Source of the DNA: a virus
Lineage: Duplodnaviria; Heunggongvirae; Uroviricota; Caudoviricetes
Length of the DNA stretch: 64,000 nucleotides
Virus record (IMG/VR): IMGVR_UViG_3300042256_000013
Span: 128,001-192,000 of that record
Direction: 5' to 3' (one strand)
Shown here: positions 1 to 64,000 of the stretch, piece by piece
How the letters are laid out: each line of letters begins with the position of its first letter
Position numbering within the stretch: the stretch's first letter is position 1
Position numbers and translations under genes: made by a program
Notes under the pieces: generated by a model
What the model saw: only the letters and a program-made list of their open reading frames with translations
Told to the model about the DNA's origin: nothing
The model's database searches: none

Positions 1-53
1 TAATCCTACAAGAGCACCAATAGCTCTTTCTCTGTTGTCACTCATAATATTCC

Positions 54-524
54 TTAGTGAAATTTAACCGCACCATTATTGGATGCCAGTTCAAACATTG
101 TTTTCCATTCGTAGTACTTTGAAAGATTATATCCTTCTAGATATAAACAGGCATGTTCTTCATAATCATTGAAGTCCTTAGCAAGTTTAGTACTACACAT
201 TGTACCGATTACCCCTTCACAATCAGAGTAATTAATAAGTTCATAGAATGGATAATAACCATTTTCATCAAGTGGTAAACGAGTGGCTAACTGACGTAAC
301 GTACCACGCCATAAATTATATCCACCATAAGAACCTGCCCTCATATGCTCACTGTTTTCATAACTGTAAAAATATGAGCCATCAACATCTATGTGCTGGT
401 AGCAATCTTGATCGTTGTGAATATAGAAATATGTCCAGTCATGATCATATGCTTCATCTACATCCATGTTTTCGCGTTGTGATTCTTTCTTAAGATTACT
501 ATACGCGGTAATATCTAAACCCAT
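54..524 (-). CDS. hypothetical phage protein (MGLDI-type N-terminus)
   Basis: 156-aa ORF with AAGG RBS-like sequence upstream; no recognisable catalytic motif. Confidence 0.75.
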   Translation of the reverse strand: MGLDITAYSNLKKESQRENMDVDEAYDHDWTYFYIHNDQDCYQHIDVDGSYFYSYENSEHMRAGSYGGYNLWRGTLRQLATRLPLDENGYYPFYELINYSDCEGVIGTMCSTKLAKDFNDYEEHACLYLEGYNLSKYYEWKTMFELASNNGAVKFH

Positions 525-587
525 TTGAAACTTTACCTTATGTGATTTACCATTCTTCGAATGTCAAAGAATTATCGTCAGTACTAC

Positions 588-956
588 TCATTTAGTACCT
601 TCAATTATCATTTTAATCGTGCTTACAAAATGTATATCCCAGCACCATAGTTCTTTATGTGGAACTTCATAGTACTCAATAACATCTTCCATTACACCTT
701 CGTCGTTTTCTTTCTGTACAATACGAGCTAAAGTTTTAAGCTGTACTGTTTTAGATTCAGTTAATGTACATTCGAGATTAGGTACATTTTTCAATGTACT
801 GAAATAAAAATTAGCCATTCTGTAATCAAAAAACCGATGCTTAAATGATTCTTGTTTATCGATCATAATCGTATTATCGAATCTATAACTGAAATTTGAA
901 CCTGATACTTCAGGAGCTATAGATTGAAGGAGATCAATAATTTCTTTAGTTTGCAT
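588..956 (-). CDS. hypothetical protein
   Basis: 122-aa ORF, GGAG RBS at ~964-967. Confidence 0.75.
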   Translation of the reverse strand: MQTKEIIDLLQSIAPEVSGSNFSYRFDNTIMIDKQESFKHRFFDYRMANFYFSTLKNVPNLECTLTESKTVQLKTLARIVQKENDEGVMEDVIEYYEVPHKELWCWDIHFVSTIKMIIEGTK

Positions 957-1103
957 TGCCTAACTCCGTTAGTCAAGAATTGAGTTCAGTACTCTCTATC
1001 GTTCGTACTATGAACTCAATTCAGATTTTATATGTTTAACACAATTTATACTGACGAGATTTGGGGAGGACATTTTCATCCCCCCGCAGGGGGGTGAAGT
1101 CGT

Positions 1104-1600
1104 AAAAAAAGTACACAATCGTGTACTGAATTTAATCTGACGATGATAGTCGTCGGAATCTGTCGAATTGTGAATTTCTCTGAATTTTAGATACAACTTC
1201 ATTGTACTTTTTCTGGAGAACGAAAGCGGGTTGCTCGGTTTCTCTCTATCACAGTCATATGCAACGGTCGCAGGTTTAAACATTCCTGCACTCAGTACTG
1301 AATCTATTCGACCAAATCAGTACTTGCCATTTCTGGCTCCCTTAGCGTATTGGTAAGTGACCTTATATGTCTATCTAGGAAGTGTCTCATATGCTTATCA
1401 CACTTCTTTATTGAGCCGCATTGCCGTGATTCATAGTCTTACATCGCTTTGGATTGAATGCTATTACTCTAACGGGTTTCTTTTGCTCATCGTACTGATT
1501 GAACTACTCATCTGCCATCTACATTTTCGATAGGATCAGGTGTATTCACTCGTCAAGGACTATCCTTGTCAATCAGAGTTGTATCTAAAAATATTATTGT
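1104..1600 (-). ncRNA. candidate large structured non-coding RNA (~500 nt)
   Basis: No credible ORF. Promoter at 1607-1635. Perfect 14-bp closing helix 1185-1198/1577-1590 with many nested helices, a GAAA tetraloop on the minus strand, and a hairpin plus U7 at 1104-1127. Confidence 0.6.
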
Positions 1601-1606
1601 ACCATC

Positions 1607-1635
1607 ATTATACCATATAAATTCGGTTCGATCCA
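1607..1635 (-). promoter_or_regulatory. promoter TGGATC-N17-TATAAT (variant of the TGRAAY class)
   Basis: Minus strand TGGATC gaaccgaatttatatgg TATAAT, directly downstream of a terminator. Confidence 0.65.
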
Positions 1636-1650
1636 AAAATCTTACTTAAA

Positions 1651-1676
1651 AAAATACCAGCGAGACGCTGGTATTT
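1651..1676 (-). terminator. intrinsic terminator
   Basis: AAATACCAGCG-aga-CGCTGGTATTT hairpin with a T-run on the minus strand, after the stop of 1684..3516. Confidence 0.8.
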
Positions 1677-1683
1677 GTGGTTA

Positions 1684-3516
1684 TTATAGGTCGGTTTTCT
1701 CAATGAGAATAACGTGACCATTGACATGTACTTCATAGAATGCATACTCTGGAAGATCATCTATATAATATGCATAATTACAAAATACATATTTTGCACG
1801 GAGTTCATCAGTAAGTATTGAAACTGGAATGTAAAAATCTCCATCATCTAAACCTGTACTGACTTTAACAAGATTTTCATATTTACCATTAACTGAACGT
1901 TTTCCATCTTCAAGTGCATACCCAACTTCTACACCTTTTGTTCGATATTCTGTACGTTCTTTCTTAGATGCAAACGCAGTTAAGTTATCCCAATCAATCA
2001 TTAGATTAACTTCATCTTTAAGTGCATTATAATCAAGTTCCATATCAAGTAGAGCTTTGCGAATCTTAGCAGTACTATCACGTACAAAGATGTTGTGTTT
2101 TTGTACACGGTTCAAGAATTCTTGAACAACATCACGATCAAGTACTTGATTAAGTTCAGACACGAACTTAGAAGTAATTGCAGGTACTTCTGGTTTATCA
2201 ATCCAACCAGTATCAAGACTATTCATCATATCGTGGAATTTCTGAATCTTCTCAATTGGTGTATTTGAACCATCCATGTACTTAATCAGTACAGTAGTAG
2301 GAGTAAACAAATCCCATCCAACAATATTGTGAGAAGCAGCATATTCATCGAATGAACCAAAGCTGATGAGTGCAACTTTAAGTTCAATGGTTTCAACAAT
2401 CGTATCACCAATACTGAACTGAGCCAATTCTTCTTCAGTAATTGTAGTTTCCTCAATATCTGATACTGGTTCATCATACAAAACTTTATCTGGAATACCA
2501 TTAAAACGAATTTTAGCACCACCGAGTAAGGTATCCGCACGATCAACGTTCAGAACGTCTTTAACCACGTCAATAATATCTTGCATTTCTACAACATTCT
2601 TTTCACGTTCAGTCATTAGTGCCAAAGTACGTTCTGGTAATTTATATGGTTTGTTATTGTCAATAGCATCTAAATCTGAAAGTAAACTTATCATTTGTCT
2701 AGATGCTTCTGAAAATAGTAAATTTTCAGCACTTTCTAAATCCCTACGTAATTGTTCTTCCAACGTAGTAGAATCACCTTGGATTTCATTTTCAGATAAT
2801 TCACTAACCATATCTAATGCTTCACGCATTTTGGCAATATCATGCTCTTTTTGAACAGCTAAACGAACTTGTGCAGATTCTTTAACACGTTCAATAAATT
2901 CAGTACCTTCTTTAAGAATATTACGAATTTCTTCGATTTGCTCAGGTGTTAATTCCTCATCTTCTGTTGTCTCCAAATCTTCTTCTTCAGAACGGGAAGT
3001 TTGTAGAAGACGGACAGTACCAGTATCTTTGTTATAAGTACTGTAATCGATAACAACATTACATTGTTTCTCAATTAGAACTAACCCATTTTCAGTACTA
3101 ATAGATACAAGACCATCATAAGTACTAAGTTGATTTAGTTGAAATTCTTTAGTCAGCAAATAATCAATTTGTGGATCACGATCAAAAATGATTGCCATTG
3201 CTGCTAGTGGTTCATCAGATTTTTGTTCAGCAAAAGCTTCCTGTACTGAACCTTCAGTATAAGCAGGATTTTCTTTAACAATATCCTCAACTACATTGAT
3301 TAGGCTGAATTCTTTTCCATCCACTGCTAGTTCAAATGTAGCTAATCCTTCTGTTGGTGTAGCTTCAATATAAATGATAGCATGTTTTTGCGTTATTGCA
3401 TAACGAATGATGCTAACATTACCGATGGCTGATTGTAGCCTGTCCTTCAGGACTTGTACAGAATGAATTCCTTCGATGTTAACTTGTACTTGGATAACGG
3501 ATTTAGTATTAATCAT
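1684..3516 (-). CDS. large acidic hypothetical protein (probably late)
   Basis: ~610-aa ORF; GGAG RBS before ATG 3516; TATAAATA at 3548-3555. Confidence 0.75.
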   Translation of the reverse strand: MINTKSVIQVQVNIEGIHSVQVLKDRLQSAIGNVSIIRYAITQKHAIIYIEATPTEGLATFELAVDGKEFSLINVVEDIVKENPAYTEGSVQEAFAEQKSDEPLAAMAIIFDRDPQIDYLLTKEFQLNQLSTYDGLVSISTENGLVLIEKQCNVVIDYSTYNKDTGTVRLLQTSRSEEEDLETTEDEELTPEQIEEIRNILKEGTEFIERVKESAQVRLAVQKEHDIAKMREALDMVSELSENEIQGDSTTLEEQLRRDLESAENLLFSEASRQMISLLSDLDAIDNNKPYKLPERTLALMTEREKNVVEMQDIIDVVKDVLNVDRADTLLGGAKIRFNGIPDKVLYDEPVSDIEETTITEEELAQFSIGDTIVETIELKVALISFGSFDEYAASHNIVGWDLFTPTTVLIKYMDGSNTPIEKIQKFHDMMNSLDTGWIDKPEVPAITSKFVSELNQVLDRDVVQEFLNRVQKHNIFVRDSTAKIRKALLDMELDYNALKDEVNLMIDWDNLTAFASKKERTEYRTKGVEVGYALEDGKRSVNGKYENLVKVSTGLDDGDFYIPVSILTDELRAKYVFCNYAYYIDDLPEYAFYEVHVNGHVILIEKTDL

Positions 3517-3547
3517 ATAACACTCCATGTTGTATAAAAAGTAGAAC

Positions 3548-3555
3548 TATTTATA
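3548..3555 (-). promoter_or_regulatory. T4-type late promoter TATAAATA
   Basis: Exact T4 late consensus, intergenic, ~30 nt before the start codon. Confidence 0.55.
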
Positions 3556-3573
3556 AAATTGATCAATCGTTGA

Positions 3574-4059
3574 TCAGTTCGATTCTTTGAGGACAGTTCT
3601 AATATCCTCATAACTTGCACTAAGCCAGTCGAATCCTTCTGGCATAATAACTCTACCACTATATTCATAGTAATGAACGAACGGTAGAGTACTTTCTTGT
3701 AATAATTTAGCGATAGCTGGATTATGAGCAATCTTTGTTACTAACATATTCTCCATAATTTCTAAATCTTCATTAGATAATCCGAGAACATCCAACCTAT
3801 CGTCTCTATATTTACGCCCAGCTTTTTTTGCTTCAAAACCGTGTAATGGTCTAAGGTCGTCATGCTTTTGACCTGTAAGATACCAGTACCAGAATGCTTC
3901 AGCACTGGCAAAGTACCCGTAAGGTTCATAGACAAATGGGGAACGAGCGAAATTTGATAGTAGTCTACCTAATTCAGTTCTGGCTTGACTATAGATGTTA
4001 ATGTGCGTTATGCCGTCTTCTTCAGGATCGTAAATGGGGGTGGTTTCGAATTCAAACAT
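3574..4059 (-). CDS. NADAR-family (T4 gp30.3/YbiA-like) protein
   Basis: Motifs LLSNFARSPF, FASAEAFW, G.EAKKAGR, IAKLLQES typical of the NADAR fold. Confidence 0.6.
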   Translation of the reverse strand: MFEFETTPIYDPEEDGITHINIYSQARTELGRLLSNFARSPFVYEPYGYFASAEAFWYWYLTGQKHDDLRPLHGFEAKKAGRKYRDDRLDVLGLSNEDLEIMENMLVTKIAHNPAIAKLLQESTLPFVHYYEYSGRVIMPEGFDWLSASYEDIRTVLKESN

Positions 4060-4104
4060 TTTACTTCCATGTGAAAAACCCCTCACCAGGAGGGGTTCAG
4101 GGTA

Positions 4105-4455
4105 TTAATATGGGTCTGAGTTGTGGGTATCATCACCAGGATTACCACGAGTACGGTTAATGTCAATATAGACACCAGCAGCATTCTTGGCCTGACACTG
4201 ATCCATCCACCACGAGTACTGAGTTTGAGCATTCGTGATCATACCTTGCGTTGAGCAAGAACCCATTTTGTACAGTTTAACTGAACACACCAGCGTTGCA
4301 ATAATAACTGCTGCCAGCATAGTTTTCAGGAAGCGTTTCATATTATCGCCGATAACAAGAACCCAATCATCCTTTAACCAGTACTTAGCGAACAGGAACC
4401 AAACGCCGAAGTTCAAAAACATGAACAACAGGACAACTAAAAAGTACTTAATCAT
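4105..4455 (-). CDS. hypothetical membrane protein
   Basis: Two hydrophobic segments followed by a short Cys-containing tail. Confidence 0.65.
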   Translation of the reverse strand: MIKYFLVVLLFMFLNFGVWFLFAKYWLKDDWVLVIGDNMKRFLKTMLAAVIIATLVCSVKLYKMGSCSTQGMITNAQTQYSWWMDQCQAKNAAGVYIDINRTRGNPGDDTHNSDPY

Positions 4456-4458
4456 TTG

Positions 4459-4770
4459 TTAACTCCATAAATTGGCATGTTGGATAACCCACTTTAAACG
4501 AAGTTCGTTTAGGTGAGCAGATTTTTTACGCACTTCTTCTGAATAGTCATTACCGTTGTAGTTAAACGGATATGAAACATTCAACTTAGCATCCCTTAAC
4601 TGTTGGCGTAATTCTTTGAAAATAGAAATACTTTTTAAATTAATATTACTATACCGAAGAACACAATCGCACAAACCAACATCAGTACTGAACAGTGGAT
4701 GGTTAGGAGTACCATCTTTAATCCACTTATGATATTCACGATAGAATCGTGTAAGTTCTAAGCTTTGCAT
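4459..4770 (-). CDS. hypothetical protein
   Basis: 103-aa ORF, GAGG RBS, packed in operon. Confidence 0.7.
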   Translation of the reverse strand: MQSLELTRFYREYHKWIKDGTPNHPLFSTDVGLCDCVLRYSNINLKSISIFKELRQQLRDAKLNVSYPFNYNGNDYSEEVRKKSAHLNELRLKWVIQHANLWS

Positions 4771-4773
4771 TAA

Positions 4774-4944
4774 TTATTCCTCAGTACTGAAACATTTAGC
4801 AGAAACAACAGTTAATGGCATATTATAACGTTTCCTTGCATTAGGCAAGGATGTTTTTTCACAATTCTCAACATCCACTTTCAGTGGAATTTGAACTGTA
4901 GTTGGATTACCATTTAATGACAAGATAAGAACTAAAATTGACAT
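4774..4944 (-). CDS. small hypothetical protein (56 aa, not in ORF track)
   Basis: Hand translation MSILVLILSLNGNPTTVQIP...KCFSTEE*; GAGG RBS; sigma70 promoter just upstream. Confidence 0.65.
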   Translation of the reverse strand: MSILVLILSLNGNPTTVQIPLKVDVENCEKTSLPNARKRYNMPLTVVSAKCFSTEE

Positions 4945-4976
4945 AACTGCCTCACTTAATTTATTAACTTGATGCT

Positions 4977-5005
4977 AGTATATCAGAACTCTAAGGATTC
5001 GTCAA
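4977..5005 (-). promoter_or_regulatory. sigma70 early promoter TTGACG-N17-TATACT
   Basis: Read directly from the minus strand. Confidence 0.7.
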
Positions 5006-5538
5006 GCACTTTTTCTAAAATTCTCAAACAAATCTATAAGAGCCAGTACTGAAATGTCATCTTCAACGAGATCATGAGTAAACGCTTCAGGTGAGTCTAT
5101 TCTATACCATTTCCCATTAACAAGCAAGTCTTCATCATGAAAAACAATACTATGAATAACTTTATCGTTAGTTAAGAAATTCTGATTCCAGTTCTCTACA
5201 ACTTGTAGTTTTACAATTCTGTCACGTGTACAAATAATTACAACGTGGAATGAAATCAATGTAGATGAACTTAAAGTAGCTGTACCGGCAACTGTAACTG
5301 TATGTGTAGTCCAAGGTTGTATTTGCATTGGTGATAATGGCTGAGGTGGTGGATTGAAGCGGTCTGCTGATGCAGCTTTCTTAAATTTGTAAACATAAGG
5401 TTGTGGTTTACTGATAGTTAGATTATAAAATGTATAATCTTCAGCATAGTCAAGTACATCAAAATTGCACTTGTTAATAGTTTCCAGTAGTGATTCGACT
5501 TCTTCGAACCAATCAATAAATGGGATTTTTCTTTCCAT
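5002..5538 (-). CDS. hypothetical protein
   Basis: ORF with GGAG RBS before ATG 5538. Confidence 0.7.
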   Translation of the reverse strand: MERKIPFIDWFEEVESLLETINKCNFDVLDYAEDYTFYNLTISKPQPYVYKFKKAASADRFNPPPQPLSPMQIQPWTTHTVTVAGTATLSSSTLISFHVVIICTRDRIVKLQVVENWNQNFLTNDKVIHSIVFHDEDLLVNGKWYRIDSPEAFTHDLVEDDISVLALIDLFENFRKSA

Positions 5539-5551
5539 ATTTGCTCCATGC

Positions 5552-5580
5552 AAAAAAGCTGCCCCGAAGGACAGCTTTTG
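5552..5580 (-). terminator. intrinsic terminator
   Basis: AAAAGCTG-CC-ccgaa-GG-A-CAGCTTTT hairpin with T-run. Confidence 0.7.
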
Positions 5581-5585
5581 TATAA

Positions 5586-6137
5586 TTAGTGAAGTTTAAT
5601 AACTTCTTGGCGATGAGTTTCGAACGCTTTAGCAGTACGATCATCAGTTACGATAGTACAAAGCTTTTCGATGTTATCACCTGGATATTTAGCACTCAAG
5701 AACATGCTTGTCCAGATGCGACCACGATATTCTTCGTAATCAGAACATACATCAGTCTTCTTGTTTTGTGCGTTCTTGAAGGCTTCACGACCTGCGTCGA
5801 TTGTTACCATCAACGTTTCGTACATTTTCGGAGACAAGTTAGGCATGTTTTGCTGAACGAAAGAACGAATATACGTTTCGTCTTTGTTACGTCCTTCAAA
5901 ATACGCTTTCAACGTTTTCTGAAGATCTTCAGCATACATTGCTGGAATCTGAGCTTGTTCCTGTACTTTTAAAGTATAGGCACTCAGTTGTGTCTGACTT
6001 GCCTGATCGTTTCGTTTGATATTTGCTTCAAACTTGTTCGCAGTGTTGTTAGTACTGGTGTACATAGCAACTGAACCAACGAACCCTAAAACGAATACTA
6101 ACCCTACTGAGATAAGAATTGCTTTTCCGAGTTTCAT
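5586..6137 (-). CDS. LemA-like membrane-anchored helical protein
   Basis: N-terminal TM, then helical region with NMPNLS..YETLM..I...R..F..AQ resembling LemA. Confidence 0.5.
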   Translation of the reverse strand: MKLGKAILISVGLVFVLGFVGSVAMYTSTNNTANKFEANIKRNDQASQTQLSAYTLKVQEQAQIPAMYAEDLQKTLKAYFEGRNKDETYIRSFVQQNMPNLSPKMYETLMVTIDAGREAFKNAQNKKTDVCSDYEEYRGRIWTSMFLSAKYPGDNIEKLCTIVTDDRTAKAFETHRQEVIKLH

Positions 6138-7231
6138 AAATCTACTTTCCTCATGTAATTACCGACTACTAATGATGATACCGCAGCTAAAATTGAGCAG
6201 ATAATAACTACCCACAAGCTAGGTTCAAGTTTGTATTTCAGGTATTCAAATTCAGCATTAGGCAGACGTTTGAAATCCTGATTAATATCTTTCACTAATA
6301 TCTGAACTAAGTCAAGTGACATTTGTTCAGACATAGCATCCATACGCAGCTTACTATGAAGCAATTCATTATTAGATCCTTGTGCGAATGAAGTACTAGA
6401 AAAGTTACGAACAGAACCAGTTTCATCTAACGCTGCGAACATAATAACGTCATTCTTCTTACCACCACGCCATTTACCGATAATCGCTTTCGGTAACTCA
6501 GCATCTTTAATTGGATACAGTACTAACAAGATGTTAACTTGTTTAGCTGCACCCATATCACGGAGTGCCGAATTGATGTAGTCATTATAACCTGCTACGG
6601 ATTGACCTGTCAAGTTCAAAACATGATTTACACGATAATAATCATACACTTTAGGGTAATCTGGTAAAGATTTTTTATACTCTTCAGTATAATCACGTTG
6701 ATACTCTTCTTCATGGAATAATGATTCTTTATTTCCAAGAAGATAATTAAAGTACGTGTTTTCAGTACTTGCTGGATCACCAATTTTGATCATAGCCCAA
6801 CGTGGCGGGATTGCAGTACCTTGACGGTTCACACGATCAATAGTATGTGAATCAACAGTCGTTTTAACACGCCAGTCAATTTCATATAGATAATCAAATA
6901 CCTTATAAGATTCACAACTCTTTTGTCGTTTACCTTTGCTATCAGTGTAGTATGAACATTTTTCATGCCATGTGTAATGTTTACAGGAACTGCTTTGTGA
7001 ATTACACAATTCTACATCACGTGACTTGCTCAGTACTTTGCCGTTTAAAATCTCGGTATCAGCCATTGACGCGTATATGCTTGCGTAGGTAATACCCATC
7101 ATGATAGCAATACTCAGACATACTGCAAAGAAATGATAAACACATTCTTTCGCAGTAATCTCATGCTGGTATTTGTATTTCATGATAATCAAAATCAGTA
7201 ATGCTGGTAAAGCAATAATGAAGAAGTTCAT
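6134..7231 (-). CDS. membrane protein with TPM-like extracytoplasmic domain
   Basis: Two N-terminal TMs, Cys-rich segment, KQVNILLVL...KWRGGKKND core, C-terminal TM; coupled to the LemA-like gene. Confidence 0.5.
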   Translation of the reverse strand: MNFFIIALPALLILIIMKYKYQHEITAKECVYHFFAVCLSIAIMMGITYASIYASMADTEILNGKVLSKSRDVELCNSQSSSCKHYTWHEKCSYYTDSKGKRQKSCESYKVFDYLYEIDWRVKTTVDSHTIDRVNRQGTAIPPRWAMIKIGDPASTENTYFNYLLGNKESLFHEEEYQRDYTEEYKKSLPDYPKVYDYYRVNHVLNLTGQSVAGYNDYINSALRDMGAAKQVNILLVLYPIKDAELPKAIIGKWRGGKKNDVIMFAALDETGSVRNFSSTSFAQGSNNELLHSKLRMDAMSEQMSLDLVQILVKDINQDFKRLPNAEFEYLKYKLEPSLWVVIICSILAAVSSLVVGNYMRKVDL

Positions 7232-7270
7232 GGTTCAGCCCTATTATTGGATAACAGGGCTATTTTATCA

Positions 7271-7960
7271 TTACTCTACGGGAACGTCAAGCGGTTTTAC
7301 AAGATCCAGCATGTACCGAGTCATCAGAGATTCCTTAGCAGCATCATATACTGGATTGTGCAAGCACAATGGGAACATAATGTCAAGTGAATCTACTTCT
7401 TCAACGAATGCATCTAAATGTGGCTGAATTGCTTCTTTCATCGCAGTTTCTTCCTCTTTAGAAAGTAACATACGCAAAGTACGAACGTTTTGTGGTGAAC
7501 TGTAGATCCATAATTTTCCATCACCGAACATTACACGGTGATTTTCTTGAAGAATACTACAATCAAAATGACAACCATTACCAAATACTTTCGTATTGAA
7601 TTTAGGTTCATCTGAATTATGAAGGAACCATTTCAAGATATTTGGAATATTTGGGGAATCGTATATTGTTCCATTTGAATGAAGTGCTACTGGACTTTGA
7701 AGTTTAAATGATTTTTGCATTTCACAAAGTGAAAGAGGAAACTCTTGAGCACATGCATTAAACCAAAAATCCATAGTACTAGCATCTACTTTCAATCCTA
7801 ATTCAAGTTGATCTTGAATAGGAAGTTGAACGTACAACCATTCCATTTCATGAGTTAGTACTTCAGGAATACGCACAACTGCGTAATTAGGAATCACTAT
7901 ACCATAACCTGAGTTTTCTGGTGTAGCCAAAGTTTCAATATCAATTACTGACATAGACAT
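7271..7960 (-). CDS. dexA: DEDDh 3'-5' exonuclease, T4 DexA-like
   Basis: ExoI DIETL, ExoII GNGCHFD, ExoIII HNPVYDA. Confidence 0.7.
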   Translation of the reverse strand: MSMSVIDIETLATPENSGYGIVIPNYAVVRIPEVLTHEMEWLYVQLPIQDQLELGLKVDASTMDFWFNACAQEFPLSLCEMQKSFKLQSPVALHSNGTIYDSPNIPNILKWFLHNSDEPKFNTKVFGNGCHFDCSILQENHRVMFGDGKLWIYSSPQNVRTLRMLLSKEEETAMKEAIQPHLDAFVEEVDSLDIMFPLCLHNPVYDAAKESLMTRYMLDLVKPLDVPVE

Positions 7961-8292
7961 TACAAATTTACCACCGTATAATATTTTTTAACTACTACTT
8001 TTTCATGTTCTGTAACAAATGAGAATAGAGTATCTTCATACTCATATCCCTGGTAATAATCTCCAGTACGTTCCAGTTCTGCTTGAACAAATAGTTCAAG
8101 TTCAGGAAATTTGAAAATCATTGTTTTATATGCTCTACGACCATCATCTTCCCAAGCAGTTTCTTTGATAAGATTATATTTGATCGAATCATCACCCCAT
8201 TCACCTTCTGGATCATCTTCATAATCCATTGAATCAATAAGTTCACCGAGTTTAGATAGTAGTTCTTCTGTTAGTTCCATTGAAATTTCCAT
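7960..8292 (-). CDS. acidic hypothetical protein
   Basis: 110-aa ORF, TAATG overlap with the downstream gene. Confidence 0.7.
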   Translation of the reverse strand: MEISMELTEELLSKLGELIDSMDYEDDPEGEWGDDSIKYNLIKETAWEDDGRRAYKTMIFKFPELELFVQAELERTGDYYQGYEYEDTLFSFVTEHEKVVVKKYYTVVNL

Positions 8293-8294
8293 AA

Positions 8295-8321
8295 GAAAAA
8301 GCCCCTACTATGAGGGGCTTT
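8295..8321 (-). terminator. intrinsic terminator
   Basis: AAAGCCCCT-actatg-AGGGGCTTT hairpin with T-run. Confidence 0.75.
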
Positions 8322-8343
8322 GTTTTTTTTAGGCTTTTGTGGA

Positions 8344-9486
8344 TTATTTTTTCTGAGCAATCTCGCGGAGAGCATTCTTCAGATCACCATCCATCTTAGC
8401 CATAATGAGAGCAGCTTTTTTACGCTCATCACGACCAGCTTGTTCAATACGCATAGTTTCGTTGATACCGTTCAGCATATCCGTTTGGATAGACTGTAGG
8501 GTAGTCAGGTCAACCACACCACGCTGGTTCGCGGCTGCTGCGTCTTTCATGTTTTGAGACACGGTTTTTGCGTTATCCTTCAGCAGACGGTTAGTTTCAT
8601 TGTCGATCATGTTCGACAATTCGTTGTCTTTCTTCTGCTGTAAACTGATCAGAGAAAGACTCATGTTGTTTTTCCACGCTGGGATAACAACAGTGTTGAG
8701 AGATTCGAACTTCTCAACGGTGTTCATGTTAACTTTACGCATGGACGCAATTTGCGGTGCGGTCAGTTTTGAAAGCTGTACCAGACGGCGAAGTTTGTCA
8801 GCCTGTTTGTCCAAGGCATCGGTCAACATACGCTGTTCGTCCAATACGTTCATTGGAGTTTCAGGGTTTGCCATAAGTACTGCCAGTTTTTGTTCTTCGA
8901 TGACTTTAACATCATCTACAGAATCCAGAATTGCTTCCAGTTCATGCAGATATTCGATGTTCGCAGTATACGCATTGTTCAGCCATACTGCTTCGCCACG
9001 CATACGGTCAATACCATTAGTCAGAGTGCCAGTGATTTTCTCAATCTGGTCTTTACTGGTTTCGAACTGATCCAGTACTTTCTGTTTGGTATCGCCGAAG
9101 ATATTCCACACACGTGCCAGAATACCATTACGTTGTTCGCCGAGTTTAGTAATGTCAACTTTACGAGTCAACGTCAGGATGTTAGAAATACCATCACCGA
9201 GTTCGCCAGTATCAGCAACTTTTACTTTAGACAGAATTTCTTCTGACAGTTTACCGATGTTCTGACCAGCATCAGCACCGAGTGTGTGAATGTTCGCTAC
9301 GGTTAGTTCCATAGTCGCACCTTTCGCATCACGCAGAACAGGCAGGTTTTTTTCAGTCTGAGTGAATTCTTCCTGATCGAAAGTTTCAGGTTCACGCTGT
9401 TTAGTGGCGGCAGGTTTACGTTTACGCTGCTGAGTTTTTTTAGGCTGAACTTCTTCGAAACCGTTGTTTGCGTCGTCAATTGCCAT
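8344..9486 (-). CDS. telA: toxic anion/tellurite resistance protein TelA
   Basis: GADAGQNI..LS..IL..VK, GILARVWNIFG, QIEKI...L, APQI..M...N, VIPAWK motifs; 380-aa coiled coil. Confidence 0.8.
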   Translation of the reverse strand: MAIDDANNGFEEVQPKKTQQRKRKPAATKQREPETFDQEEFTQTEKNLPVLRDAKGATMELTVANIHTLGADAGQNIGKLSEEILSKVKVADTGELGDGISNILTLTRKVDITKLGEQRNGILARVWNIFGDTKQKVLDQFETSKDQIEKITGTLTNGIDRMRGEAVWLNNAYTANIEYLHELEAILDSVDDVKVIEEQKLAVLMANPETPMNVLDEQRMLTDALDKQADKLRRLVQLSKLTAPQIASMRKVNMNTVEKFESLNTVVIPAWKNNMSLSLISLQQKKDNELSNMIDNETNRLLKDNAKTVSQNMKDAAAANQRGVVDLTTLQSIQTDMLNGINETMRIEQAGRDERKKAALIMAKMDGDLKNALREIAQKK

Positions 9487-9540
9487 GTTGGTAATTCCTT
9501 CATTCTAAGTTAATGGGAGATTGCTGTCTTGTTGAGATAC

Positions 9541-9569
9541 ATAGTACAGCAATCTTCATAGTTCGTCAA
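9541..9569 (-). promoter_or_regulatory. sigma70 early promoter TTGACG-N17-TACTAT
   Basis: Read directly; TG extension before -10. Confidence 0.7.
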
Positions 9570-9580
9570 GGACTTTTTTC

Positions 9581-10837
9581 TTAGTAGTCGCCTTTTTTCG
9601 CTTCTTCTTCAGCGTCAACCTGGTCAACTGCGTCGATGTAATCCTGTACTGGATCAACCGCTTCATCGCTTGATTCAGTAGGAGCATTATAACCGTTATT
9701 CGTAGGCGATGCAACTACATTTTCACGATAAGCCAGGCCACGGATGATATTAACAGTTTCATCATCGACACGTTTAGATGCCTGATTCTGAAGTTTAACA
9801 ATCAACAGTGGAACGACCACTTCTTGTACTTCTTTGAGCTTGTTCAAATCGGATAAGAACTTCTTGTGAATCGTGCTAAGTGACATTTCCGAAATTTCGG
9901 TAGTCGCACGAATTTTCATCAAACGTTCTTGACGCAATTCAAACTCATATGGGTCTTCATCAGTTTTAATTACATAATCACAACCAATGATACCGTGCTC
10001 AACACGATCTTTGATCTCACTGATGTTACCCTGAATTCCTTTAAAGACTTCAGAGATACCACTAAAGCGATGAGGATCAACAGAAACTGCATTACGCAAT
10101 GTACTAAGAATAGTACTCAAATCTTCCTGTTTAACTTCAATAGCTTTTGCACCACCGAACATACGTTGCATGAACGTAGGTTTAAGTGGGAACATACCTT
10201 CGAGAACAGTAGTAAGATTGTTCATAACACCATGAATGTAATCACTGTTATTTTTCAGGATTTGAACAAGTTTAATTTGTTCTTCTGACAATACTTGAGT
10301 ACTGACAGTAATTTCCTGAGAACATACTTCAAAGTTCTCAACCCAATCCAGTACTTGCATTGGATGAAACTCTACGTTCGCTTTCATGTTAATGATAGCA
10401 GGTAAACGAACATCATTTTCACTCAGTTCTTTACGAGAGAATACAATCGGTGCAGGAATATCCGGTGCATCAAGATTAGTATTCTGAAGTACTACAGGTT
10501 TAGCTTTCCCATCGAGAAAGTCCTGATACTCCTGCTGTAAGCGAGGAACCGGAAGGTCTTCAATGCGGATTTTACCAAAGTAAATATCATCCAGCATCAT
10601 TTCGAGAACACGCAGACGAACGCTATCATAGAAGATTTCGTTCAAGTTCAACGGGCGTACATCGAAGATCGGCATACCAGTACCATCATAGGTACGGCTA
10701 ACGATTACGTTGAAAATATACTTCTTAGCAACGTTCTTATCAAATACCTTCAGCAAACTATTGCGAACGTAGTTGTAATCGAATTCCTGAATCTCAATGT
10801 TAGAACGACCATCGTTGAAGAAATATTTTCCTTTCAT
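9581..10837 (-). CDS. hypothetical protein, C-terminal half possibly TelA-related coiled coil
   Basis: 418-aa ORF adjacent to telA; FMQRMFG segment resembles the TelA amphipathic motif. Confidence 0.6.
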   Translation of the reverse strand: MKGKYFFNDGRSNIEIQEFDYNYVRNSLLKVFDKNVAKKYIFNVIVSRTYDGTGMPIFDVRPLNLNEIFYDSVRLRVLEMMLDDIYFGKIRIEDLPVPRLQQEYQDFLDGKAKPVVLQNTNLDAPDIPAPIVFSRKELSENDVRLPAIINMKANVEFHPMQVLDWVENFEVCSQEITVSTQVLSEEQIKLVQILKNNSDYIHGVMNNLTTVLEGMFPLKPTFMQRMFGGAKAIEVKQEDLSTILSTLRNAVSVDPHRFSGISEVFKGIQGNISEIKDRVEHGIIGCDYVIKTDEDPYEFELRQERLMKIRATTEISEMSLSTIHKKFLSDLNKLKEVQEVVVPLLIVKLQNQASKRVDDETVNIIRGLAYRENVVASPTNNGYNAPTESSDEAVDPVQDYIDAVDQVDAEEEAKKGDY

Positions 10838-10896
10838 GATTCATTATCTCGCAGTTAAATTAATAGGCAGGGGTGCATTATAGCACCCCAAAAAGA

Positions 10897-11097
10897 TTAA
10901 CGCCAGGAAATTTTAGCAACAGACGCGATTGCTTCAACTTTCATTACGACGAAATCTTTGTCAGCATTCTCTTGTGCGAGGCGAGCCGCTTCACCTTTAG
11001 CAACAGACAAAGACATGTGCTCTTTAGGAGTAGCAGACGCAGAGAAGCGACCAGTGTTTTTGTCGATACTACCGACAATGTAATTACCAGATTTCAT
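10897..11097 (-). CDS. small hypothetical protein
   Basis: 66 aa, GAGG RBS, host-like codons. Confidence 0.75.
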   Translation of the reverse strand: MKSGNYIVGSIDKNTGRFSASATPKEHMSLSVAKGEAARLAQENADKDFVVMKVEAIASVAKISWR

Positions 11098-11130
11098 TAT
11101 TATATTACCTCTTTATTGATTTGTTTTTTA

Positions 11131-11769
11131 TTAACGCAGGATACCTAAGTTACGCAGTGCTGCCAGGTCTTCTTCGGAAATACCCGCAGCTTTCAGTTGT
11201 TCGAGAACATTAACTGATTTACGAGCTTTAGAAGTTGTTGCGGTTACTGGAGCAGTAGTTTCAGCAGTTTCAACTACTTGTACTTCCTGAACTTCTTGAA
11301 CTTCAACTACTGGTTCTTGCGGAACTTCAATTTCTGGTTCATCTGCATCTTCGTGAACGACAGTAGCAGTAGTTCCAGTATACGCAGCTTTGCGTTTAGC
11401 ACGACGAGCTTCGTACTTAGCTTGTTCTTTTGCTTCACGAGCAGGAGCTTGTTCAGCACGATAAGCAGCGACACGTGCAGCTTCAGCTTCAACGTTAGTC
11501 TGACGACGAACGGCATCACCTTTAGGCACAATATCAAAGCTATCATACAGACCTAGAATGATAGTCACTTCACCAGATTCAGTGTTGCGAACTACAGCAT
11601 AAAGCAGATCAGATTTATCTACAGCACGAAGGTTCAAACCACCAACAGTACCAGATTCATTCAGAACAGTCTGAGAATATTCTACCATAGACTCATTATG
11701 AGTAATGGAGGTAACGTTGGTTGCTTTGTAGGTAACGCCTTCGGTGTATACGAATAGTACAGTACTCAT
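11131..11769 (-). CDS. Ala/Glu-rich early hypothetical protein
   Basis: 212 aa, AGGA RBS, strong promoter upstream. Confidence 0.8.
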   Translation of the reverse strand: MSTVLFVYTEGVTYKATNVTSITHNESMVEYSQTVLNESGTVGGLNLRAVDKSDLLYAVVRNTESGEVTIILGLYDSFDIVPKGDAVRRQTNVEAEAARVAAYRAEQAPAREAKEQAKYEARRAKRKAAYTGTTATVVHEDADEPEIEVPQEPVVEVQEVQEVQVVETAETTAPVTATTSKARKSVNVLEQLKAAGISEEDLAALRNLGILR

Positions 11770-11825
11770 TTTCTTTCCTTTTTGTGTTTAACTTAAAAAT
11801 ATGAATTTCCAAATTCATGAGGGCG

Positions 11826-11854
11826 ATTCTACAGCAAAAATTTCGGCCTGTCAA
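11826..11854 (-). promoter_or_regulatory. sigma70 early promoter TTGACA-N17-TAGAAT
   Basis: Near-consensus, with TG extension. Confidence 0.8.
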
Positions 11855-11879
11855 GGACAAAAACGAAAAAAGGACGAGA

Positions 11880-12674
11880 TTACGTCCTTTTAATATTCCA
11901 ATGGAATTCAGTTACAGGTACAAATTGCTCCGGCATTGGAGTTAAGTCATACATCGTTCCATTTCTAAATTTTAGTATATACGTTCCACTGAGAATTGCA
12001 ACTGCTTTTTGTAAAGATTGCATTGCTCTCTCTTTCCAGAAATTCTCATACGGTTCAGGACAATCCAGATAATCATATCGGTACATGCCTAAACTGGCCT
12101 GTATAAGCCTCTGAGGGGCTTCAGTCCGCCCATCTACCAGACTAGCACCATGCTGTACTGAAGTCCAGCCAGGAATGCCAGGCAATGAACAAAATAGATC
12201 AAAATCACGAATACTTACACACATCGTTGAATCAACTATTTGATTGTGGATAACTGCTTCTTTAGCAGTTTTGTATAGTTGGAAATCCATATATACAGAT
12301 TTATTGTCAATGATATGTTGTAATTCATCATATGTTGTAGGTACTGGTAGTTCAGGCATAATTTGCCCAAACACTTCTATACAGAAGATTCTCCATAACC
12401 CGTTTGTAAAAGCTATCTCAGAATCATAAACTTCATCAATAAGAAATCTACCTCTACGGTACTTCTCATTGATGAACACCTTACGTGCTAGATATGCTTT
12501 TAGAACCATTTCAGTACTTACATCATCTCGATTAATATCATCGTAATTCTTTCCAATACGGTTTATCTCATAAGTTCTAACATATAAACGCTTACTTAAT
12601 CCTACATTACCAATTGAATGAATAGCTGTCCTTGTACTTTCGTGCAGTGCTATCAACATATTATAAATTTTCAT
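11880..12674 (-). CDS. hypothetical protein
   Basis: 264-aa ORF, TAATG coupling. Confidence 0.7.
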   Translation of the reverse strand: MKIYNMLIALHESTRTAIHSIGNVGLSKRLYVRTYEINRIGKNYDDINRDDVSTEMVLKAYLARKVFINEKYRRGRFLIDEVYDSEIAFTNGLWRIFCIEVFGQIMPELPVPTTYDELQHIIDNKSVYMDFQLYKTAKEAVIHNQIVDSTMCVSIRDFDLFCSLPGIPGWTSVQHGASLVDGRTEAPQRLIQASLGMYRYDYLDCPEPYENFWKERAMQSLQKAVAILSGTYILKFRNGTMYDLTPMPEQFVPVTEFHWNIKRT

Positions 12675-13357
12675 TATCTTAGTACGACGTATTTCCCGTT
12701 AATACCAACAATGTATTCATTGCCAGATCTTAGTACATCATAGTTTTCACCAAGTACTGCACTCAAACGAGTACCGTCTAATGTCATATCTTCAGATAGT
12801 AAACCTTTTACATAATTTTCATTAACGATACCTGAACCTTTACTATAATGCAATTCAGTTCCGTATACGCTTTTTATTTTAATGCTTTCATTTACAATTT
12901 CAACTTGTACTGCTGCATAATCAAAGAATTCTTTTAATTCTTTTTCAGATACGAGTTCAATATCATTTGTAATTTGGTCAACATCTAAATCAATAGGATC
13001 ATTGATTCCATACATTTGCAATTTCCAATCTGGATTTGGACAAATGTTTTCAATGCTTTTCATTAGTTCAATTAGTTTAGCAGGGAATTCTCCATTACGT
13101 TCAAATTCAACAAATACTTGATAACGTCCATCAACGTTAGGGGTTTCTGCTGCTTCAGTATCAATAACATCAACTGGTGAACGTTCAATGAATGAACTTA
13201 AATCATATGCTGCATCGAAATTATCCAGTACTTGGAATAATACAACTATGTTATCTTCATCAATTTTTGGCGTATATTCATCTACACTTATAATAGGGTG
13301 TACTAAATCTTTCAGTACTAATGGTCTTAATGCTCGTTCGTAAATTCTCTTAGTCAT
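12674..13357 (-). CDS. hypothetical protein, probably virion/late
   Basis: 227 aa, coupled operon behind TAAATA at 13994-13999. Confidence 0.7.
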   Translation of the reverse strand: MTKRIYERALRPLVLKDLVHPIISVDEYTPKIDEDNIVVLFQVLDNFDAAYDLSSFIERSPVDVIDTEAAETPNVDGRYQVFVEFERNGEFPAKLIELMKSIENICPNPDWKLQMYGINDPIDLDVDQITNDIELVSEKELKEFFDYAAVQVEIVNESIKIKSVYGTELHYSKGSGIVNENYVKGLLSEDMTLDGTRLSAVLGENYDVLRSGNEYIVGINGKYVVLR

Positions 13358-13938
13358 TACATTCCTCCTTGTGGCTCGTCAAATTGAATATCATCATTTC
13401 CCGCATTAGGGTCTTGTTGATCTTGCTGTTCTGGTTGCTGTTCTGGTTGTTGTTCAGGTTCAGCAGTTTCTTCTTCATTCATAGTATTACTATTAAAATC
13501 AGAAGCCATCAATTTGTATTCATCGAAACTTTCAGGATTAACTAAACGACGAGGAATCTGGAACTTAACTAATAAAATTGGTGTACGTTCATCTTTTGGA
13601 GTACTCAAGTTAGCGGCATTACCGAGAATGCTTTGCATGTCATCGTTGCTGCGTGGGTGCTCAATTGGGTGAACTTCCCAATCTGGACGAACAAAAATCT
13701 TTGTTCCTTGTTTTTCAAATATCTTAGTTGCTACAGGATCTGGAAATGTGTCATGGCTGAATTTAAGAGTAATTTCAACCCAATACTTAGAGACGTTCGG
13801 CCCCTCAACAATTTCGCCATTTATCCAGTTCTTATAAGCATACAAATCCATGTTATCAAAATATTCTTCCACGCCAAGAAGAATATCCAATAAACCGTCT
13901 TGATCGTAAAGATTTTGAATTGCTTGTGAACTATCCAT
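13357..13938 (-). CDS. hypothetical protein, probably virion/late
   Basis: 193 aa with acidic PEQQ-repeat tail; late promoter upstream. Confidence 0.7.
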   Translation of the reverse strand: MDSSQAIQNLYDQDGLLDILLGVEEYFDNMDLYAYKNWINGEIVEGPNVSKYWVEITLKFSHDTFPDPVATKIFEKQGTKIFVRPDWEVHPIEHPRSNDDMQSILGNAANLSTPKDERTPILLVKFQIPRRLVNPESFDEYKLMASDFNSNTMNEEETAEPEQQPEQQPEQQDQQDPNAGNDDIQFDEPQGGM

Positions 13939-14016
13939 GTATATCTTTCCTTTAAGGTTACTTCTCGGTATGAGAATCGTAATAATATAACCTTATTTAC
14001 TAAACAGAAAAGGGGA

Positions 14017-14640
14017 TTACTCCCCTTTGATCGTTTCAGTAATGTAGTGGTACATTTGGTTCCAATCTTGAACGAACTGATAACGAGGGTCATCAATGGA
14101 TTCAATATTATGGGAACATTCCAGTACTACAGTGTCTAAACCCAGGGTTTGTGCTACATCGATATTTGCAAGATGATCATCCACAACAGTAACAATATCG
14201 TACTGTTCTTTCAATTTCGCGTAAGTACTACGCTTGGATTGATAATTTTCGAGGATAATAATATCATCAAAAATATCACCAAAGACATTGATAAGATTTA
14301 CTTTACGTAGTACTTCACCATGTCCGAATGTTCCGCTTTTTGTTACCACAATGAATGCTACATTTTCATTTTCAGAACGTAATGCTTTCATATTCTGAAC
14401 AGTAAATTTGTCCATTGGTTCCAATAGACCGAATTCAGTACTGTAGAAGTTAAAGTTCTTCAGTAAATCCATTACTTGTTCACCATCACATTGTAACCAA
14501 TCTTGAAGATTGTATTGCATTGGTTCACCAACAGTTTCAATATCGTAGTATTTTTCTACGTACTTTTTAAATCCACCTAGATGATTTAATAGAATCTCAT
14601 CACAATCTAAGATGACAGCTTTCTTTTTCTGGTTTGACAT
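14017..14640 (-). CDS. HAD-superfamily 5'(3')-deoxyribonucleotidase-like phosphatase
   Basis: Motif I LDCDEIL, motif II VTK, motif IV VVDDHLAN. Confidence 0.75.
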   Translation of the reverse strand: MSNQKKKAVILDCDEILLNHLGGFKKYVEKYYDIETVGEPMQYNLQDWLQCDGEQVMDLLKNFNFYSTEFGLLEPMDKFTVQNMKALRSENENVAFIVVTKSGTFGHGEVLRKVNLINVFGDIFDDIIILENYQSKRSTYAKLKEQYDIVTVVDDHLANIDVAQTLGLDTVVLECSHNIESIDDPRYQFVQDWNQMYHYITETIKGE

Positions 14641-14651
14641 TATATTGTCCT

Positions 14652-15605
14652 TTACATTTGGTCGTTACAGATCAAATCCACTTCACATAATAATGCTGAT
14701 AGGTTCATCTCGCGGTCCGATACGGAAGCCTGTTTAACTACAGCATCACGAATCTTCACTTTGATCTTCATTTCTTTAATTTCATCTGTCGTAAACAATT
14801 CAACATTTTTATACAAGAACGAAAAGAAACCATCGATTTCATCTTCTGGAATGTTCTGTACAATTTGTTCACGCATCTGACGAATATTACCTGCTTCAAG
14901 AGCATCAATAATAGCTGCACGATAACTGGCAGTACTATCAATTGAATCTTCAAGCTTAACAAGCTTACCTTTAACTACTGAACTTTGCAAGGTGTTTAAT
15001 GTCTTACGGAAGTCAGGGAACGTACACTTGATGTATTTTTGTACTAAATCTAAACTTTCTTCTGTATCTAAATCTACACCTTCAGCGATTAGAATTTCAA
15101 TGATACGAGTAGTAAATGCATCTGGATCGTGTTTTTCAATAACAATGCTTTGAACACGAGATAGAATAGGTTTAAGTATTTTGTGTGGTTCATTGGAAGT
15201 TAAGATAAAACGAGCATTCTCGTGATAATCTTCCATAACACGTTTTAATGAACCTTGTGCTTTAAGGTTCATCTGTTCCATTTCTTCTAATACGAAGATA
15301 CGATAGTCACCAAACGCACTTAGACGAGCCGCAGCATCAATTTTTTCACGAACAGCCTCAATACCTTCATCACTCATATTAAGTATAGTTACGTCAGATG
15401 GGTCTACGAATCCATTCTTTACTAAGCCATTAATTAGTACTTTTATAGCTGTAGTTTTTCCAGTACCTGCTGGACCAAAGAACCCAATATGTGGAATATC
15501 ACCGCTTTCAATCCACTCTAACATTTTTTGTTCGAATGCTGGATTTTTAAACACATATTCTTCAACAGTCCCTGGGCGGTACTTTTCTGTCCATAGAGAG
15601 GTCAT
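14652..15605 (-). CDS. 44: sliding-clamp loader AAA+ subunit (T4 gp44/RFC small)
   Basis: LWTEKYRP, Walker A GPAGTGKTT, LNMSDE.GI, RFILTSN, PILSR. Confidence 0.92.
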   Translation of the reverse strand: MTSLWTEKYRPGTVEEYVFKNPAFEQKMLEWIESGDIPHIGFFGPAGTGKTTAIKVLINGLVKNGFVDPSDVTILNMSDEGIEAVREKIDAAARLSAFGDYRIFVLEEMEQMNLKAQGSLKRVMEDYHENARFILTSNEPHKILKPILSRVQSIVIEKHDPDAFTTRIIEILIAEGVDLDTEESLDLVQKYIKCTFPDFRKTLNTLQSSVVKGKLVKLEDSIDSTASYRAAIIDALEAGNIRQMREQIVQNIPEDEIDGFFSFLYKNVELFTTDEIKEMKIKVKIRDAVVKQASVSDREMNLSALLCEVDLICNDQM

Positions 15606-15617
15606 TCTTATTCCTTT

Positions 15618-15902
15618 TTAATATTCTTCATTTATCCATTCTGGATAAAGTAATGCTGTAAATAAATCTTCTGTCATTTCTAATTGATCTAACAAATATT
15701 CCAACGAATTAGATTGGTTGGAATATTCAGTACCAAGTCTTCTTGCTTCTGAGGCAGTAACTAACATTAATTTAAAATGTTCTACTGTAACTTCATACAC
15801 TCTTCCCTTACTCTTTGGAGTCTGGAAATAAAATTTACCAGAAGGATTAGTACATACAAGTTCTACATCATAGAAATTAAATTTTCCGTTTTTAACACTC
15901 AT
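15618..15902 (-). CDS. hypothetical protein
   Basis: 94-aa ORF in operon. Confidence 0.65.
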   Translation of the reverse strand: MSVKNGKFNFYDVELVCTNPSGKFYFQTPKSKGRVYEVTVEHFKLMLVTASEARRLGTEYSNQSNSLEYLLDQLEMTEDLFTALLYPEWINEEY

Positions 15903-15917
15903 AAAATTCCGACAAAA

Positions 15918-15940
15918 AGAAAGCCCTGATTAATCAGGGC
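15918..15940 (-). terminator. intrinsic terminator
   Basis: GCCCTGAT-ta-ATCAGGGC hairpin, T-rich tail on the minus strand. Confidence 0.7.
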
Positions 15941-15945
15941 GTAAA

Positions 15946-16266
15946 TTAATATCCTAGACCTAAGAAGTCTGGACGTTCATCAGCAGCAGCAAGAACGCCT
16001 TTCGGATAGTCAACTAAATTTAGAGATACTTCATCGATAGTAATTGTTCTACTCCAGCGACCATGAGCCACGAGAATCCAATCACCAGGTTTCAATTCAG
16101 TAACATCTTCACCAACGGAATATACTTTAGCCCAACGACTATGTACACCACGTACAGTACCGTCATCATCACGAAGGACAATACCGGATTTTAATTTTTG
16201 TTCACCTGTATCTAAATCTGATACAAGTACTTTACCTTTGCAAGCTGTAAGTACGTTCGACTCCAT
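15946..16266 (-). CDS. groES: co-chaperonin GroES-like
   Basis: KVLV...EQKLKSGIVL...AKVYSVG...LKPGDWIL matches the GroES pattern. Confidence 0.8.
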   Translation of the reverse strand: MESNVLTACKGKVLVSDLDTGEQKLKSGIVLRDDDGTVRGVHSRWAKVYSVGEDVTELKPGDWILVAHGRWSRTITIDEVSLNLVDYPKGVLAAADERPDFLGLGY

Positions 16267-16276
16267 TTGAATATCC

Positions 16277-16636
16277 TTATTCTTGATCAGCAGTGTCATC
16301 TTTAGTTTTTGCACGTTTTACGGGTGCTTTCTTTTCTTCGATTGGTTCTTGTGGTTCAATCTCAAATTGAGCATCATCAAATCCAGTATCTGCGAAGTCA
16401 AAAGTTTCAGGAGCTTGTGAATGGCTCTGATGCTCTGGACTAATATCAGGTTTCTGTAATTCTCGTTCACGTTCAGCTAATAGATCTTCACGTTTCTTAA
16501 TAACCGTGCCGCCTCGACCGATAATATCACCACGTGCATTCATATTGGCATTGCCAATAGCTACGCTATGTTGATGCTGGAACTTCAACATTTCCATATC
16601 GATCTTCTGGCCTCGATAGCTAGTGTGTTTCTTCAT
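16277..16636 (-). CDS. hypothetical protein
   Basis: 119 aa, AIGNANMNARGD.IG.GG motif; promoter at 16662-16690. Confidence 0.75.
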   Translation of the reverse strand: MKKHTSYRGQKIDMEMLKFQHQHSVAIGNANMNARGDIIGRGGTVIKKREDLLAERERELQKPDISPEHQSHSQAPETFDFADTGFDDAQFEIEPQEPIEEKKAPVKRAKTKDDTADQE

Positions 16637-16661
16637 AAAAATCCCTTTTCATTGTAGGTAC

Positions 16662-16690
16662 ATTATACCATAAATTTTGTTACCATTTCA
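16662..16690 (-). promoter_or_regulatory. TGAAAT-N17-TATAAT promoter
   Basis: Member of the recurring TGRAAY class. Confidence 0.6.
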
Positions 16691-17198
16691 AAAATTCGTT
16701 AACATCTAAGTCGTATTTAATAGAATCCACCATATGGAGTTCTATCAAAAAAAGACAGTAGCTGCTGACTGAACTTCCACGACCTAATCCCCAAAAGATA
16801 TTATGTTCTTTTAGATAATCTACCAACCATATCATACAGCGTAGTAGTTTAGTCATGTTATAGTTTTCGTACAATCCCAATTCATACAGTACTCGTTCAC
16901 GTTGAACATCAGTACTGCACAAATTAAGAAAATAGTCTTCTAGATTGATTTTATCATAAGCTGGATCATAACGCCATAGTTCATGATTCCTATCATGTTC
17001 TATGTTGTAATCAAGCATACGTTCTTCTAATCCGAACTTACGACAATTATCATTGAACTTCAATCGTTCAGATTCATCTTGTTCATTAAGTTGGATATAA
17101 GTTATATCTGCTCCGCAGTTGATTGCATACACAACTGCGTTAAGATCTAAACGAACGTCACCATCCTCGCTTATAGTTCGATTTCCTTGTACTTTCAT
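16680..17198 (-). CDS. dnaE: DNA polymerase III alpha (DnaE) N-terminal palm fragment
   Basis: ERVLYEL...GLGRGSSVSS...L.IELHMVDSIKYDL...FLK aligns with DnaE ERL..EL...GPGRGSGAGS...[21 protein letters not shown]. Confidence 0.8.
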   Translation of the reverse strand: MKVQGNRTISEDGDVRLDLNAVVYAINCGADITYIQLNEQDESERLKFNDNCRKFGLEERMLDYNIEHDRNHELWRYDPAYDKINLEDYFLNLCSTDVQRERVLYELGLYENYNMTKLLRCMIWLVDYLKEHNIFWGLGRGSSVSSYCLFLIELHMVDSIKYDLDVNEFLKW

Positions 17199-17475
17199 TC
17201 TTTTTATCTTCAGTTCCAGTGTTAATATAACTGTCCGAATCAAATACAGTTTTGTTGTCTTCTTCTTTTTGTTGAGCTTCTAAATCAGCTTTCGCTTGAC
17301 GAGTTCGAAGTTCTTCTTCGCATGAGCGAATTACAGAAAACATTTGTTGTATAACTTCATATTGTACACCAGCTATACGTGCTGATGAAATACGCATTGA
17401 GACTTCATTGATTTTATCATAAAGCTCTTGATTACTTAAAGAAGAAGAATCAAAAAATGGATGGAACATACGCAT
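17158..17475 (-). CDS. hypothetical protein
   Basis: 105 aa, MFHPF start, overlaps the dnaE-N start. Confidence 0.7.
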   Translation of the reverse strand: MRMFHPFFDSSSLSNQELYDKINEVSMRISSARIAGVQYEVIQQMFSVIRSCEEELRTRQAKADLEAQQKEEDNKTVFDSDSYINTGTEDKKNESTRKSNYKRGW

Positions 17476-17480
17476 CCCCC

Positions 17481-19850
17481 TTATTGAAATAGATTGGGCA
17501 CTTTTAAGGTAGCCGTAAAGTTTTCACGCTCGTAACGAGCATTATCTTGAACATAATAACTGAATTCAACACCAGTAACTTCAAACTCATAATTCAACAA
17601 CGCACCATGTTCATTATTTTGAATCAATGTATTGAAGAATGTCTCGCCTTGTCCTGGCTGTAAGTACGCAACCACAATTCCAGGGAAATATTCAGCTTTT
17701 ATATTATCTTCTATATATGGATGATTCATAAATCGAGGTACAGTGTCAATCATTTCATTTGATAATCCATTGATTGCATCAACTACAATTCCACGGTTAT
17801 TTAGATCAGTTGGGTCTGTTAATAAGTTAACAGTATCTTCACCAAGAACCAGATATACGTTTTGACGTAAACCATAAATTTCTGAAATGATAGAATTACT
17901 ATAATCAGTATATACCAGAGGATTCAAATTTAAACTAATTTGTGTTCCTTCAGGATGCACTTCTCTGTATAGTACATCATACAGTACATTTCCTGCGTTG
18001 TCAAGGGCAGATCTCACTTTGTAGTTACCAATCACTAAACGAAATGAACCGTCTGGAGTTGGAGCACCACTTGTGGTATTCACAATACCATTGCGAACAT
18101 TAATAACAGTTTGTTTAATACCTGGCCAATTTTTAGTTGTATCAACATAATTTTCTTTAAGAAGAATACGAGGTATTTTTCTAACACCGTAGCGGGGGTC
18201 TGACGCCCTATAATATGGGGCTTGACTAAATGCTGTAGTACTAATAGTATTGAACCAAGTTCTTTCCATCGTTAATGATGGTTGTATATCAGCAGTAATA
18301 TAGTTCTGTCCAAATCCACGAACAATTGTTATATTGAATCGTTTTGTTAAAGATTTACCATTTTTACCAGTAGCTACTACATCGAATTCTAACTTAATAT
18401 CATCATTCGCTGAAAAATCAGTACTTAATGCATATGCAGTACCAGTCATAAAACCATCAGCACTTAAATCTAATCCAAATTTACGAATATCATTAGGTGA
18501 TGTGCTTTCATCAATTTCATACGTTACTAAATCAGAACCACTGGCTACAATTTTAGGATATACTGTATGACCAAAGTATTCACCAACGTGAATAGTTCCT
18601 AAATTAGAATCAGTTTCAAATGAAATATCAGTACCGGTATTGTCATTAAGGATTATACGAAAAATTCTGGTGTTATTGATTATTCCTGAACCAAGAGATT
18701 CATTATATACCCCCAAGTCGTACCAGTTATTTGCATCATATTCAATAACCGTGTTTCCTTGATAAGAACCCTCACTTACAACATATGGATATATTGTAGT
18801 ATCTTTTAGTTGATACAAATGAGTACTTATTGGTTCATCATGGAAATTGGAAGTATCTGATGGTGCAATCCAAGTTTGGTATGCACGGAATCGTTTACCA
18901 GCATAATAAGCATCTGCTTCAGTACTGTAATAACGTTTTACTGAAACTACTCGAATTTTTATATAAGCATCAATTGGGTCTGAATCATATAACATAGTCT
19001 GAATAATCTGACCATTATTTCCATTAAATTTTAACCCACTATTAACTAAATTACCGGTACTATCTTTTACGAGTAAAGGAATTTCTTCAATTAACCCTGA
19101 ACTTAAATCTGGAACTAAAATTGTTCCTGAACCAGTAATATTAGTACTTGGTTTTTCTGAATCAAGAATAGTTAGTACTTCATACGCTGGCATGAATACA
19201 TTGGTTATGTTGTTTATTGTTTGACTTCTTCCGAATGCTTGAACGAACAATCTGCTTTCGGCACCATATCCTACACCACCAATCGTATAAAGATTAGATC
19301 CGTGTGTGGTCAATCCAGGTGTTACCCATACTTCATTTGTGGTGTTATAATTCAAAATACTTGAAGTTGTTCCGAGAACACCACTCGGTACAGTATTTGC
19401 AATTTGACCATCAAGTAATGTTATCACATTGATGCTGTCAATATTGAATGTTAATGATTCTGGGCCATCCCAAATTCCATCTTGTGGACATTCTATCTTA
19501 AAGTAATAAGCATCAATGTAAGAAACTGAACTTAAATCATATGATTTAGTATCGAATTTTACAATGTGTATACCTTGAGTAGTGGTTGAACCAGTTCCTG
19601 CGTTGCCAATTGGAACTAATGAAGAAGTACTTTCTCCTACTGTAACTATAAAATCACGTTCTTCTAAAGTCTCTCCTGCACCAACAATGTTATAAGTAAA
19701 TTCCAAGTACTGGTCATCAGTTAAAACATATGTATCATCGGCAGAAGTAGGTTGATTTTTCTGTAGACGTAATCTAAAATAAGTAGTTTGTCCTTCTTGA
19801 ATTGTATTGGTGTCAGCGATCAAATCCCATTGGGGTTCGAAGTTTGCCAT
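17481..19850 (-). CDS. virion structural protein (baseplate/tail-like, beta-rich)
   Basis: ~790 aa, T/N/S/G-rich with an Ig/cadherin-like segment (GLDLSADGFMTGT); TAAATA at 19883-19888. Confidence 0.6.
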   Translation of the reverse strand: MANFEPQWDLIADTNTIQEGQTTYFRLRLQKNQPTSADDTYVLTDDQYLEFTYNIVGAGETLEERDFIVTVGESTSSLVPIGNAGTGSTTTQGIHIVKFDTKSYDLSSVSYIDAYYFKIECPQDGIWDGPESLTFNIDSINVITLLDGQIANTVPSGVLGTTSSILNYNTTNEVWVTPGLTTHGSNLYTIGGVGYGAESRLFVQAFGRSQTINNITNVFMPAYEVLTILDSEKPSTNITGSGTILVPDLSSGLIEEIPLLVKDSTGNLVNSGLKFNGNNGQIIQTMLYDSDPIDAYIKIRVVSVKRYYSTEADAYYAGKRFRAYQTWIAPSDTSNFHDEPISTHLYQLKDTTIYPYVVSEGSYQGNTVIEYDANNWYDLGVYNESLGSGIINNTRIFRIILNDNTGTDISFETDSNLGTIHVGEYFGHTVYPKIVASGSDLVTYEIDESTSPNDIRKFGLDLSADGFMTGTAYALSTDFSANDDIKLEFDVVATGKNGKSLTKRFNITIVRGFGQNYITADIQPSLTMERTWFNTISTTAFSQAPYYRASDPRYGVRKIPRILLKENYVDTTKNWPGIKQTVINVRNGIVNTTSGAPTPDGSFRLVIGNYKVRSALDNAGNVLYDVLYREVHPEGTQISLNLNPLVYTDYSNSIISEIYGLRQNVYLVLGEDTVNLLTDPTDLNNRGIVVDAINGLSNEMIDTVPRFMNHPYIEDNIKAEYFPGIVVAYLQPGQGETFFNTLIQNNEHGALLNYEFEVTGVEFSYYVQDNARYERENFTATLKVPNLFQ

Positions 19851-19909
19851 ATCTAATCTCCAAAACATAAAAAGCTTTGTCGTATTTATTCAATGGCCTT
19901 AATTAAAAA

Positions 19910-19932
19910 TAAAGGACGCCTAAGCGTCCTTA
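19910..19932 (-). terminator. intrinsic terminator
   Basis: AAGGACGC-ctaa-GCGTCCTT; near-identical copy at ~56504-56524. Confidence 0.75.
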
Positions 19933-19935
19933 AAA

Positions 19936-21351
19936 TTATTCATCATCATCGTTATAGACGATATTCATATTAAGAAGTTCTACAAGTTCTTCTTCGTAGA
20001 TTTTCCAAATCTTATCATGATTCTGTAGCAGATCGTTGTATTCATCCATCTTAGCTAAAGCATCTTCAATTTCTTGATTTACCTTAACGTAGTTTTCTTT
20101 CGTCCAACGATACGCTGCGAAATTCACGATGTTCTGTATATTATCATCTGATGCTTCAATTTCACCATTCAGGGATGTCACAAAATCAACAACTTCAGCA
20201 CGGTTTTCAAATTCTTTAATCTTAACAGTCATGTCATTATCAAAGCATTCTTTAACCAGAATCTTGTAACGCACTTCTGCGTCTGCATCTGCTAGTAGTT
20301 TTTCATAACGTTTAATGTAGTACTTGAATCGGAACTGAACGAAGTCCTGGATTATTTCTTGAACATTGCCATAACTTTTAACTTTTCCGTTTTCACCTAA
20401 AACATTAAGGGTATGTGCCAATTTTGTTGAAACGTCAAAATATTGAAGCACATCCATTTCTGTCCATGTAGTACTAAGACCACGTGGAAGTTTTATGGTA
20501 ATATCAACCTTACCTGAACTGTTATCATCGTAACTACGGATTTTACCAGAATCTTCCATTGCAATCAAGTCCTCAACGAACTTTTCAAGTTTCATACGTG
20601 GAGCTAACCCCGTAATACGAACAGTACTTGCATCGATTACTTGAGCTTTTCCAAAGAAAGTATATTTACCTTCTCCACGATCTTCAACAAAATCATTCGC
20701 ACCATAGCTTGCATAGTACGGCATCATTTCTAAAAGTTCTTCACCACGGATAGCACGGAGAGTGTTCTCAATGATTTCGTTCATACGATATGGGAAGATA
20801 AAACTTTTATACGCGGTTGCAGTACCATCAACACCAAGTAGTGCTAAGGGGATAATTGGTAAGAAGAACTTAGGTTCCATTGTAGTACCGTCATAGTTTT
20901 CTTGCATCGGTACAACATCCATATCACGAAGTACCAAGGCTTCGGTGATTTTTGTTTTCTTCACATAGGTATAACGAGGGCTTGCTGGTTCAGGGTTAAC
21001 CTGAGTACCGAAACCTCCACGCTTACCAATAAGCGGATAGTTATTCACAACTGGACTTGCAAGGTTCTGTAATGTACCGCTTGCCGACGCATCACCATGA
21101 AGGTAGATACCATCACTGATCATACGACCAGCACAAGATACAGTTTTGATTTCACCACTTACTTTACTCAAAGTGAAGATAGCTTTACGCTGTGAGTTTT
21201 TGAAACCATCAATCCCAGGGAGAGCACGATCAAAAGTACTCAAAGCATATTCTAGGGATGATTGATTGATATAATCTGAGCTACCATAGCCTAACAGAGT
21301 TAGTGCATTAGGTACAATCTCAGCTTGGGTTTTCTTTGTTGATTTACGCAT
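19936..21351 (-). CDS. 52: type IIA topoisomerase, GyrA/ParC-like subunit (T4 gp52)
   Basis: RALPGIDGFK.SQRK, Y.HGDAS, G.FG, catalytic ASPRYT, NYDG...EP. Confidence 0.92.
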   Translation of the reverse strand: MRKSTKKTQAEIVPNALTLLGYGSSDYINQSSLEYALSTFDRALPGIDGFKNSQRKAIFTLSKVSGEIKTVSCAGRMISDGIYLHGDASASGTLQNLASPVVNNYPLIGKRGGFGTQVNPEPASPRYTYVKKTKITEALVLRDMDVVPMQENYDGTTMEPKFFLPIIPLALLGVDGTATAYKSFIFPYRMNEIIENTLRAIRGEELLEMMPYYASYGANDFVEDRGEGKYTFFGKAQVIDASTVRITGLAPRMKLEKFVEDLIAMEDSGKIRSYDDNSSGKVDITIKLPRGLSTTWTEMDVLQYFDVSTKLAHTLNVLGENGKVKSYGNVQEIIQDFVQFRFKYYIKRYEKLLADADAEVRYKILVKECFDNDMTVKIKEFENRAEVVDFVTSLNGEIEASDDNIQNIVNFAAYRWTKENYVKVNQEIEDALAKMDEYNDLLQNHDKIWKIYEEELVELLNMNIVYNDDDE

Positions 21352-21400
21352 TTCCTTTGCCTCTTTGCTAATAAGGGGAACTCCTGTTCCCCACTAATAA

Positions 21401-23392
21401 TTATGCTGCTTCGTCTAATTCACGAGTCCAATCTTTACGGTCATCAGCACGTTCTTTGTTGAAGATCAAATCTAGGGTTTCACCTAGTGAACCATCATCA
21501 GTAATCGCTACTGCTACACCATTAGATAACGCATCACGGAAGTTTGTTACTTCAAGAGTACCAAGACCTTTCGCACGTGTTGCTTTCCATCCTTTCCATT
21601 CTTCAGGATTATATTCATGGACGTTATGACCATAGAAGTACTTCGATTCTTTACCTTTCTCAAGGATAATAAACGGAGTTTTGAAGATATAGATGAATGG
21701 GTCTTCTGGATCAGAGAATAACTCAGGCCAGAATTTATAGAAGAAGTTCACCACAAGAGCACCGATGTTCTTACCATCTTCATCTTCGTCAGCACAAATG
21801 TATAACTTTCCGAAGTTCATATTCGCACGAACGGCACGTTCACCTGGTATGAGATTTAGTGATGCCATAATATCATGTATAGCTGATGGTTTATCAGCAG
21901 TACCCATTAGGTCTTTTGTCTTCTCTTTACCGTTTACGTTCTGGATTTTACCACGTAGTGGAAGAATACCATGAATTTCAGAGTTCCTTGCAGCAGTCAT
22001 TGAAGATACTGCGGAATCACCTTCTGCGATAAGTAAAATACATTTAGAACGGTCAGTACCGTTAGCATCACGTAATTTAGCAACTTTACCTTTCAGTAAA
22101 CGTTTTGCCATTTTACGATCTTCATCAGCATCTTTCTTGTTTGTACGTTCAGCACAACGTTCATAAATTTCTTCAACCCAATCGTTATTTTTCTTAACGA
22201 GTTCTGCGAAGAATTCTTCAGTCATTGCATTCTGTACTGGTTTAATTACATTTTCATTAGTTAGCTTCGTTTTGATCTGAGAGTTGAATGTTGGAGTATT
22301 CATCTTAGTGACGTTATAAATCAACAAACCTTCTTCAATATCAGAACGGTTAGGGGTCATTTTCTTTTGCTTAGATTTACGTTCTAGGGCTTTGATAACT
22401 CCTAGTGCGAACTTCTGTTGGAAGGTATCTAAGTGAGTACCACCTTCGAGGGAAGGAGCGTTGTTAACAAGACCTTGCATATGTAGGTTCTTGCTAAGAC
22501 CATCAACTACACCAGGAACAATATAGAAAGTACTGTCAAAGCCAGTAGCTCCGTCTTCAACTTTCAATGTCATAGTGTTTTTATTTGCAGAGAATAGACC
22601 TTTCTTAGCAACAACAATACGCTCACCATTTAAGAAAATCTTATATGATGGGTTTGCTGCTGCAATTTCTTTTAAGATACTAAACACGAGTTCAAGTGGT
22701 AAAGTATGTACTTTAAACACTTCTTTACTGATTTTGAATCGTACTGTAGTTCCAGTTTTCTCTGCTTGTACTTTACGAATACTTGGTTCATTAATTCCAA
22801 GTTCAGGAAACATCGCTGTACCCTCAGTGAACTTCTGAGTGAATTTATATGTACCATCATATTCAGAGTTAGCTTTATCGGTTTTGTAAGGTTTACCTGC
22901 ACGGTGAATTTCGAGTTCAGCTTTCTCAGATACGATCATAACTACAGAACCGCCTAAGCCATTCATACCGATAACATTAGTACGTTCGTCATCGTTAAAG
23001 TTACGTCCAGTTTTCATTTCGGTTAGAACCATAGTACAGACATGTTTCTGCGTTTCTGGTACATAATCGATTGGAATACCACGACCGTTGTCGCTAATTT
23101 CGAATTCTAAATCATCTTGATTATACTGGACTTTTAGTACTGGATCTTTAGTACCAGCTTTAACGAATTCATCCAGTGAGTTATCCACGATTTCGCGGAA
23201 AGATGTTAGTAGGGCAGGAACCCAACCTAAGTTTTGCACGTTGAACCCTTCTTCTCCAAAAAGAAGTACAGGTTGCTCATGTTCTGATTTCGAACCCAAA
23301 TACATTTCAGTACGGATACGAGCATGTTGGTATTCAGTTAATTGCTGGACACCATGTTCAGCGAGAACAGAACTTTTCTTTTCCTTTGCCAT
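21401..23392 (-). CDS. 39: type IIA topoisomerase, GyrB-like subunit (gp39+gp60 in one ORF)
   Basis: EIVDNS.DE, DNGRGIP, GMNGLG, AEGDSA, PLRGKI.N, D.D.DG.NI, KGLG. Confidence 0.92.
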   Translation of the reverse strand: MAKEKKSSVLAEHGVQQLTEYQHARIRTEMYLGSKSEHEQPVLLFGEEGFNVQNLGWVPALLTSFREIVDNSLDEFVKAGTKDPVLKVQYNQDDLEFEISDNGRGIPIDYVPETQKHVCTMVLTEMKTGRNFNDDERTNVIGMNGLGGSVVMIVSEKAELEIHRAGKPYKTDKANSEYDGTYKFTQKFTEGTAMFPELGINEPSIRKVQAEKTGTTVRFKISKEVFKVHTLPLELVFSILKEIAAANPSYKIFLNGERIVVAKKGLFSANKNTMTLKVEDGATGFDSTFYIVPGVVDGLSKNLHMQGLVNNAPSLEGGTHLDTFQQKFALGVIKALERKSKQKKMTPNRSDIEEGLLIYNVTKMNTPTFNSQIKTKLTNENVIKPVQNAMTEEFFAELVKKNNDWVEEIYERCAERTNKKDADEDRKMAKRLLKGKVAKLRDANGTDRSKCILLIAEGDSAVSSMTAARNSEIHGILPLRGKIQNVNGKEKTKDLMGTADKPSAIHDIMASLNLIPGERAVRANMNFGKLYICADEDEDGKNIGALVVNFFYKFWPELFSDPEDPFIYIFKTPFIILEKGKESKYFYGHNVHEYNPEEWKGWKATRAKGLGTLEVTNFRDALSNGVAVAITDDGSLGETLDLIFNKERADDRKDWTRELDEAA

Positions 23393-23425
23393 TTTTCAAA
23401 TTCCTTTTTGTTTCTTAGCCATTGC

Positions 23426-23454
23426 ATTATAGCACAAATTGTTTCTTTGTTCCA
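23426..23454 (-). promoter_or_regulatory. TGGAAC-N17-TATAAT promoter
   Basis: Upstream of the topoisomerase operon. Confidence 0.7.
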
Positions 23455-23488
23455 AAAAAATAACGACGCATCTCTGCGTCGTCAGTAT

Positions 23489-23860
23489 TTATAGTAGAAC
23501 CAATATAGCGATTATCGCGTAGTGTGTCAAGTGGTGAGCCATTTGGTCAATACCTAAGTACCACCAAAATTCTGGCTTACTATAATCCGTACTACGAGAA
23601 GCTTCGACTTTGACTTTATCAACGATAAAGTGTATTCCAAAATCAAGTAGTGCAACTGCTATCATTATCTGAAAAGATACACCCATACATAATGCTATCA
23701 AGAACGTACCTACAAGGTGCGTAGCAGCATGTGCAGTGAGGGGTAGTTCCCATCCCTCAACTTTGAATTTTCCTAACATGTAACGACCTTGTAAGAAGTA
23801 ATCACATAATAGATGTTTAATTTGGTACACGAATAGTAAGATAAAAATCGTGGTTATCAT
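23489..23860 (-). CDS. DUF3307-like membrane protein
   Basis: KHLLCDYFLQ, H.IVD..K, GIDQMAH motifs with TM segments. Confidence 0.7.
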   Translation of the reverse strand: MITTIFILLFVYQIKHLLCDYFLQGRYMLGKFKVEGWELPLTAHAATHLVGTFLIALCMGVSFQIMIAVALLDFGIHFIVDKVKVEASRSTDYSKPEFWWYLGIDQMAHHLTHYAIIAILVLL

Positions 23861-23869
23861 ATTTTGCCT

Positions 23870-26421
23870 TTATTTGACTAGTAATAGTTGGAACTGCGAT
23901 TGTGGCGAACCTTCTTCATCACTCCAGTACTTATGGAACTTCTCTGGTGTTGCAGCTTGTAGTACTTCACAATTAGCTACCACATATACTTTATGTGATT
24001 GAATTAGTCTTTGCCAGAATTTAATGGCATCATCGGATTGTAGGCGTCCACTTAAAATTGGAGTACCTTCAACTTTAACAATATCCATGAACATTTGATA
24101 AACTACACCTTTAACCGAACGGCTAGAAGCTGTTACATCAACGTTAAACCATCCCTCATCCACATGACCTTTCACGGAAGCAATTGCTTCTCCAGTATCA
24201 TTGTCATATGCCATATATCCATCATGTCCACGGTACGTTGTCCACTCACCATGATCTTTAACTGGAGTCATATTTTTTGGGGTATTTGCTTGTGCTTCCT
24301 TGTCTACATACACTTGTGGGTCCATTCCCATAAATGAATCATATCTAAGTGGCATTTCTTCAAGTCTCTCAGTACTTGTTCCTGAATTGACTGGAGCAGA
24401 ACGTTGTCCAGGTTTAACTGGCTTACCTTGAAGATCATATTCTTGCTCATCTGAATCTTCATCAAGTAAACCTTTATTAATTAATTCTTGGTCATCAGCA
24501 TCTTCTATATCATGTTCTAGTTCAGCATTTTGAACAATGTCTGCTAGACCACGCATACTTGATTCTGCCATTGCTGCTTCACCACGTTCTTTCCGTTTTG
24601 CAGTACGTTCTACATAATAAGCAAGTGATTCATCAAAATCAGTAATTGATTCAGAATATAGTAGTGCTTTATTAATGTGCCGTGGTTCAACTTCTGGATT
24701 GTAATATGCGTCAAATACCTTATTGAATAATTCTTCGATTTCTTTTTCTGAACCGATGAAATTATTTTCACCATCATCAATATCAACCGTATACATTTTT
24801 CCTGACGTTTGGCAAACAATTTTTGCTTTTACATCTGCCATTAGAACAATGAAAAACCCTTCGTCTTGAATATAATCATCAAATTGAACTTTACGTGAAC
24901 TATCATGGTTTAAGAATCCTGAGTTCTCATTGATATTCTCAACTGCGAATAGCATACCTTCAAGGTTAGCATCAGGAGCATTTTCTTTTTCAACCATATC
25001 TTGTAGAGCATTAATTCCACGCATGTTACCAAGATAATTGACAGGTAATTTAGCCATTTGTTCTTTTGTAAAATCAATACGAAGTTTCTCACCACCATCA
25101 GGTTTAACAATAATGAAATAATCATCACGGTGTCCGTGACGGAATACTATATCATATGGTGTATATCCACCATCAACACGTAATGTGAATTGTTCTGGAT
25201 CATGGTTTTTGCTCAATCCATGAATCTTTGGTTGTTCACCAAATTCTTGCCATACTTTCAAATACAAATCACCCATTAAGCTATCACCAGGTGCTGGGTA
25301 TTCTTGATCACGTTCAAATTCATGACCATCATCAATATTCTTTTCAGTACTGTCAAATTCATGATTATCTTCAGCATGTAGTTCATTATCATAGAAGTTA
25401 CTAACTTCACGATAAATCAATTTCATTGCCTTATTAGCACGAGCATCTTCTTTGTACTTACGAAGTTCTTTTACTATATTCGCTTGTGGATATGATCTTA
25501 AAACATGTTGAATAGCTTTAGAAATATCTGCGTTCTTATTACCAGTTATTGAATCTGGATTTTCCTCAAGCCATTCATTAGCGAAATTAGCTAAATCTTT
25601 TACTTGTGGTCCAAATTCAATACCACCACGATAATACGCATCAGGGTCTTTTCCAGAAATATAATCAGGATGCTGATGGGCTTGTTGATCTTTTGGATTT
25701 AAATTTTTATTAACTACCTGTTGAATAGTATGTTGAAGTTCATGTTCAACTGTACCAATAGAATAATTAAGAGAATGAGCAACACCATCTATATTAGTAT
25801 TCTTAATATCTTGATAAGACGGAATACCTAAATCTAACTCATTTTGAGTTCCACGAACAGCACTGCTGCCACCTTTATGAAGGAACTGATTACTCATTTT
25901 CATCTTGATTGTAAGATTATTAATTAGTTCTTTGGTGCGTGGATTCTTTTTCAAATTTTCAGGTAATGAATTATAAATTTCATCAGGATCAATATTCAAA
26001 TGAGTACTGCTATTGATGTATTTCTTCAAATCATCAGGTGCTAGTACTGAAGCACCGTACTTACGTTGGAATCTACGTAAGAAATTCATTAGTGCTTCAG
26101 CAGCTTCAGTTTTATGTTGATTAACAAGTTCATGTTGTTTCATCACACCCATAGTTAGAAGTACTGAGCCAACATATTTTTGAACTTGTTTCAGTAGTGT
26201 TTGTGGTACTTTAATAATACCAACACCACTTGCTTCATCAAGTTCAACTTCTTCTGATACATGAGATGGAAGATCAGAACCTTTCTTAAGATTCCCATCC
26301 TTCTCGTCAGCTTTATTAAAATCGTGAGCAACACTTTGGTCGATACCTGCGTCTCTAGTAATATCTGGATTGTGAGCAGCGGCAGCCATTAAATGTGCCT
26401 GAGCTTTGCTTTTACTTGGCA

Positions 26422-26422
<1 letters not shown>
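23870..26422 (-). CDS. multidomain late protein: DUF3008-like leader, HExxH zincin-like domain, C-terminal GNAT-like domain
   Basis: MPSKSKAQAHLMAAAAH leader; EHELQH; YY..GIE..PQ; C-terminal SGRLQSDDAIKFWQRL. Confidence 0.55.
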
Positions 26423-28584
<2,162 letters not shown>

Positions 28585-28601
28585 CTAATTAAGTACAAAT
28601 A

Positions 28602-29135
28602 TTAAATATCGCCTGGGAAATCACGACGAATAAGACGCTCAAGTACTTCTAAGCTATCCATGCTGTTCGTATTGAACGTTTCAACAATATCAGTTGATAG
28701 TTCTTCGCCCATCTGTTCGTTGATGGTTTCTACCATACATGAGAAGGTATGAGCAAGTTCATAAGTATAAGTTCCTACAACGCATAAACCGTTATAGTTC
28801 ACCAGTTCTGTAAGTTCAGTTGCTTCTTCGAAGGTTTTACGGAACAAATCACCAATGACTTGTGTCATAAAATCTTGTGAAGTTTTTGGATTATAAAGGA
28901 AAACCAAATTGTACTGAGGAACAGCCAATTGATTATTTTTCGGATGGTCACGCAAAAACGCGTCTAACCCATGTTTGATTGCCTCAATTTCATCAATTGC
29001 AAAAGATGATTTAACGAGACTGACGTAATCAGTAATGTCGCTGTCGCCAGCAATGTAGTATACTGAATCTTTATAAGAAGCCTTAACCACATCCATAGAA
29101 GGTAGGGAAAATACTTCACGCACGATATGTTTCAT
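28602..29135 (-). CDS. hypothetical protein
   Basis: 177 aa, GGAG RBS. Confidence 0.75.
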   Translation of the reverse strand: MKHIVREVFSLPSMDVVKASYKDSVYYIAGDSDITDYVSLVKSSFAIDEIEAIKHGLDAFLRDHPKNNQLAVPQYNLVFLYNPKTSQDFMTQVIGDLFRKTFEEATELTELVNYNGLCVVGTYTYELAHTFSCMVETINEQMGEELSTDIVETFNTNSMDSLEVLERLIRRDFPGDI

Positions 29136-29193
29136 AATAATACTCCAGATGTGTGTTAGGGGGTGCTTTTTGTATTTAGCACCCTTACTGTAC

Positions 29194-29700
29194 TTACTTC
29201 GATTTTACTGTACAGGTAACATTGTTCCCTTGTACTGCAATTTGTTGGACGAAATCAGATTCCTGGATACGAGCTACGAATTGGTTCATCTTTGCGATGT
29301 TCGCAGTTACCATATCAGGATTAGATTTAGCACGACCTGTCATTTTCATGACTACTCGTACATGTTTACCTTCCTGGATAAATTTTTGAGCAGATTTCAA
29401 TTTAGTCTGGAGATCATTCTCCTGAGTACTGAAAGCGAACTGTACTTCTTTAACCTGAACGGAAGTTTCACGCTGTTTCTTCTTATTATTTTTATCAGCT
29501 TGTTTTTGCTCATACAAGTACTTGTTCAAGTCCATAACTTTTACTACAGGAATGTCTTGATCAGATACTTGAATAAGATCCATTTCTTTACTGTAAGCAA
29601 GATTACGTGCTTCAGCAATTGCCATTACTTTACTCGAATCTCCTTGTACAACACGAACATTCTTCGCAGTAATTTTTTCGTTGGCAATAACAGATTTCAT
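29194..29700 (-). CDS. infC: translation initiation factor IF-3
   Basis: NEKI.AKNVRVV, A.NLA....DL..V, PVVKVMD..KY.YEQ, VKEVQF, DL..K...A.KF...G..V; ATG start with GGAG upstream. Confidence 0.9.
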   Translation of the reverse strand: MKSVIANEKITAKNVRVVQGDSSKVMAIAEARNLAYSKEMDLIQVSDQDIPVVKVMDLNKYLYEQKQADKNNKKKQRETSVQVKEVQFAFSTQENDLQTKLKSAQKFIQEGKHVRVVMKMTGRAKSNPDMVTANIAKMNQFVARIQESDFVQQIAVQGNNVTCTVKSK

Positions 29701-29740
29701 ATAGGATTTGTAACTCCGTGGGATTTTGTTTACGTAGGAG

Positions 29741-29769
29741 ATGGTATCATTTTGAAACCATCCCGTCAA
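29741..29769 (-). promoter_or_regulatory. sigma70 promoter TTGACG-N17-TACCAT for infC
   Basis: Read directly; argues against the upstream TTG start in the ORF track. Confidence 0.55.
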
Positions 29770-29774
29770 GCGGC

Positions 29775-29969
29775 TTATCGCTTAGTTTCGGCGTCTTTCA
29801 TCGCCTTGCATATTTCTTGAACAAATTTCAAGTTAGCGATAGCTGTATCAGCAACGCTACGTGTACGTGGGTACGGTGCTTCCTGAGACATTTTCTCAAG
29901 ATCAAAAATAATTTGGTCGAACGCACCTACATCTTCAAGAATGCGATCATAAAAGGATTTGCTATCCAT
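29775..29969 (-). CDS. small hypothetical protein
   Basis: 64 aa, GGAG RBS. Confidence 0.7.
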   Translation of the reverse strand: MDSKSFYDRILEDVGAFDQIIFDLEKMSQEAPYPRTRSVADTAIANLKFVQEICKAMKDAETKR

Positions 29970-29994
29970 GTCAACTCCATGTTGTGTTTTGTTT

Positions 29995-30546
29995 TTATAA
30001 AGCAGCTAAAGTAATGTATGCTACTACAGCAGTTACACCAGCAGCTTCGACAGTTAAATAAACAGTTTCTAATTCACGATAAGTTTCAGTGTTAGTGGAA
30101 CCTGGGAATTGTACACGTTCATAAGTTTTTTGTACAGCTAAAAATTCATCTTCAATAACTTCTGATAAAGCATTGTTGATGATTTCTCTTAGTACTTCAG
30201 CAGCAGCGAGTTTGCGTTGGTCATCAGTCAAAATGGAACCTGGGTCTTCTTGACTCAAGAAAGGCTCAATAGTGGTGTATCCAACTACAATATCCGCAGA
30301 TTCTGGAATAGTACTAGCAGTACCTTCAGTTCCAAAAGTAATAGTCAAGAATACAGGTACTGTTAGTTCTGATAATTTACGTTTAAGGTGTTTTAAGCGA
30401 ATGAACGCTTTAGCTTTAGCAATAGTTTCGGCATCGGTCGGAACTGTTGTACTTGTGTTATCATAATCAGCATACTCATAGAACATTTTGTCGTCTAAAA
30501 CGTCAGATGAAACTGAGATACTGAAAGCATGAAATAAATTGTTCAT
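29995..30546 (-). CDS. hypothetical late protein
   Basis: 183 aa; RBS inside a hairpin with TAAATA at 30575-30580. Confidence 0.75.
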   Translation of the reverse strand: MNNLFHAFSISVSSDVLDDKMFYEYADYDNTSTTVPTDAETIAKAKAFIRLKHLKRKLSELTVPVFLTITFGTEGTASTIPESADIVVGYTTIEPFLSQEDPGSILTDDQRKLAAAEVLREIINNALSEVIEDEFLAVQKTYERVQFPGSTNTETYRELETVYLTVEAAGVTAVVAYITLAAL

Positions 30547-30550
30547 AGTA

Positions 30551-30590
30551 TTTTCTCCATAAAGAACTTTCTATTATTTATGGAGGAAAA
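30551..30590 (-). promoter_or_regulatory. late promoter within RBS-sequestering hairpin
   Basis: CTCCATAAA 30555-30563 pairs with TTTATGGAG 30577-30585; TAAATA 30575-30580. Confidence 0.6.
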
Positions 30591-30602
30591 ATGATTTTAT
30601 TC

Positions 30603-31942
30603 TTAGAACCTTCCACTCTTGCGTAGCATAACACTATATCGAGGTCGTGTCAAGGCGGTGTACAGAATTCGGCACTTAGTATCATTGTTCGTAATTCGGT
30701 CAATGAAATCAGTATCGAACCAGATATTATCAAAAGTACTACCTTGTGACTTGTGAGCCGTAGTCGCATATGGATAGTTAATAACGTTAATCTTATTCTT
30801 GATTACATAATAATCTTGCCACATGTAAGGTTTATTATTGTTATCAGGATTAGCTACCTTACGTTCAATCTTATCTACTAAGTCTTTCAAATACTCTTCA
30901 AGTTTAATTCTGGTATATGGCCCAACACCTAATAAGTAGCTTCCGTTAGGTAATTTGAACTGCCAGCAATCAATTCCTAAAAAGGATTCTTGACGAATCT
31001 CAGGGCATTGAATAACCTGCTGTACTGTATAAGGACAGTTCTCAGTGATGCTCTCGAATACAATTGGCTCACCTTGGATAAACTCAGTCTCCATATGTTC
31101 ATGAAAGACTTCATTCCTGATATACATATTCGCGAAGTTCACTCGATAATTTGTATAAGCAATGATCTTGTTCTCTTGAACGAAATCGTAAAGCTTCAAC
31201 GATGAAGTACTATGTTCCTTGATATACTCTTTGTATACATCTAGGAATACCATTTCATCTTCAATCGGTGTAATAGTATCCAGAACATCTAATTGGTTCA
31301 ATATAGACATTGGATCATTACGAGTACCGATGCATTGACGGATTTGTGTAGCAACACTTAGAATTGGATTATCCAGTGCTTGTCTAAGTACTTCATTCAA
31401 TTCGTATTGCAACGGAATATCAAATGTAGGACTTAGTTTTGTTTCTCCAGTAGTACCTTCAGATTCAACTGGTGGTAACTGACATTTGTCGCCTATAAAG
31501 ATAATAGCACGGCGAACACGGTGAATTTGATCCATGATGTGTTGATACATTTCTTCAGAAATCATACTACATTCATCTACAAACAATACATCCACCATAG
31601 CTGTACTGTTCTTGGATTGTGGGTCATGTTTTAGTACTTGTCTATTTTTCTCATTGACTAATTTTAATCCTAAGAACGAATGTATAGTACTAACAAGAGC
31701 ATCATCTTTATCTAATCCAGCATTGATTAACATCTTACGTAAAACAGAGTTTGCTTTATGTGTGGGTGATGTTACTGCAATGTTATATCCCTGATATATA
31801 TTTCCGATGATTTCAGATACCAAAGTACTTTTACCTGTTCCAGCATAACCAACGATTACTGCCTCAGTTCTACCAGGAAAGTTATTGATTCTATCAATTA
31901 CATCATCAAAAATAATTTGTTGCTTGTCCGTAAGCGTAATAC

Positions 31943-31946
<4 letters not shown>
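30603..31946 (-). CDS. dda: SF1B DNA helicase Dda
   Basis: GYAGTGKST, PTHKA, TIHSFL, VDECSM, GDKCQLPPV, RQ, AYTN, TAHKSQGST, YTALTR. Confidence 0.9.
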
Positions 31947-33266
<1,320 letters not shown>

Positions 33267-33293
33267 AAGACGCTCTTAGTAAGTTTTGTAAAG

Positions 33294-33322
33294 ATTATAG
33301 CACAAATATGTTTATCGTTCCA
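33294..33322 (-). promoter_or_regulatory. TGGAAC-N17-TATAAT promoter
   Basis: Upstream of the DHFR-RNase H-Dda operon. Confidence 0.7.
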
Positions 33323-33373
33323 GTTTTTTATACTTTTTAACCATGTATAGGTAAATATGTATATAACTATTAA

Positions 33374-34111
<738 letters not shown>

Positions 34112-34122
34112 GGAGAATAAGC

Positions 34123-34776
34123 ATGTTTAATCGTAAAGAGAAACCTTCCATATTGGAAAGATTTTTTACTATTGTTGCGTGTTTCGTACTTGGTGTGTTC
34201 GTCCTGATCAACGCGAATTTTATACAAGGTAAAGCCGAAGCAGAAGTTTTCCCAATAATGATGAACAGTGTGTATGCTAGTCAGCAAAACACTCAAAACA
34301 TTAATGTGGAGTTCAGGAAGATGATGATCAAGTATCCTGATATACGTTCTGTGGTTTTATATAAATTCGTACAAGATAACGGAACGTCCATCTATACAGG
34401 TCAAATCAATATAACGTCTGAAACACACGATGGCTCTAAATTACCAGTTGATAGTAATATCAATCCTATGGTAGATAGTACTAACAGTATTCAAGATATT
34501 CTATTGAATAAGATAAACTACGAAAACGTTGCAACAATTCAACTTTTATGTGAGAACAAATTTAATGCATCTCAGCTTTTTTCATGCGAGAGATACAAAA
34601 AGATTGGTTCAAAATATAAAAGTGTAATATCTATACCAATAATCCAAAACGTCGATGTTGGCGTCATTGGATATGTAATGATTACATTGGGTTCAGAATA
34701 CGATAACCTTCAAGTTCAAGATCTTGTAAATGGTTTAAGACCATATATCACAAATGTTCAATTACTTGTCAATTAA
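34123..34776 (+). CDS. paralogous membrane-anchored GAF-like protein (second holin or antiholin candidate)
   Basis: TM, then VVLYKFV..N...YTGQI and ISIPI......GYVMI, shared with the upstream gene. Confidence 0.5.
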   Translation: MFNRKEKPSILERFFTIVACFVLGVFVLINANFIQGKAEAEVFPIMMNSVYASQQNTQNINVEFRKMMIKYPDIRSVVLYKFVQDNGTSIYTGQINITSETHDGSKLPVDSNINPMVDSTNSIQDILLNKINYENVATIQLLCENKFNASQLFSCERYKKIGSKYKSVISIPIIQNVDVGVIGYVMITLGSEYDNLQVQDLVNGLRPYITNVQLLVN

Positions 34777-34779
34777 TAT

Positions 34780-34807
34780 AAAAGGGAGCCTTTAAAGCTC
34801 CCTTTTT
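34780..34807. terminator. bidirectional intrinsic terminator
   Basis: AAAAGGGAGC-ctttaaa-GCTCCCTTTT between convergent genes. Confidence 0.8.
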
Positions 34808-34811
34808 GTTT

Positions 34812-35519
34812 TTAAACGTTAATAAACTTCTGTAGATCCGGTTCAAAGAAGTCAAGACCTTTCAGTACTTTACCATCTTTAGCACGACGAATTACAAAAT
34901 AAGAAGTATCATTAACTTGAACTTCAAAACCTTCAGCACCAATATAATCTTCTGGTTTTTCTTCCTGGCGTTGAGCAATACTCTTAGCACATTCATGAGC
35001 ACTTTTACAGAACTTAGCCATATTAGATGCGTGAACTTCTTTGAAAGCTCCAGGCAAATCAAAACCATGTTGAAGTGCTAAATCGATAGTGCTATAAATG
35101 AGACTGTTTAAACCACTTTGAATAGTACGAAGATCTCCCATTAATAATCCACGAGTAGTTTTTTCGTAAGAATCATTAATGTGTTTCATCATAGTGTTAG
35201 CAACACTCAGTCTGAGCAATGTGCTCTTTGAACGTTTTGGAATTTCATAAATTGCTGGCTCGATACCAAAGGTAGCAAGAGCACCATAAGCAACGTACAG
35301 AACGTCACAAATACCATCAAGAATTCCTTTCAAATCATCTTTTTCGATACTATCAAATAGTTCATTCTTTCCAGCCATTTCTTCTTTAATCAAAGAAAGG
35401 CGGAAGTTACCAACTTTAGTTGTAGGTTCAACGAAAGTAGTGTTTACTTTTTGTCCAGCAACAGTCATAAATTCGACTACCGCATCAAATTGTTCTTTGG
35501 TATTTGTTGTTTCAAACAT
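34812..35519 (-). CDS. MazG-like NTP pyrophosphohydrolase
   Basis: V.EF...GQ, R.SLIKEE..EL, D.ICDVLYVAYG, F.EVH.SNM.K, R..DGKVLKG..F..PDL. Confidence 0.8.
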   Translation of the reverse strand: MFETTNTKEQFDAVVEFMTVAGQKVNTTFVEPTTKVGNFRLSLIKEEMAGKNELFDSIEKDDLKGILDGICDVLYVAYGALATFGIEPAIYEIPKRSKSTLLRLSVANTMMKHINDSYEKTTRGLLMGDLRTIQSGLNSLIYSTIDLALQHGFDLPGAFKEVHASNMAKFCKSAHECAKSIAQRQEEKPEDYIGAEGFEVQVNDTSYFVIRRAKDGKVLKGLDFFEPDLQKFINV

Positions 35520-35896
35520 TACCATTCTCCATAATATGCGTCACCATAAACAACGGTGACTTTTCCTATTTCTGCAAAATTTGGTTCCATTTCTGATAAA
35601 ATCAGAAGTAGACCTTTGCAGTACTCTTTAATAAAATTCTCACTGAATTCGGAAGTTTTAATTTGGAACATCACGTTAGTTGCCGTTAGACTTCCACTAA
35701 CAAAAATGTTATCATCATATTCATACATAGCATCCAGAAGTTCATATTCTAATGGATTATCAAAGAGTCCTGCTGAAAAATCAATAGAAACTAAAGTTTC
35801 AGAAAACTCAGCTAAATGTAACTTTTTCAATGAACGTTTACTACGAAGCGTAGTCTTTGGATATTTTTCTTTTACTTTTTCAAATGAGTACTGCAT
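35519..35896 (-). CDS. yggL: YggL (DUF469)-like protein
   Basis: RSKRSLKKLHLAEF resembles YggL RSRRLRKKMHIDEF; similar length and C-terminal DA.Y. Confidence 0.6.
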   Translation of the reverse strand: MQYSFEKVKEKYPKTTLRSKRSLKKLHLAEFSETLVSIDFSAGLFDNPLEYELLDAMYEYDDNIFVSGSLTATNVMFQIKTSEFSENFIKEYCKGLLLILSEMEPNFAEIGKVTVVYGDAYYGEW

Positions 35897-35907
35897 TATG
35901 CTTTCTC

Positions 35908-36138
35908 TTATTTGCGATTCTGACGACGAGACTGACGAGCAACTTTATTCGCAGCACGGCGTTTAGTTTTGATTTTACGTTTTTCGGCTACATCAGAATC
36001 TTTCTTCATGTAAAAATTAGATAGACGTGCAATCATTTTTCGTGTATATTCCATTTCTTCAGCGGTCATTTCGTATCCGGTGATTTCTTCTGAAGCTTCG
36101 ATATTTTTTTCTACCATTTTATTCAGTTCGTTGTTCAT
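35908..36138 (-). CDS. small protein with basic C-terminal tail
   Basis: KRRAANKVARQSRRQNRK tail; AAGGA RBS; promoter 36173-36201. Confidence 0.7.
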   Translation of the reverse strand: MNNELNKMVEKNIEASEEITGYEMTAEEMEYTRKMIARLSNFYMKKDSDVAEKRKIKTKRRAANKVARQSRRQNRK

Positions 36139-36172
36139 TGTGATATTTTCCTTTTCACTGTTTAACATGTTC

Positions 36173-36201
36173 ATTATAGCACAAAAAATTATTCGGTTTC
36201 A
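36173..36201 (-). promoter_or_regulatory. TGAAAC-N17-TATAAT promoter
   Basis: TGRAAY class. Confidence 0.65.
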
Positions 36202-36401
36202 TCTTTTTTATCTTTAAGTATTGGAGAGAAAAAGATGATTTTATCCGTTGGGATATGTTCTAAAGTGTTTAAGACAATTCCATTATCACGAGCATCAATA
36301 ACATATCCAGTTATATTAATTTTATCCACCAAATAGAAGGTGTATTGATATTCAGGGTCGAAAGTAAAAATATCTTTTACTTGAGGTTGTGTGTTAGCCA
36401 T
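36189..36401 (-). CDS. Hfq/Sm-like small protein
   Basis: TFYLVDKINITGYV...DNGIVL aligns with Hfq [22 protein letters not shown]; 70 aa. Confidence 0.5.
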   Translation of the reverse strand: MANTQPQVKDIFTFDPEYQYTFYLVDKINITGYVIDARDNGIVLNTLEHIPTDKIIFFSPILKDKKDETE

Positions 36402-36440
36402 ATATTTTATCCATGAAAAAGGAGGCAATGCCTCCTGTTA

Positions 36441-37562
36441 TTATAATTCAAATCCTTGGAATGATTCTTCAGAAACATCATTATCAACTCCACCAATTAG
36501 GTAAGAACTAATTTCAGTTTCTTGTGGAGCTACTTGTACATCTGCTCCAGTAATCCAATCCACTGTCCAAGGTAGAGGATTGTTTTGACCAATGCTATAA
36601 GGACATTTAATACCTACAGCACTCATACGTTTACAACCAATCCAACGAACATATTGTTTTAGAATTGTTGCGTTTAGTCCAATGATAGAACCATCTTTGA
36701 ATAGGAAGTCAGCCCATTCTTCTTCTTGTTTGATTGCATCCATGAACATTGTTTGAACTTCATCATAACATTCATCTGCAATCTTAGCAAAGTCAGGATC
36801 TTCTTTCTTCATTAGGCGTAGCATCATTTGCGTAGCACCTAAGTGAATATTTTCATCACGACAGATAAAACGAATAATTTTCGCATTACCTTCCATCTTT
36901 TCATTCTCGGCAAAACTCCAAGAACATGCAAAGGATACGTAAAAACGAATTCCTTCTAAGATATTAATGCTATTGATACATAGCCAAAGTTTTTTCTTTA
37001 GCTCATATAAATCAACAATAACTTCTTCTCCGTTTACATTGTGCGTACCTTCACCAAGCATACGATACTTAAGAATATAATCATCCAAGTCATCATAGTA
37101 CTTTGCAATGTCTTCAGCACAATCTGTAATTTCAGGAATATCCAACATCGTATCAAATACTTCTGATGGATTTGGATAAACGTTACGAATAATATGTGTA
37201 TAAGAACGACTATGAATACTTTCAAAGAACGCCCATGTTTCAATAAACGATTCAATCTCTGGCAGAGATGCAATTGGTAGTAAAGCAAGATTAGGACCAC
37301 GACCCTGTACTGAGTCAAGAAGAATCTGACGCTTCAAGTTCGCAGTAAAGATATGTTTCTCATGTTCTTGTAATGCTTTAAAATCAATACGGTCTTTAGA
37401 TAAATCTACTTCTTGAGGACGCCAGAAAAAACTTTGATGGCTTTCAGTCATTTTCTCAAATGGTGCATATTTTACTGCATCATAACGTTGAATATCAACT
37501 GACTCATCTAAGAACATATTTTTTAGTAGATGAGAAGTTTCATTCTTTTTAAATACTGACAT
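36441..37562 (-). CDS. nrdB: ribonucleotide reductase class Ia beta subunit
   Basis: FFWRPQEVDL.KD, LDSVQGR.P, E.IHSRSYTHI, LEGIRFYVSFA, RDENIH, VAPQETEISSY. Confidence 0.97.
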   Translation of the reverse strand: MSVFKKNETSHLLKNMFLDESVDIQRYDAVKYAPFEKMTESHQSFFWRPQEVDLSKDRIDFKALQEHEKHIFTANLKRQILLDSVQGRGPNLALLPIASLPEIESFIETWAFFESIHSRSYTHIIRNVYPNPSEVFDTMLDIPEITDCAEDIAKYYDDLDDYILKYRMLGEGTHNVNGEEVIVDLYELKKKLWLCINSINILEGIRFYVSFACSWSFAENEKMEGNAKIIRFICRDENIHLGATQMMLRLMKKEDPDFAKIADECYDEVQTMFMDAIKQEEEWADFLFKDGSIIGLNATILKQYVRWIGCKRMSAVGIKCPYSIGQNNPLPWTVDWITGADVQVAPQETEISSYLIGGVDNDVSEESFQGFEL

Positions 37563-37571
37563 TGTATTTCC

Positions 37572-38345
37572 TTATGTGTTAATCTTTTTACCAAGTTTCC
37601 ATGAAAGCCAGTGAATATCACGTTGTCCATCTTTGGTAGTATTGTGTAGTGTTAATAGTTCGTTCCAAGTAAGAACAGTACTGTCAGATGGAGTATGTGC
37701 ATGATAACGAACCATACCATCTTCACATGGGTCAAAAGCAAGAATTTGTGCACCAGTAATAGTTTTTGCTGGTGGTTCTAACCCAAGCAACTCACGAACA
37801 TCATCTTCAATTATTTGAAAAACTGCAATTGCAGCAATGCTTAGTTCTGACCATTTTTCTTTGATGAAGTCCACGGTTAATTGCTGATATTTAGAAATAT
37901 AATTCTTATCCAGATATTCCCATTTCTCTTTGATAAAATCTACTGCCATTGTTTGGTATCTTGAAATTTCTCCAGCAACTTTATCAGAAAAGGCAACTAA
38001 TTGTTCCCATTTTTCTGAAAGAAAATCTTGAGTTAATTTTTGATACTTTGCAATTGTTTCTACGGCAGTACTTTCAAAGTCAGCCCATTTTTCTTTAATC
38101 CATTCAATAGGCATAACAACATATTGTGCTATGATATTTTTATTGAACCATTCCCATTTATCTTTGATGAAATCCATTGTCATTGTTTGATAACGTACTA
38201 ACGCATTAGCATCAAGTTTATGGAAATGTTTTTCAATAAAATCTTGTGGCAACTTCTGATACTGAACAACTTGGTTCATATCTAAGTCTTCCCAAAATTC
38301 TTCAATGAAATCTAAATCCATTGGTTTTGTATAATCAACTTTCAT
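37572..38345 (-). CDS. Trp-rich ~22-aa tandem-repeat protein
   Basis: About 7 repeats of YQ.L..DFI.EKW...(D) plus a distinct C-terminal domain. Confidence 0.75.
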   Translation of the reverse strand: MKVDYTKPMDLDFIEEFWEDLDMNQVVQYQKLPQDFIEKHFHKLDANALVRYQTMTMDFIKDKWEWFNKNIIAQYVVMPIEWIKEKWADFESTAVETIAKYQKLTQDFLSEKWEQLVAFSDKVAGEISRYQTMAVDFIKEKWEYLDKNYISKYQQLTVDFIKEKWSELSIAAIAVFQIIEDDVRELLGLEPPAKTITGAQILAFDPCEDGMVRYHAHTPSDSTVLTWNELLTLHNTTKDGQRDIHWLSWKLGKKINT

Positions 38346-38389
38346 TTATATATCCGACAAAAATCCCCTCACATGGAGGGGATCTCAAT

Positions 38390-40714
38390 TTAAATCTTAC
38401 AGCTATCGCAATCATCTTCTTCAGCTTCCATCGGAGGAAGAAGTACTACAATACCTTTTTCTTTCTTTTCACCTTCAAGCTTATCTAAATCTACTTCACC
38501 TGAACCATCATTGGTGTTCATGTAATATAAATTCTTAAGACCGTACTTGTAAGCTAAGAGTAATTCTGTAAGTAACATATCCATAGACAATTTACCATTT
38601 GGATAATTAGCTGGATTGTAACTTGTGTTAGCACTAATACTCTGATCGATATATTTTTGTAGAACTCCACAAATCTTAATATAACCTTCGTTACTTGTTT
38701 GATCCCAAAGTAATGTGTACTTGTTTTTAAGTTTACCAATCTCTGGCACAACTTGTTTCAAGATACCATCTTTTGATGCTTTAACTGAAACCAAATTACG
38801 TGGTGGTTCAATACCGTTAGTACTGTTACTAATTTGTGCAGATGTTTCTGCTGGCATTAAAGCCATAGTTGTTGCGTTACGAATACCATGAATAGCAATC
38901 TCTGCACGTAAACCTTCCCAATCCATCTTCAATTCAGTACCAACAAGTGAGTCAATACTTTTCTTATAATTGTCAATTGGTAGGATACCTTTAGCATAAC
39001 GTAGGTTTTCGAATTTCTCACAACGACCTTTTTCTTTTGCTAATTGTACTGATGATTTAATCAAATAGTAAGACCATGCTTCTGACCATTCGTTAACAGT
39101 CTCTAATGCACCGTCATCGTAACGTAGACCGCGTTTAGCAAGGAAGTACGCTAGGTTGATGATTCCTACACCTAATGGACGATAAGCCTTTGTAGCTCGT
39201 TCTGCGTGGATTACAGGGTATTCCTGATAATCTAGTAGAGCATCTAATGCACGTACTGATAGATCACATGCTTCTTCCATTTGTTCAGGTGTATCGAAAT
39301 TACCCCAATTGATTGCGGCAAGAGTACAAAGACTAATTAGTCCATCTTCATCATCTTTAACATCTTCAAATGGAATAGATGGAAGTGCAATTTCTTGACA
39401 CAAGTTACTTTGTTCAATTGGTGCAACTGATGGATCAAATGGTGAATGTTCATTTACAAGATCAATGTTTTGAACATAGATACGACCAGTTTCAGTACGT
39501 TCAGTCATTAACTGCGTGAATACTTCAATTGCTGGAAGAGTCTTTTTGCGAATACTTGGATCTGCTTCATATTTTTGATATAATACATCAAATTTATCTT
39601 GATCTGCACAAAATGCTTCATACAATCCAGGAACGTCACTTGGTGAGAAGAATGTAATATTTTTACGTTGAATTAAACGTTGGTACAAAGTTTTATTAAT
39701 TTGGAAACAGTAATCTAATTGACGAACGCGAGATACTTCCGTTCCTTTGTTATTCTTCAGTACTACAAGATCTTCGAATTCATAATGCCATAATGGGAAG
39801 TGAACTGTCGCTGCACCACCACGAACACCACCTTGTGAACATGATTTTACAGTTTTAGCAACTGCGTGTAGAAATGGAATCAAACCTGTATGAACTGCAT
39901 CACCACCACGAATTTCGGTTCCTACTGCACGAATGCGACCATAGTTAACACCTAATCCAGCTTTCTTCGAAATGTACTTCATGATAGCACTATTACCAGC
40001 ACTGATGCTGTCTAAACTATCACCTACGTTCATAACTACGCAAGAACTAAATTGACGAGTATTGGTACGAAGACCAGCCATAATTGGTGTTGGCAGAGAA
40101 ATGTCAAAGTTACTGATTGCATCGTAGAATTTCTTAACCCACTGAATACGATGTTCAGTATAATTCATGAATACGATAGCGGCAATCATCATATATGCCA
40201 TTTGTGGAGTTTCAAAGATTTGGGCTTCTATTCCTTTCTTTGAACGATTCTGTACTAAGTACTTACCTTCCCATTGTTTCATAGCAACAAAGGTAAATTT
40301 ATCATCACGTTTGTGTTTGATATAACGACCAAGTTCTTCTAGTTCATTAGTTGTGTACTTATCCATAATTTCAGAGTCGTACTTACCATTTTGAACTAAT
40401 TTGTTTACGTGGTCTAAAAATTTGATTGGCTCATAAGTTCCATATACTTGCTTACGTAGAGAATAGTTAATCAATCTACCAGCAACATATTGGTAATTAG
40501 AAGTTTCTTCAGAAATGAGTTCTGAAGCGGCTTTGATTAGAATGTCATGAATGGTCTTAGTACTCATACCTTCAAAGAATTGAAGTTGAGAACGCATTTC
40601 AATTTCTGAAACTGAAACACCTGTTAAACCTTCACACGCAAAAAATAAAATCTGGTGAATTTTATCTAGATCTAGTGCTTCCTTTGCACCATTACGTTTA
40701 GTAACGTTAATCAT
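38390..40714 (-). CDS. nrdA: ribonucleotide reductase class Ia alpha subunit
   Basis: ATP cone (VTKRNG), PTPIM, QFSSC, SNLCQEI, LCTL, MPAETS, C-terminal CDSCKI. Confidence 0.97.
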   Translation of the reverse strand: MINVTKRNGAKEALDLDKIHQILFFACEGLTGVSVSEIEMRSQLQFFEGMSTKTIHDILIKAASELISEETSNYQYVAGRLINYSLRKQVYGTYEPIKFLDHVNKLVQNGKYDSEIMDKYTTNELEELGRYIKHKRDDKFTFVAMKQWEGKYLVQNRSKKGIEAQIFETPQMAYMMIAAIVFMNYTEHRIQWVKKFYDAISNFDISLPTPIMAGLRTNTRQFSSCVVMNVGDSLDSISAGNSAIMKYISKKAGLGVNYGRIRAVGTEIRGGDAVHTGLIPFLHAVAKTVKSCSQGGVRGGAATVHFPLWHYEFEDLVVLKNNKGTEVSRVRQLDYCFQINKTLYQRLIQRKNITFFSPSDVPGLYEAFCADQDKFDVLYQKYEADPSIRKKTLPAIEVFTQLMTERTETGRIYVQNIDLVNEHSPFDPSVAPIEQSNLCQEIALPSIPFEDVKDDEDGLISLCTLAAINWGNFDTPEQMEEACDLSVRALDALLDYQEYPVIHAERATKAYRPLGVGIINLAYFLAKRGLRYDDGALETVNEWSEAWSYYLIKSSVQLAKEKGRCEKFENLRYAKGILPIDNYKKSIDSLVGTELKMDWEGLRAEIAIHGIRNATTMALMPAETSAQISNSTNGIEPPRNLVSVKASKDGILKQVVPEIGKLKNKYTLLWDQTSNEGYIKICGVLQKYIDQSISANTSYNPANYPNGKLSMDMLLTELLLAYKYGLKNLYYMNTNDGSGEVDLDKLEGEKKEKGIVVLLPPMEAEEDDCDSCKI

Positions 40715-40790
40715 TATACATCCTTGTTGTTGTTTTTCTTAAAAATTGTGGTTCTTTATTTATAAGGGTCGAAAAAAGGCGGGAGCCTTT

Positions 40791-41369
40791 TTAAATTGCA
40801 TCCCACCCGCGAAGTATGTACTCTACAGTAAAGGCTTCAGCACTATCATTAGATATTGTTACTGCCATTCTGTTTGTTCCTGTATCAAAGTCTGGATCTT
40901 CAAATTCGATCACTACTAGACCTTCAGGTTGATTTGTGTTGTTTTGTTGGGCGATAAGTACTGTACCGTCCTGAACCACAAGTTGTACTGAGCCAGATTC
41001 AAGTAAAGTACTTCCAGTAGCATTACTAAATCCGACATACTCAAGAAATAATCTTGATGTACTTTGTACGTTAACCGTTACTGAACCATTTGCTGGTACT
41101 GTAACTTTATATGGTTTATTAATTAGTTCGTTAAGAATACTCCAAGGTGTAAACTCTGTTAGAATTTCCACATTTTCCTTTCCACTATTTGGGGCATTAT
41201 CCCATGTTCTACCAGCAACAATAGACGCAGGTTCAGAAGAACTAGGTAGGCCGATAAAACAGCGACCTACATCAGTACTAAACCCTATTTGTCCTTTTTC
41301 AAGAGCCAATGGCAAATCACGTTGTTTACCCATACGAACTTGCATTAATGCAATTTCTTTTTGAGCCAT
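40791..41369 (-). CDS. virion structural protein (Mtd/tail-fibre-type N-terminal motif)
   Basis: QVRMG....LP..L..GQIGF..D....FIG motif; TAAATA at 41399-41404. Confidence 0.55.
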   Translation of the reverse strand: MAQKEIALMQVRMGKQRDLPLALEKGQIGFSTDVGRCFIGLPSSSEPASIVAGRTWDNAPNSGKENVEILTEFTPWSILNELINKPYKVTVPANGSVTVNVQSTSRLFLEYVGFSNATGSTLLESGSVQLVVQDGTVLIAQQNNTNQPEGLVVIEFEDPDFDTGTNRMAVTISNDSAEAFTVEYILRGWDAI

Positions 41370-41397
41370 AACTAAAATCTCCTATTAAAGTATAGAA

Positions 41398-41949
41398 TTA
41401 TTTAGTACTTTCGGCTTGAGCTTTAACTTCAGCAATACGCTTTTCAATTAACTCATTTACTTTTGTTCCGTCCACTGAGGATAGAATAGCTGCTGGAATA
41501 GCAGTTTTCAAATGTTTCAAGAATGGAGCAAAAGATTTAAAATCTTTTTCTTTTAATGCTTGTGAAATAATATCCACATCATCCTGAGAACTTTCAGTTC
41601 TGATAATCTGAACTTCATCTTCTGGAATAACTACTGAACTTTGAATTTCTTCAATGATAGCTTGTTGTTCTACAGTATTTGTTTTATATTCAAGTACTGC
41701 TTCATCAACGGTAGTACCTTCTACAGTAGCAGAACCTTGAATCATTAGATCAGCGATTTCTTCAGAAATTTGTTGAACTGTTTTTCCACCACGAGTTTTA
41801 TAATCTTTTATTGCTTGAATTAGTTTTACTGGAAGTGGTAGTTTATCCAGTTCTGAATTGTCTTGCTTGATCAATTCATCAATATCGTAACCCTTAGCTT
41901 GTACAGCTTTGATTGCGAAAATATCTTGTTTCATTGCTCTTAATCCCAT
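41398..41949 (-). CDS. hypothetical protein
   Basis: ORF with GGAG RBS before ATG 41949. Confidence 0.7.
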   Translation of the reverse strand: MGLRAMKQDIFAIKAVQAKGYDIDELIKQDNSELDKLPLPVKLIQAIKDYKTRGGKTVQQISEEIADLMIQGSATVEGTTVDEAVLEYKTNTVEQQAIIEEIQSSVVIPEDEVQIIRTESSQDDVDIISQALKEKDFKSFAPFLKHLKTAIPAAILSSVDGTKVNELIEKRIAEVKAQAESTK

Positions 41950-41950
41950 T

Positions 41951-42652
41951 TTACATTTCTCCACGTTGAGCGTAATACATTTCTACACGTTCAATCCACA
42001 TATTGATTGCTTCATCAAAATCAGCACCTTCAATAACAAATTCTTGATATTCCAGATTTTCAGGATCTTGTCTAACACAAATAAAAATAACACCGCGATT
42101 AATCGTAGTGTCATGTTGTTGATTATGTGCTAATGCGTATGCTGCAATCTGGAGACGGTAGTTTTCAATATATTCCCACGTCTTAGGTTTACGAGAGTTT
42201 TTATAGTCCATTATACTAGGGATGCCATTATGTATGCCTACTAAGTCCGTAGTTCCAGCCCAAAGTCCTTCATAATATAAAGGTACTTCTTGACCCCATA
42301 CTTCATTAATTTGAGGCCATGCATTTGCCTGTATAACATCAGCCATATTACGAGCCAGTACTCTTATCGGCATTCCACCTTTATGATCTGAATCGCCAAC
42401 TAATCTTCGTTCTAAGTTTTCATGCATGAACGTTCCGACTGTTGTAGCTTCTAATGTTATTTCGTTGGCTTTCTTTTCACCAACTGCGGCTCGCCATTTC
42501 TTCAATCCTTCATTATCAGAAGTGGCACTTAGTATTGTAGTCACGCTTGGCAGGTTTCCGCTTGGGGTAGAATAAAGGCGACCATCTGGGCCGCCTTCAA
42601 TTCGTTCATAACCTGTATACGTGTACTTATTAACAATAGGTGGTATGTACAT
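41951..42652 (-). CDS. PD-(D/E)XK exonuclease (RecB/Cas4/MGME1-like)
   Basis: PSVTTIL, GT.MH..LE, E..L.....AG..D, I.DYK, Y..Q.AAYA. Confidence 0.85.
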   Translation of the reverse strand: MYIPPIVNKYTYTGYERIEGGPDGRLYSTPSGNLPSVTTILSATSDNEGLKKWRAAVGEKKANEITLEATTVGTFMHENLERRLVGDSDHKGGMPIRVLARNMADVIQANAWPQINEVWGQEVPLYYEGLWAGTTDLVGIHNGIPSIMDYKNSRKPKTWEYIENYRLQIAAYALAHNQQHDTTINRGVIFICVRQDPENLEYQEFVIEGADFDEAINMWIERVEMYYAQRGEM

Positions 42653-42665
42653 CCTGTACTCCTAT

Positions 42666-42694
42666 ATTATAGCACATGTTTTTAGTTTGTTTCA
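42666..42694 (-). promoter_or_regulatory. TGAAAC-N17-TATAAT promoter
   Basis: TGRAAY class; only ~13 nt from the ATG, so a very short leader. Confidence 0.65.
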
Positions 42695-43027
42695 AAAATC
42701 TTGTTTTAAATTATTTGCTGCTGCTTTTGTTGCCATGTCCTCTACTTGATCTTCAGAAGATTCAACATTGTCACCACTTGGAGTAGTATCAGTGCCTTGT
42801 AGAGTAACTAAGTCAGAATTTGCATCTTGAACGAATGGTAATTCATTCAGAATGTCCATCATAACATTATAAGGAACATCAATATTAGTACGCTTCTTAA
42901 TCTCATTAATTAGAGATTGAACACTGATCTGTTCCCTGCCAGTGGCAATAAGAGACAGTGCGATAGTACTAATCATGTTCCTAATATCTTTTCCTGGAGC
43001 ATCCTCGGTTATTTGACTATAACGCAT
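42692..43027 (-). CDS. hypothetical head-associated protein
   Basis: 111 aa, N-terminal QITE. Confidence 0.7.
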   Translation of the reverse strand: MRYSQITEDAPGKDIRNMISTIALSLIATGREQISVQSLINEIKKRTNIDVPYNVMMDILNELPFVQDANSDLVTLQGTDTTPSGDNVESSEDQVEDMATKAAANNLKQDF

Positions 43028-43039
43028 ATAACCCTCCGA

Positions 43040-43687
43040 TTATTTTAGGATCTTCAGAACCTTAGCGATTTTGTTTTCGTTTTCAGAAAGCCATTGATTC
43101 ATTTCTTTCTTAGAATTAAAGTACTTATTACCTACAGTACCTTTAACACTTTCAAGTTGAATACCAATACGTTTAGGTTTAGCAGATTCTTTCATCTCAC
43201 GATCCATTGGAGTTGGTTCTGGTAAATCACCAGCATCATCAAATCCTGCATCATCTTCGAAATCAAAATCACCTTCTGGTGTATCTACATCAACAGATAC
43301 ATCATCAGTACCAAAATCATCACCTAAATCTGCAACATCTGGAGAACTTGTAATGTCACCAGTTAGTTTTAGAGTTTCAGTACTAATCTTGTCTTTAACA
43401 TCCATAATTGTTTTTACTGCATGATCAAGAAGACCACTAATATTATTACGGAATGATTCTGCTGCTTCAACACCATGTTCAGCTTTAATACGGTCCAATA
43501 GTGGTCCAAGTACGTCAACACCCATGTTGTTGATTACTTCTGCTTGACGTTGAAGTTTATCTACGATTTCACCCTTAACTGCTAGTACAATTTCAGCTTT
43601 CTCAATGTTTGATTCATTTAGTTGAACAAACGTTAGAGCTTCAACGCGACTGCCGGATTCCATCATTTTTTGAAATTGTTTTGACAT
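43040..43687 (-). CDS. hypothetical head/scaffold-like protein
   Basis: 215 aa, acidic linker, MMES/LNES/MKES motifs. Confidence 0.7.
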   Translation of the reverse strand: MSKQFQKMMESGSRVEALTFVQLNESNIEKAEIVLAVKGEIVDKLQRQAEVINNMGVDVLGPLLDRIKAEHGVEAAESFRNNISGLLDHAVKTIMDVKDKISTETLKLTGDITSSPDVADLGDDFGTDDVSVDVDTPEGDFDFEDDAGFDDAGDLPEPTPMDREMKESAKPKRIGIQLESVKGTVGNKYFNSKKEMNQWLSENENKIAKVLKILK

Positions 43688-43718
43688 TATTATTTCCTTA
43701 TAAATGAAATTTATATCC

Positions 43719-44555
43719 TTATTTAGTTATGAATCCTTCTTCTTTTAAGAAGTTCAATACTCTTACTTTCAAGTCTTGGGCTTTTTTCTTGTGTTCAGCA
43801 ATAACTGTATCAAGTTCTTGAGCCTTATCGTACTTAGATTCTTTAAGTACGCTTTGACGTTCTTTAGCAGCTTTAATAGCTTCCTTAACAACGGTAGTGT
43901 ATTGAATACCAGAACTAATGATACCAAGTACTTTAGTATCAGTTAAGGTTTTACCAGCGTTTAGTAGATTGCGTAATGCTAAAGCTGATTCATACATCAT
44001 AATATTGTCAAGAACAATTTGATTTGTTGCTAAACACTTTATGCTATATGTTTTAGCATTCTTCATACCAAGCACTGATTCTTCAATAATTCCCCAATTC
44101 ATTCCTGGAACGTATGGACGATTTTGTTGTACAGGTGCTGAAGCCTGAGATTGCTGTTGTTTGGTTTGTGGTCTTACTTGACGCATACTAACGGCGATAG
44201 GATCTTCAATGAAGTTCTCGCCTTCTTGTGGTTCATAATAACCATAAATGTTATCATAATCATTATCATCAGAATCAAAATGAACATATTCTTGACCATA
44301 AAATGATTCTTCATGAATATTACCATATTCTCCGGTCAGTTCTTGTAGACCATTTAAAAGGTTTTTAGTTTCAGATAAATTTTGATCACGATTTTGTGAA
44401 TTAATTTGACTGATTATATCACCGCCAGGTGTTCCAGTTCGAATTGCAGTAGTTACTGCTCGACCTTCTTCAATATCATCAAATGCTGACATAATATCAG
44501 ACATTAAATCAACACCTTGTTTACGTTGTTCGTATTCTCCGTAATCGTCACTCAT
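43719..44555 (-). CDS. hypothetical protein
   Basis: 278 aa, coupled operon. Confidence 0.7.
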   Translation of the reverse strand: MSDDYGEYEQRKQGVDLMSDIMSAFDDIEEGRAVTTAIRTGTPGGDIISQINSQNRDQNLSETKNLLNGLQELTGEYGNIHEESFYGQEYVHFDSDDNDYDNIYGYYEPQEGENFIEDPIAVSMRQVRPQTKQQQSQASAPVQQNRPYVPGMNWGIIEESVLGMKNAKTYSIKCLATNQIVLDNIMMYESALALRNLLNAGKTLTDTKVLGIISSGIQYTTVVKEAIKAAKERQSVLKESKYDKAQELDTVIAEHKKKAQDLKVRVLNFLKEEGFITK

Positions 44556-44770
44556 TGCTTACTCCTTTTAATCGATACAAAATATTCAGTTCCATCTTTT
44601 TCTATCTTATTTAGAACTCCACGAGAGATGAGTTTATTCCCCAACTCTCGATAATATTCACCAAAGTATTCTGCTGGCATCTCAATATTTGCATCAATTT
44701 TCTTAATGAGACGGTATTCTTCATTTGATACAATTATAGTAAAACCTTTATTTGTACCTACCGTTCTCAT
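44552..44770 (-). CDS. small hypothetical protein
   Basis: 72 aa, coupled at both ends. Confidence 0.7.
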   Translation of the reverse strand: MRTVGTNKGFTIIVSNEEYRLIKKIDANIEMPAEYFGEYYRELGNKLISRGVLNKIEKDGTEYFVSIKRSKQ

Positions 44771-45696
44771 TATCTACCTCTCATTCTTGAACAAAAGTCT
44801 ATGATCTGAGATAATATTTCATCAGCATCATGCATACCTTCATTACCTTGTGGTGATTCTTCACCTGTAGTATCTTCTGAACCTTCAATATCACCAATAG
44901 CTTGTGATAATCTACCTAGACTTGGATTTTCATGAGTTAGTGGAGAAGATTGTTGTTCAATACTTCTTTGTTGTTCTGGAGCCATAATAGCACCTTCACT
45001 GTTGTCCAATTCATCGTGTTCATCATCTTCTTGTACTGGTTCAATATCATCTAACCCAAATACATTTACTTGATTTGATTTTGATGGGTCTTTTGTAACT
45101 ACTAAACTTTTATCAGGAGTTGGTCCAATATCTACACCAACAACGTTAGCAAGTTCAGTACTACCAGCTTGGTTTCCTGGAACAGAAACTTTAAAGTTAG
45201 TATTGGACGCATTACGTTGTAAATCTGCTTGTTTCATCTTGATAGCAGTTTGTGGATTTACTTGAGATTGCTGTTGTGCAGTATTTTGTTTATTGATTTG
45301 GTTCGCATTTAATTGTGAAGTTAAATCTTCATTTAATTCATCAAATACTAAAGTTTTAATTTCAGCTAATGTTAAGTGAGAATTCTCACGCAACGCAAAA
45401 GAGCAATTTGCTTTATAGAAATCTTCCAGTTCTGAAACTGTAAGTCCGTTAAGTGCGTTAACTTCTGCTGATTCATTAATCTTATTAGAAGCGAAAAGTT
45501 TATAATTCTCGCTCATTTGTGCTTTGTACTTCTGTAGTAGCTGCATGATAGTTCGATTATCCGAATTATCCATTGCCTGGTTAATTTCTACAAAATCGCC
45601 ACCATCCATAGCACTCAGAACTTGATTTACTTCCATTTGTAAACCATTCGCGTCAGCGAATTTTTGAAGCTCTTGTGCAGTTTGTTGTATATCCAT
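44770..45696 (-). CDS. hypothetical late protein (Q/N-rich)
   Basis: 308 aa; TAAATA at 45736-45741. Confidence 0.75.
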   Translation of the reverse strand: MDIQQTAQELQKFADANGLQMEVNQVLSAMDGGDFVEINQAMDNSDNRTIMQLLQKYKAQMSENYKLFASNKINESAEVNALNGLTVSELEDFYKANCSFALRENSHLTLAEIKTLVFDELNEDLTSQLNANQINKQNTAQQQSQVNPQTAIKMKQADLQRNASNTNFKVSVPGNQAGSTELANVVGVDIGPTPDKSLVVTKDPSKSNQVNVFGLDDIEPVQEDDEHDELDNSEGAIMAPEQQRSIEQQSSPLTHENPSLGRLSQAIGDIEGSEDTTGEESPQGNEGMHDADEILSQIIDFCSRMRGR

Positions 45697-45713
45697 ATTA
45701 TCTCCAAAAAGAA

Positions 45714-45761
45714 AAACCTTTTCTGTACATGAAGATATTTATCATGTACGGGAAAAGGTTT
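45714..45761 (-). promoter_or_regulatory. terminator-like hairpin with late promoter TAAATA in its loop
   Basis: ~19-bp arms 45714-45732/45742-45761, followed by TTCTTTTT on the minus strand. Confidence 0.6.
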
Positions 45762-46140
45762 GCTTAGTAATACTAATATTCCGTTCAGAGGTAGTACTAT
45801 TGAATTTAGTTAGACGTGCACCATTAACAGTAGTAGGAAGTACCAACGGTACACCAGATACTGATAATTCTACATCCATTGGTAATGCGAATTTAAACGT
45901 ACTTACAACACATTCTCCCCATGCACTAGGAAGATTGTAAAATGATGAATTGTTATTTTTACTCAAGTCAACTTCAGTTTTTACTACACTCACCATCATT
46001 GGTCGGTCGAATACCATAACACATTCCAGCAATCTTGACAAATTCATTGCACCAGTAAATTCTCCATTAACAATTGTTGGAGTACTACCATCACCAATAT
46101 CAATTACAGTATTGATTGTGTAAAATGTATAAGAAATCAT
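45742..46140 (-). CDS. hypothetical protein
   Basis: 132 aa, AGGA RBS. Confidence 0.7.
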   Translation of the reverse strand: MISYTFYTINTVIDIGDGSTPTIVNGEFTGAMNLSRLLECVMVFDRPMMVSVVKTEVDLSKNNNSSFYNLPSAWGECVVSTFKFALPMDVELSVSGVPLVLPTTVNGARLTKFNSTTSERNISITKQTFSRT

Positions 46141-46141
46141 G

Positions 46142-46297
46142 TTAATCCTTTTTGCCTTTGTATTCTTTATAACCGAAGAAATTTGATTTAGGCATTCTTG
46201 TAATTAGTGGATAATTTAGACCACCACTAACAGATGCAATTGAACCAGAACTGGTAGCACCGGATGAAGCATTTTCATTTACTTTTTTCTTTTTCAT
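46142..46297 (-). CDS. small protein (51 aa, not in ORF track)
   Basis: Hand translation MKKKKVNENASSGATSSGSIASVSGG...GKKD*; exactly fills the gap between neighbours. Confidence 0.65.
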   Translation of the reverse strand: MKKKKVNENASSGATSSGSIASVSGGLNYPLITRMPKSNFFGYKEYKGKKD

Positions 46298-46298
46298 A

Positions 46299-46568
46299 TT
46301 ATTCACCTTTATTCTTACGTTTTTCGTCTAAGGTAAGATTTTCTAAACCCTTTTCGAATTTGCGATAGTCACGGTTTTTAATACTCAAGAACAAACGACG
46401 AGTCAGGTCGTTTGCTACTTCTTCATCAAAATCTTCATCAATACTATCTAGTAAATTGATTATCGAATTTATTGCATGATCAGCACGATTTCCTAAACTT
46501 TGTAGTTTTTCTTTGTCTGATGTATAGTTAACTATACTATCCAGAAGATTGTGCTTTTTATTCGACAT
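46299..46568 (-). CDS. hypothetical protein
   Basis: 89 aa, immediately downstream of the helicase. Confidence 0.7.
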   Translation of the reverse strand: MSNKKHNLLDSIVNYTSDKEKLQSLGNRADHAINSIINLLDSIDEDFDEEVANDLTRRLFLSIKNRDYRKFEKGLENLTLDEKRKNKGE

Positions 46569-46569
46569 A

Positions 46570-48075
46570 TTACATCCTACCATTCAAAAAGTTTCTCATA
46601 CTAGAAACTTTATCCTCAGTCTTTGATGTATTTATATTTTGAGATTCAGGAGTACTGTAATTTTGTACATCATCTGTACTGGTACTTGGTTTATGCGTAA
46701 CTGTTGTTAATTTATTCTGTAATGAACTCATAGCATTACCTGGAGCTTGTGGAGTACTGAAAACATTACTTTTGCCTATCATTACTTTTCCACTATGTTT
46801 GAAACCAGTATTAATTTCCATTTCCTGAACAGTATGAGGATGATCTAGTACTCTAAGTGAATCAATATCATAAGACATGATTAAACGCGAACCTACCGCT
46901 GAACTATTACGAGTTTTTTGGAAGTCAAATACCAGTTCACCACGATCTTTACGTGCATCAATGTAAATTACGTTATCAGCAGTATAAATCTTAGAGATAC
47001 CACCTGCAATTTGTGCTTGGGATTTAATATCTTCTCCAGATACACCACTACGGTTAAACTGACAAGCCGTGAATACAGTTATGTCCATTTTCATAGCAAG
47101 AGCACGAAGTTCTTCGGATACGAACTTATCTTTAACGAATGCATTAGACTTATCATTCGGACCACAACGATCAGATGTTAACAAATCGAGATAATCCACA
47201 CAAATATAGTCAAGCTTAATGCCAGTTTTGATTTGAAGTTCACGAATATAACTTTCAATGTCATTAACAGTGGTTACAGATTCAGGCAAACGATGAATAC
47301 GCAATTTACCATTACTGCGTTCCTCAATTTTGACCTTAGCAGCAGTCTCATCAATGTCAACTTTGACTCTATTCTGTGCAGTGTTAACCATCATACCATA
47401 GATACGAACAGCAACTAATTCTGATGCCAGTTCAAGTGTAATGTATGCACCATTAAGTCCAGCTTTACTGAAGTTCACGGCTAAGTTTTGGAGCACTACT
47501 GACTTACCACCACCGGAGGCTGCTGCGAAGATTTCTAATTCTTGCTTACCGAAACCACCAAACAGTTTATAGTCAAAAGTTTCCCAACCAGATTTGAATG
47601 TACCTTGTTGATCTGCCAATTTACGAATTACTGCTTCTGGATCTTCATAAATGTCAAGACCAATATCATTCTGTACAGTTACTAACATAGCTTCACGAAT
47701 AAGTTCTTCGATTCCACCATATCTTTTTTGGTTTACAAGTTCCATCCCTTGCTGAATTGCTTGAGCAAGAGCTTTATGACGACAAAATTCACCAATACTA
47801 TCAAGTACTGCTTGTTGATTCAAGTTAGGTACAATAGTTTCAGAATATGAAAAATCTGCATTGTGTTTAATGTCATTAAGTGTAGGGGTTACATTGTACT
47901 TAGATGAATAATCATGTACATATTGAATGCTTGAATGATATTCCTTATCGAAATAATCAGGTTTCAAAACATTCTTACAACGAACATACAAGTCCGGTGT
48001 ACTAAAAATTTGCTGTAGCAAATATAATTGATATTGAATATCGTATTTTCTAACGTCCGTGTTACTTACAATCAT
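46570..48075 (-). CDS. 41: replicative DnaB-like helicase (T4 gp41)
   Basis: SGW..FD..L.GG, AASGGGKS, YITLEL, VDYLDL, SEELR.LA, TA.Q.NR, KTRN. Confidence 0.92.
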   Translation of the reverse strand: MIVSNTDVRKYDIQYQLYLLQQIFSTPDLYVRCKNVLKPDYFDKEYHSSIQYVHDYSSKYNVTPTLNDIKHNADFSYSETIVPNLNQQAVLDSIGEFCRHKALAQAIQQGMELVNQKRYGGIEELIREAMLVTVQNDIGLDIYEDPEAVIRKLADQQGTFKSGWETFDYKLFGGFGKQELEIFAAASGGGKSVVLQNLAVNFSKAGLNGAYITLELASELVAVRIYGMMVNTAQNRVKVDIDETAAKVKIEERSNGKLRIHRLPESVTTVNDIESYIRELQIKTGIKLDYICVDYLDLLTSDRCGPNDKSNAFVKDKFVSEELRALAMKMDITVFTACQFNRSGVSGEDIKSQAQIAGGISKIYTADNVIYIDARKDRGELVFDFQKTRNSSAVGSRLIMSYDIDSLRVLDHPHTVQEMEINTGFKHSGKVMIGKSNVFSTPQAPGNAMSSLQNKLTTVTHKPSTSTDDVQNYSTPESQNINTSKTEDKVSSMRNFLNGRM

Positions 48076-48082
48076 TTAAACC

Positions 48083-49129
48083 TCAAATCCATTTTTCAGT
48101 TTGTACTCTAATGTCGAATCTATCAGTGTATATACTTTTATGTAGTAATTGTAAACAAAACAATCTTCCATACTTAGCACATGCTTCATCAAAATCCTTA
48201 ATGTGACGAATTCCCTCTCCGTCACGAACCGCACCAAAATCAGGTAATGCTACACTGAATCCGTGCTCAATAGCTTGTTCAATCGTAACTAATCCATCTT
48301 TATCACGATCAGGAACAATAACTATTATTTTACCACGTTCCTGAGCTTTCTTCAACAATTCAATTTGTGAAGTACTAAGGAAGTAGTTATTAGCAGATAT
48401 TCCACCCATTAACGCTGCGTCAATTGGTCCTTCTGCTACCAGAATTATTTGAACTCTGTCATCATTTAGTAAATCGAAGTTATAAAAAATGCTCGTACTC
48501 ACTTGATTACGATAGCGATATTCGCTGTTTTTATCAATGTGACGAGCAGTATAACCAATGATTTGACCATTCATGTAATACGGAATGATGAACCGTTGGA
48601 ACATGTAAAATTCTTTTGAAGGACTCCAATATAAATCTAAGTCCAATAGATACGGATTACGATCATTGACTGCATTAACAACTTTCAAGAATTCTTGAGG
48701 AATATTAGGAGAATTCACCCATTCTATGAAAGGTTTAGCGTCTGAAGGTAAATCACGCTGTACTATTTTTTGGTACAATTTTGATGCCGCAGTATCTTGT
48801 ACTTCGTAATCACCACTTTCTACCATTTCTTTTGCGATTAGTTTAATACTAATCATTTCTTTATCTGATGCACCATAAGAACGAAGCAAGGATTCCATAT
48901 CCTTGCTTATATATCTTCCTGGGGACCAAACTGTTTTTAAATGACAGTTAAAACAATTATACACAACTGAACCATCATTACGGAACATGTGATTTCCACG
49001 TCCTTTAGTGTCTGGTCTTGATTGTCCTCTTGTCACACAAGCAGGACAATTATGTTGATTCCAACGATCCATCATTGGTGCAGGATTGTGCATAATTGAT
49101 GCCATAATGTCTTGTATCTGATTCATCAT
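48083..49129 (-). CDS. 61: DNA primase (T4 gp61-like)
   Basis: Zn ribbon CPAC...YNCFNC, IIP....G.IIGYTAR, TOPRIM EGPIDA and PDRDKDG, KD. Confidence 0.9.
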   Translation of the reverse strand: MMNQIQDIMASIMHNPAPMMDRWNQHNCPACVTRGQSRPDTKGRGNHMFRNDGSVVYNCFNCHLKTVWSPGRYISKDMESLLRSYGASDKEMISIKLIAKEMVESGDYEVQDTAASKLYQKIVQRDLPSDAKPFIEWVNSPNIPQEFLKVVNAVNDRNPYLLDLDLYWSPSKEFYMFQRFIIPYYMNGQIIGYTARHIDKNSEYRYRNQVSTSIFYNFDLLNDDRVQIILVAEGPIDAALMGGISANNYFLSTSQIELLKKAQERGKIIVIVPDRDKDGLVTIEQAIEHGFSVALPDFGAVRDGEGIRHIKDFDEACAKYGRLFCLQLLHKSIYTDRFDIRVQTEKWI

Positions 49130-49161
49130 TCATTTCCTATGTCTGTGTCAGTACTTCGAGC

Positions 49162-49190
49162 ATTATACCACATTTTTTCAAATCATTCCA
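49162..49190 (-). promoter_or_regulatory. TGGAAT-N17-TATAAT promoter
   Basis: Upstream of the primase-helicase operon. Confidence 0.7.
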
Positions 49191-49191
49191 T

Positions 49192-50163
49192 TTATCTACG
49201 AATCAAAATCTTAGGGATTGTGTTCAACGGATTGTAATCTTTCTTGATCACATTAGGTGGATAATTTTTAACAATAGGAGGAATAGCAGCTACCACACGA
49301 ACCCACATAAGTTGTCCGTGGAAATTGAATGCTCGTATTCCTTCTAATGGAATTGGAATACCATTTGGATCAAAATCATTCTCAATGTATTCTTCACCAT
49401 CAAGTTTAATAATGAACCACTTATAATCTTCTGCATCCTTTGGAGTTTCATTTAAAAGACAACCTTGTAATTGAACTCTACCAATGAAATTATTGAAATA
49501 AAATGCGATAGTACTTAAACCATCTACTAAACCATATTGAGCATCAGCCCTAATTGCAGAACTATGCAATACATCGAATTCACCAATAATACCATTAGAG
49601 ATAGGTTTATTTTCTTTATCTTTAATTGGTAGATATGATGGATTTTTGTCTTTGCTTATTTCTTCACTTGGTGTAAATGTTGGTGCAGCTAAATTGCTGA
49701 TAGTTAATTCAGCACTTGCTTCATAGTTCAAGCCAGTATATAAGTACTCTGTAGGTTCAATTAGATCTCCATCCATTGTAACCTTAGTAATACTCCAGCG
49801 GTATTTTGAACCAACACTTAAATCTTGGATAACTCCAGCAGGAACCATACATCCATAATAGACTTTAACTTTATTACTAACAGTTGGTCGTGCTTGTCCA
49901 GCTTCAGAAACCCAAGATGGTTCTATTTTGTCAAGTACTGTTTCGAAGATTCTAGTATCCGAACGTGCATCAAAGATGCTGAACACTAGATATTGATTAT
50001 CACTAATCAATGTATATTTTCCATCAGCATTATGAATAGTAAAGCTAAGTGGATTGTTTGCACCTCTATAAATGGTTAGTTTCTGTTGTGAGAAAGGCAT
50101 ATTAAAATTGCCTAAAGAAACTTCATTGTTATAAGGATACATGTAAACGCCATGATGTGCCAT
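49192..50163 (-). CDS. probable virion structural protein
   Basis: 323 aa, beta-rich; TAAATA at 50201-50206. Confidence 0.6.
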   Translation of the reverse strand: MAHHGVYMYPYNNEVSLGNFNMPFSQQKLTIYRGANNPLSFTIHNADGKYTLISDNQYLVFSIFDARSDTRIFETVLDKIEPSWVSEAGQARPTVSNKVKVYYGCMVPAGVIQDLSVGSKYRWSITKVTMDGDLIEPTEYLYTGLNYEASAELTISNLAAPTFTPSEEISKDKNPSYLPIKDKENKPISNGIIGEFDVLHSSAIRADAQYGLVDGLSTIAFYFNNFIGRVQLQGCLLNETPKDAEDYKWFIIKLDGEEYIENDFDPNGIPIPLEGIRAFNFHGQLMWVRVVAAIPPIVKNYPPNVIKKDYNPLNTIPKILIRR

Positions 50164-50216
50164 GTTAAACCTCTATAAATATAATATACAATTTATACAA
50201 TATTTATGGAAGTCCT

Positions 50217-50570
50217 ATGAATGAATATAAAACATATCCGTTCGTGACAATTCTTGAACACGACGATATAATCTATTATGGGATTATCAAAATCAAAAGT
50301 AAACAATACATTACATTGTACTGCTTCTCTGAGATGGATGAATCCCTTCAAGAAGAACTGCTATTGCTGGCTAATAACTGGTGGTGGCAAAGTAATCGAA
50401 CCATTCCTATTTGTTTATTCATGCAAGAAGAAATGGAAAAATTTGAACCATATACAAAACGATTTAACACTGACCAAGTGACAATTCATAGCGGTCCAGT
50501 TATCTCATTAAGTGATCTGCCAACGAAACGCATTAAGCGTAGAAATGTTGCTCTTAAGAAGAGGAAATAA
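50217..50570 (+). CDS. hypothetical protein (late)
   Basis: 117 aa, WWWQSNRTIPI motif; TATAAATA at 50174-50181. Confidence 0.75.
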   Translation: MNEYKTYPFVTILEHDDIIYYGIIKIKSKQYITLYCFSEMDESLQEELLLLANNWWWQSNRTIPICLFMQEEMEKFEPYTKRFNTDQVTIHSGPVISLSDLPTKRIKRRNVALKKRK

Positions 50571-51204
50571 TATATTCTACAAGTGCATTTAACTGAACAA
50601 CTATCATCAAACTATAAGCGTATGCATGAGGTTTTTTGAAGTATCTTAACTTCTTACCTTCAGCATCAAGACCAATACTCTCATAATCCCATATAACTGC
50701 CCTTACCTCATCCCAACTATTCATACTTTGACACTGACGCTTACCTGGACGAATCATAGCAATAAACATTGCTAATTCATCTATACTTTTCGGTTTCCAG
50801 ACACGAAGCAATGTAATATGCTTTTTAATCTGAGATAATTCTTCAACGAATTCTGGAACTAATAATAGATCCCAATCAGGCTCTTTGTTCATTAACTCCT
50901 TTAAATGATCCCTATCACGAACATGCTCATAAGCCGATTGAGACAGAATATCAACTTTTTGGTATCCTAATCTTTCGGCTTCTTTGTATTGTATACTTGC
51001 TAATCCACTAATTGGATCTACTGGTATATTATCAAAATGAACACCACTATTGTGAGGAATCAATCCATCTTCAGTAATTTTCTCTACACTTCTGGTACAA
51101 GGAAGTTGCTCTATAACTGACTTTCCATCTTTAAAGTCAATATCAATATCAGTACGAGCTTTACGGTAATTAATAGTTTGAGAACTCTTGTGATCCGTAT
51201 CCAT
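50554..51204 (-). CDS. dnaE: DNA polymerase III alpha (DnaE) catalytic C-terminal fragment, miniaturised
   Basis: TDIDIDF (PDFDVDF), HNSGV (HAGGV), KVDIL (KFDFL), LAMFIAMIRPG (ALFRPG), FKKPHAYAY (FNKSHSAAY). Confidence 0.85.
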   Translation of the reverse strand: MDTDHKSSQTINYRKARTDIDIDFKDGKSVIEQLPCTRSVEKITEDGLIPHNSGVHFDNIPVDPISGLASIQYKEAERLGYQKVDILSQSAYEHVRDRDHLKELMNKEPDWDLLLVPEFVEELSQIKKHITLLRVWKPKSIDELAMFIAMIRPGKRQCQSMNSWDEVRAVIWDYESIGLDAEGKKLRYFKKPHAYAYSLMIVVQLNALVEYIISSS

Positions 51205-51529
51205 TCGTTATTTCCTTTAGTCGTTGGACTTCTTGCTTCAACGTAGCAATATCATTAGCCATAATATTAATTGCAGTTGTTTGTTCTTTTAAACGTTGAC
51301 GTAAGGTGAATAATGCTTCTTCATGCTGTCCAATAAAAGTAATAGCCTGCTCAATACGTTTAGGATCAGTAACCTGAAAAGTTCTGTCACCCATCGTAAT
51401 CTCAGTAACAGTACCTTGACGCAGAATTGAAAGTTGTGAAACATTCTCTTTTAATTTCTCTTTTTCAAGAGCATTTTCTTTCTTTTCTTCTTCTGTTAAT
51501 TCTGGTTCAGAATAAATTCTGGATTTCAT
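51170..51529 (-). CDS. coiled-coil hypothetical protein
   Basis: 119 aa, overlaps both neighbours. Confidence 0.7.
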   Translation of the reverse strand: MKSRIYSEPELTEEEKKENALEKEKLKENVSQLSILRQGTVTEITMGDRTFQVTDPKRIEQAITFIGQHEEALFTLRQRLKEQTTAINIMANDIATLKQEVQRLKEITNGYGSQEFSNY

Positions 51530-52245
51530 ATACCTGCCTCCGTGAGTAAATTTCGTATATCCATCACTTCATCATTGTACCTTATTTGTAAAATTTTAAA
51601 GTACGTTGGGTCAATAAATTTGACAAGATACTCTAACTCTGAATCTGAAAAACGATTCAGTAGTTTGTTACCACTTTCTGGTGAAGCAGCGTAGATAATC
51701 CACGGTGATAGTTTACCAGTTTCGAACCACAATATTGCACGTTCAGTACTAACATTTTCAAAGAAATCTGTCCATTCATTATCTGTTGCAACTCCCCATT
51801 CCACGATTGCGTTAATAGAACGCTCAATACCTCTACGTGGATGTTCATTACGAATACAGCTAATTACCCATTCTTCATATGTCTTATGAGATTTCCATTC
51901 ATAAACGGTTTTCCCACCAGTTAAGACATGCTTGATGAATTGTTCTTTATTTAGAATATCATGAGACAAAATATACTGAGCAAAATCATAGAAGTCATTA
52001 AAGTACCTTGATTTTATGAATTGCATCAATGGTTCTTCATTTTTCTTCATCTGAAATTTGTGTGCTTCCATAAACAACATATAAAGACGATAAGCTTCAC
52101 GCATTAATCTGGATTCACGATCATTATAACGATCACGTTTCACACACGCATGAGTTAGTACTGTATCTTCTCGTTTATATTCTTTGTCACAAAATCTGCA
52201 TTTAAAAGTAGGGGCTTTAGCAGCCCCTTTTTTATTTGTTGCCAT
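51526..52245 (-). CDS. protein with N-terminal C2H2/C2HC-like zinc finger
   Basis: FKCRFCDKEYKREDTVLTHAC. Confidence 0.65.
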   Translation of the reverse strand: MATNKKGAAKAPTFKCRFCDKEYKREDTVLTHACVKRDRYNDRESRLMREAYRLYMLFMEAHKFQMKKNEEPLMQFIKSRYFNDFYDFAQYILSHDILNKEQFIKHVLTGGKTVYEWKSHKTYEEWVISCIRNEHPRRGIERSINAIVEWGVATDNEWTDFFENVSTERAILWFETGKLSPWIIYAASPESGNKLLNRFSDSELEYLVKFIDPTYFKILQIRYNDEVMDIRNLLTEAGI

Positions 52246-53077
52246 ATTTTTCGTTTTCTGCCTTGAATAGTTTTAAGAGAGTCTTAATCTCTTGGTCTGA
52301 ACTTCCTAAGTCTTTTAGTAGTTCTTCAAAGGTGTCTTTCGTGTAACTGGACAATAGTATTTTGTATTCTGCCTCATTCATCTGGACAGATACAGATTCT
52401 GGTTGTGTACGTTTAATAACTTCGAAGATATGTTTATCTACGTTCTTTAAACCTTTACAATGTGCCAACCAGTTATGAGCACGTTTCTGTGGTCCAATCA
52501 TTTCAGATACTGAACACATAAGTTGATAAACTAACTCAGGGTGATTCTTCATTTCCCAAAAGTTGCTATTCACCATATCATTTAACATAATCAAATGGTA
52601 CTTAATTGTAGTATTGTCAATCAATGAAATGATTTCATGTCCAGTAATGCCAAATTCAGTCATCATAAGAGCAAGAGCATCTGCTGATGCTCTATCCTGT
52701 ACGGCGAATTTGATTCTCCAGTCATATTTCGAGTGTTCATACTTAGCAGTACTGATACATAATCCATTACCAGTACCGTTGAACTCATCTTTTAGTTCAT
52801 TTAGAGCTTCTTTACCGCCAGCCGACCATTTTCCAAAAATAGCTTCAACTTTCTTTGCATTATAAGTCAATTGTACTGAATCATCAAGAGAACTAATCCA
52901 ACGTAATACGATATAAGGCTGGAAATGCTTCTTTTCTTTATCACTTAGGGTTTCATAATACCCATATTCTGCCATGTCAATCTTTTCAAGTAATAGATTC
53001 ATATCTAACTTGTGATTTGACTCTGACGCTGAATCTTCATCCGATGAAGACAATGGTAATCCGCTAAAATCGAACAT
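52232..53077 (-). CDS. hypothetical protein, possibly clamp-loader gp62-related
   Basis: KK.FQPYIVLRWIS weakly recalls gp62-family Y.PF..NR.LS; replication operon context. Confidence 0.45.
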   Translation of the reverse strand: MFDFSGLPLSSSDEDSASESNHKLDMNLLLEKIDMAEYGYYETLSDKEKKHFQPYIVLRWISSLDDSVQLTYNAKKVEAIFGKWSAGGKEALNELKDEFNGTGNGLCISTAKYEHSKYDWRIKFAVQDRASADALALMMTEFGITGHEIISLIDNTTIKYHLIMLNDMVNSNFWEMKNHPELVYQLMCSVSEMIGPQKRAHNWLAHCKGLKNVDKHIFEVIKRTQPESVSVQMNEAEYKILLSSYTKDTFEELLKDLGSSDQEIKTLLKLFKAENEKYGNK

Positions 53078-53580
53078 TAGTCACCAATTCCTAAAAATAA
53101 ATCTTGGATTTTTTCATTTTCATCTGCAAAATATACACATGGTGGATTTCCACCGGGTTGAAGTGGTACTGCAAGAAGATTTTTCTTAGGAAGCATTGGT
53201 ATCTGCCACTTAGTTGTTAATGTGAATACTCTTAGTACTTTAACTTGTTCATATCGTGGATACATAGATCGAATAGGATTGTAAACGAAAGCATGTGGCT
53301 CTTTCATATTCAAAATATTCTCAATAGTACACATTTCCATCATACCAGTGTCTTCATCTCCGAGCAAGATTTGCCAACTGAGAGGCACCTGGACAATATG
53401 ATTTCCAATTTGTAAGTCAGCACTAATACTATTAAACGAAACTGTATTCAGAATATGTTTAAAATAGTAATCAGCATTTTCAACCGAGCTTAGATCTAAT
53501 ACGCAGTACATTTCTTCTGGAATGGTATCAGTTACCAAATCCATTTCAAATGCATAATTTTCAGGGGTTAATACGTTCAT
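53077..53580 (-). CDS. hypothetical protein
   Basis: 167 aa, coupled. Confidence 0.75.
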   Translation of the reverse strand: MNVLTPENYAFEMDLVTDTIPEEMYCVLDLSSVENADYYFKHILNTVSFNSISADLQIGNHIVQVPLSWQILLGDEDTGMMEMCTIENILNMKEPHAFVYNPIRSMYPRYEQVKVLRVFTLTTKWQIPMLPKKNLLAVPLQPGGNPPCVYFADENEKIQDLFLGIGD

Positions 53581-53589
53581 GTGAATTCC

Positions 53590-54030
53590 TTAGTAGTAAT
53601 TGTCATTTTCATCTTCGTCAGAATCCAGATAATAATCTTCATCATCATCTGAACTGCCGTAGAACTCCAATCCATAAGTTTCACACAATTCTTGAATTTT
53701 ATCAGTGTCAGTATCAAGGTACGCATCAAAATTACCAGTTACACTGATAACGTCAATGTACGATTTACCATCAGTACTGGCATAGATAATATCATATTTG
53801 CGTTCTTGATCAAACTTATCATCTAATCGAACTTTAATGTCGTAGATGTTGACCCAAGAATCACCGTTGCAATCGCAACGGTACACATAGGTATCTGTAG
53901 TTTCCAACTCTGGAATAAAGTCTACAGAGAATACCATGTCGTCAATCATTGATTCTTCCGTTATCAGGGCATCAATGATTTCTAAAATTTCAGAATCGCC
54001 AATAAAGGCAATACTTGATCGAAGTTCCAT
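53590..54030 (-). CDS. acidic hypothetical protein
   Basis: 146 aa; promoter 54063-54091. Confidence 0.75.
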   Translation of the reverse strand: MELRSSIAFIGDSEILEIIDALITEESMIDDMVFSVDFIPELETTDTYVYRCDCNGDSWVNIYDIKVRLDDKFDQERKYDIIYASTDGKSYIDVISVTGNFDAYLDTDTDKIQELCETYGLEFYGSSDDDEDYYLDSDEDENDNYY

Positions 54031-54062
54031 TTCAAAATATCCTTATTATTTTGTTTGTCTAT

Positions 54063-54091
54063 ATTATAGCACAAAAATGCCATTCATTCCA
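54063..54091 (-). promoter_or_regulatory. TGGAAT-N17-TATAAT promoter
   Basis: Heads the operon ending in dnaE-C. Confidence 0.7.
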
Positions 54092-55568
54092 TTTTTTCCC
54101 AATCTTCCACTACCATTTCGACATATGGATATTGGACTTCTTTATAATATGCTATTCGTTCTCTTGAGTGCTTAGCACTGTACTTATTAGAACCGAATAT
54201 ATCATAAATTTCAACATGGTCTTTATCTTCAGCACGGCGTAAACCACGACCGATACTTTGAATAGTACGAACAAAACTTTTTCCTGGTTCGATAAGTACA
54301 ACATTGTACAAACGACTAATACTGATACCAGTACTCGCAACACCATAGGTAGCGATCAATATCTTATTATCAGCCCATCGTATCTCACCATAGGATGCTT
54401 CACGGTCTTTCTTCTTAGTATTACCACGAACGAACTCTGACCTTGGGATACTTAATGCATCACAAAGTAGTTCACCTGCTTCTAATCTATCTACTAACAC
54501 TAATGTGTTACCAGATTCAGCAATTGCTGAGATTAAAGTAGCAATATAAGACATTCGATCATTATCAGTTACCAAATACTTTAGTTCTTCCTGATAATTT
54601 CCAAATTTTAGAGCACTTTTTAATTTAATGCAATTCACATTACATGTACTAAGAATCTTCTTATCCTGTAGTTCTTTAGCAGATATAGTGTAGATAACAT
54701 CACCTACATTACATTTTATCTTTGCTGCTAGTACTGGATCTTTAGGAATAGTACCTGTCAAGCCCCAACGTAGAGGAATGTTACGCATTACTTGTCCTAG
54801 TACTGCATGTAGTGCTTCTGCTGCACTGGTATGTGCTTCATCTACTATTACTGCAATTACACCATTAATGAAGTCATGAACATCTTCTTCAGTAAGTTCT
54901 ACTTCACCTTTCTTTGTCTTTTTCCACAAAGAGTTTAATGATTGCCAAGTTGTAATAGTATGTTGATGACCAAGTTCTTTTTTATCACCATAAAACACAC
55001 CCGCATCTAATCCGACCATTGCATAGTCGTTGTATGTTTGTTGTACTAAGTCCTTATTAGGAACAATTACGATACTTCTACCATATTTTTCCACGGACTT
55101 AGACATTGCAGCGGTAATTAATGTCTTTCCTGAACTTGTACTTGCTAATAGTAATCCATGTGGATTTTGTAGACAAGTGTTTACAGCGTTTACTTGGTGT
55201 TCACGGAGGATAATCTTTTTACCTTCCATGTGATGACCCGCTGGGAATTCTACATAATCAAAAATGTTTTCATCAATTGCATCGAACTCAAAATTATGTT
55301 CAATACGTTGATCATCAATCTCAATCATTACATCATGTTTTTCAAGAATTGGAAGTAATTGATCCAACATGTGGTAGTGAGTACTACCACCCATATTCAT
55401 AAAGTTTACCTTTCCATCCCAACGACCCATTCGACCTGCTGGAGTGAATTTTGCGTATGGTAATACGTAGGATACTTTACGAATCATTTCTTGACGAACA
55501 TTAGGGGCAAGCCCCTCAAATTTACAGTTAACTTCATCCTGAAGTATTAACTTACAAGTTCCACTCAT
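54084..55568 (-). CDS. uvsW: SF2 helicase UvsW
   Basis: WDGK, LREHQ, TSSGKT, DEAH, GLTGT, ATYGVASTGISI, QSIGRGLR. Confidence 0.92.
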   Translation of the reverse strand: MSGTCKLILQDEVNCKFEGLAPNVRQEMIRKVSYVLPYAKFTPAGRMGRWDGKVNFMNMGGSTHYHMLDQLLPILEKHDVMIEIDDQRIEHNFEFDAIDENIFDYVEFPAGHHMEGKKIILREHQVNAVNTCLQNPHGLLLASTSSGKTLITAAMSKSVEKYGRSIVIVPNKDLVQQTYNDYAMVGLDAGVFYGDKKELGHQHTITTWQSLNSLWKKTKKGEVELTEEDVHDFINGVIAVIVDEAHTSAAEALHAVLGQVMRNIPLRWGLTGTIPKDPVLAAKIKCNVGDVIYTISAKELQDKKILSTCNVNCIKLKSALKFGNYQEELKYLVTDNDRMSYIATLISAIAESGNTLVLVDRLEAGELLCDALSIPRSEFVRGNTKKKDREASYGEIRWADNKILIATYGVASTGISISRLYNVVLIEPGKSFVRTIQSIGRGLRRAEDKDHVEIYDIFGSNKYSAKHSRERIAYYKEVQYPYVEMVVEDWEKME

Positions 55569-55596
55569 CCTTGAGTCCTTTATCTGTTTTTAATTC

Positions 55597-56484
55597 TTAA
55601 CCTTCTGGATATTCTTGTCCATCATGAAGATCCATATCAGTATTGTCGAACGAAATAAGACCAGCCTCGATTCTACGAGTAATTTCCACTTCTACAGTAT
55701 GAGCAAGGTCTGCATCGAAGTTTGGCATTTCAGAATTCATTACATCCATGTTCATAATCATCCATTCCAGATAATTCATGGGTACATCTTCCATAGCCCA
55801 ACCTTTATGCTTACCAATAGTCATAGTACTGTAGCATATTGGTGTATTAGCTAGTTTTACTACTTGAGAACCAATTTCCTTACTGGTATCAATCAAGTTT
55901 CGTTCGATTGCTATATTTACTAAGTGCGAAAGTACCTTATATGTCATATAAACATCGTCTTCAGCACTATGAGGAACGATTTTATGTGTACAAGTCTTAT
56001 ATAACTCAAATTTGAACCATAAGAAGCTCAATGTGAGGTTTTTAAATTCAATATCTTCTGCAAATAGCTTTTTAGCCAGTTTCAAAGTACAAATCCAGCT
56101 TTCATCATTATCAAACGATGGCATTTCCACAAATGGAAGATGTTTTGAGTTGTTTTTCTGTAACATTCGACGGTCGAACTGCACATTGTGTCCTACATAG
56201 TACTGTTTAAGGTCGAATAACGGATAAAACTCAGTATGTTTGTCCGAAAATGAAGATTCGTTTTCTAGATCTTCAGTTGTAATGAAGTGTACGGCTGATG
56301 CTCCTGCTGGAACGTCATGCGTTGGTTTGAAACGTGTTGTATAGTTGTATACGTCATCAAATGAGTCATCTGAACTCACTGGAAACGACGCACTGAACTC
56401 AATAATGTCTGAATCATCATCAGTTCCAGTTGTTTCAGTATCTAATATCATAACATTATTGTAAAAATTGTCAAGCTCTTTCAT
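55597..56484 (-). CDS. DEDDh 3'-5' exonuclease (ExoX/epsilon-like) with DUF3820-like C-terminal motif
   Basis: LDTETTG, GHNVQFD, CTLKLA, HSAEDD; MTIGKHKG..MEDVP..YLEWM. Confidence 0.85.
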   Translation of the reverse strand: MKELDNFYNNVMILDTETTGTDDDSDIIEFSASFPVSSDDSFDDVYNYTTRFKPTHDVPAGASAVHFITTEDLENESSFSDKHTEFYPLFDLKQYYVGHNVQFDRRMLQKNNSKHLPFVEMPSFDNDESWICTLKLAKKLFAEDIEFKNLTLSFLWFKFELYKTCTHKIVPHSAEDDVYMTYKVLSHLVNIAIERNLIDTSKEIGSQVVKLANTPICYSTMTIGKHKGWAMEDVPMNYLEWMIMNMDVMNSEMPNFDADLAHTVEVEITRRIEAGLISFDNTDMDLHDGQEYPEG

Positions 56485-56527
56485 AGCTTTCTCCAAAAAG
56501 CAAAAAGGACGCATAAGCGTCCTTTAA

Positions 56528-56992
56528 TTAATCTAATCGTGCGTCTTCAATTCCAGCAGTTCTAAGTTTAACTATATTGTTCAACTGAAATGCTTTCATT
56601 TCTAACGATTTTACTATCCCTAATAGTTGATTTCTAATGTATGCTACATCTGCAATCAATATAGAGAGAGCAACAACATCTGGATCACCTTCAACGTACT
56701 TTTTACAGTCCGATGAAGTAAGCTGACGCTTATAGTGTTCATAAAGTTGTTTAAATTTCTCAGATTCGAGTTGTTTTAACTCTATTTCCAAGACTTCAAG
56801 TACTGTTTCGACTTGTTGGAGTTGGCTGAACCGAAGTTCGTGATAAGCTGGCAATCTTTGAGATAATGTTTCAATAACACCAGATTGCTTTACTTCACGC
56901 CTGGCGTCTTCTAACTCATTTTCAAAGAAATCGACCATATCGACTATCTTTGATTTATCATCTTTGATGATCCAATGCCATGCTTTAGCCAT
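56528..56992 (-). CDS. uvsY: recombination mediator UvsY
   Basis: KYVEGDPDV...K.LE.K.FQLNNIVKLR.AG; between uvsX and uvsW. Confidence 0.75.
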   Translation of the reverse strand: MAKAWHWIIKDDKSKIVDMVDFFENELEDARREVKQSGVIETLSQRLPAYHELRFSQLQQVETVLEVLEIELKQLESEKFKQLYEHYKRQLTSSDCKKYVEGDPDVVALSILIADVAYIRNQLLGIVKSLEMKAFQLNNIVKLRTAGIEDARLD

Positions 56993-56993
56993 C

Positions 56994-58151
56994 TTATTCC
57001 TCTACTACTTCTACAATATCATCTGTATCTTCTACATTGTCTAAGTCAATATCTGATCCGAAATCTTCATCACCTTTATCTGCTTCAGTTACTACTGCAA
57101 TCAGTGGATGACGAGTGAATTGTGCCATAATTAGGTCAAGGCAAGAATTGTTATTCTTTTCCCAAGCTTTACGGAATTGTTTGATTTCTTCACCAGTATC
57201 AATATCAACATAAAGTAAGCTATTGCCTGATTTAGTTACTAGACCACGTTTTTCGAACATATCTAATAGACCACTGTATGGGTTCATACCAGTGTTATAA
57301 GGAATTTTAATTTCAACATCTTCGAATGGTTTATTATAACGTGTTTTCATGATTTTACATGCAGCACGAATACCATTTACTTGTGAAACTTTGTTACCAT
57401 CCTCATCTTCTTTTAGTTTTAGTTTACGCATTGCTACCATAATAGATGAAGCATATACGAAACCAGCACCACCAGAAACTTTAGGATCTGGATCGAACAT
57501 ATCTTGAGATGCGTAGGTATGGTTAGTTGCAATTAGGCCGATATTTAAATCACCGAACATGTTTACGCAGTTCGTTACCAATGCTTTTAGTTGTTTAGCT
57601 TTACGACCCATGTCACCTTTCATATCACCGTTCTCAAATTGAGCGGTTTCTGTAGGTGTCATCAACATACCAAGTGAATCAATTACGAATAGTAGCTTAG
57701 GACGTTCTTCACGTGGAAGATCACCGAACTGATCACGATAGTCTTTTACAACATCAGCGATTAGTTTTGCTACGTCATCAATCATCGCAGCGTTAGCTTT
57801 GAACATCATTGATTCATCAGTATCTACTCCAAGATCTGTTAACCACTTATCATCAAGTGCGTTTTCAGAGTCAATTACGTATGGGTATATGCCTTGTTTT
57901 TGTGCTTCGCGGATTACATTACCGGAAACAATATAAGATTTACCAGCACCAGACTCACCAGCGAATACAGTTACTTTACCAAGTGGAATACCACCGTGGA
58001 AATCACCGCTGATAAGATAGTTCAATGCATAGTTACCAGTACTAATCCAAGTGTCAGGATCGTGAAATCCGATACTTACACCAGTCATTTTCTTGATACT
58101 ATTGGAACTATTTTTGATGATGCTTGCTAATCCAACAGACGTTTTTTTCAT
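56994..58151 (-). CDS. uvsX: RecA-like recombinase UvsX
   Basis: STG..ALN..ISG, AGESGAGKS, DSE.A, IDSLG, GDMG, TNHTY, SGG. Confidence 0.93.
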   Translation of the reverse strand: MKKTSVGLASIIKNSSNSIKKMTGVSIGFHDPDTWISTGNYALNYLISGDFHGGIPLGKVTVFAGESGAGKSYIVSGNVIREAQKQGIYPYVIDSENALDDKWLTDLGVDTDESMMFKANAAMIDDVAKLIADVVKDYRDQFGDLPREERPKLLFVIDSLGMLMTPTETAQFENGDMKGDMGRKAKQLKALVTNCVNMFGDLNIGLIATNHTYASQDMFDPDPKVSGGAGFVYASSIMVAMRKLKLKEDEDGNKVSQVNGIRAACKIMKTRYNKPFEDVEIKIPYNTGMNPYSGLLDMFEKRGLVTKSGNSLLYVDIDTGEEIKQFRKAWEKNNNSCLDLIMAQFTRHPLIAVVTEADKGDEDFGSDIDLDNVEDTDDIVEVVEE

Positions 58152-58171
58152 ATTATCTCTCCATGAAATGA

Positions 58172-58197
58172 AATCAGGGCAAATCCTTTGCCCTGAT
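58172..58197 (-). terminator. hairpin/terminator after gene 32
   Basis: ATCAGGGCAAA-tcc-TTTGCCCTGAT inverted repeat. Confidence 0.6.
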
Positions 58198-58210
58198 AAA
58201 ATCTAACTAA

Positions 58211-59260
58211 TTAGTTACCGCTTTTAGCCTTTAGCTTAGCTACTAAGTCTGCTGGTGATAGCTTCTCTTTTGGTGCTGCTTCGGTAGAAGCTGCTGGAGT
58301 TGCCGCAGGAGCAGATTCAGTTACTACAGGCTTGCTTTCTACTACTGTTTCTGTTGCTTTAACAGGAGCAGTTTTAGTAGCTGCTGGTACTGAAGTTGGA
58401 GTGTCTGTTGTGGAACCAGTTGCTGGTTTCTGAACACCTGCTGGGCGATAGAACGCAGCCCAACGTGCTGGATCATACGCTTCGCCATTTACGGATGCTT
58501 CGAACATCTCTTTGATAGCTACTAGTTCCTCTGGAGTTGGCTGTTTAGGCATGAACTCGCTAAGGTTGAATAGACCGTATGTATCTACAGCGGTGCGTTC
58601 GTCTTCGTTTAGTGGACGCTCGGAGAATTTGAACTGAGATGCGTCATAGTTGTTGAATCCACCAGCGTTTTTAGACTTGATCACACGGAAATCACGACCA
58701 TGTTCAAAATCGGTTGGTAGTTCTTCTACATCAGGGTTCATTAGAATTGATTTGATCTTTTCGAACAAATCTTTGTTCACTAGAACGCGACGGATTGGGT
58801 TCTCTGGAGCGTTGTCATCTTTGACTTCTACAGAGTTTGGAGCTACTAGGCATTGGAATAGATAAGATTTCTTTTTCCAGTACTTAGATGCTTGTTTAGA
58901 AAGATCTTCGTTTCCAGTATCTTTTGCGATTTTATACCATTGACGAATCTCGGTAAGAATCGGGCAAGAGTTTGCAACCCACATTTCATTACATGGTACT
59001 TGTAGACGAACTTTATCGGTGTGAACACCTTTAACGCCGTTGAATTCGAGATTAATCATCTCACGTTCACGCCAGAAGTACTGGTTATTGTGGTCGCCGT
59101 CTGGAAGAAAGCGTAGGTTAAGATCAGCGTTCTCTGGAATGTTCCAGAAAGCTAGGAATGCGTCAGGTTGGCGTTCGCCAGTGAAGGTTCCATTTTTTAC
59201 TGCGTCTTGTTTTGCTTGTTCTGCTGCTAATAGAGCACGAATTTCTGCTAATGATGGCAT
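58211..59260 (-). CDS. 32: single-stranded DNA-binding protein (T4 gp32-like)
   Basis: RFLP, C....CPI, YWKK..Y, G.DF...K....F.NYD.S.F; host-optimal codons. Confidence 0.88.
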   Translation of the reverse strand: MPSLAEIRALLAAEQAKQDAVKNGTFTGERQPDAFLAFWNIPENADLNLRFLPDGDHNNQYFWREREMINLEFNGVKGVHTDKVRLQVPCNEMWVANSCPILTEIRQWYKIAKDTGNEDLSKQASKYWKKKSYLFQCLVAPNSVEVKDDNAPENPIRRVLVNKDLFEKIKSILMNPDVEELPTDFEHGRDFRVIKSKNAGGFNNYDASQFKFSERPLNEDERTAVDTYGLFNLSEFMPKQPTPEELVAIKEMFEASVNGEAYDPARWAAFYRPAGVQKPATGSTTDTPTSVPAATKTAPVKATETVVESKPVVTESAPAATPAASTEAAPKEKLSPADLVAKLKAKSGN

Positions 59261-59342
59261 TTTGATTTCCTTATCAATTTGTTTCTTTGTTACTAAGTTT
59301 TGTTTCTTTGTTTGTCATTGGCTCCTTGCCGTTGACATTTCT

Positions 59343-59456
59343 ATTATACCACAATTTCTTATGGTGTTTCATTTTTTTCTGTTTTTTCGTCTCAGATGAC
59401 TATCCAAGTTTTCGCTTGGTTATGTACATTATACCACAAAATGGCATAGTGTTCCA
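59343..59456 (-). promoter_or_regulatory. tandem TGRAAY-N17-TATAAT promoters for gene 32
   Basis: TGAAAC...TATAAT at 59343-59371 and TGGAAC...TATAAT at 59428-59456. Confidence 0.7.
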
Positions 59457-59484
59457 TCTATTTAGTGAATTGGGTTGGGAGCTT

Positions 59485-60786
<1,302 letters not shown>

Positions 60787-60809
60787 TCAAATCTGTATAG
60801 ATATATTTA

Positions 60810-63150
<2,341 letters not shown>

Positions 63151-63192
63151 AATCTTCCTTAAAAAGTACTACCAAAGCAGTACTTTATTCAT

Positions 63193-63692
63193 TTATATCT
63201 GTTTTAACGTATACGTTACATCCATATAGGACTTAAAAGGCCCATATAGTGCTTCTGTATTGTTTCTTTCGTTATAAATGTCCACACTAAGGGTTAAACG
63301 TGGCAAATATGTTCCGTTTTCCCCTCTTACAAGCCACCAACCCGGATAAAAACGCTTTTTAGAGCGTTGACTCTTACGAAAAGAGCCTATTCCAAGTGGG
63401 TCATCATTCTGAATGTCAATAATGTTATCAGTATCATTAATAGGATACTCACCCAAGGCTTTTGATGTATTAGTACTATCAGTTACTTCGATTTCAGCAT
63501 AAGTGAATTCTTCACCTAATGCGTCTTCTAGTTCTTTAATGTTACTAAACTTCAAAGAACCTTCTGAAGAAAAGAACTCAATACCAGTACGTTCAGTAGT
63601 ACCTTCATCGTAATTCACTAAAATACCCATCTTTTCACCAGTATTGGTTTCTACAATGAATGAGTACTCAGTTAGAATTTTTAAAATAGCCA

Positions 63693-63693
<1 letters not shown>
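63193..63693 (-). CDS. hypothetical protein
   Basis: 166 aa, KS..Y.GWW...YGPFK motif. Confidence 0.7.

Positions 63694-64000
<307 letters not shown>

Follow-up and report, generated by a model that had tools for sequence, protein, structure and literature searches.

The element lies on the minus strand at 960-1635 of the window, by which we mean the whole 64,000-nucleotide stretch that was analyzed, positions 128001-192000 of a complete phage genome of 371,104 bp. Upstream, the intrinsic terminator of a 614-aa gene (1652-1676, minus) insulates the element and falls outside the conserved family; downstream is a 122-aa gene (within 545-956, minus). The gap between them had been said to hold no credible ORF, and this stood: an ORF at 1008-1283 is shifted or absent in orthologues and was rejected as a protein for want of conservation. 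The window also encodes topoisomerase II, NrdA, a DnaB-like helicase (46570-48075), the large terminase, and an RNase HI (31943-32380). The gap region is 92 to 96% identical to that of Xanthomonas phage XbC2 and 85 to 90% identical to those of CBB, GAP32, and fHe-Yen9-04, and by these identities the source is a Mimasvirus-like phage of the RaK2/GAP32 (GAP32/CBB-like) jumbo group. The two genome ends share a 127-bp overlap (1-127 and 370978-371104), probably an artefact from assembling a circular contig.

This is one of five diverged copies in the phage genome. The original prediction was right in seeing something here; its boundaries were wrong, and it missed the multicopy nature of the element. 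The four further copies, at 43, 213, 297, and 359 kb of the genome, are all on the minus strand (nhmmer, E 1e-29 to 1e-52), and a search of the genome for a sixth found none. CBB, BF, fHe-Yen9-04, GAP32, Munch, Hallingskeid, and EJP2 have five copies each, 121Q and A4 have four, and RaK2 has three; in every relative examined, the copies are co-oriented. The identical five slots are retained and are syntenic across genera, from which we take the duplications to be ancient. Intervals between copies in this phage are 86, 84, 83, 62, and 55 kb (CV 0.17; P = 0.002 versus random placement), a statistic that counts only once, since with syntenic slots the even spacing is a single inherited event and the P-values of relatives are not independent. 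Spacing is uneven in RaK2, where three copies leave a 184-kb gap, and in the Pseudomonas phage PA5oct, discussed below. Of the coding sequence, 83% shares the orientation of the element; copy 3 is directed against both of its adjacent genes. A divergent clade on metagenomic jumbo-phage contigs (L320:6436-7100, L294, L286, and L316) has a different 5′ domain and a different repeat; the L320 copy occupies a sixth gene slot, near an RNase H gene, with the orientation still shared. PLSDB plasmids gave chance matches only.

Nearly all copies start with a promoter of the phage class called "divergent RpoD-like." Here it spans 1607-1635 (minus), with a -35 at 1635-1630, an extended TG at 1615-1614 that is present in 69 of 75 copies, and a -10 at 1612-1607, so that transcription is predicted to start at ~1600. 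In CBB, this promoter class precedes DNA-synthesis genes (PMC5259590).

The case for a structured transcript rests on covariation in 76 nonredundant copies (effective number 60, mean identity 61%), scored by a G-test with APC against a tree-aware, tree-shuffled null. At the cutoff of E<1 there were 46 covarying pairs, and 37 of the 46 are canonical. The 5′ domain (1338-1600, minus) has a variable first hairpin, pseudoknots 1576-69/1495-1502 and 1489-85/1412-16, and helices 1475-68/1424-29, 1421-19/1367-69, and 1406-02/1379-83. The 3′ domain (1144-1337, minus) comprises hairpin 1324-14/1294-1305, whose loop pairs as 1312-07/1162-67, and a junction defined by 1288/1271, 1261/1234, and 1246-43/1222-25, with loop 1253-49 pairing to 1169-73. 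Within helix 1219-16/1177-80 of this domain sits an optional hairpin module of ~28 nt (1185-1210), which takes either of two places among paralogs (after 1338 or after 1216), appears twice in some of them, and is missing from others. At least three pseudoknots are established by covariation (1489-85/1412-16, 1312-07/1162-67, and 1253-49/1169-73); 1576-69/1495-1502, which reaches into the loop of hairpin 1506/1493, is canonical in 78 to 88% of copies and falls below the E<1 cut, and covariation of a long-range pair, 1235/1094, is marginal. Folding of the single sequence is modest (z -2.1), while the comparative evidence is strong. By eye, terminal loop 1238-1256 resembles what we take to be two adjoining T-loop motifs of the kind found in RNase P and T-box RNAs.

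A real, large, ornate RNA driven by its own promoter, as the original prediction had it, is therefore borne out by covariation and by conservation of the promoter. The helices, promoter, and both terminator-like hairpins that we checked are in the sequence letter for letter, and relatives back helices 1569-76/1495-1502 and 1379-85/1400-06 as well as those at 1326-37, 1294-1324, and 1270-89. A 14-bp helix proposed to close the structure (1577-90/1185-98) fared less well: among the copies, just the orthologues of this one have it (12 to 16 bp), and the optional module supplies its 3′ arm. In place of helices 1256-60/1365-69 and 1266-69/1359-62, covariation gives 1421-19/1367-69, 1261/1234, and 1246-43/1222-25.

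GNRA tetraloops are enriched in the 5′ part on the sense strand (33 versus 8 in shuffled sequences) and not on the antisense strand (6 versus 4). Confinement of the enrichment to the sense strand fixes, as far as loop statistics go, both strand and chemistry: the predicted acting molecule is the minus-strand RNA. It also has invariant single-stranded residues. At more than 350 nt, with conserved multiple stems and pseudoknots, covariation, and no conserved ORF, it has the features of the ornate-RNA class. A comparison with Rfam 15 at two thresholds, covering GOLLD, ROOL, OLE, HEARO, ARRPOF, tmRNA, RNase P, and group I/II introns, gave no family match, in line with the earlier failure to recognize a known family; the best score (E 0.64) was off target and did not reach the gathering threshold. 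ARAGORN found nothing in the region, and our literature searches, in which subscription journals were outside coverage, turned up no published description of the element. Logan contigs from four runs, examined for the 121Q copy, were uninformative, as these are contigs only, paralogs cross-map, and two of the runs are probably DNA. On the antisense strand, 35 weak promoter-like matches fall at RNA nucleotides 80 to 120, and their -35 is not conserved. The one in this copy (1499-1525, plus; 15-nt spacer) overlaps an invariant block and would yield an RNA-I-like antisense transcript of ~70 nt against the variable 5′ hairpin.

The conserved unit does not stop with the RNA. A hairpin with a U run at 1104-1127 (minus), earlier taken for the 3′ end, is present in only 34 of 73 copies, and conservation extends past it to ~960; the hairpin is optional and a possible attenuator. 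Four features are common to all copies: repeat 1, a pyrimidine tract, a hairpin of a C-run with a G-run, and repeat 2. Direct repeat 1 (7 nt; 1137-1143, minus), the 3′ arm of a small hairpin, and direct repeat 2 (1051-1057, minus) are connected by covarying pairs 1146/1059 and 1137/1051, and the repeats change jointly between clades (TCGTCAG in the main clade, CTTCAAG in RaK2, and ACGAAG in the divergent metagenomic clade). We propose repeat 2 as a putative RNA-to-DNA switch region. Between the repeats, the C6-nnn-G6 hairpin (1080-1094, minus) varies hardly at all on its G side, whereas C-to-T changes are tolerated on its C side; we propose this hairpin as a candidate site of R-loop nucleation. 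Past repeat 2 is an AT-rich spacer (1023-1050, minus; family median, 77% AT versus ~64% genome-wide), a candidate unwinding element.

Beyond this point the loops change type. A long hairpin at 977-1022 (minus), with a 12-bp outer stem, a GNNA loop, and tandem G.A steps, is perfect in XbC2, and its predicted site of folding is the displaced DNA strand. It is followed by a C-GGA-G triloop mini-hairpin of DNA type (960-972, minus), with the caveat that in this copy the GGA loop doubles as the Shine-Dalgarno sequence of the gene starting at 956; loops in the family are mostly GAA or GTA. On the sense strand of the 3′ block, C-GNA-G triloops number 53, with all four N represented, versus 1.1 expected (maximum, 3); there is 1 on the antisense strand and there are 2 within the RNA domain. 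With islands and divergent clades included, 59 of 81 copies have such a triloop on the sense strand versus 1 of 81 on the antisense strand. Of 71 3′ blocks, 32 contain GNA/GNNA hairpins with tandem G.A steps, a type absent from the RNA domain and from the other strand. The whole 371-kb genome has only eight minus-strand hairpins of this type with stems of at least 5 bp, three of them inside elements and two ~400 bp behind elements. As DNA, mini-hairpins with GNA loops have exceptional stability, which is much lower in the RNA form; they are found at the G4 origin priming site and in RSF1010 ssiA (PMC13037366). Because the triloops are strand specific and stabler in DNA than in RNA, we read the block beyond repeat 2 as a single-stranded-DNA structure. 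The strand that would fold is the nontemplate strand, the one an R-loop would displace.

Two versions of this block flank the 122-aa gene, which has no PHROG match. The second is partial (545-610, minus; C-GAA-G hairpin at 551-563; a weak match, E = 3), and its position behind the gene suggests that the gene was inserted into the block. Downstream of this copy, the genes differ in every relative, resembling a cassette-insertion hot spot, and copy 4 is followed, at a distance of 440 bp, by a similar hairpin (genome position 296346).

PA5oct, a related Pseudomonas jumbo phage for which RNA-Seq during infection is available (PMC7318152), offers a probable counterpart and, with it, the only evidence of transcription. 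According to the passages of that report drawn on here, ncRNA004 (MK797984, 246116-246734) is a 619-nt "putative lncRNA" that is weakly transcribed, at 0.08, 0.03, and 0.02% of phage reads; the same passages contain no description of its paralogs or architecture. By these figures, ncRNA004 is rarer than the average phage transcript, making up 0.22% of the genome and at most 0.08% of reads. We find the same layout, promoter led, with repeat, C/G hairpin, repeat, AT spacer, and long tandem-G.A hairpin; the transcript as annotated in that source ends past the C/G hairpin (the G-run), at the equivalent of repeat 2. Co-oriented paralogs lie at 12.9 and 76 kb of PA5oct, for at least three in all, and that at 76 kb, between a gp46-like gene and an opposite-strand baseplate gene, is in the slot of copy 3. 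Our covariance model has a single match in the 287-kb PA5oct genome, to the 13-kb paralog, in register and weak (E 0.54). HMMs gave no link between PA5oct and the element family, from which its sequence has diverged beyond HMM detection, and a bridging HMM search joined neither of them to the divergent clade; scanning viral contigs for the PA5oct motif yielded chance matches only. From synteny, architecture, and the in-register match, the PA5oct element is probably a remote homologue in position and architecture. Two other PA5oct RNAs, ncRNA001 (L184:1452-1902) and ncRNA002 (L185:1264-1499), are abundant in the cited data (1 to 5% of phage reads) and have no similarity to the family.

The whole unit is also found in about a dozen bacterial islands: complete copies are present at ffs in the chromosome of E. 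coli LR-29-1, in Citrobacter P55, and in ~10 metagenomic contigs without jumbo-phage genes. The usual order is a serine (once a tyrosine) integrase, the element, a CI-like repressor, a Ner/Cro-like regulator, and cargo; seven of the islands examined have the divergent CI/Cro switch. Phage promoter, G-run, repeats, and DNA hairpins are all retained. Annotation of the island ORFs turned up no Rep, primase, or helicase, although several ORFs have no assigned function and could hide a Rep. A 318-aa gene of the E. coli island was considered for this role and rejected, having only a subthreshold match to Lin1244_N and no phage homologue. KTSC and Hfq-like proteins, once suggested as partners of the RNA, gain nothing from these comparisons: the KTSC-domain gene of the window (27995-28528) is 27 kb from the element, the Pfam Hfq model has no match in the genome, and neither is among the annotated island genes.

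Taken together, we have a real, uncatalogued, large RNA-plus-DNA element that is best read as an RNA-primed origin. Our proposal, which we hold to have a little better than an even chance, is that each copy is a transcription-primed R-loop replication origin with a primer RNA like ColE1 RNA II. Transcription by RNA polymerase would begin at the phage-specific promoter, giving an RNA of ~550 nt that takes up the multi-pseudoknot fold evident from covariation. Where the optional terminator is present, it would be read through and may tune firing. The G-run would nucleate a persistent RNA:DNA hybrid, perhaps together with repeat 1 switching its pairing to the template strand of repeat 2, and a 3′-OH near repeat 2, left by a cut of the phage RNase HI or by the transcript end, could prime leading-strand synthesis. 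We imagine that the displaced strand, which has the folding signature for it, forms the GNA-triloop and tandem-G.A hairpins and that these load helicase and primase (the primosome). Five co-oriented origins would divide the 371-kb genome into replicons of 55 to 86 kb.

Several features argue for this reading. The switch from RNA-type to DNA-type loops is specific to strand and domain, and the G-run stays G while its partner drifts to T. Copies are co-oriented and regularly spaced, even where copy 3 runs against its neighbors. The distance from the start site to repeat 2, 550 nt here and 517 nt in the family median, is comparable to that in ColE1, in which RNA II starts 550 bp before the origin (PMC5043065). 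The promoter class is one that precedes DNA-synthesis genes, with parallels in T4, and the genome encodes both RNase HI and a DnaB-like helicase. Islands keep the unit with no Rep or primase found, and PA5oct has an analogue in the slot of copy 3 as well as a paralog of it, ncRNA004, whose transcript is scarce and extends beyond the C/G hairpin. Other observations sit less well with an origin. A fold with several pseudoknots seems excessive for a primer, T4 origins require no ornate RNA, a terminator-like hairpin precedes the G-run in nearly half of the copies, this one included, and the uneven spacing in RaK2 and PA5oct also counts against it. Skew at four-fold (codon-position) and intergenic sites showed no sawtooth, no clear strand-wide replication term, and no origin signature. 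When a k-mer model built from the 3′ block was applied to ColE1, phiX174, and G4, it did not single out their priming sites, and beyond the generic GNA mini-hairpin there was no sequence similarity to the PriA/DnaG priming sites phiX174 pas, G4 ori, and ssiA.

Two known systems come close. The ColE1/pMB1 origin, with RNA II and ssiA/n′-pas, likewise has a structured RNA of ~550 nt, a promoter upstream of a G-run, RNase H, and a downstream block of hairpin DNA on the displaced strand, in a cis element without an initiator gene (PMC5043065, PMC3167613). This likeness, from the ~550-nt transcript through the G-run to the single-stranded-DNA hairpin site, is one of layout only: HMM and CM comparisons with the ColE1 origin gave no match in sequence or structure. 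Our element differs in its several pseudoknots, its phage-specific promoter, its three to five diverged copies per chromosome, and the lack of a convincing antisense RNA I. An identical 7-mer directly before the G-run of ColE1 we treat as anecdotal. T4 uses at least five origins, of which oriF and oriG consist of a middle promoter and an unwinding element, and our phage would have in common with it a middle-type promoter, an AT-rich downstream stretch, and several origins per genome, along with a phage-encoded RNase H and helicase (PMC3016281). Here the promoter class and AT-rich spacer are present by sequence, while middle-mode timing and unwinding are putative. T4 origins, however, are ~100 bp long, have no sequence in common, and work without a folded RNA, whereas the sites described here are paralogous and combine a conserved ornate RNA with DNA hairpins. 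With no ColE1 homology, no convincing RNA I, and no folded RNA at T4 origins, the element parallels both systems and is a member of neither.

The principal alternative is a trans-acting ornate RNA, a scaffold, cage, or ribozyme in the manner of GOLLD, ROOL, or OLE, that ends at the U run. Copies would then raise dosage or diversify targets, and the 3′ DNA hairpins would be a separate recombination or cassette site. Its very high structural complexity, the invariant single-stranded residues, and the terminator in 34 of 73 copies speak for such a role, as does the fact that phages are known to have large ornate RNAs (PMC12286853); GOLLD, ROOL, and OLE resemble our RNA in size, multi-junction and pseudoknot architecture, phage association, and a function that is not known. 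Co-orientation and spacing would, however, go unexplained, as would the fixed-register G-run, the second repeat, and the DNA-type hairpins that accompany the RNA in islands and in every clade. The element also differs from those families in having no Rfam match, in its fixed link to the G-run and single-stranded-DNA hairpins, and in its apparently low abundance; the PA5oct analogue, on the published figures cited above, is rarer than the average phage transcript. We regard the trans-acting role as unlikely while leaving it an appreciable share. The original prediction had offered two identities, a free RNA in the style of ROOL/GOLLD or a structured primer RNA. Of these, the primer RNA fits better than the free RNA: the RNA is joined to the G-run and single-stranded-DNA hairpins, the copies dispersed along the genome all point the same way, and the unit stays complete in islands in which no replication genes were found.

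Other cis or selfish roles, even pooled, are similarly unlikely. The least improbable is a cis-acting DNA-handling site other than an origin, its R-loop serving as a recombination hot spot, genome anchor, or packaging/ejection checkpoint. Such a site would share all the cis features of an origin, and hypervariable genes behind the 3′ block and duplication of part of the block at 545-610 would suit it. Yet variability does not discriminate, as T4 origins themselves can be recombination hot spots (cited in PMC3016281), and the promoter class is tied to DNA-synthesis rather than late genes, so we consider this role improbable. Still more doubtful is a selfish mobile RNA element, such as an ORF-less intron or an OMEGA/MITE-like element, or, in islands, a decoy that sequesters a phage protein: being multicopy, intergenic, and common to phages and to islands with defence-like cargo would fit, but the five slots are constant across genera, and there is neither a group I/II, HEARO, or other Rfam match nor an associated ORF. 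A put-like cis antiterminator RNA that gives host RNA polymerase processivity over long co-oriented operons would account for the promoter-proximal position, the regular spacing, and the shared orientation with most coding sequence, but with an opposite-strand gene facing copy 3, islands that have no long downstream operon, and the DNA-type hairpins left unexplained, it is the least probable of all.

To our knowledge, a new class of large RNA this rich in pseudoknots seldom comes to light, and most such classes lack an assigned function. RaK2/GAP32-like jumbo phages are used in biocontrol and phage therapy, and we found no description of their replication origin in the searchable literature. 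If the primed-origin reading is correct, it supplies those origins, gives an example of a bacteriophage with regularly spaced paralogous origins, and carries priming in the style of RNA II over from small plasmids to viruses of 350 kb. If it fails, there is still an uncatalogued ornate RNA family with three to five copies across several genera. New here are the quantified switch from RNA to DNA signatures, the optional terminator, the co-changing repeats, and the link to PA5oct.

For the islands, we infer satellites that would be replicated by the machinery of a helper phage through a borrowed origin. They are like PICI-like phage satellites in their integrase, divergent CI/Cro switch, cargo, small size, and chromosomal att sites; they differ in that no primase/Rep module was found and a helper-type element sits in the core instead. 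Such satellites, if the origin reading holds, would form a group that exploits its helper by means of an RNA origin instead of a Rep protein. One can envision, as a tentative and rather unlikely extension, that the paralogous origins of RaK2/GAP32-like phages are run by a multi-pseudoknot RNA that controls, and may even catalyze, formation of the primer end and that Rep-less satellites stole this origin for helper-only replication. The cargo of the E. coli island (L179:16996-18727) consists of DUF4326, DUF488, and dual-OB genes, and its DUF4326 gene has a homologue in the phage itself (genome positions 304950-305255).

Follow-up and report, generated by a model that had tools for sequence, protein, structure and literature searches.

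A minimal split form of the DNA polymerase III alpha subunit (Pol III alpha) has already been described in group 2.2 jumbo phages (Iyer, Anantharaman, Krishnan, Burroughs and Aravind, 2021; Viruses 13:63, PMC7824862, sections 3.4.1 and 3.5). As portrayed in those sections, the N-terminal protein binds NTP, the C-terminal one binds Mg2+ and the template, and their genes lie far apart in phages of the Rak2/121Q/GAP32 type, with no other Pol III domains and with a family-B polymerase alongside. Iyer et al. propose that this mini form is basal. The gene pair that we analyzed, found in a 64,000-nucleotide stretch of DNA (the window) from the 371-kb genome of a giant Rak2-like phage, shares these properties and, as far as those sections go, differs in no essential respect; we regard the present genome as a further member. 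The novelty implied by the original prediction of a split polymerase at this locus therefore fails, because Iyer et al. had already described the enzyme. What can be added are two single-chain forms, an apparent coupling of one of them to a Rep-family gene, and the apparent anchoring of the two halves in separate replisome clusters, points that go unmentioned in the sections cited. The same source places another phage-borne C-family polymerase in group 3.2 jumbo phages (Bacillus phage G type), where, according to that paper, Pol III alpha is host-like, single-chain, PHP-containing and the main replicase, whereas the present pair is minimal, split and accessory.

The bacterial DnaE1 and PolC enzymes (E. 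coli 2HNH and 5FKU, T. aquaticus 2HPI, 3E0D and 4IQJ, M. tuberculosis 5LEW, and G. kaustophilus 3F2B) have the same palm and fingers fold as the phage pair and the same order of motifs (GS loop, DxD, K.D, RPG, KSH..Y). They are, however, single chains of ~1,160 amino acids (family range ~1,000–1,400), whereas the phage proteins total 388 amino acids in two chains (the original prediction had given ~390 against ~1160), lack the PHP, thumb, beta-clamp-binding/HhH, OB and tau-binding portions, and are not the main replicase of their genome. Cyanobacteria (Synechocystis, Nostoc) likewise produce Pol III alpha from two distant genes, encoding DnaE-n and DnaE-c. There a full-length DnaE is broken at another point, and its parts are ligated into one chain by split-intein halves. 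In contrast, the break in the phage pair separates the GS loop from the DxD strand, there is no intein, and the product must remain a heterodimer.

A palm and shortened fingers divided between two genes

The halves are encoded by separate ORFs on one strand, each with its own start and stop, with 33,355 bp between them:

16680..17198, (-) strand: N-half of the minimal split Pol III alpha, 172 aa, ATG at 17198, ending ...GRGSSVSS...EFLKW and a stop
50554..51204, (-) strand: C-half of the minimal split Pol III alpha, 216 aa, beginning MDTDHK...

Along the direction of transcription, the C-half gene precedes the N-half gene, which is the opposite of the order of the two segments in the protein. 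Together the two proteins cover, without a gap, the palm and shortened fingers of Pol III alpha and nothing else.

Residues ~97–171 of the N-half correspond to the first part of the palm, including the nucleotide-binding GS loop. This half matched phrog_11127 (E 2e-84) and positions 21–95 of the Pfam family PF07733 (DNA_pol3_alpha; E 2.4e-8, which passes the curated cut-off), and its family profile aligned to residues 322–392 of E. coli DnaE and 336–406 of M. tuberculosis DnaE1. All 27 aligned homologues close with EFLK or EFIR; by the profile alignment, EFLK places a Glu where E. coli DnaE has the Arg R390, a difference that counts against the polymerase reading. Residues 1–95, ahead of the palm, have no family assignment, and a match to DUF6648 was dismissed (E 2e-4, under the cut-off and seen in only 2 of 27 members).

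The C-half carries the remaining palm, with its metal-binding carboxylates, and the shortened fingers. It matched phrog_11778 (E 2e-108), and 19 of 36 members of its family matched the fingers family PF17657 (best E 3e-5). A single-sequence phmmer search of the PDB with this half returned only noise; the family profile placed only DnaE chains at the top, colinearly and at marginal significance (E 0.02), aligning on M. tuberculosis DnaE1 with residues 413–424 (DIDIDF), 567–665 (G..K.DFL to RPG) and 765–787 (F.KSHA..Y). An AF2 model of the C-half (pLDDT 91), which aligned structurally to E. coli DnaE 394–781, argues more firmly for C-family identity than does this marginal alignment: its best seven matches by VIA among 48,161 PDB representatives were all C-family polymerases (Z 9.5–6.0, with the next, unrelated structure at Z 4.1), and its best 13 Foldseek matches were all Pol III alpha or PolC.

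Because the N-half aligned up to E. coli DnaE residue 392 and the C-half model from residue 394, the halves abut within 1–2 residues, which bears out the claim that the split falls just before the DxD motif. The absence of further domains was also correctly anticipated. The 216 residues of the C-half span E. coli 394–781 and then end, leaving no thumb, clamp-binding or OB domain in either protein. Nor does either have a PHP domain: only ~95 residues precede the palm in the N-half, and the PHP profile PF02811 had no match across the whole genome at E≤10 while matching 14 of 14 control genomes. As for the predicted lack of an intein, no Pfam intein or Hint family matched at E≤1, and because the N-half stops two residues past FLK and distant C-halves begin 3–5 residues ahead of DxD, split-intein halves would not fit at the termini.

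The motifs expected of a Pol III alpha active site fall at the following positions:

16761..16784, (-) strand: GRGSSVSS, N-half residues 139–146, equivalent to E. coli DnaE GRGSGAGS (coordinates confirmed by translation)
51136..51150, (-) strand: DIDID, C-half residues 19–23 (D19, D21, D23), equivalent to D401, D403 and D405 of E. coli DnaE DFDVD and aligned to DnaE1 MPDIDIDF (coordinates likewise confirmed)
50950..50958, (-) strand: KVD, with C-half K83 and D85, equivalent to the E. coli DnaE KMDFLG motif and aligned to DnaE1 GLLKMDFLG
50740..50751, (-) strand: RPGK, C-half R152–K155, equivalent to the fingers RPGP of Pol III alpha and aligned to DnaE1 ALYRPGP
50614..50637, (-) strand: KKPHAYAY, C-half K190–Y197, equivalent to the DnaE fingers NKSHAAGY/NKSHSAAY and aligned to DnaE1 YAFNKSHAAGY

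A GS loop of the Pol-beta type binds the triphosphate of the incoming nucleotide, and the first two Asp residues of the DxDxD motif are catalytic carboxylates. We take C-half K83 and D85 to be the counterparts of E. coli DnaE K553 and D555, the dNTP-contacting Lys and the third catalytic Asp.

Conservation, co-occurrence and predicted assembly

The original prediction had proposed examining residue conservation, dN/dS, co-occurrence, a structural model of the complex and the presence of a B-family gp43, and each came out in its favor. Across 27 N-half homologues, G139, R140, G141, S142, S143, V144 and S146 were invariant. Across 36 C-half homologues the same was true of D19, D23, G80, K83, D85, R152, P153, K155, K190, H193 and Y197, with D21 kept in at least 90%, so that the three catalytic Asp residues and the RPG and HA.AY motifs are retained as had been claimed. 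These catalytic and dNTP-binding motifs were preserved in homologues down to ~40% identity. Selection on both genes is strongly purifying (dN/dS of 0.04–0.10 for the N-half and 0.02–0.04 for the C-half), which contradicts pseudogene decay.

The family comprised 592 representatives at E≤1e-3, nearly all of them ~190–200 aa long and almost always standalone, and IMG/VR held at least 583 C-half and at least 494 N-half loci. Matching phage records numbered 94 for one half and 96 for the other, nearly identical in host breakdown, and all ten large IMG/VR jumbo-phage contigs that had been chosen through one half contained exactly one copy of the other, 52–300 kb away. Adjacency was not observed: none of 160 IMG/VR loci, searched with 500-bp flanks, contained the other half, and at one further locus (L171) the gene directly after the N-half was not a C-half. 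The closest relatives of the two proteins, at 95–98% protein identity, were those of Xanthomonas phage XbC2 and Erwinia phage Kaldavass. A C-half pattern had no match in one genome per prokaryote species, which, because only this one pattern was scanned, weakly suggests that the mini Pol III alpha is phage-specific.

Prediction of the N-half and C-half as a complex gave ipSAE values of 0.90, 0.90 and 0.91, compared with 0.00 for the best of three controls; 58 of 80 solved complexes attained this mark, as did 2 of 110 mismatched pairs. The runs shared at least 94% of contacts, with a partner pLDDT of at least 87. In the predicted interface (~200 contacts), one beta-sheet is completed, with N-half residues 134–137 pairing with C-half residues 22–24. 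The prediction may pass because solved Pol III alpha structures, which are single-chain, were already familiar to the predictor; what it shows is that the modeled halves fit as parts of one fold, as distinct from a demonstration of binding in the cell.

Replisome neighborhoods and natural single-chain forms

The genome encodes a complete family-B (gp43-type) polymerase of 1010 aa with its own exonuclease domain, and genes for gp32, UvsX, UvsW, DnaB and a gp44-like protein, of a T4-type replisome, are present in the window. Several replication genes lie close to one or the other half:

14652..15605, (-) strand: gp44-like AAA+ clamp loader, ~1.1 kb downstream of the N-half (PF13177, AAA and Gp44_lid matches)
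46570-48075, (-) strand: DnaB-like helicase, downstream of the C-half (PF03796)
48083-49129, (-) strand: putative primase, named only through the annotation of its CBB orthologue
54084-55568: UvsW-like helicase, upstream of the C-half (ResIII/DEAD matches)
55597-56514, (-) strand: standalone DnaQ-like exonuclease

The neighborhood of the clamp loader and N-half recurs in L173, L174 and phage CBB, kept at only ~38–54% identity. On the other side, the helicase and primase genes (46570..49129) lie 1.4–4 kb downstream of the C-half, and the C-half neighborhood recurs in the distant L009 and L175. Judged by gene order, the two halves appear to be anchored in separate replisome gene clusters, each of them conserved, and these neighborhoods hint at a role at the replication fork, if anywhere. 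The region also contains scattered virion genes, and gene neighborhood is only guilt by association. The T4-type late promoter TATAAATA was not enriched in the window (6 matches compared with 8.25 expected), and none lay upstream of the N-half or C-half gene.

Metagenomes contained two natural fusions of the halves, P0285 (375 aa) and P0347 (336 aa). P0285 consists of an N-part at residues 9–185 (hhalign E 2.4e-33) and a C-part at residues 190–370, and its AF2 model (pLDDT 92, pTM 0.90) matched C-family polymerases as the sole family, with VIA Z scores of 22.1 to 5lew (323 residues aligned, rmsd 4.8), 19.0 to 2hpi and 17.9 to the PolC structure 3f2b; the next family followed at Z 4.6, and the best Foldseek E value was 5.6e-9. 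The P0347 gene shares a 4-nt overlap with the end of a gene for a PF03090 Replicase, a Rep-family initiator, so in this one contig the fused form appears to be translationally coupled to a replication initiator. No relatives of P0285 were found in viral contigs, no fused relatives of P0347 among 5.8 billion proteins or in genome contigs, and no relative of its Rep neighbor in a pattern scan of metagenome contigs; because no further fused or Rep-paired relatives were found, the Rep link is a single case.

A probable small accessory polymerase and its alternatives

We consider it probable that the pair forms the two subunits of a minimal split Pol III alpha (group 2.2, Rak2/121Q/GAP32-like), likely acting as a small accessory templated polymerase. 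Motifs, co-occurrence, selection, complex prediction and natural fusions agree on the heterodimeric minimal C-family nucleotidyltransferase near a T4-type replisome that had originally been proposed. The two proteins would assemble after translation into an obligate heterodimer. Because the cut runs through the middle of a Pol-beta-like nucleotidyltransferase fold, the DxD strand in the C-half would be paired with the strand and GS loop supplied by the N-half. The GS loop would then grip the triphosphate of the incoming dNTP, D19, D21 and D85 would coordinate two metal ions, and K83, R152 and the KKPHAYAY helix would position nucleotide and template. The result would be a small, poorly processive, template-dependent DNA polymerase beside the family-B replicase at the fork, possibly engaged in primer extension or the filling of short gaps. 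The fork role is suggested by the presence of each half in a conserved replisome cluster and by the one single-chain relative coupled to a Rep-family initiator. We found no biochemical or genetic data on any member in the literature. If the enzyme is active, no smaller C-family polymerase core is known (~340–390 aa), and it would offer a natural example of a polymerase active site built from two separately encoded chains; it would bear on the minimal requirements of Pol III, on how the C family emerged from nucleotidyltransferases of the Pol-beta kind, and on what leads some jumbo phages to retain a second polymerase beside a gp43-type replicase.

With the thumb and all modules that bind duplex DNA or the clamp missing, one cannot take templated synthesis on duplex DNA for granted. 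The pair might instead be an active Pol-beta-fold nucleotidyltransferase that works without a template, as a terminal transferase, a modifier of DNA ends or bases, or a maker of nucleotide signals, which corresponds to the non-replicative job raised in the original prediction. The thumb, HhH/clamp-binding and OB modules that it lacks are those that grip the primer-template in Pol III alpha, the nearest neighbors of the P0285 model below the C family were small nucleotidyltransferases such as ANT(2''), the CCA-adding enzyme and MenT (Z 3.5–4.6), and the genome already has a complete PolB with an exonuclease domain. We nevertheless judge this reading unlikely, because RPGK and KKPHAYAY, motifs that serve templated synthesis in Pol III alpha and that a non-templated transferase would have little reason to retain, are invariant, both genes lie in replisome clusters, and one fused form follows a Rep-family initiator gene.

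It is much harder to credit that the proteins are catalytically dead and kept in the replisome for a structural or regulatory purpose, or that they act independently. The activity of the pair is only predicted and the genes, never adjacent, sit in separate clusters; yet ~60% sequence divergence has left every residue for catalysis and nucleotide binding unchanged or almost unchanged, and strict co-occurrence, natural fusions and a predicted interface of ~200 contacts completing one beta-sheet all argue for a working pair. To the notion that a bacterial dnaE was captured and is now decaying into fragments, or that the genes encode DnaE exteins joined by trans-splicing through a split intein, we give practically no credence. 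The notion appeals only because the genes superficially resemble truncated or split dnaE (in the CBB paper the N-half is called 'truncated'), and it is refuted by the dN/dS values of 0.02–0.10, by hundreds of intact homologues of constant length, and by the intein search and the termini.

Within the accessory-polymerase reading, a more specific role is conceivable, though we hold it doubtful: the heterodimer could be a primer-extension or hand-off polymerase, analogous to Pol alpha or Pol I, acting between the primase (or, in the plasmid- or phage-like single-chain form, the Rep-type initiator) and the family-B replicase. Were this so, the phage replisome would divide labor between two polymerases, one of them a C-family core without PHP, thumb or clamp-binding domains, and the DnaQ-like exonuclease at 55597-56514 could proofread.

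Two genes that meet end to end on the Pol III alpha core

The 371,104-bp phage record, which carries direct terminal repeats and of which the window is bases 128,001–192,000, has as its closest relatives Xanthomonas phage XbC2, Erwinia phage Kaldavass, Cronobacter phage GAP32 and Pectobacterium phage CBB, all Mimasvirus (Rak2-like jumbo myoviruses). Both predicted ORFs were found on the minus strand, and the coordinates of their motifs were confirmed by translation:

16680–17198, minus: N-half, 172 aa from the ATG common to all homologues (187 aa from an upstream TTG)
16761–16784, minus: GRGSSVSS, nucleotide-binding (GS) loop of the N-half
50554–51204, minus: C-half, 216 aa
51136–51150, minus: DIDID (the DxD carboxylates), C-half
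50950–50958, minus: KVD (K.D), C-half
50740–50751, minus: RPGK, C-half
50614–50637, minus: KKPHAYAY, C-half

The residues of all five motifs are invariant or nearly so within the families that we aligned (27 N-half and 36 C-half sequences, with identity down to about 32–40%), the catalytic aspartates, RPG and HA.AY motifs of the original prediction among them. The N-half matched PF07733 (Pol III alpha) at positions 21–95 (E 2.4e-8) and PHROG 11127, and its family profile aligned with residues 322–392 of E. coli DnaE (E 1e-3) and 336–406 of M. tuberculosis DnaE1. The C-half belongs to PHROG 11778, its sole Pfam match being a sub-threshold one to the fingers; its profile ranked DnaE chains at the top of the PDB, marginally (E 0.02), and followed DnaE1 in four colinear segments (413–424, 567–665, 765–787 and a weak one). 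The AF2 model of the C-half (pLDDT 91) retrieved Pol III alpha or PolC as its best 13 matches in Foldseek and its best 7 in an exhaustive VIA search (Z 9.5–6.0, about 196–212 residues aligned), with the next unrelated match at Z 4.1. Because this model aligns with E. coli DnaE 394–781 and the N-half ends at residue 392, the two genes abut exactly, as had been proposed.

The reductions proposed for this enzyme held up as well. A PHP domain was not found in any part of the genome. The enzyme has no thumb (DxD and K.D are separated by about 58 residues, against about 150 in DnaE) and no clamp-binding, HhH or OB domain, the C-half having nothing past DnaE residue ~781; its fingers are shortened. 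An intein, also thought to be lacking, was not detected by Pfam as a Hint or intein family match in either half, and the termini leave the junction bare: all aligned N-halves stop at EFLK plus 0–2 residues, and distant C-halves start 3–5 residues ahead of DxD. A DnaB-like gene near the C-half of a distant relative (L009:16746–18104, on a 266-kb contig) has weak intein/Hint Pfam marks, so phages of this group may carry inteins, but the mini polymerase has none. Residues 1–95 of the N-half (16914–17198, minus) were assigned to no family, a DUF6648 match being sub-threshold; they may hold a PHP remnant, as structural alignments of the fused model extend to DnaE residues ~10–15.

Co-occurrence, predicted complex and natural fusions

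The two genes almost certainly encode halves of one split mini enzyme, a conclusion that we draw from their structure together with co-occurrence, a predicted complex, selection and natural fusions. Searches with the two halves gave 94 and 96 phage records, near-identical in host breakdown, and in all ten large, diverse IMG/VR jumbo contigs that we selected through the presence of one half, the other was present as exactly one copy, 52–300 kb distant and, in at least two contigs, on the opposite strand. Relatives co-inherit the pair, and in comparisons with relatives both genes are under purifying selection (dN/dS 0.02–0.10).

Modelled as a heterodimer, the window's own pair scored ipSAE 0.90, 0.90 and 0.91, compared with 0.00 for the best of three controls; of 80 solved complexes, 58 attained the same mark, as did 2 of 110 mismatched pairs. 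Contact agreement between runs was at least 94% and partner pLDDT at least 87. Such a score speaks to fit and not to binding in the cell, since the two parts of one split gene can score well simply by resembling solved single-chain structures. In the predicted complex, N-half residues 134–137, the strand before the GS loop, pair with C-half residues 22–24 in the DxD strand, and the cut thus runs through the nucleotidyltransferase fold itself. N-half residues 1–95 touch a conserved C-half loop, FDNIPVDP, where the invariant W75 lies against residues 57–58.

When 1.84 billion representatives were searched with a profile, 592 family members emerged, nearly all about 190–200 aa; among the best 150, only two were longer and non-split, both on small metagenomic contigs and listed here with the gene next to P0347:

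L008:1066–2193: P0285, 375 aa, N-part 9–185 (hhalign E 2.4e-33) plus C-part 190–370
L172:3171–4181: P0347, 336 aa, a shorter N-part joined to the C-part
L172:1516–3174: Rep-type gene, 552 aa, PF03090 Replicase domain (E 2.5e-13) plus HTH

The AF2 model of P0285 (pLDDT 92, pTM 0.90) matched C-family polymerases only: VIA gave Z 22.1 to 5lew (323 residues aligned, rmsd 4.8), 19.0 to 2hpi and 17.9 to 3f2b, with the next family at Z 4.6, and the top 18 Foldseek matches (best E 5.6e-9) were all C-family. On the single contig L172, the stop of the PF03090 gene overlaps the start of the P0347 gene by 4 nt, which suggests a replication module of Rep and mini polymerase in a small plasmid- or phage-like element; the PF03090 family includes plasmid initiators with primase activity. 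No second Rep-coupled case was found: searches of 5.8 billion proteins and of genome_contigs gave no fused relative of P0347, and a pattern scan of metagenome_contigs gave none of its Rep neighbour. Both single-chain proteins would be convenient for a first test of activity.

Place in the replisome and likely role

A split mini Pol III alpha is already known, and the present genome adds another member. The paper on the CBB genome mentioned just a Pol III alpha of 172 aa, which it called 'truncated' (PMC5259590). In the part of Iyer et al. 2021 that treats the split minimal enzyme (sections 3.4.1 and 3.5; PMC7824862), it consists of an N-terminal NTP-binding protein and a C-terminal protein binding Mg2+ and template, encoded by distant genes, accompanies a family-B polymerase and may cooperate in one-strand synthesis or repair; we found no later experimental work on it in the literature. 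What we add is modest: the natural single-chain forms, one of them Rep-coupled, the conserved position of the two halves in separate replisome clusters, and quantitative support from structure, complex prediction and selection.

The T4-type replisome of the original prediction is present in the window as gp32-like SSB, UvsX, DnaQ-like exonuclease, UvsW-like helicase, DnaB-like helicase and gp44-like clamp loader genes, and a search for a B-family polymerase found a complete one (1010 aa, PF00136 plus a PF03104 exonuclease domain) about 5 kb past the window end. The C-half gene lies between the UvsW-like helicase and a pair formed by the DnaB-like gene and a putative primase, named from its CBB orthologue's annotation alone; contigs L009 and L175 (about 42–47% identity) share this arrangement. 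The clamp loader lies 1–2 kb downstream of the N-half gene, likewise in L173 and L174. These conserved clusters tie both halves to the replication fork and may be why the two genes stay apart.

The observation behind the original prediction was confirmed and its interpretation supported. The halves would most likely assemble post-translationally into a heterodimeric mini C-family DNA polymerase acting beside PolB, and we consider it probable, with some reserve, that the enzyme is a templated polymerase.

Each half is probably co-transcribed with its upstream neighbour, because the genes overlap. Further ORFs near the two genes are:

17158–17475, minus: small ORF upstream of the N-half, its end overlapping that gene by 41 nt
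51170–51529, minus: small ORF upstream of the C-half, its end overlapping that gene by 35 nt; the CBB annotation makes its orthologue a virion structural protein, an odd neighbour for a polymerase gene
50217–50570, plus: 117-aa ORF convergent with the C-half gene, overlapping its 3′ end by 17 nt; hypothetical protein gp288 in the CBB annotation
55597–56514, minus: standalone DnaQ-like 3′–5′ exonuclease, 305 aa, PF00929, 4.4 kb upstream of the C-half

The standalone exonuclease is present although PolB has an exonuclease domain of its own, and could be a candidate proofreader of the mini polymerase.
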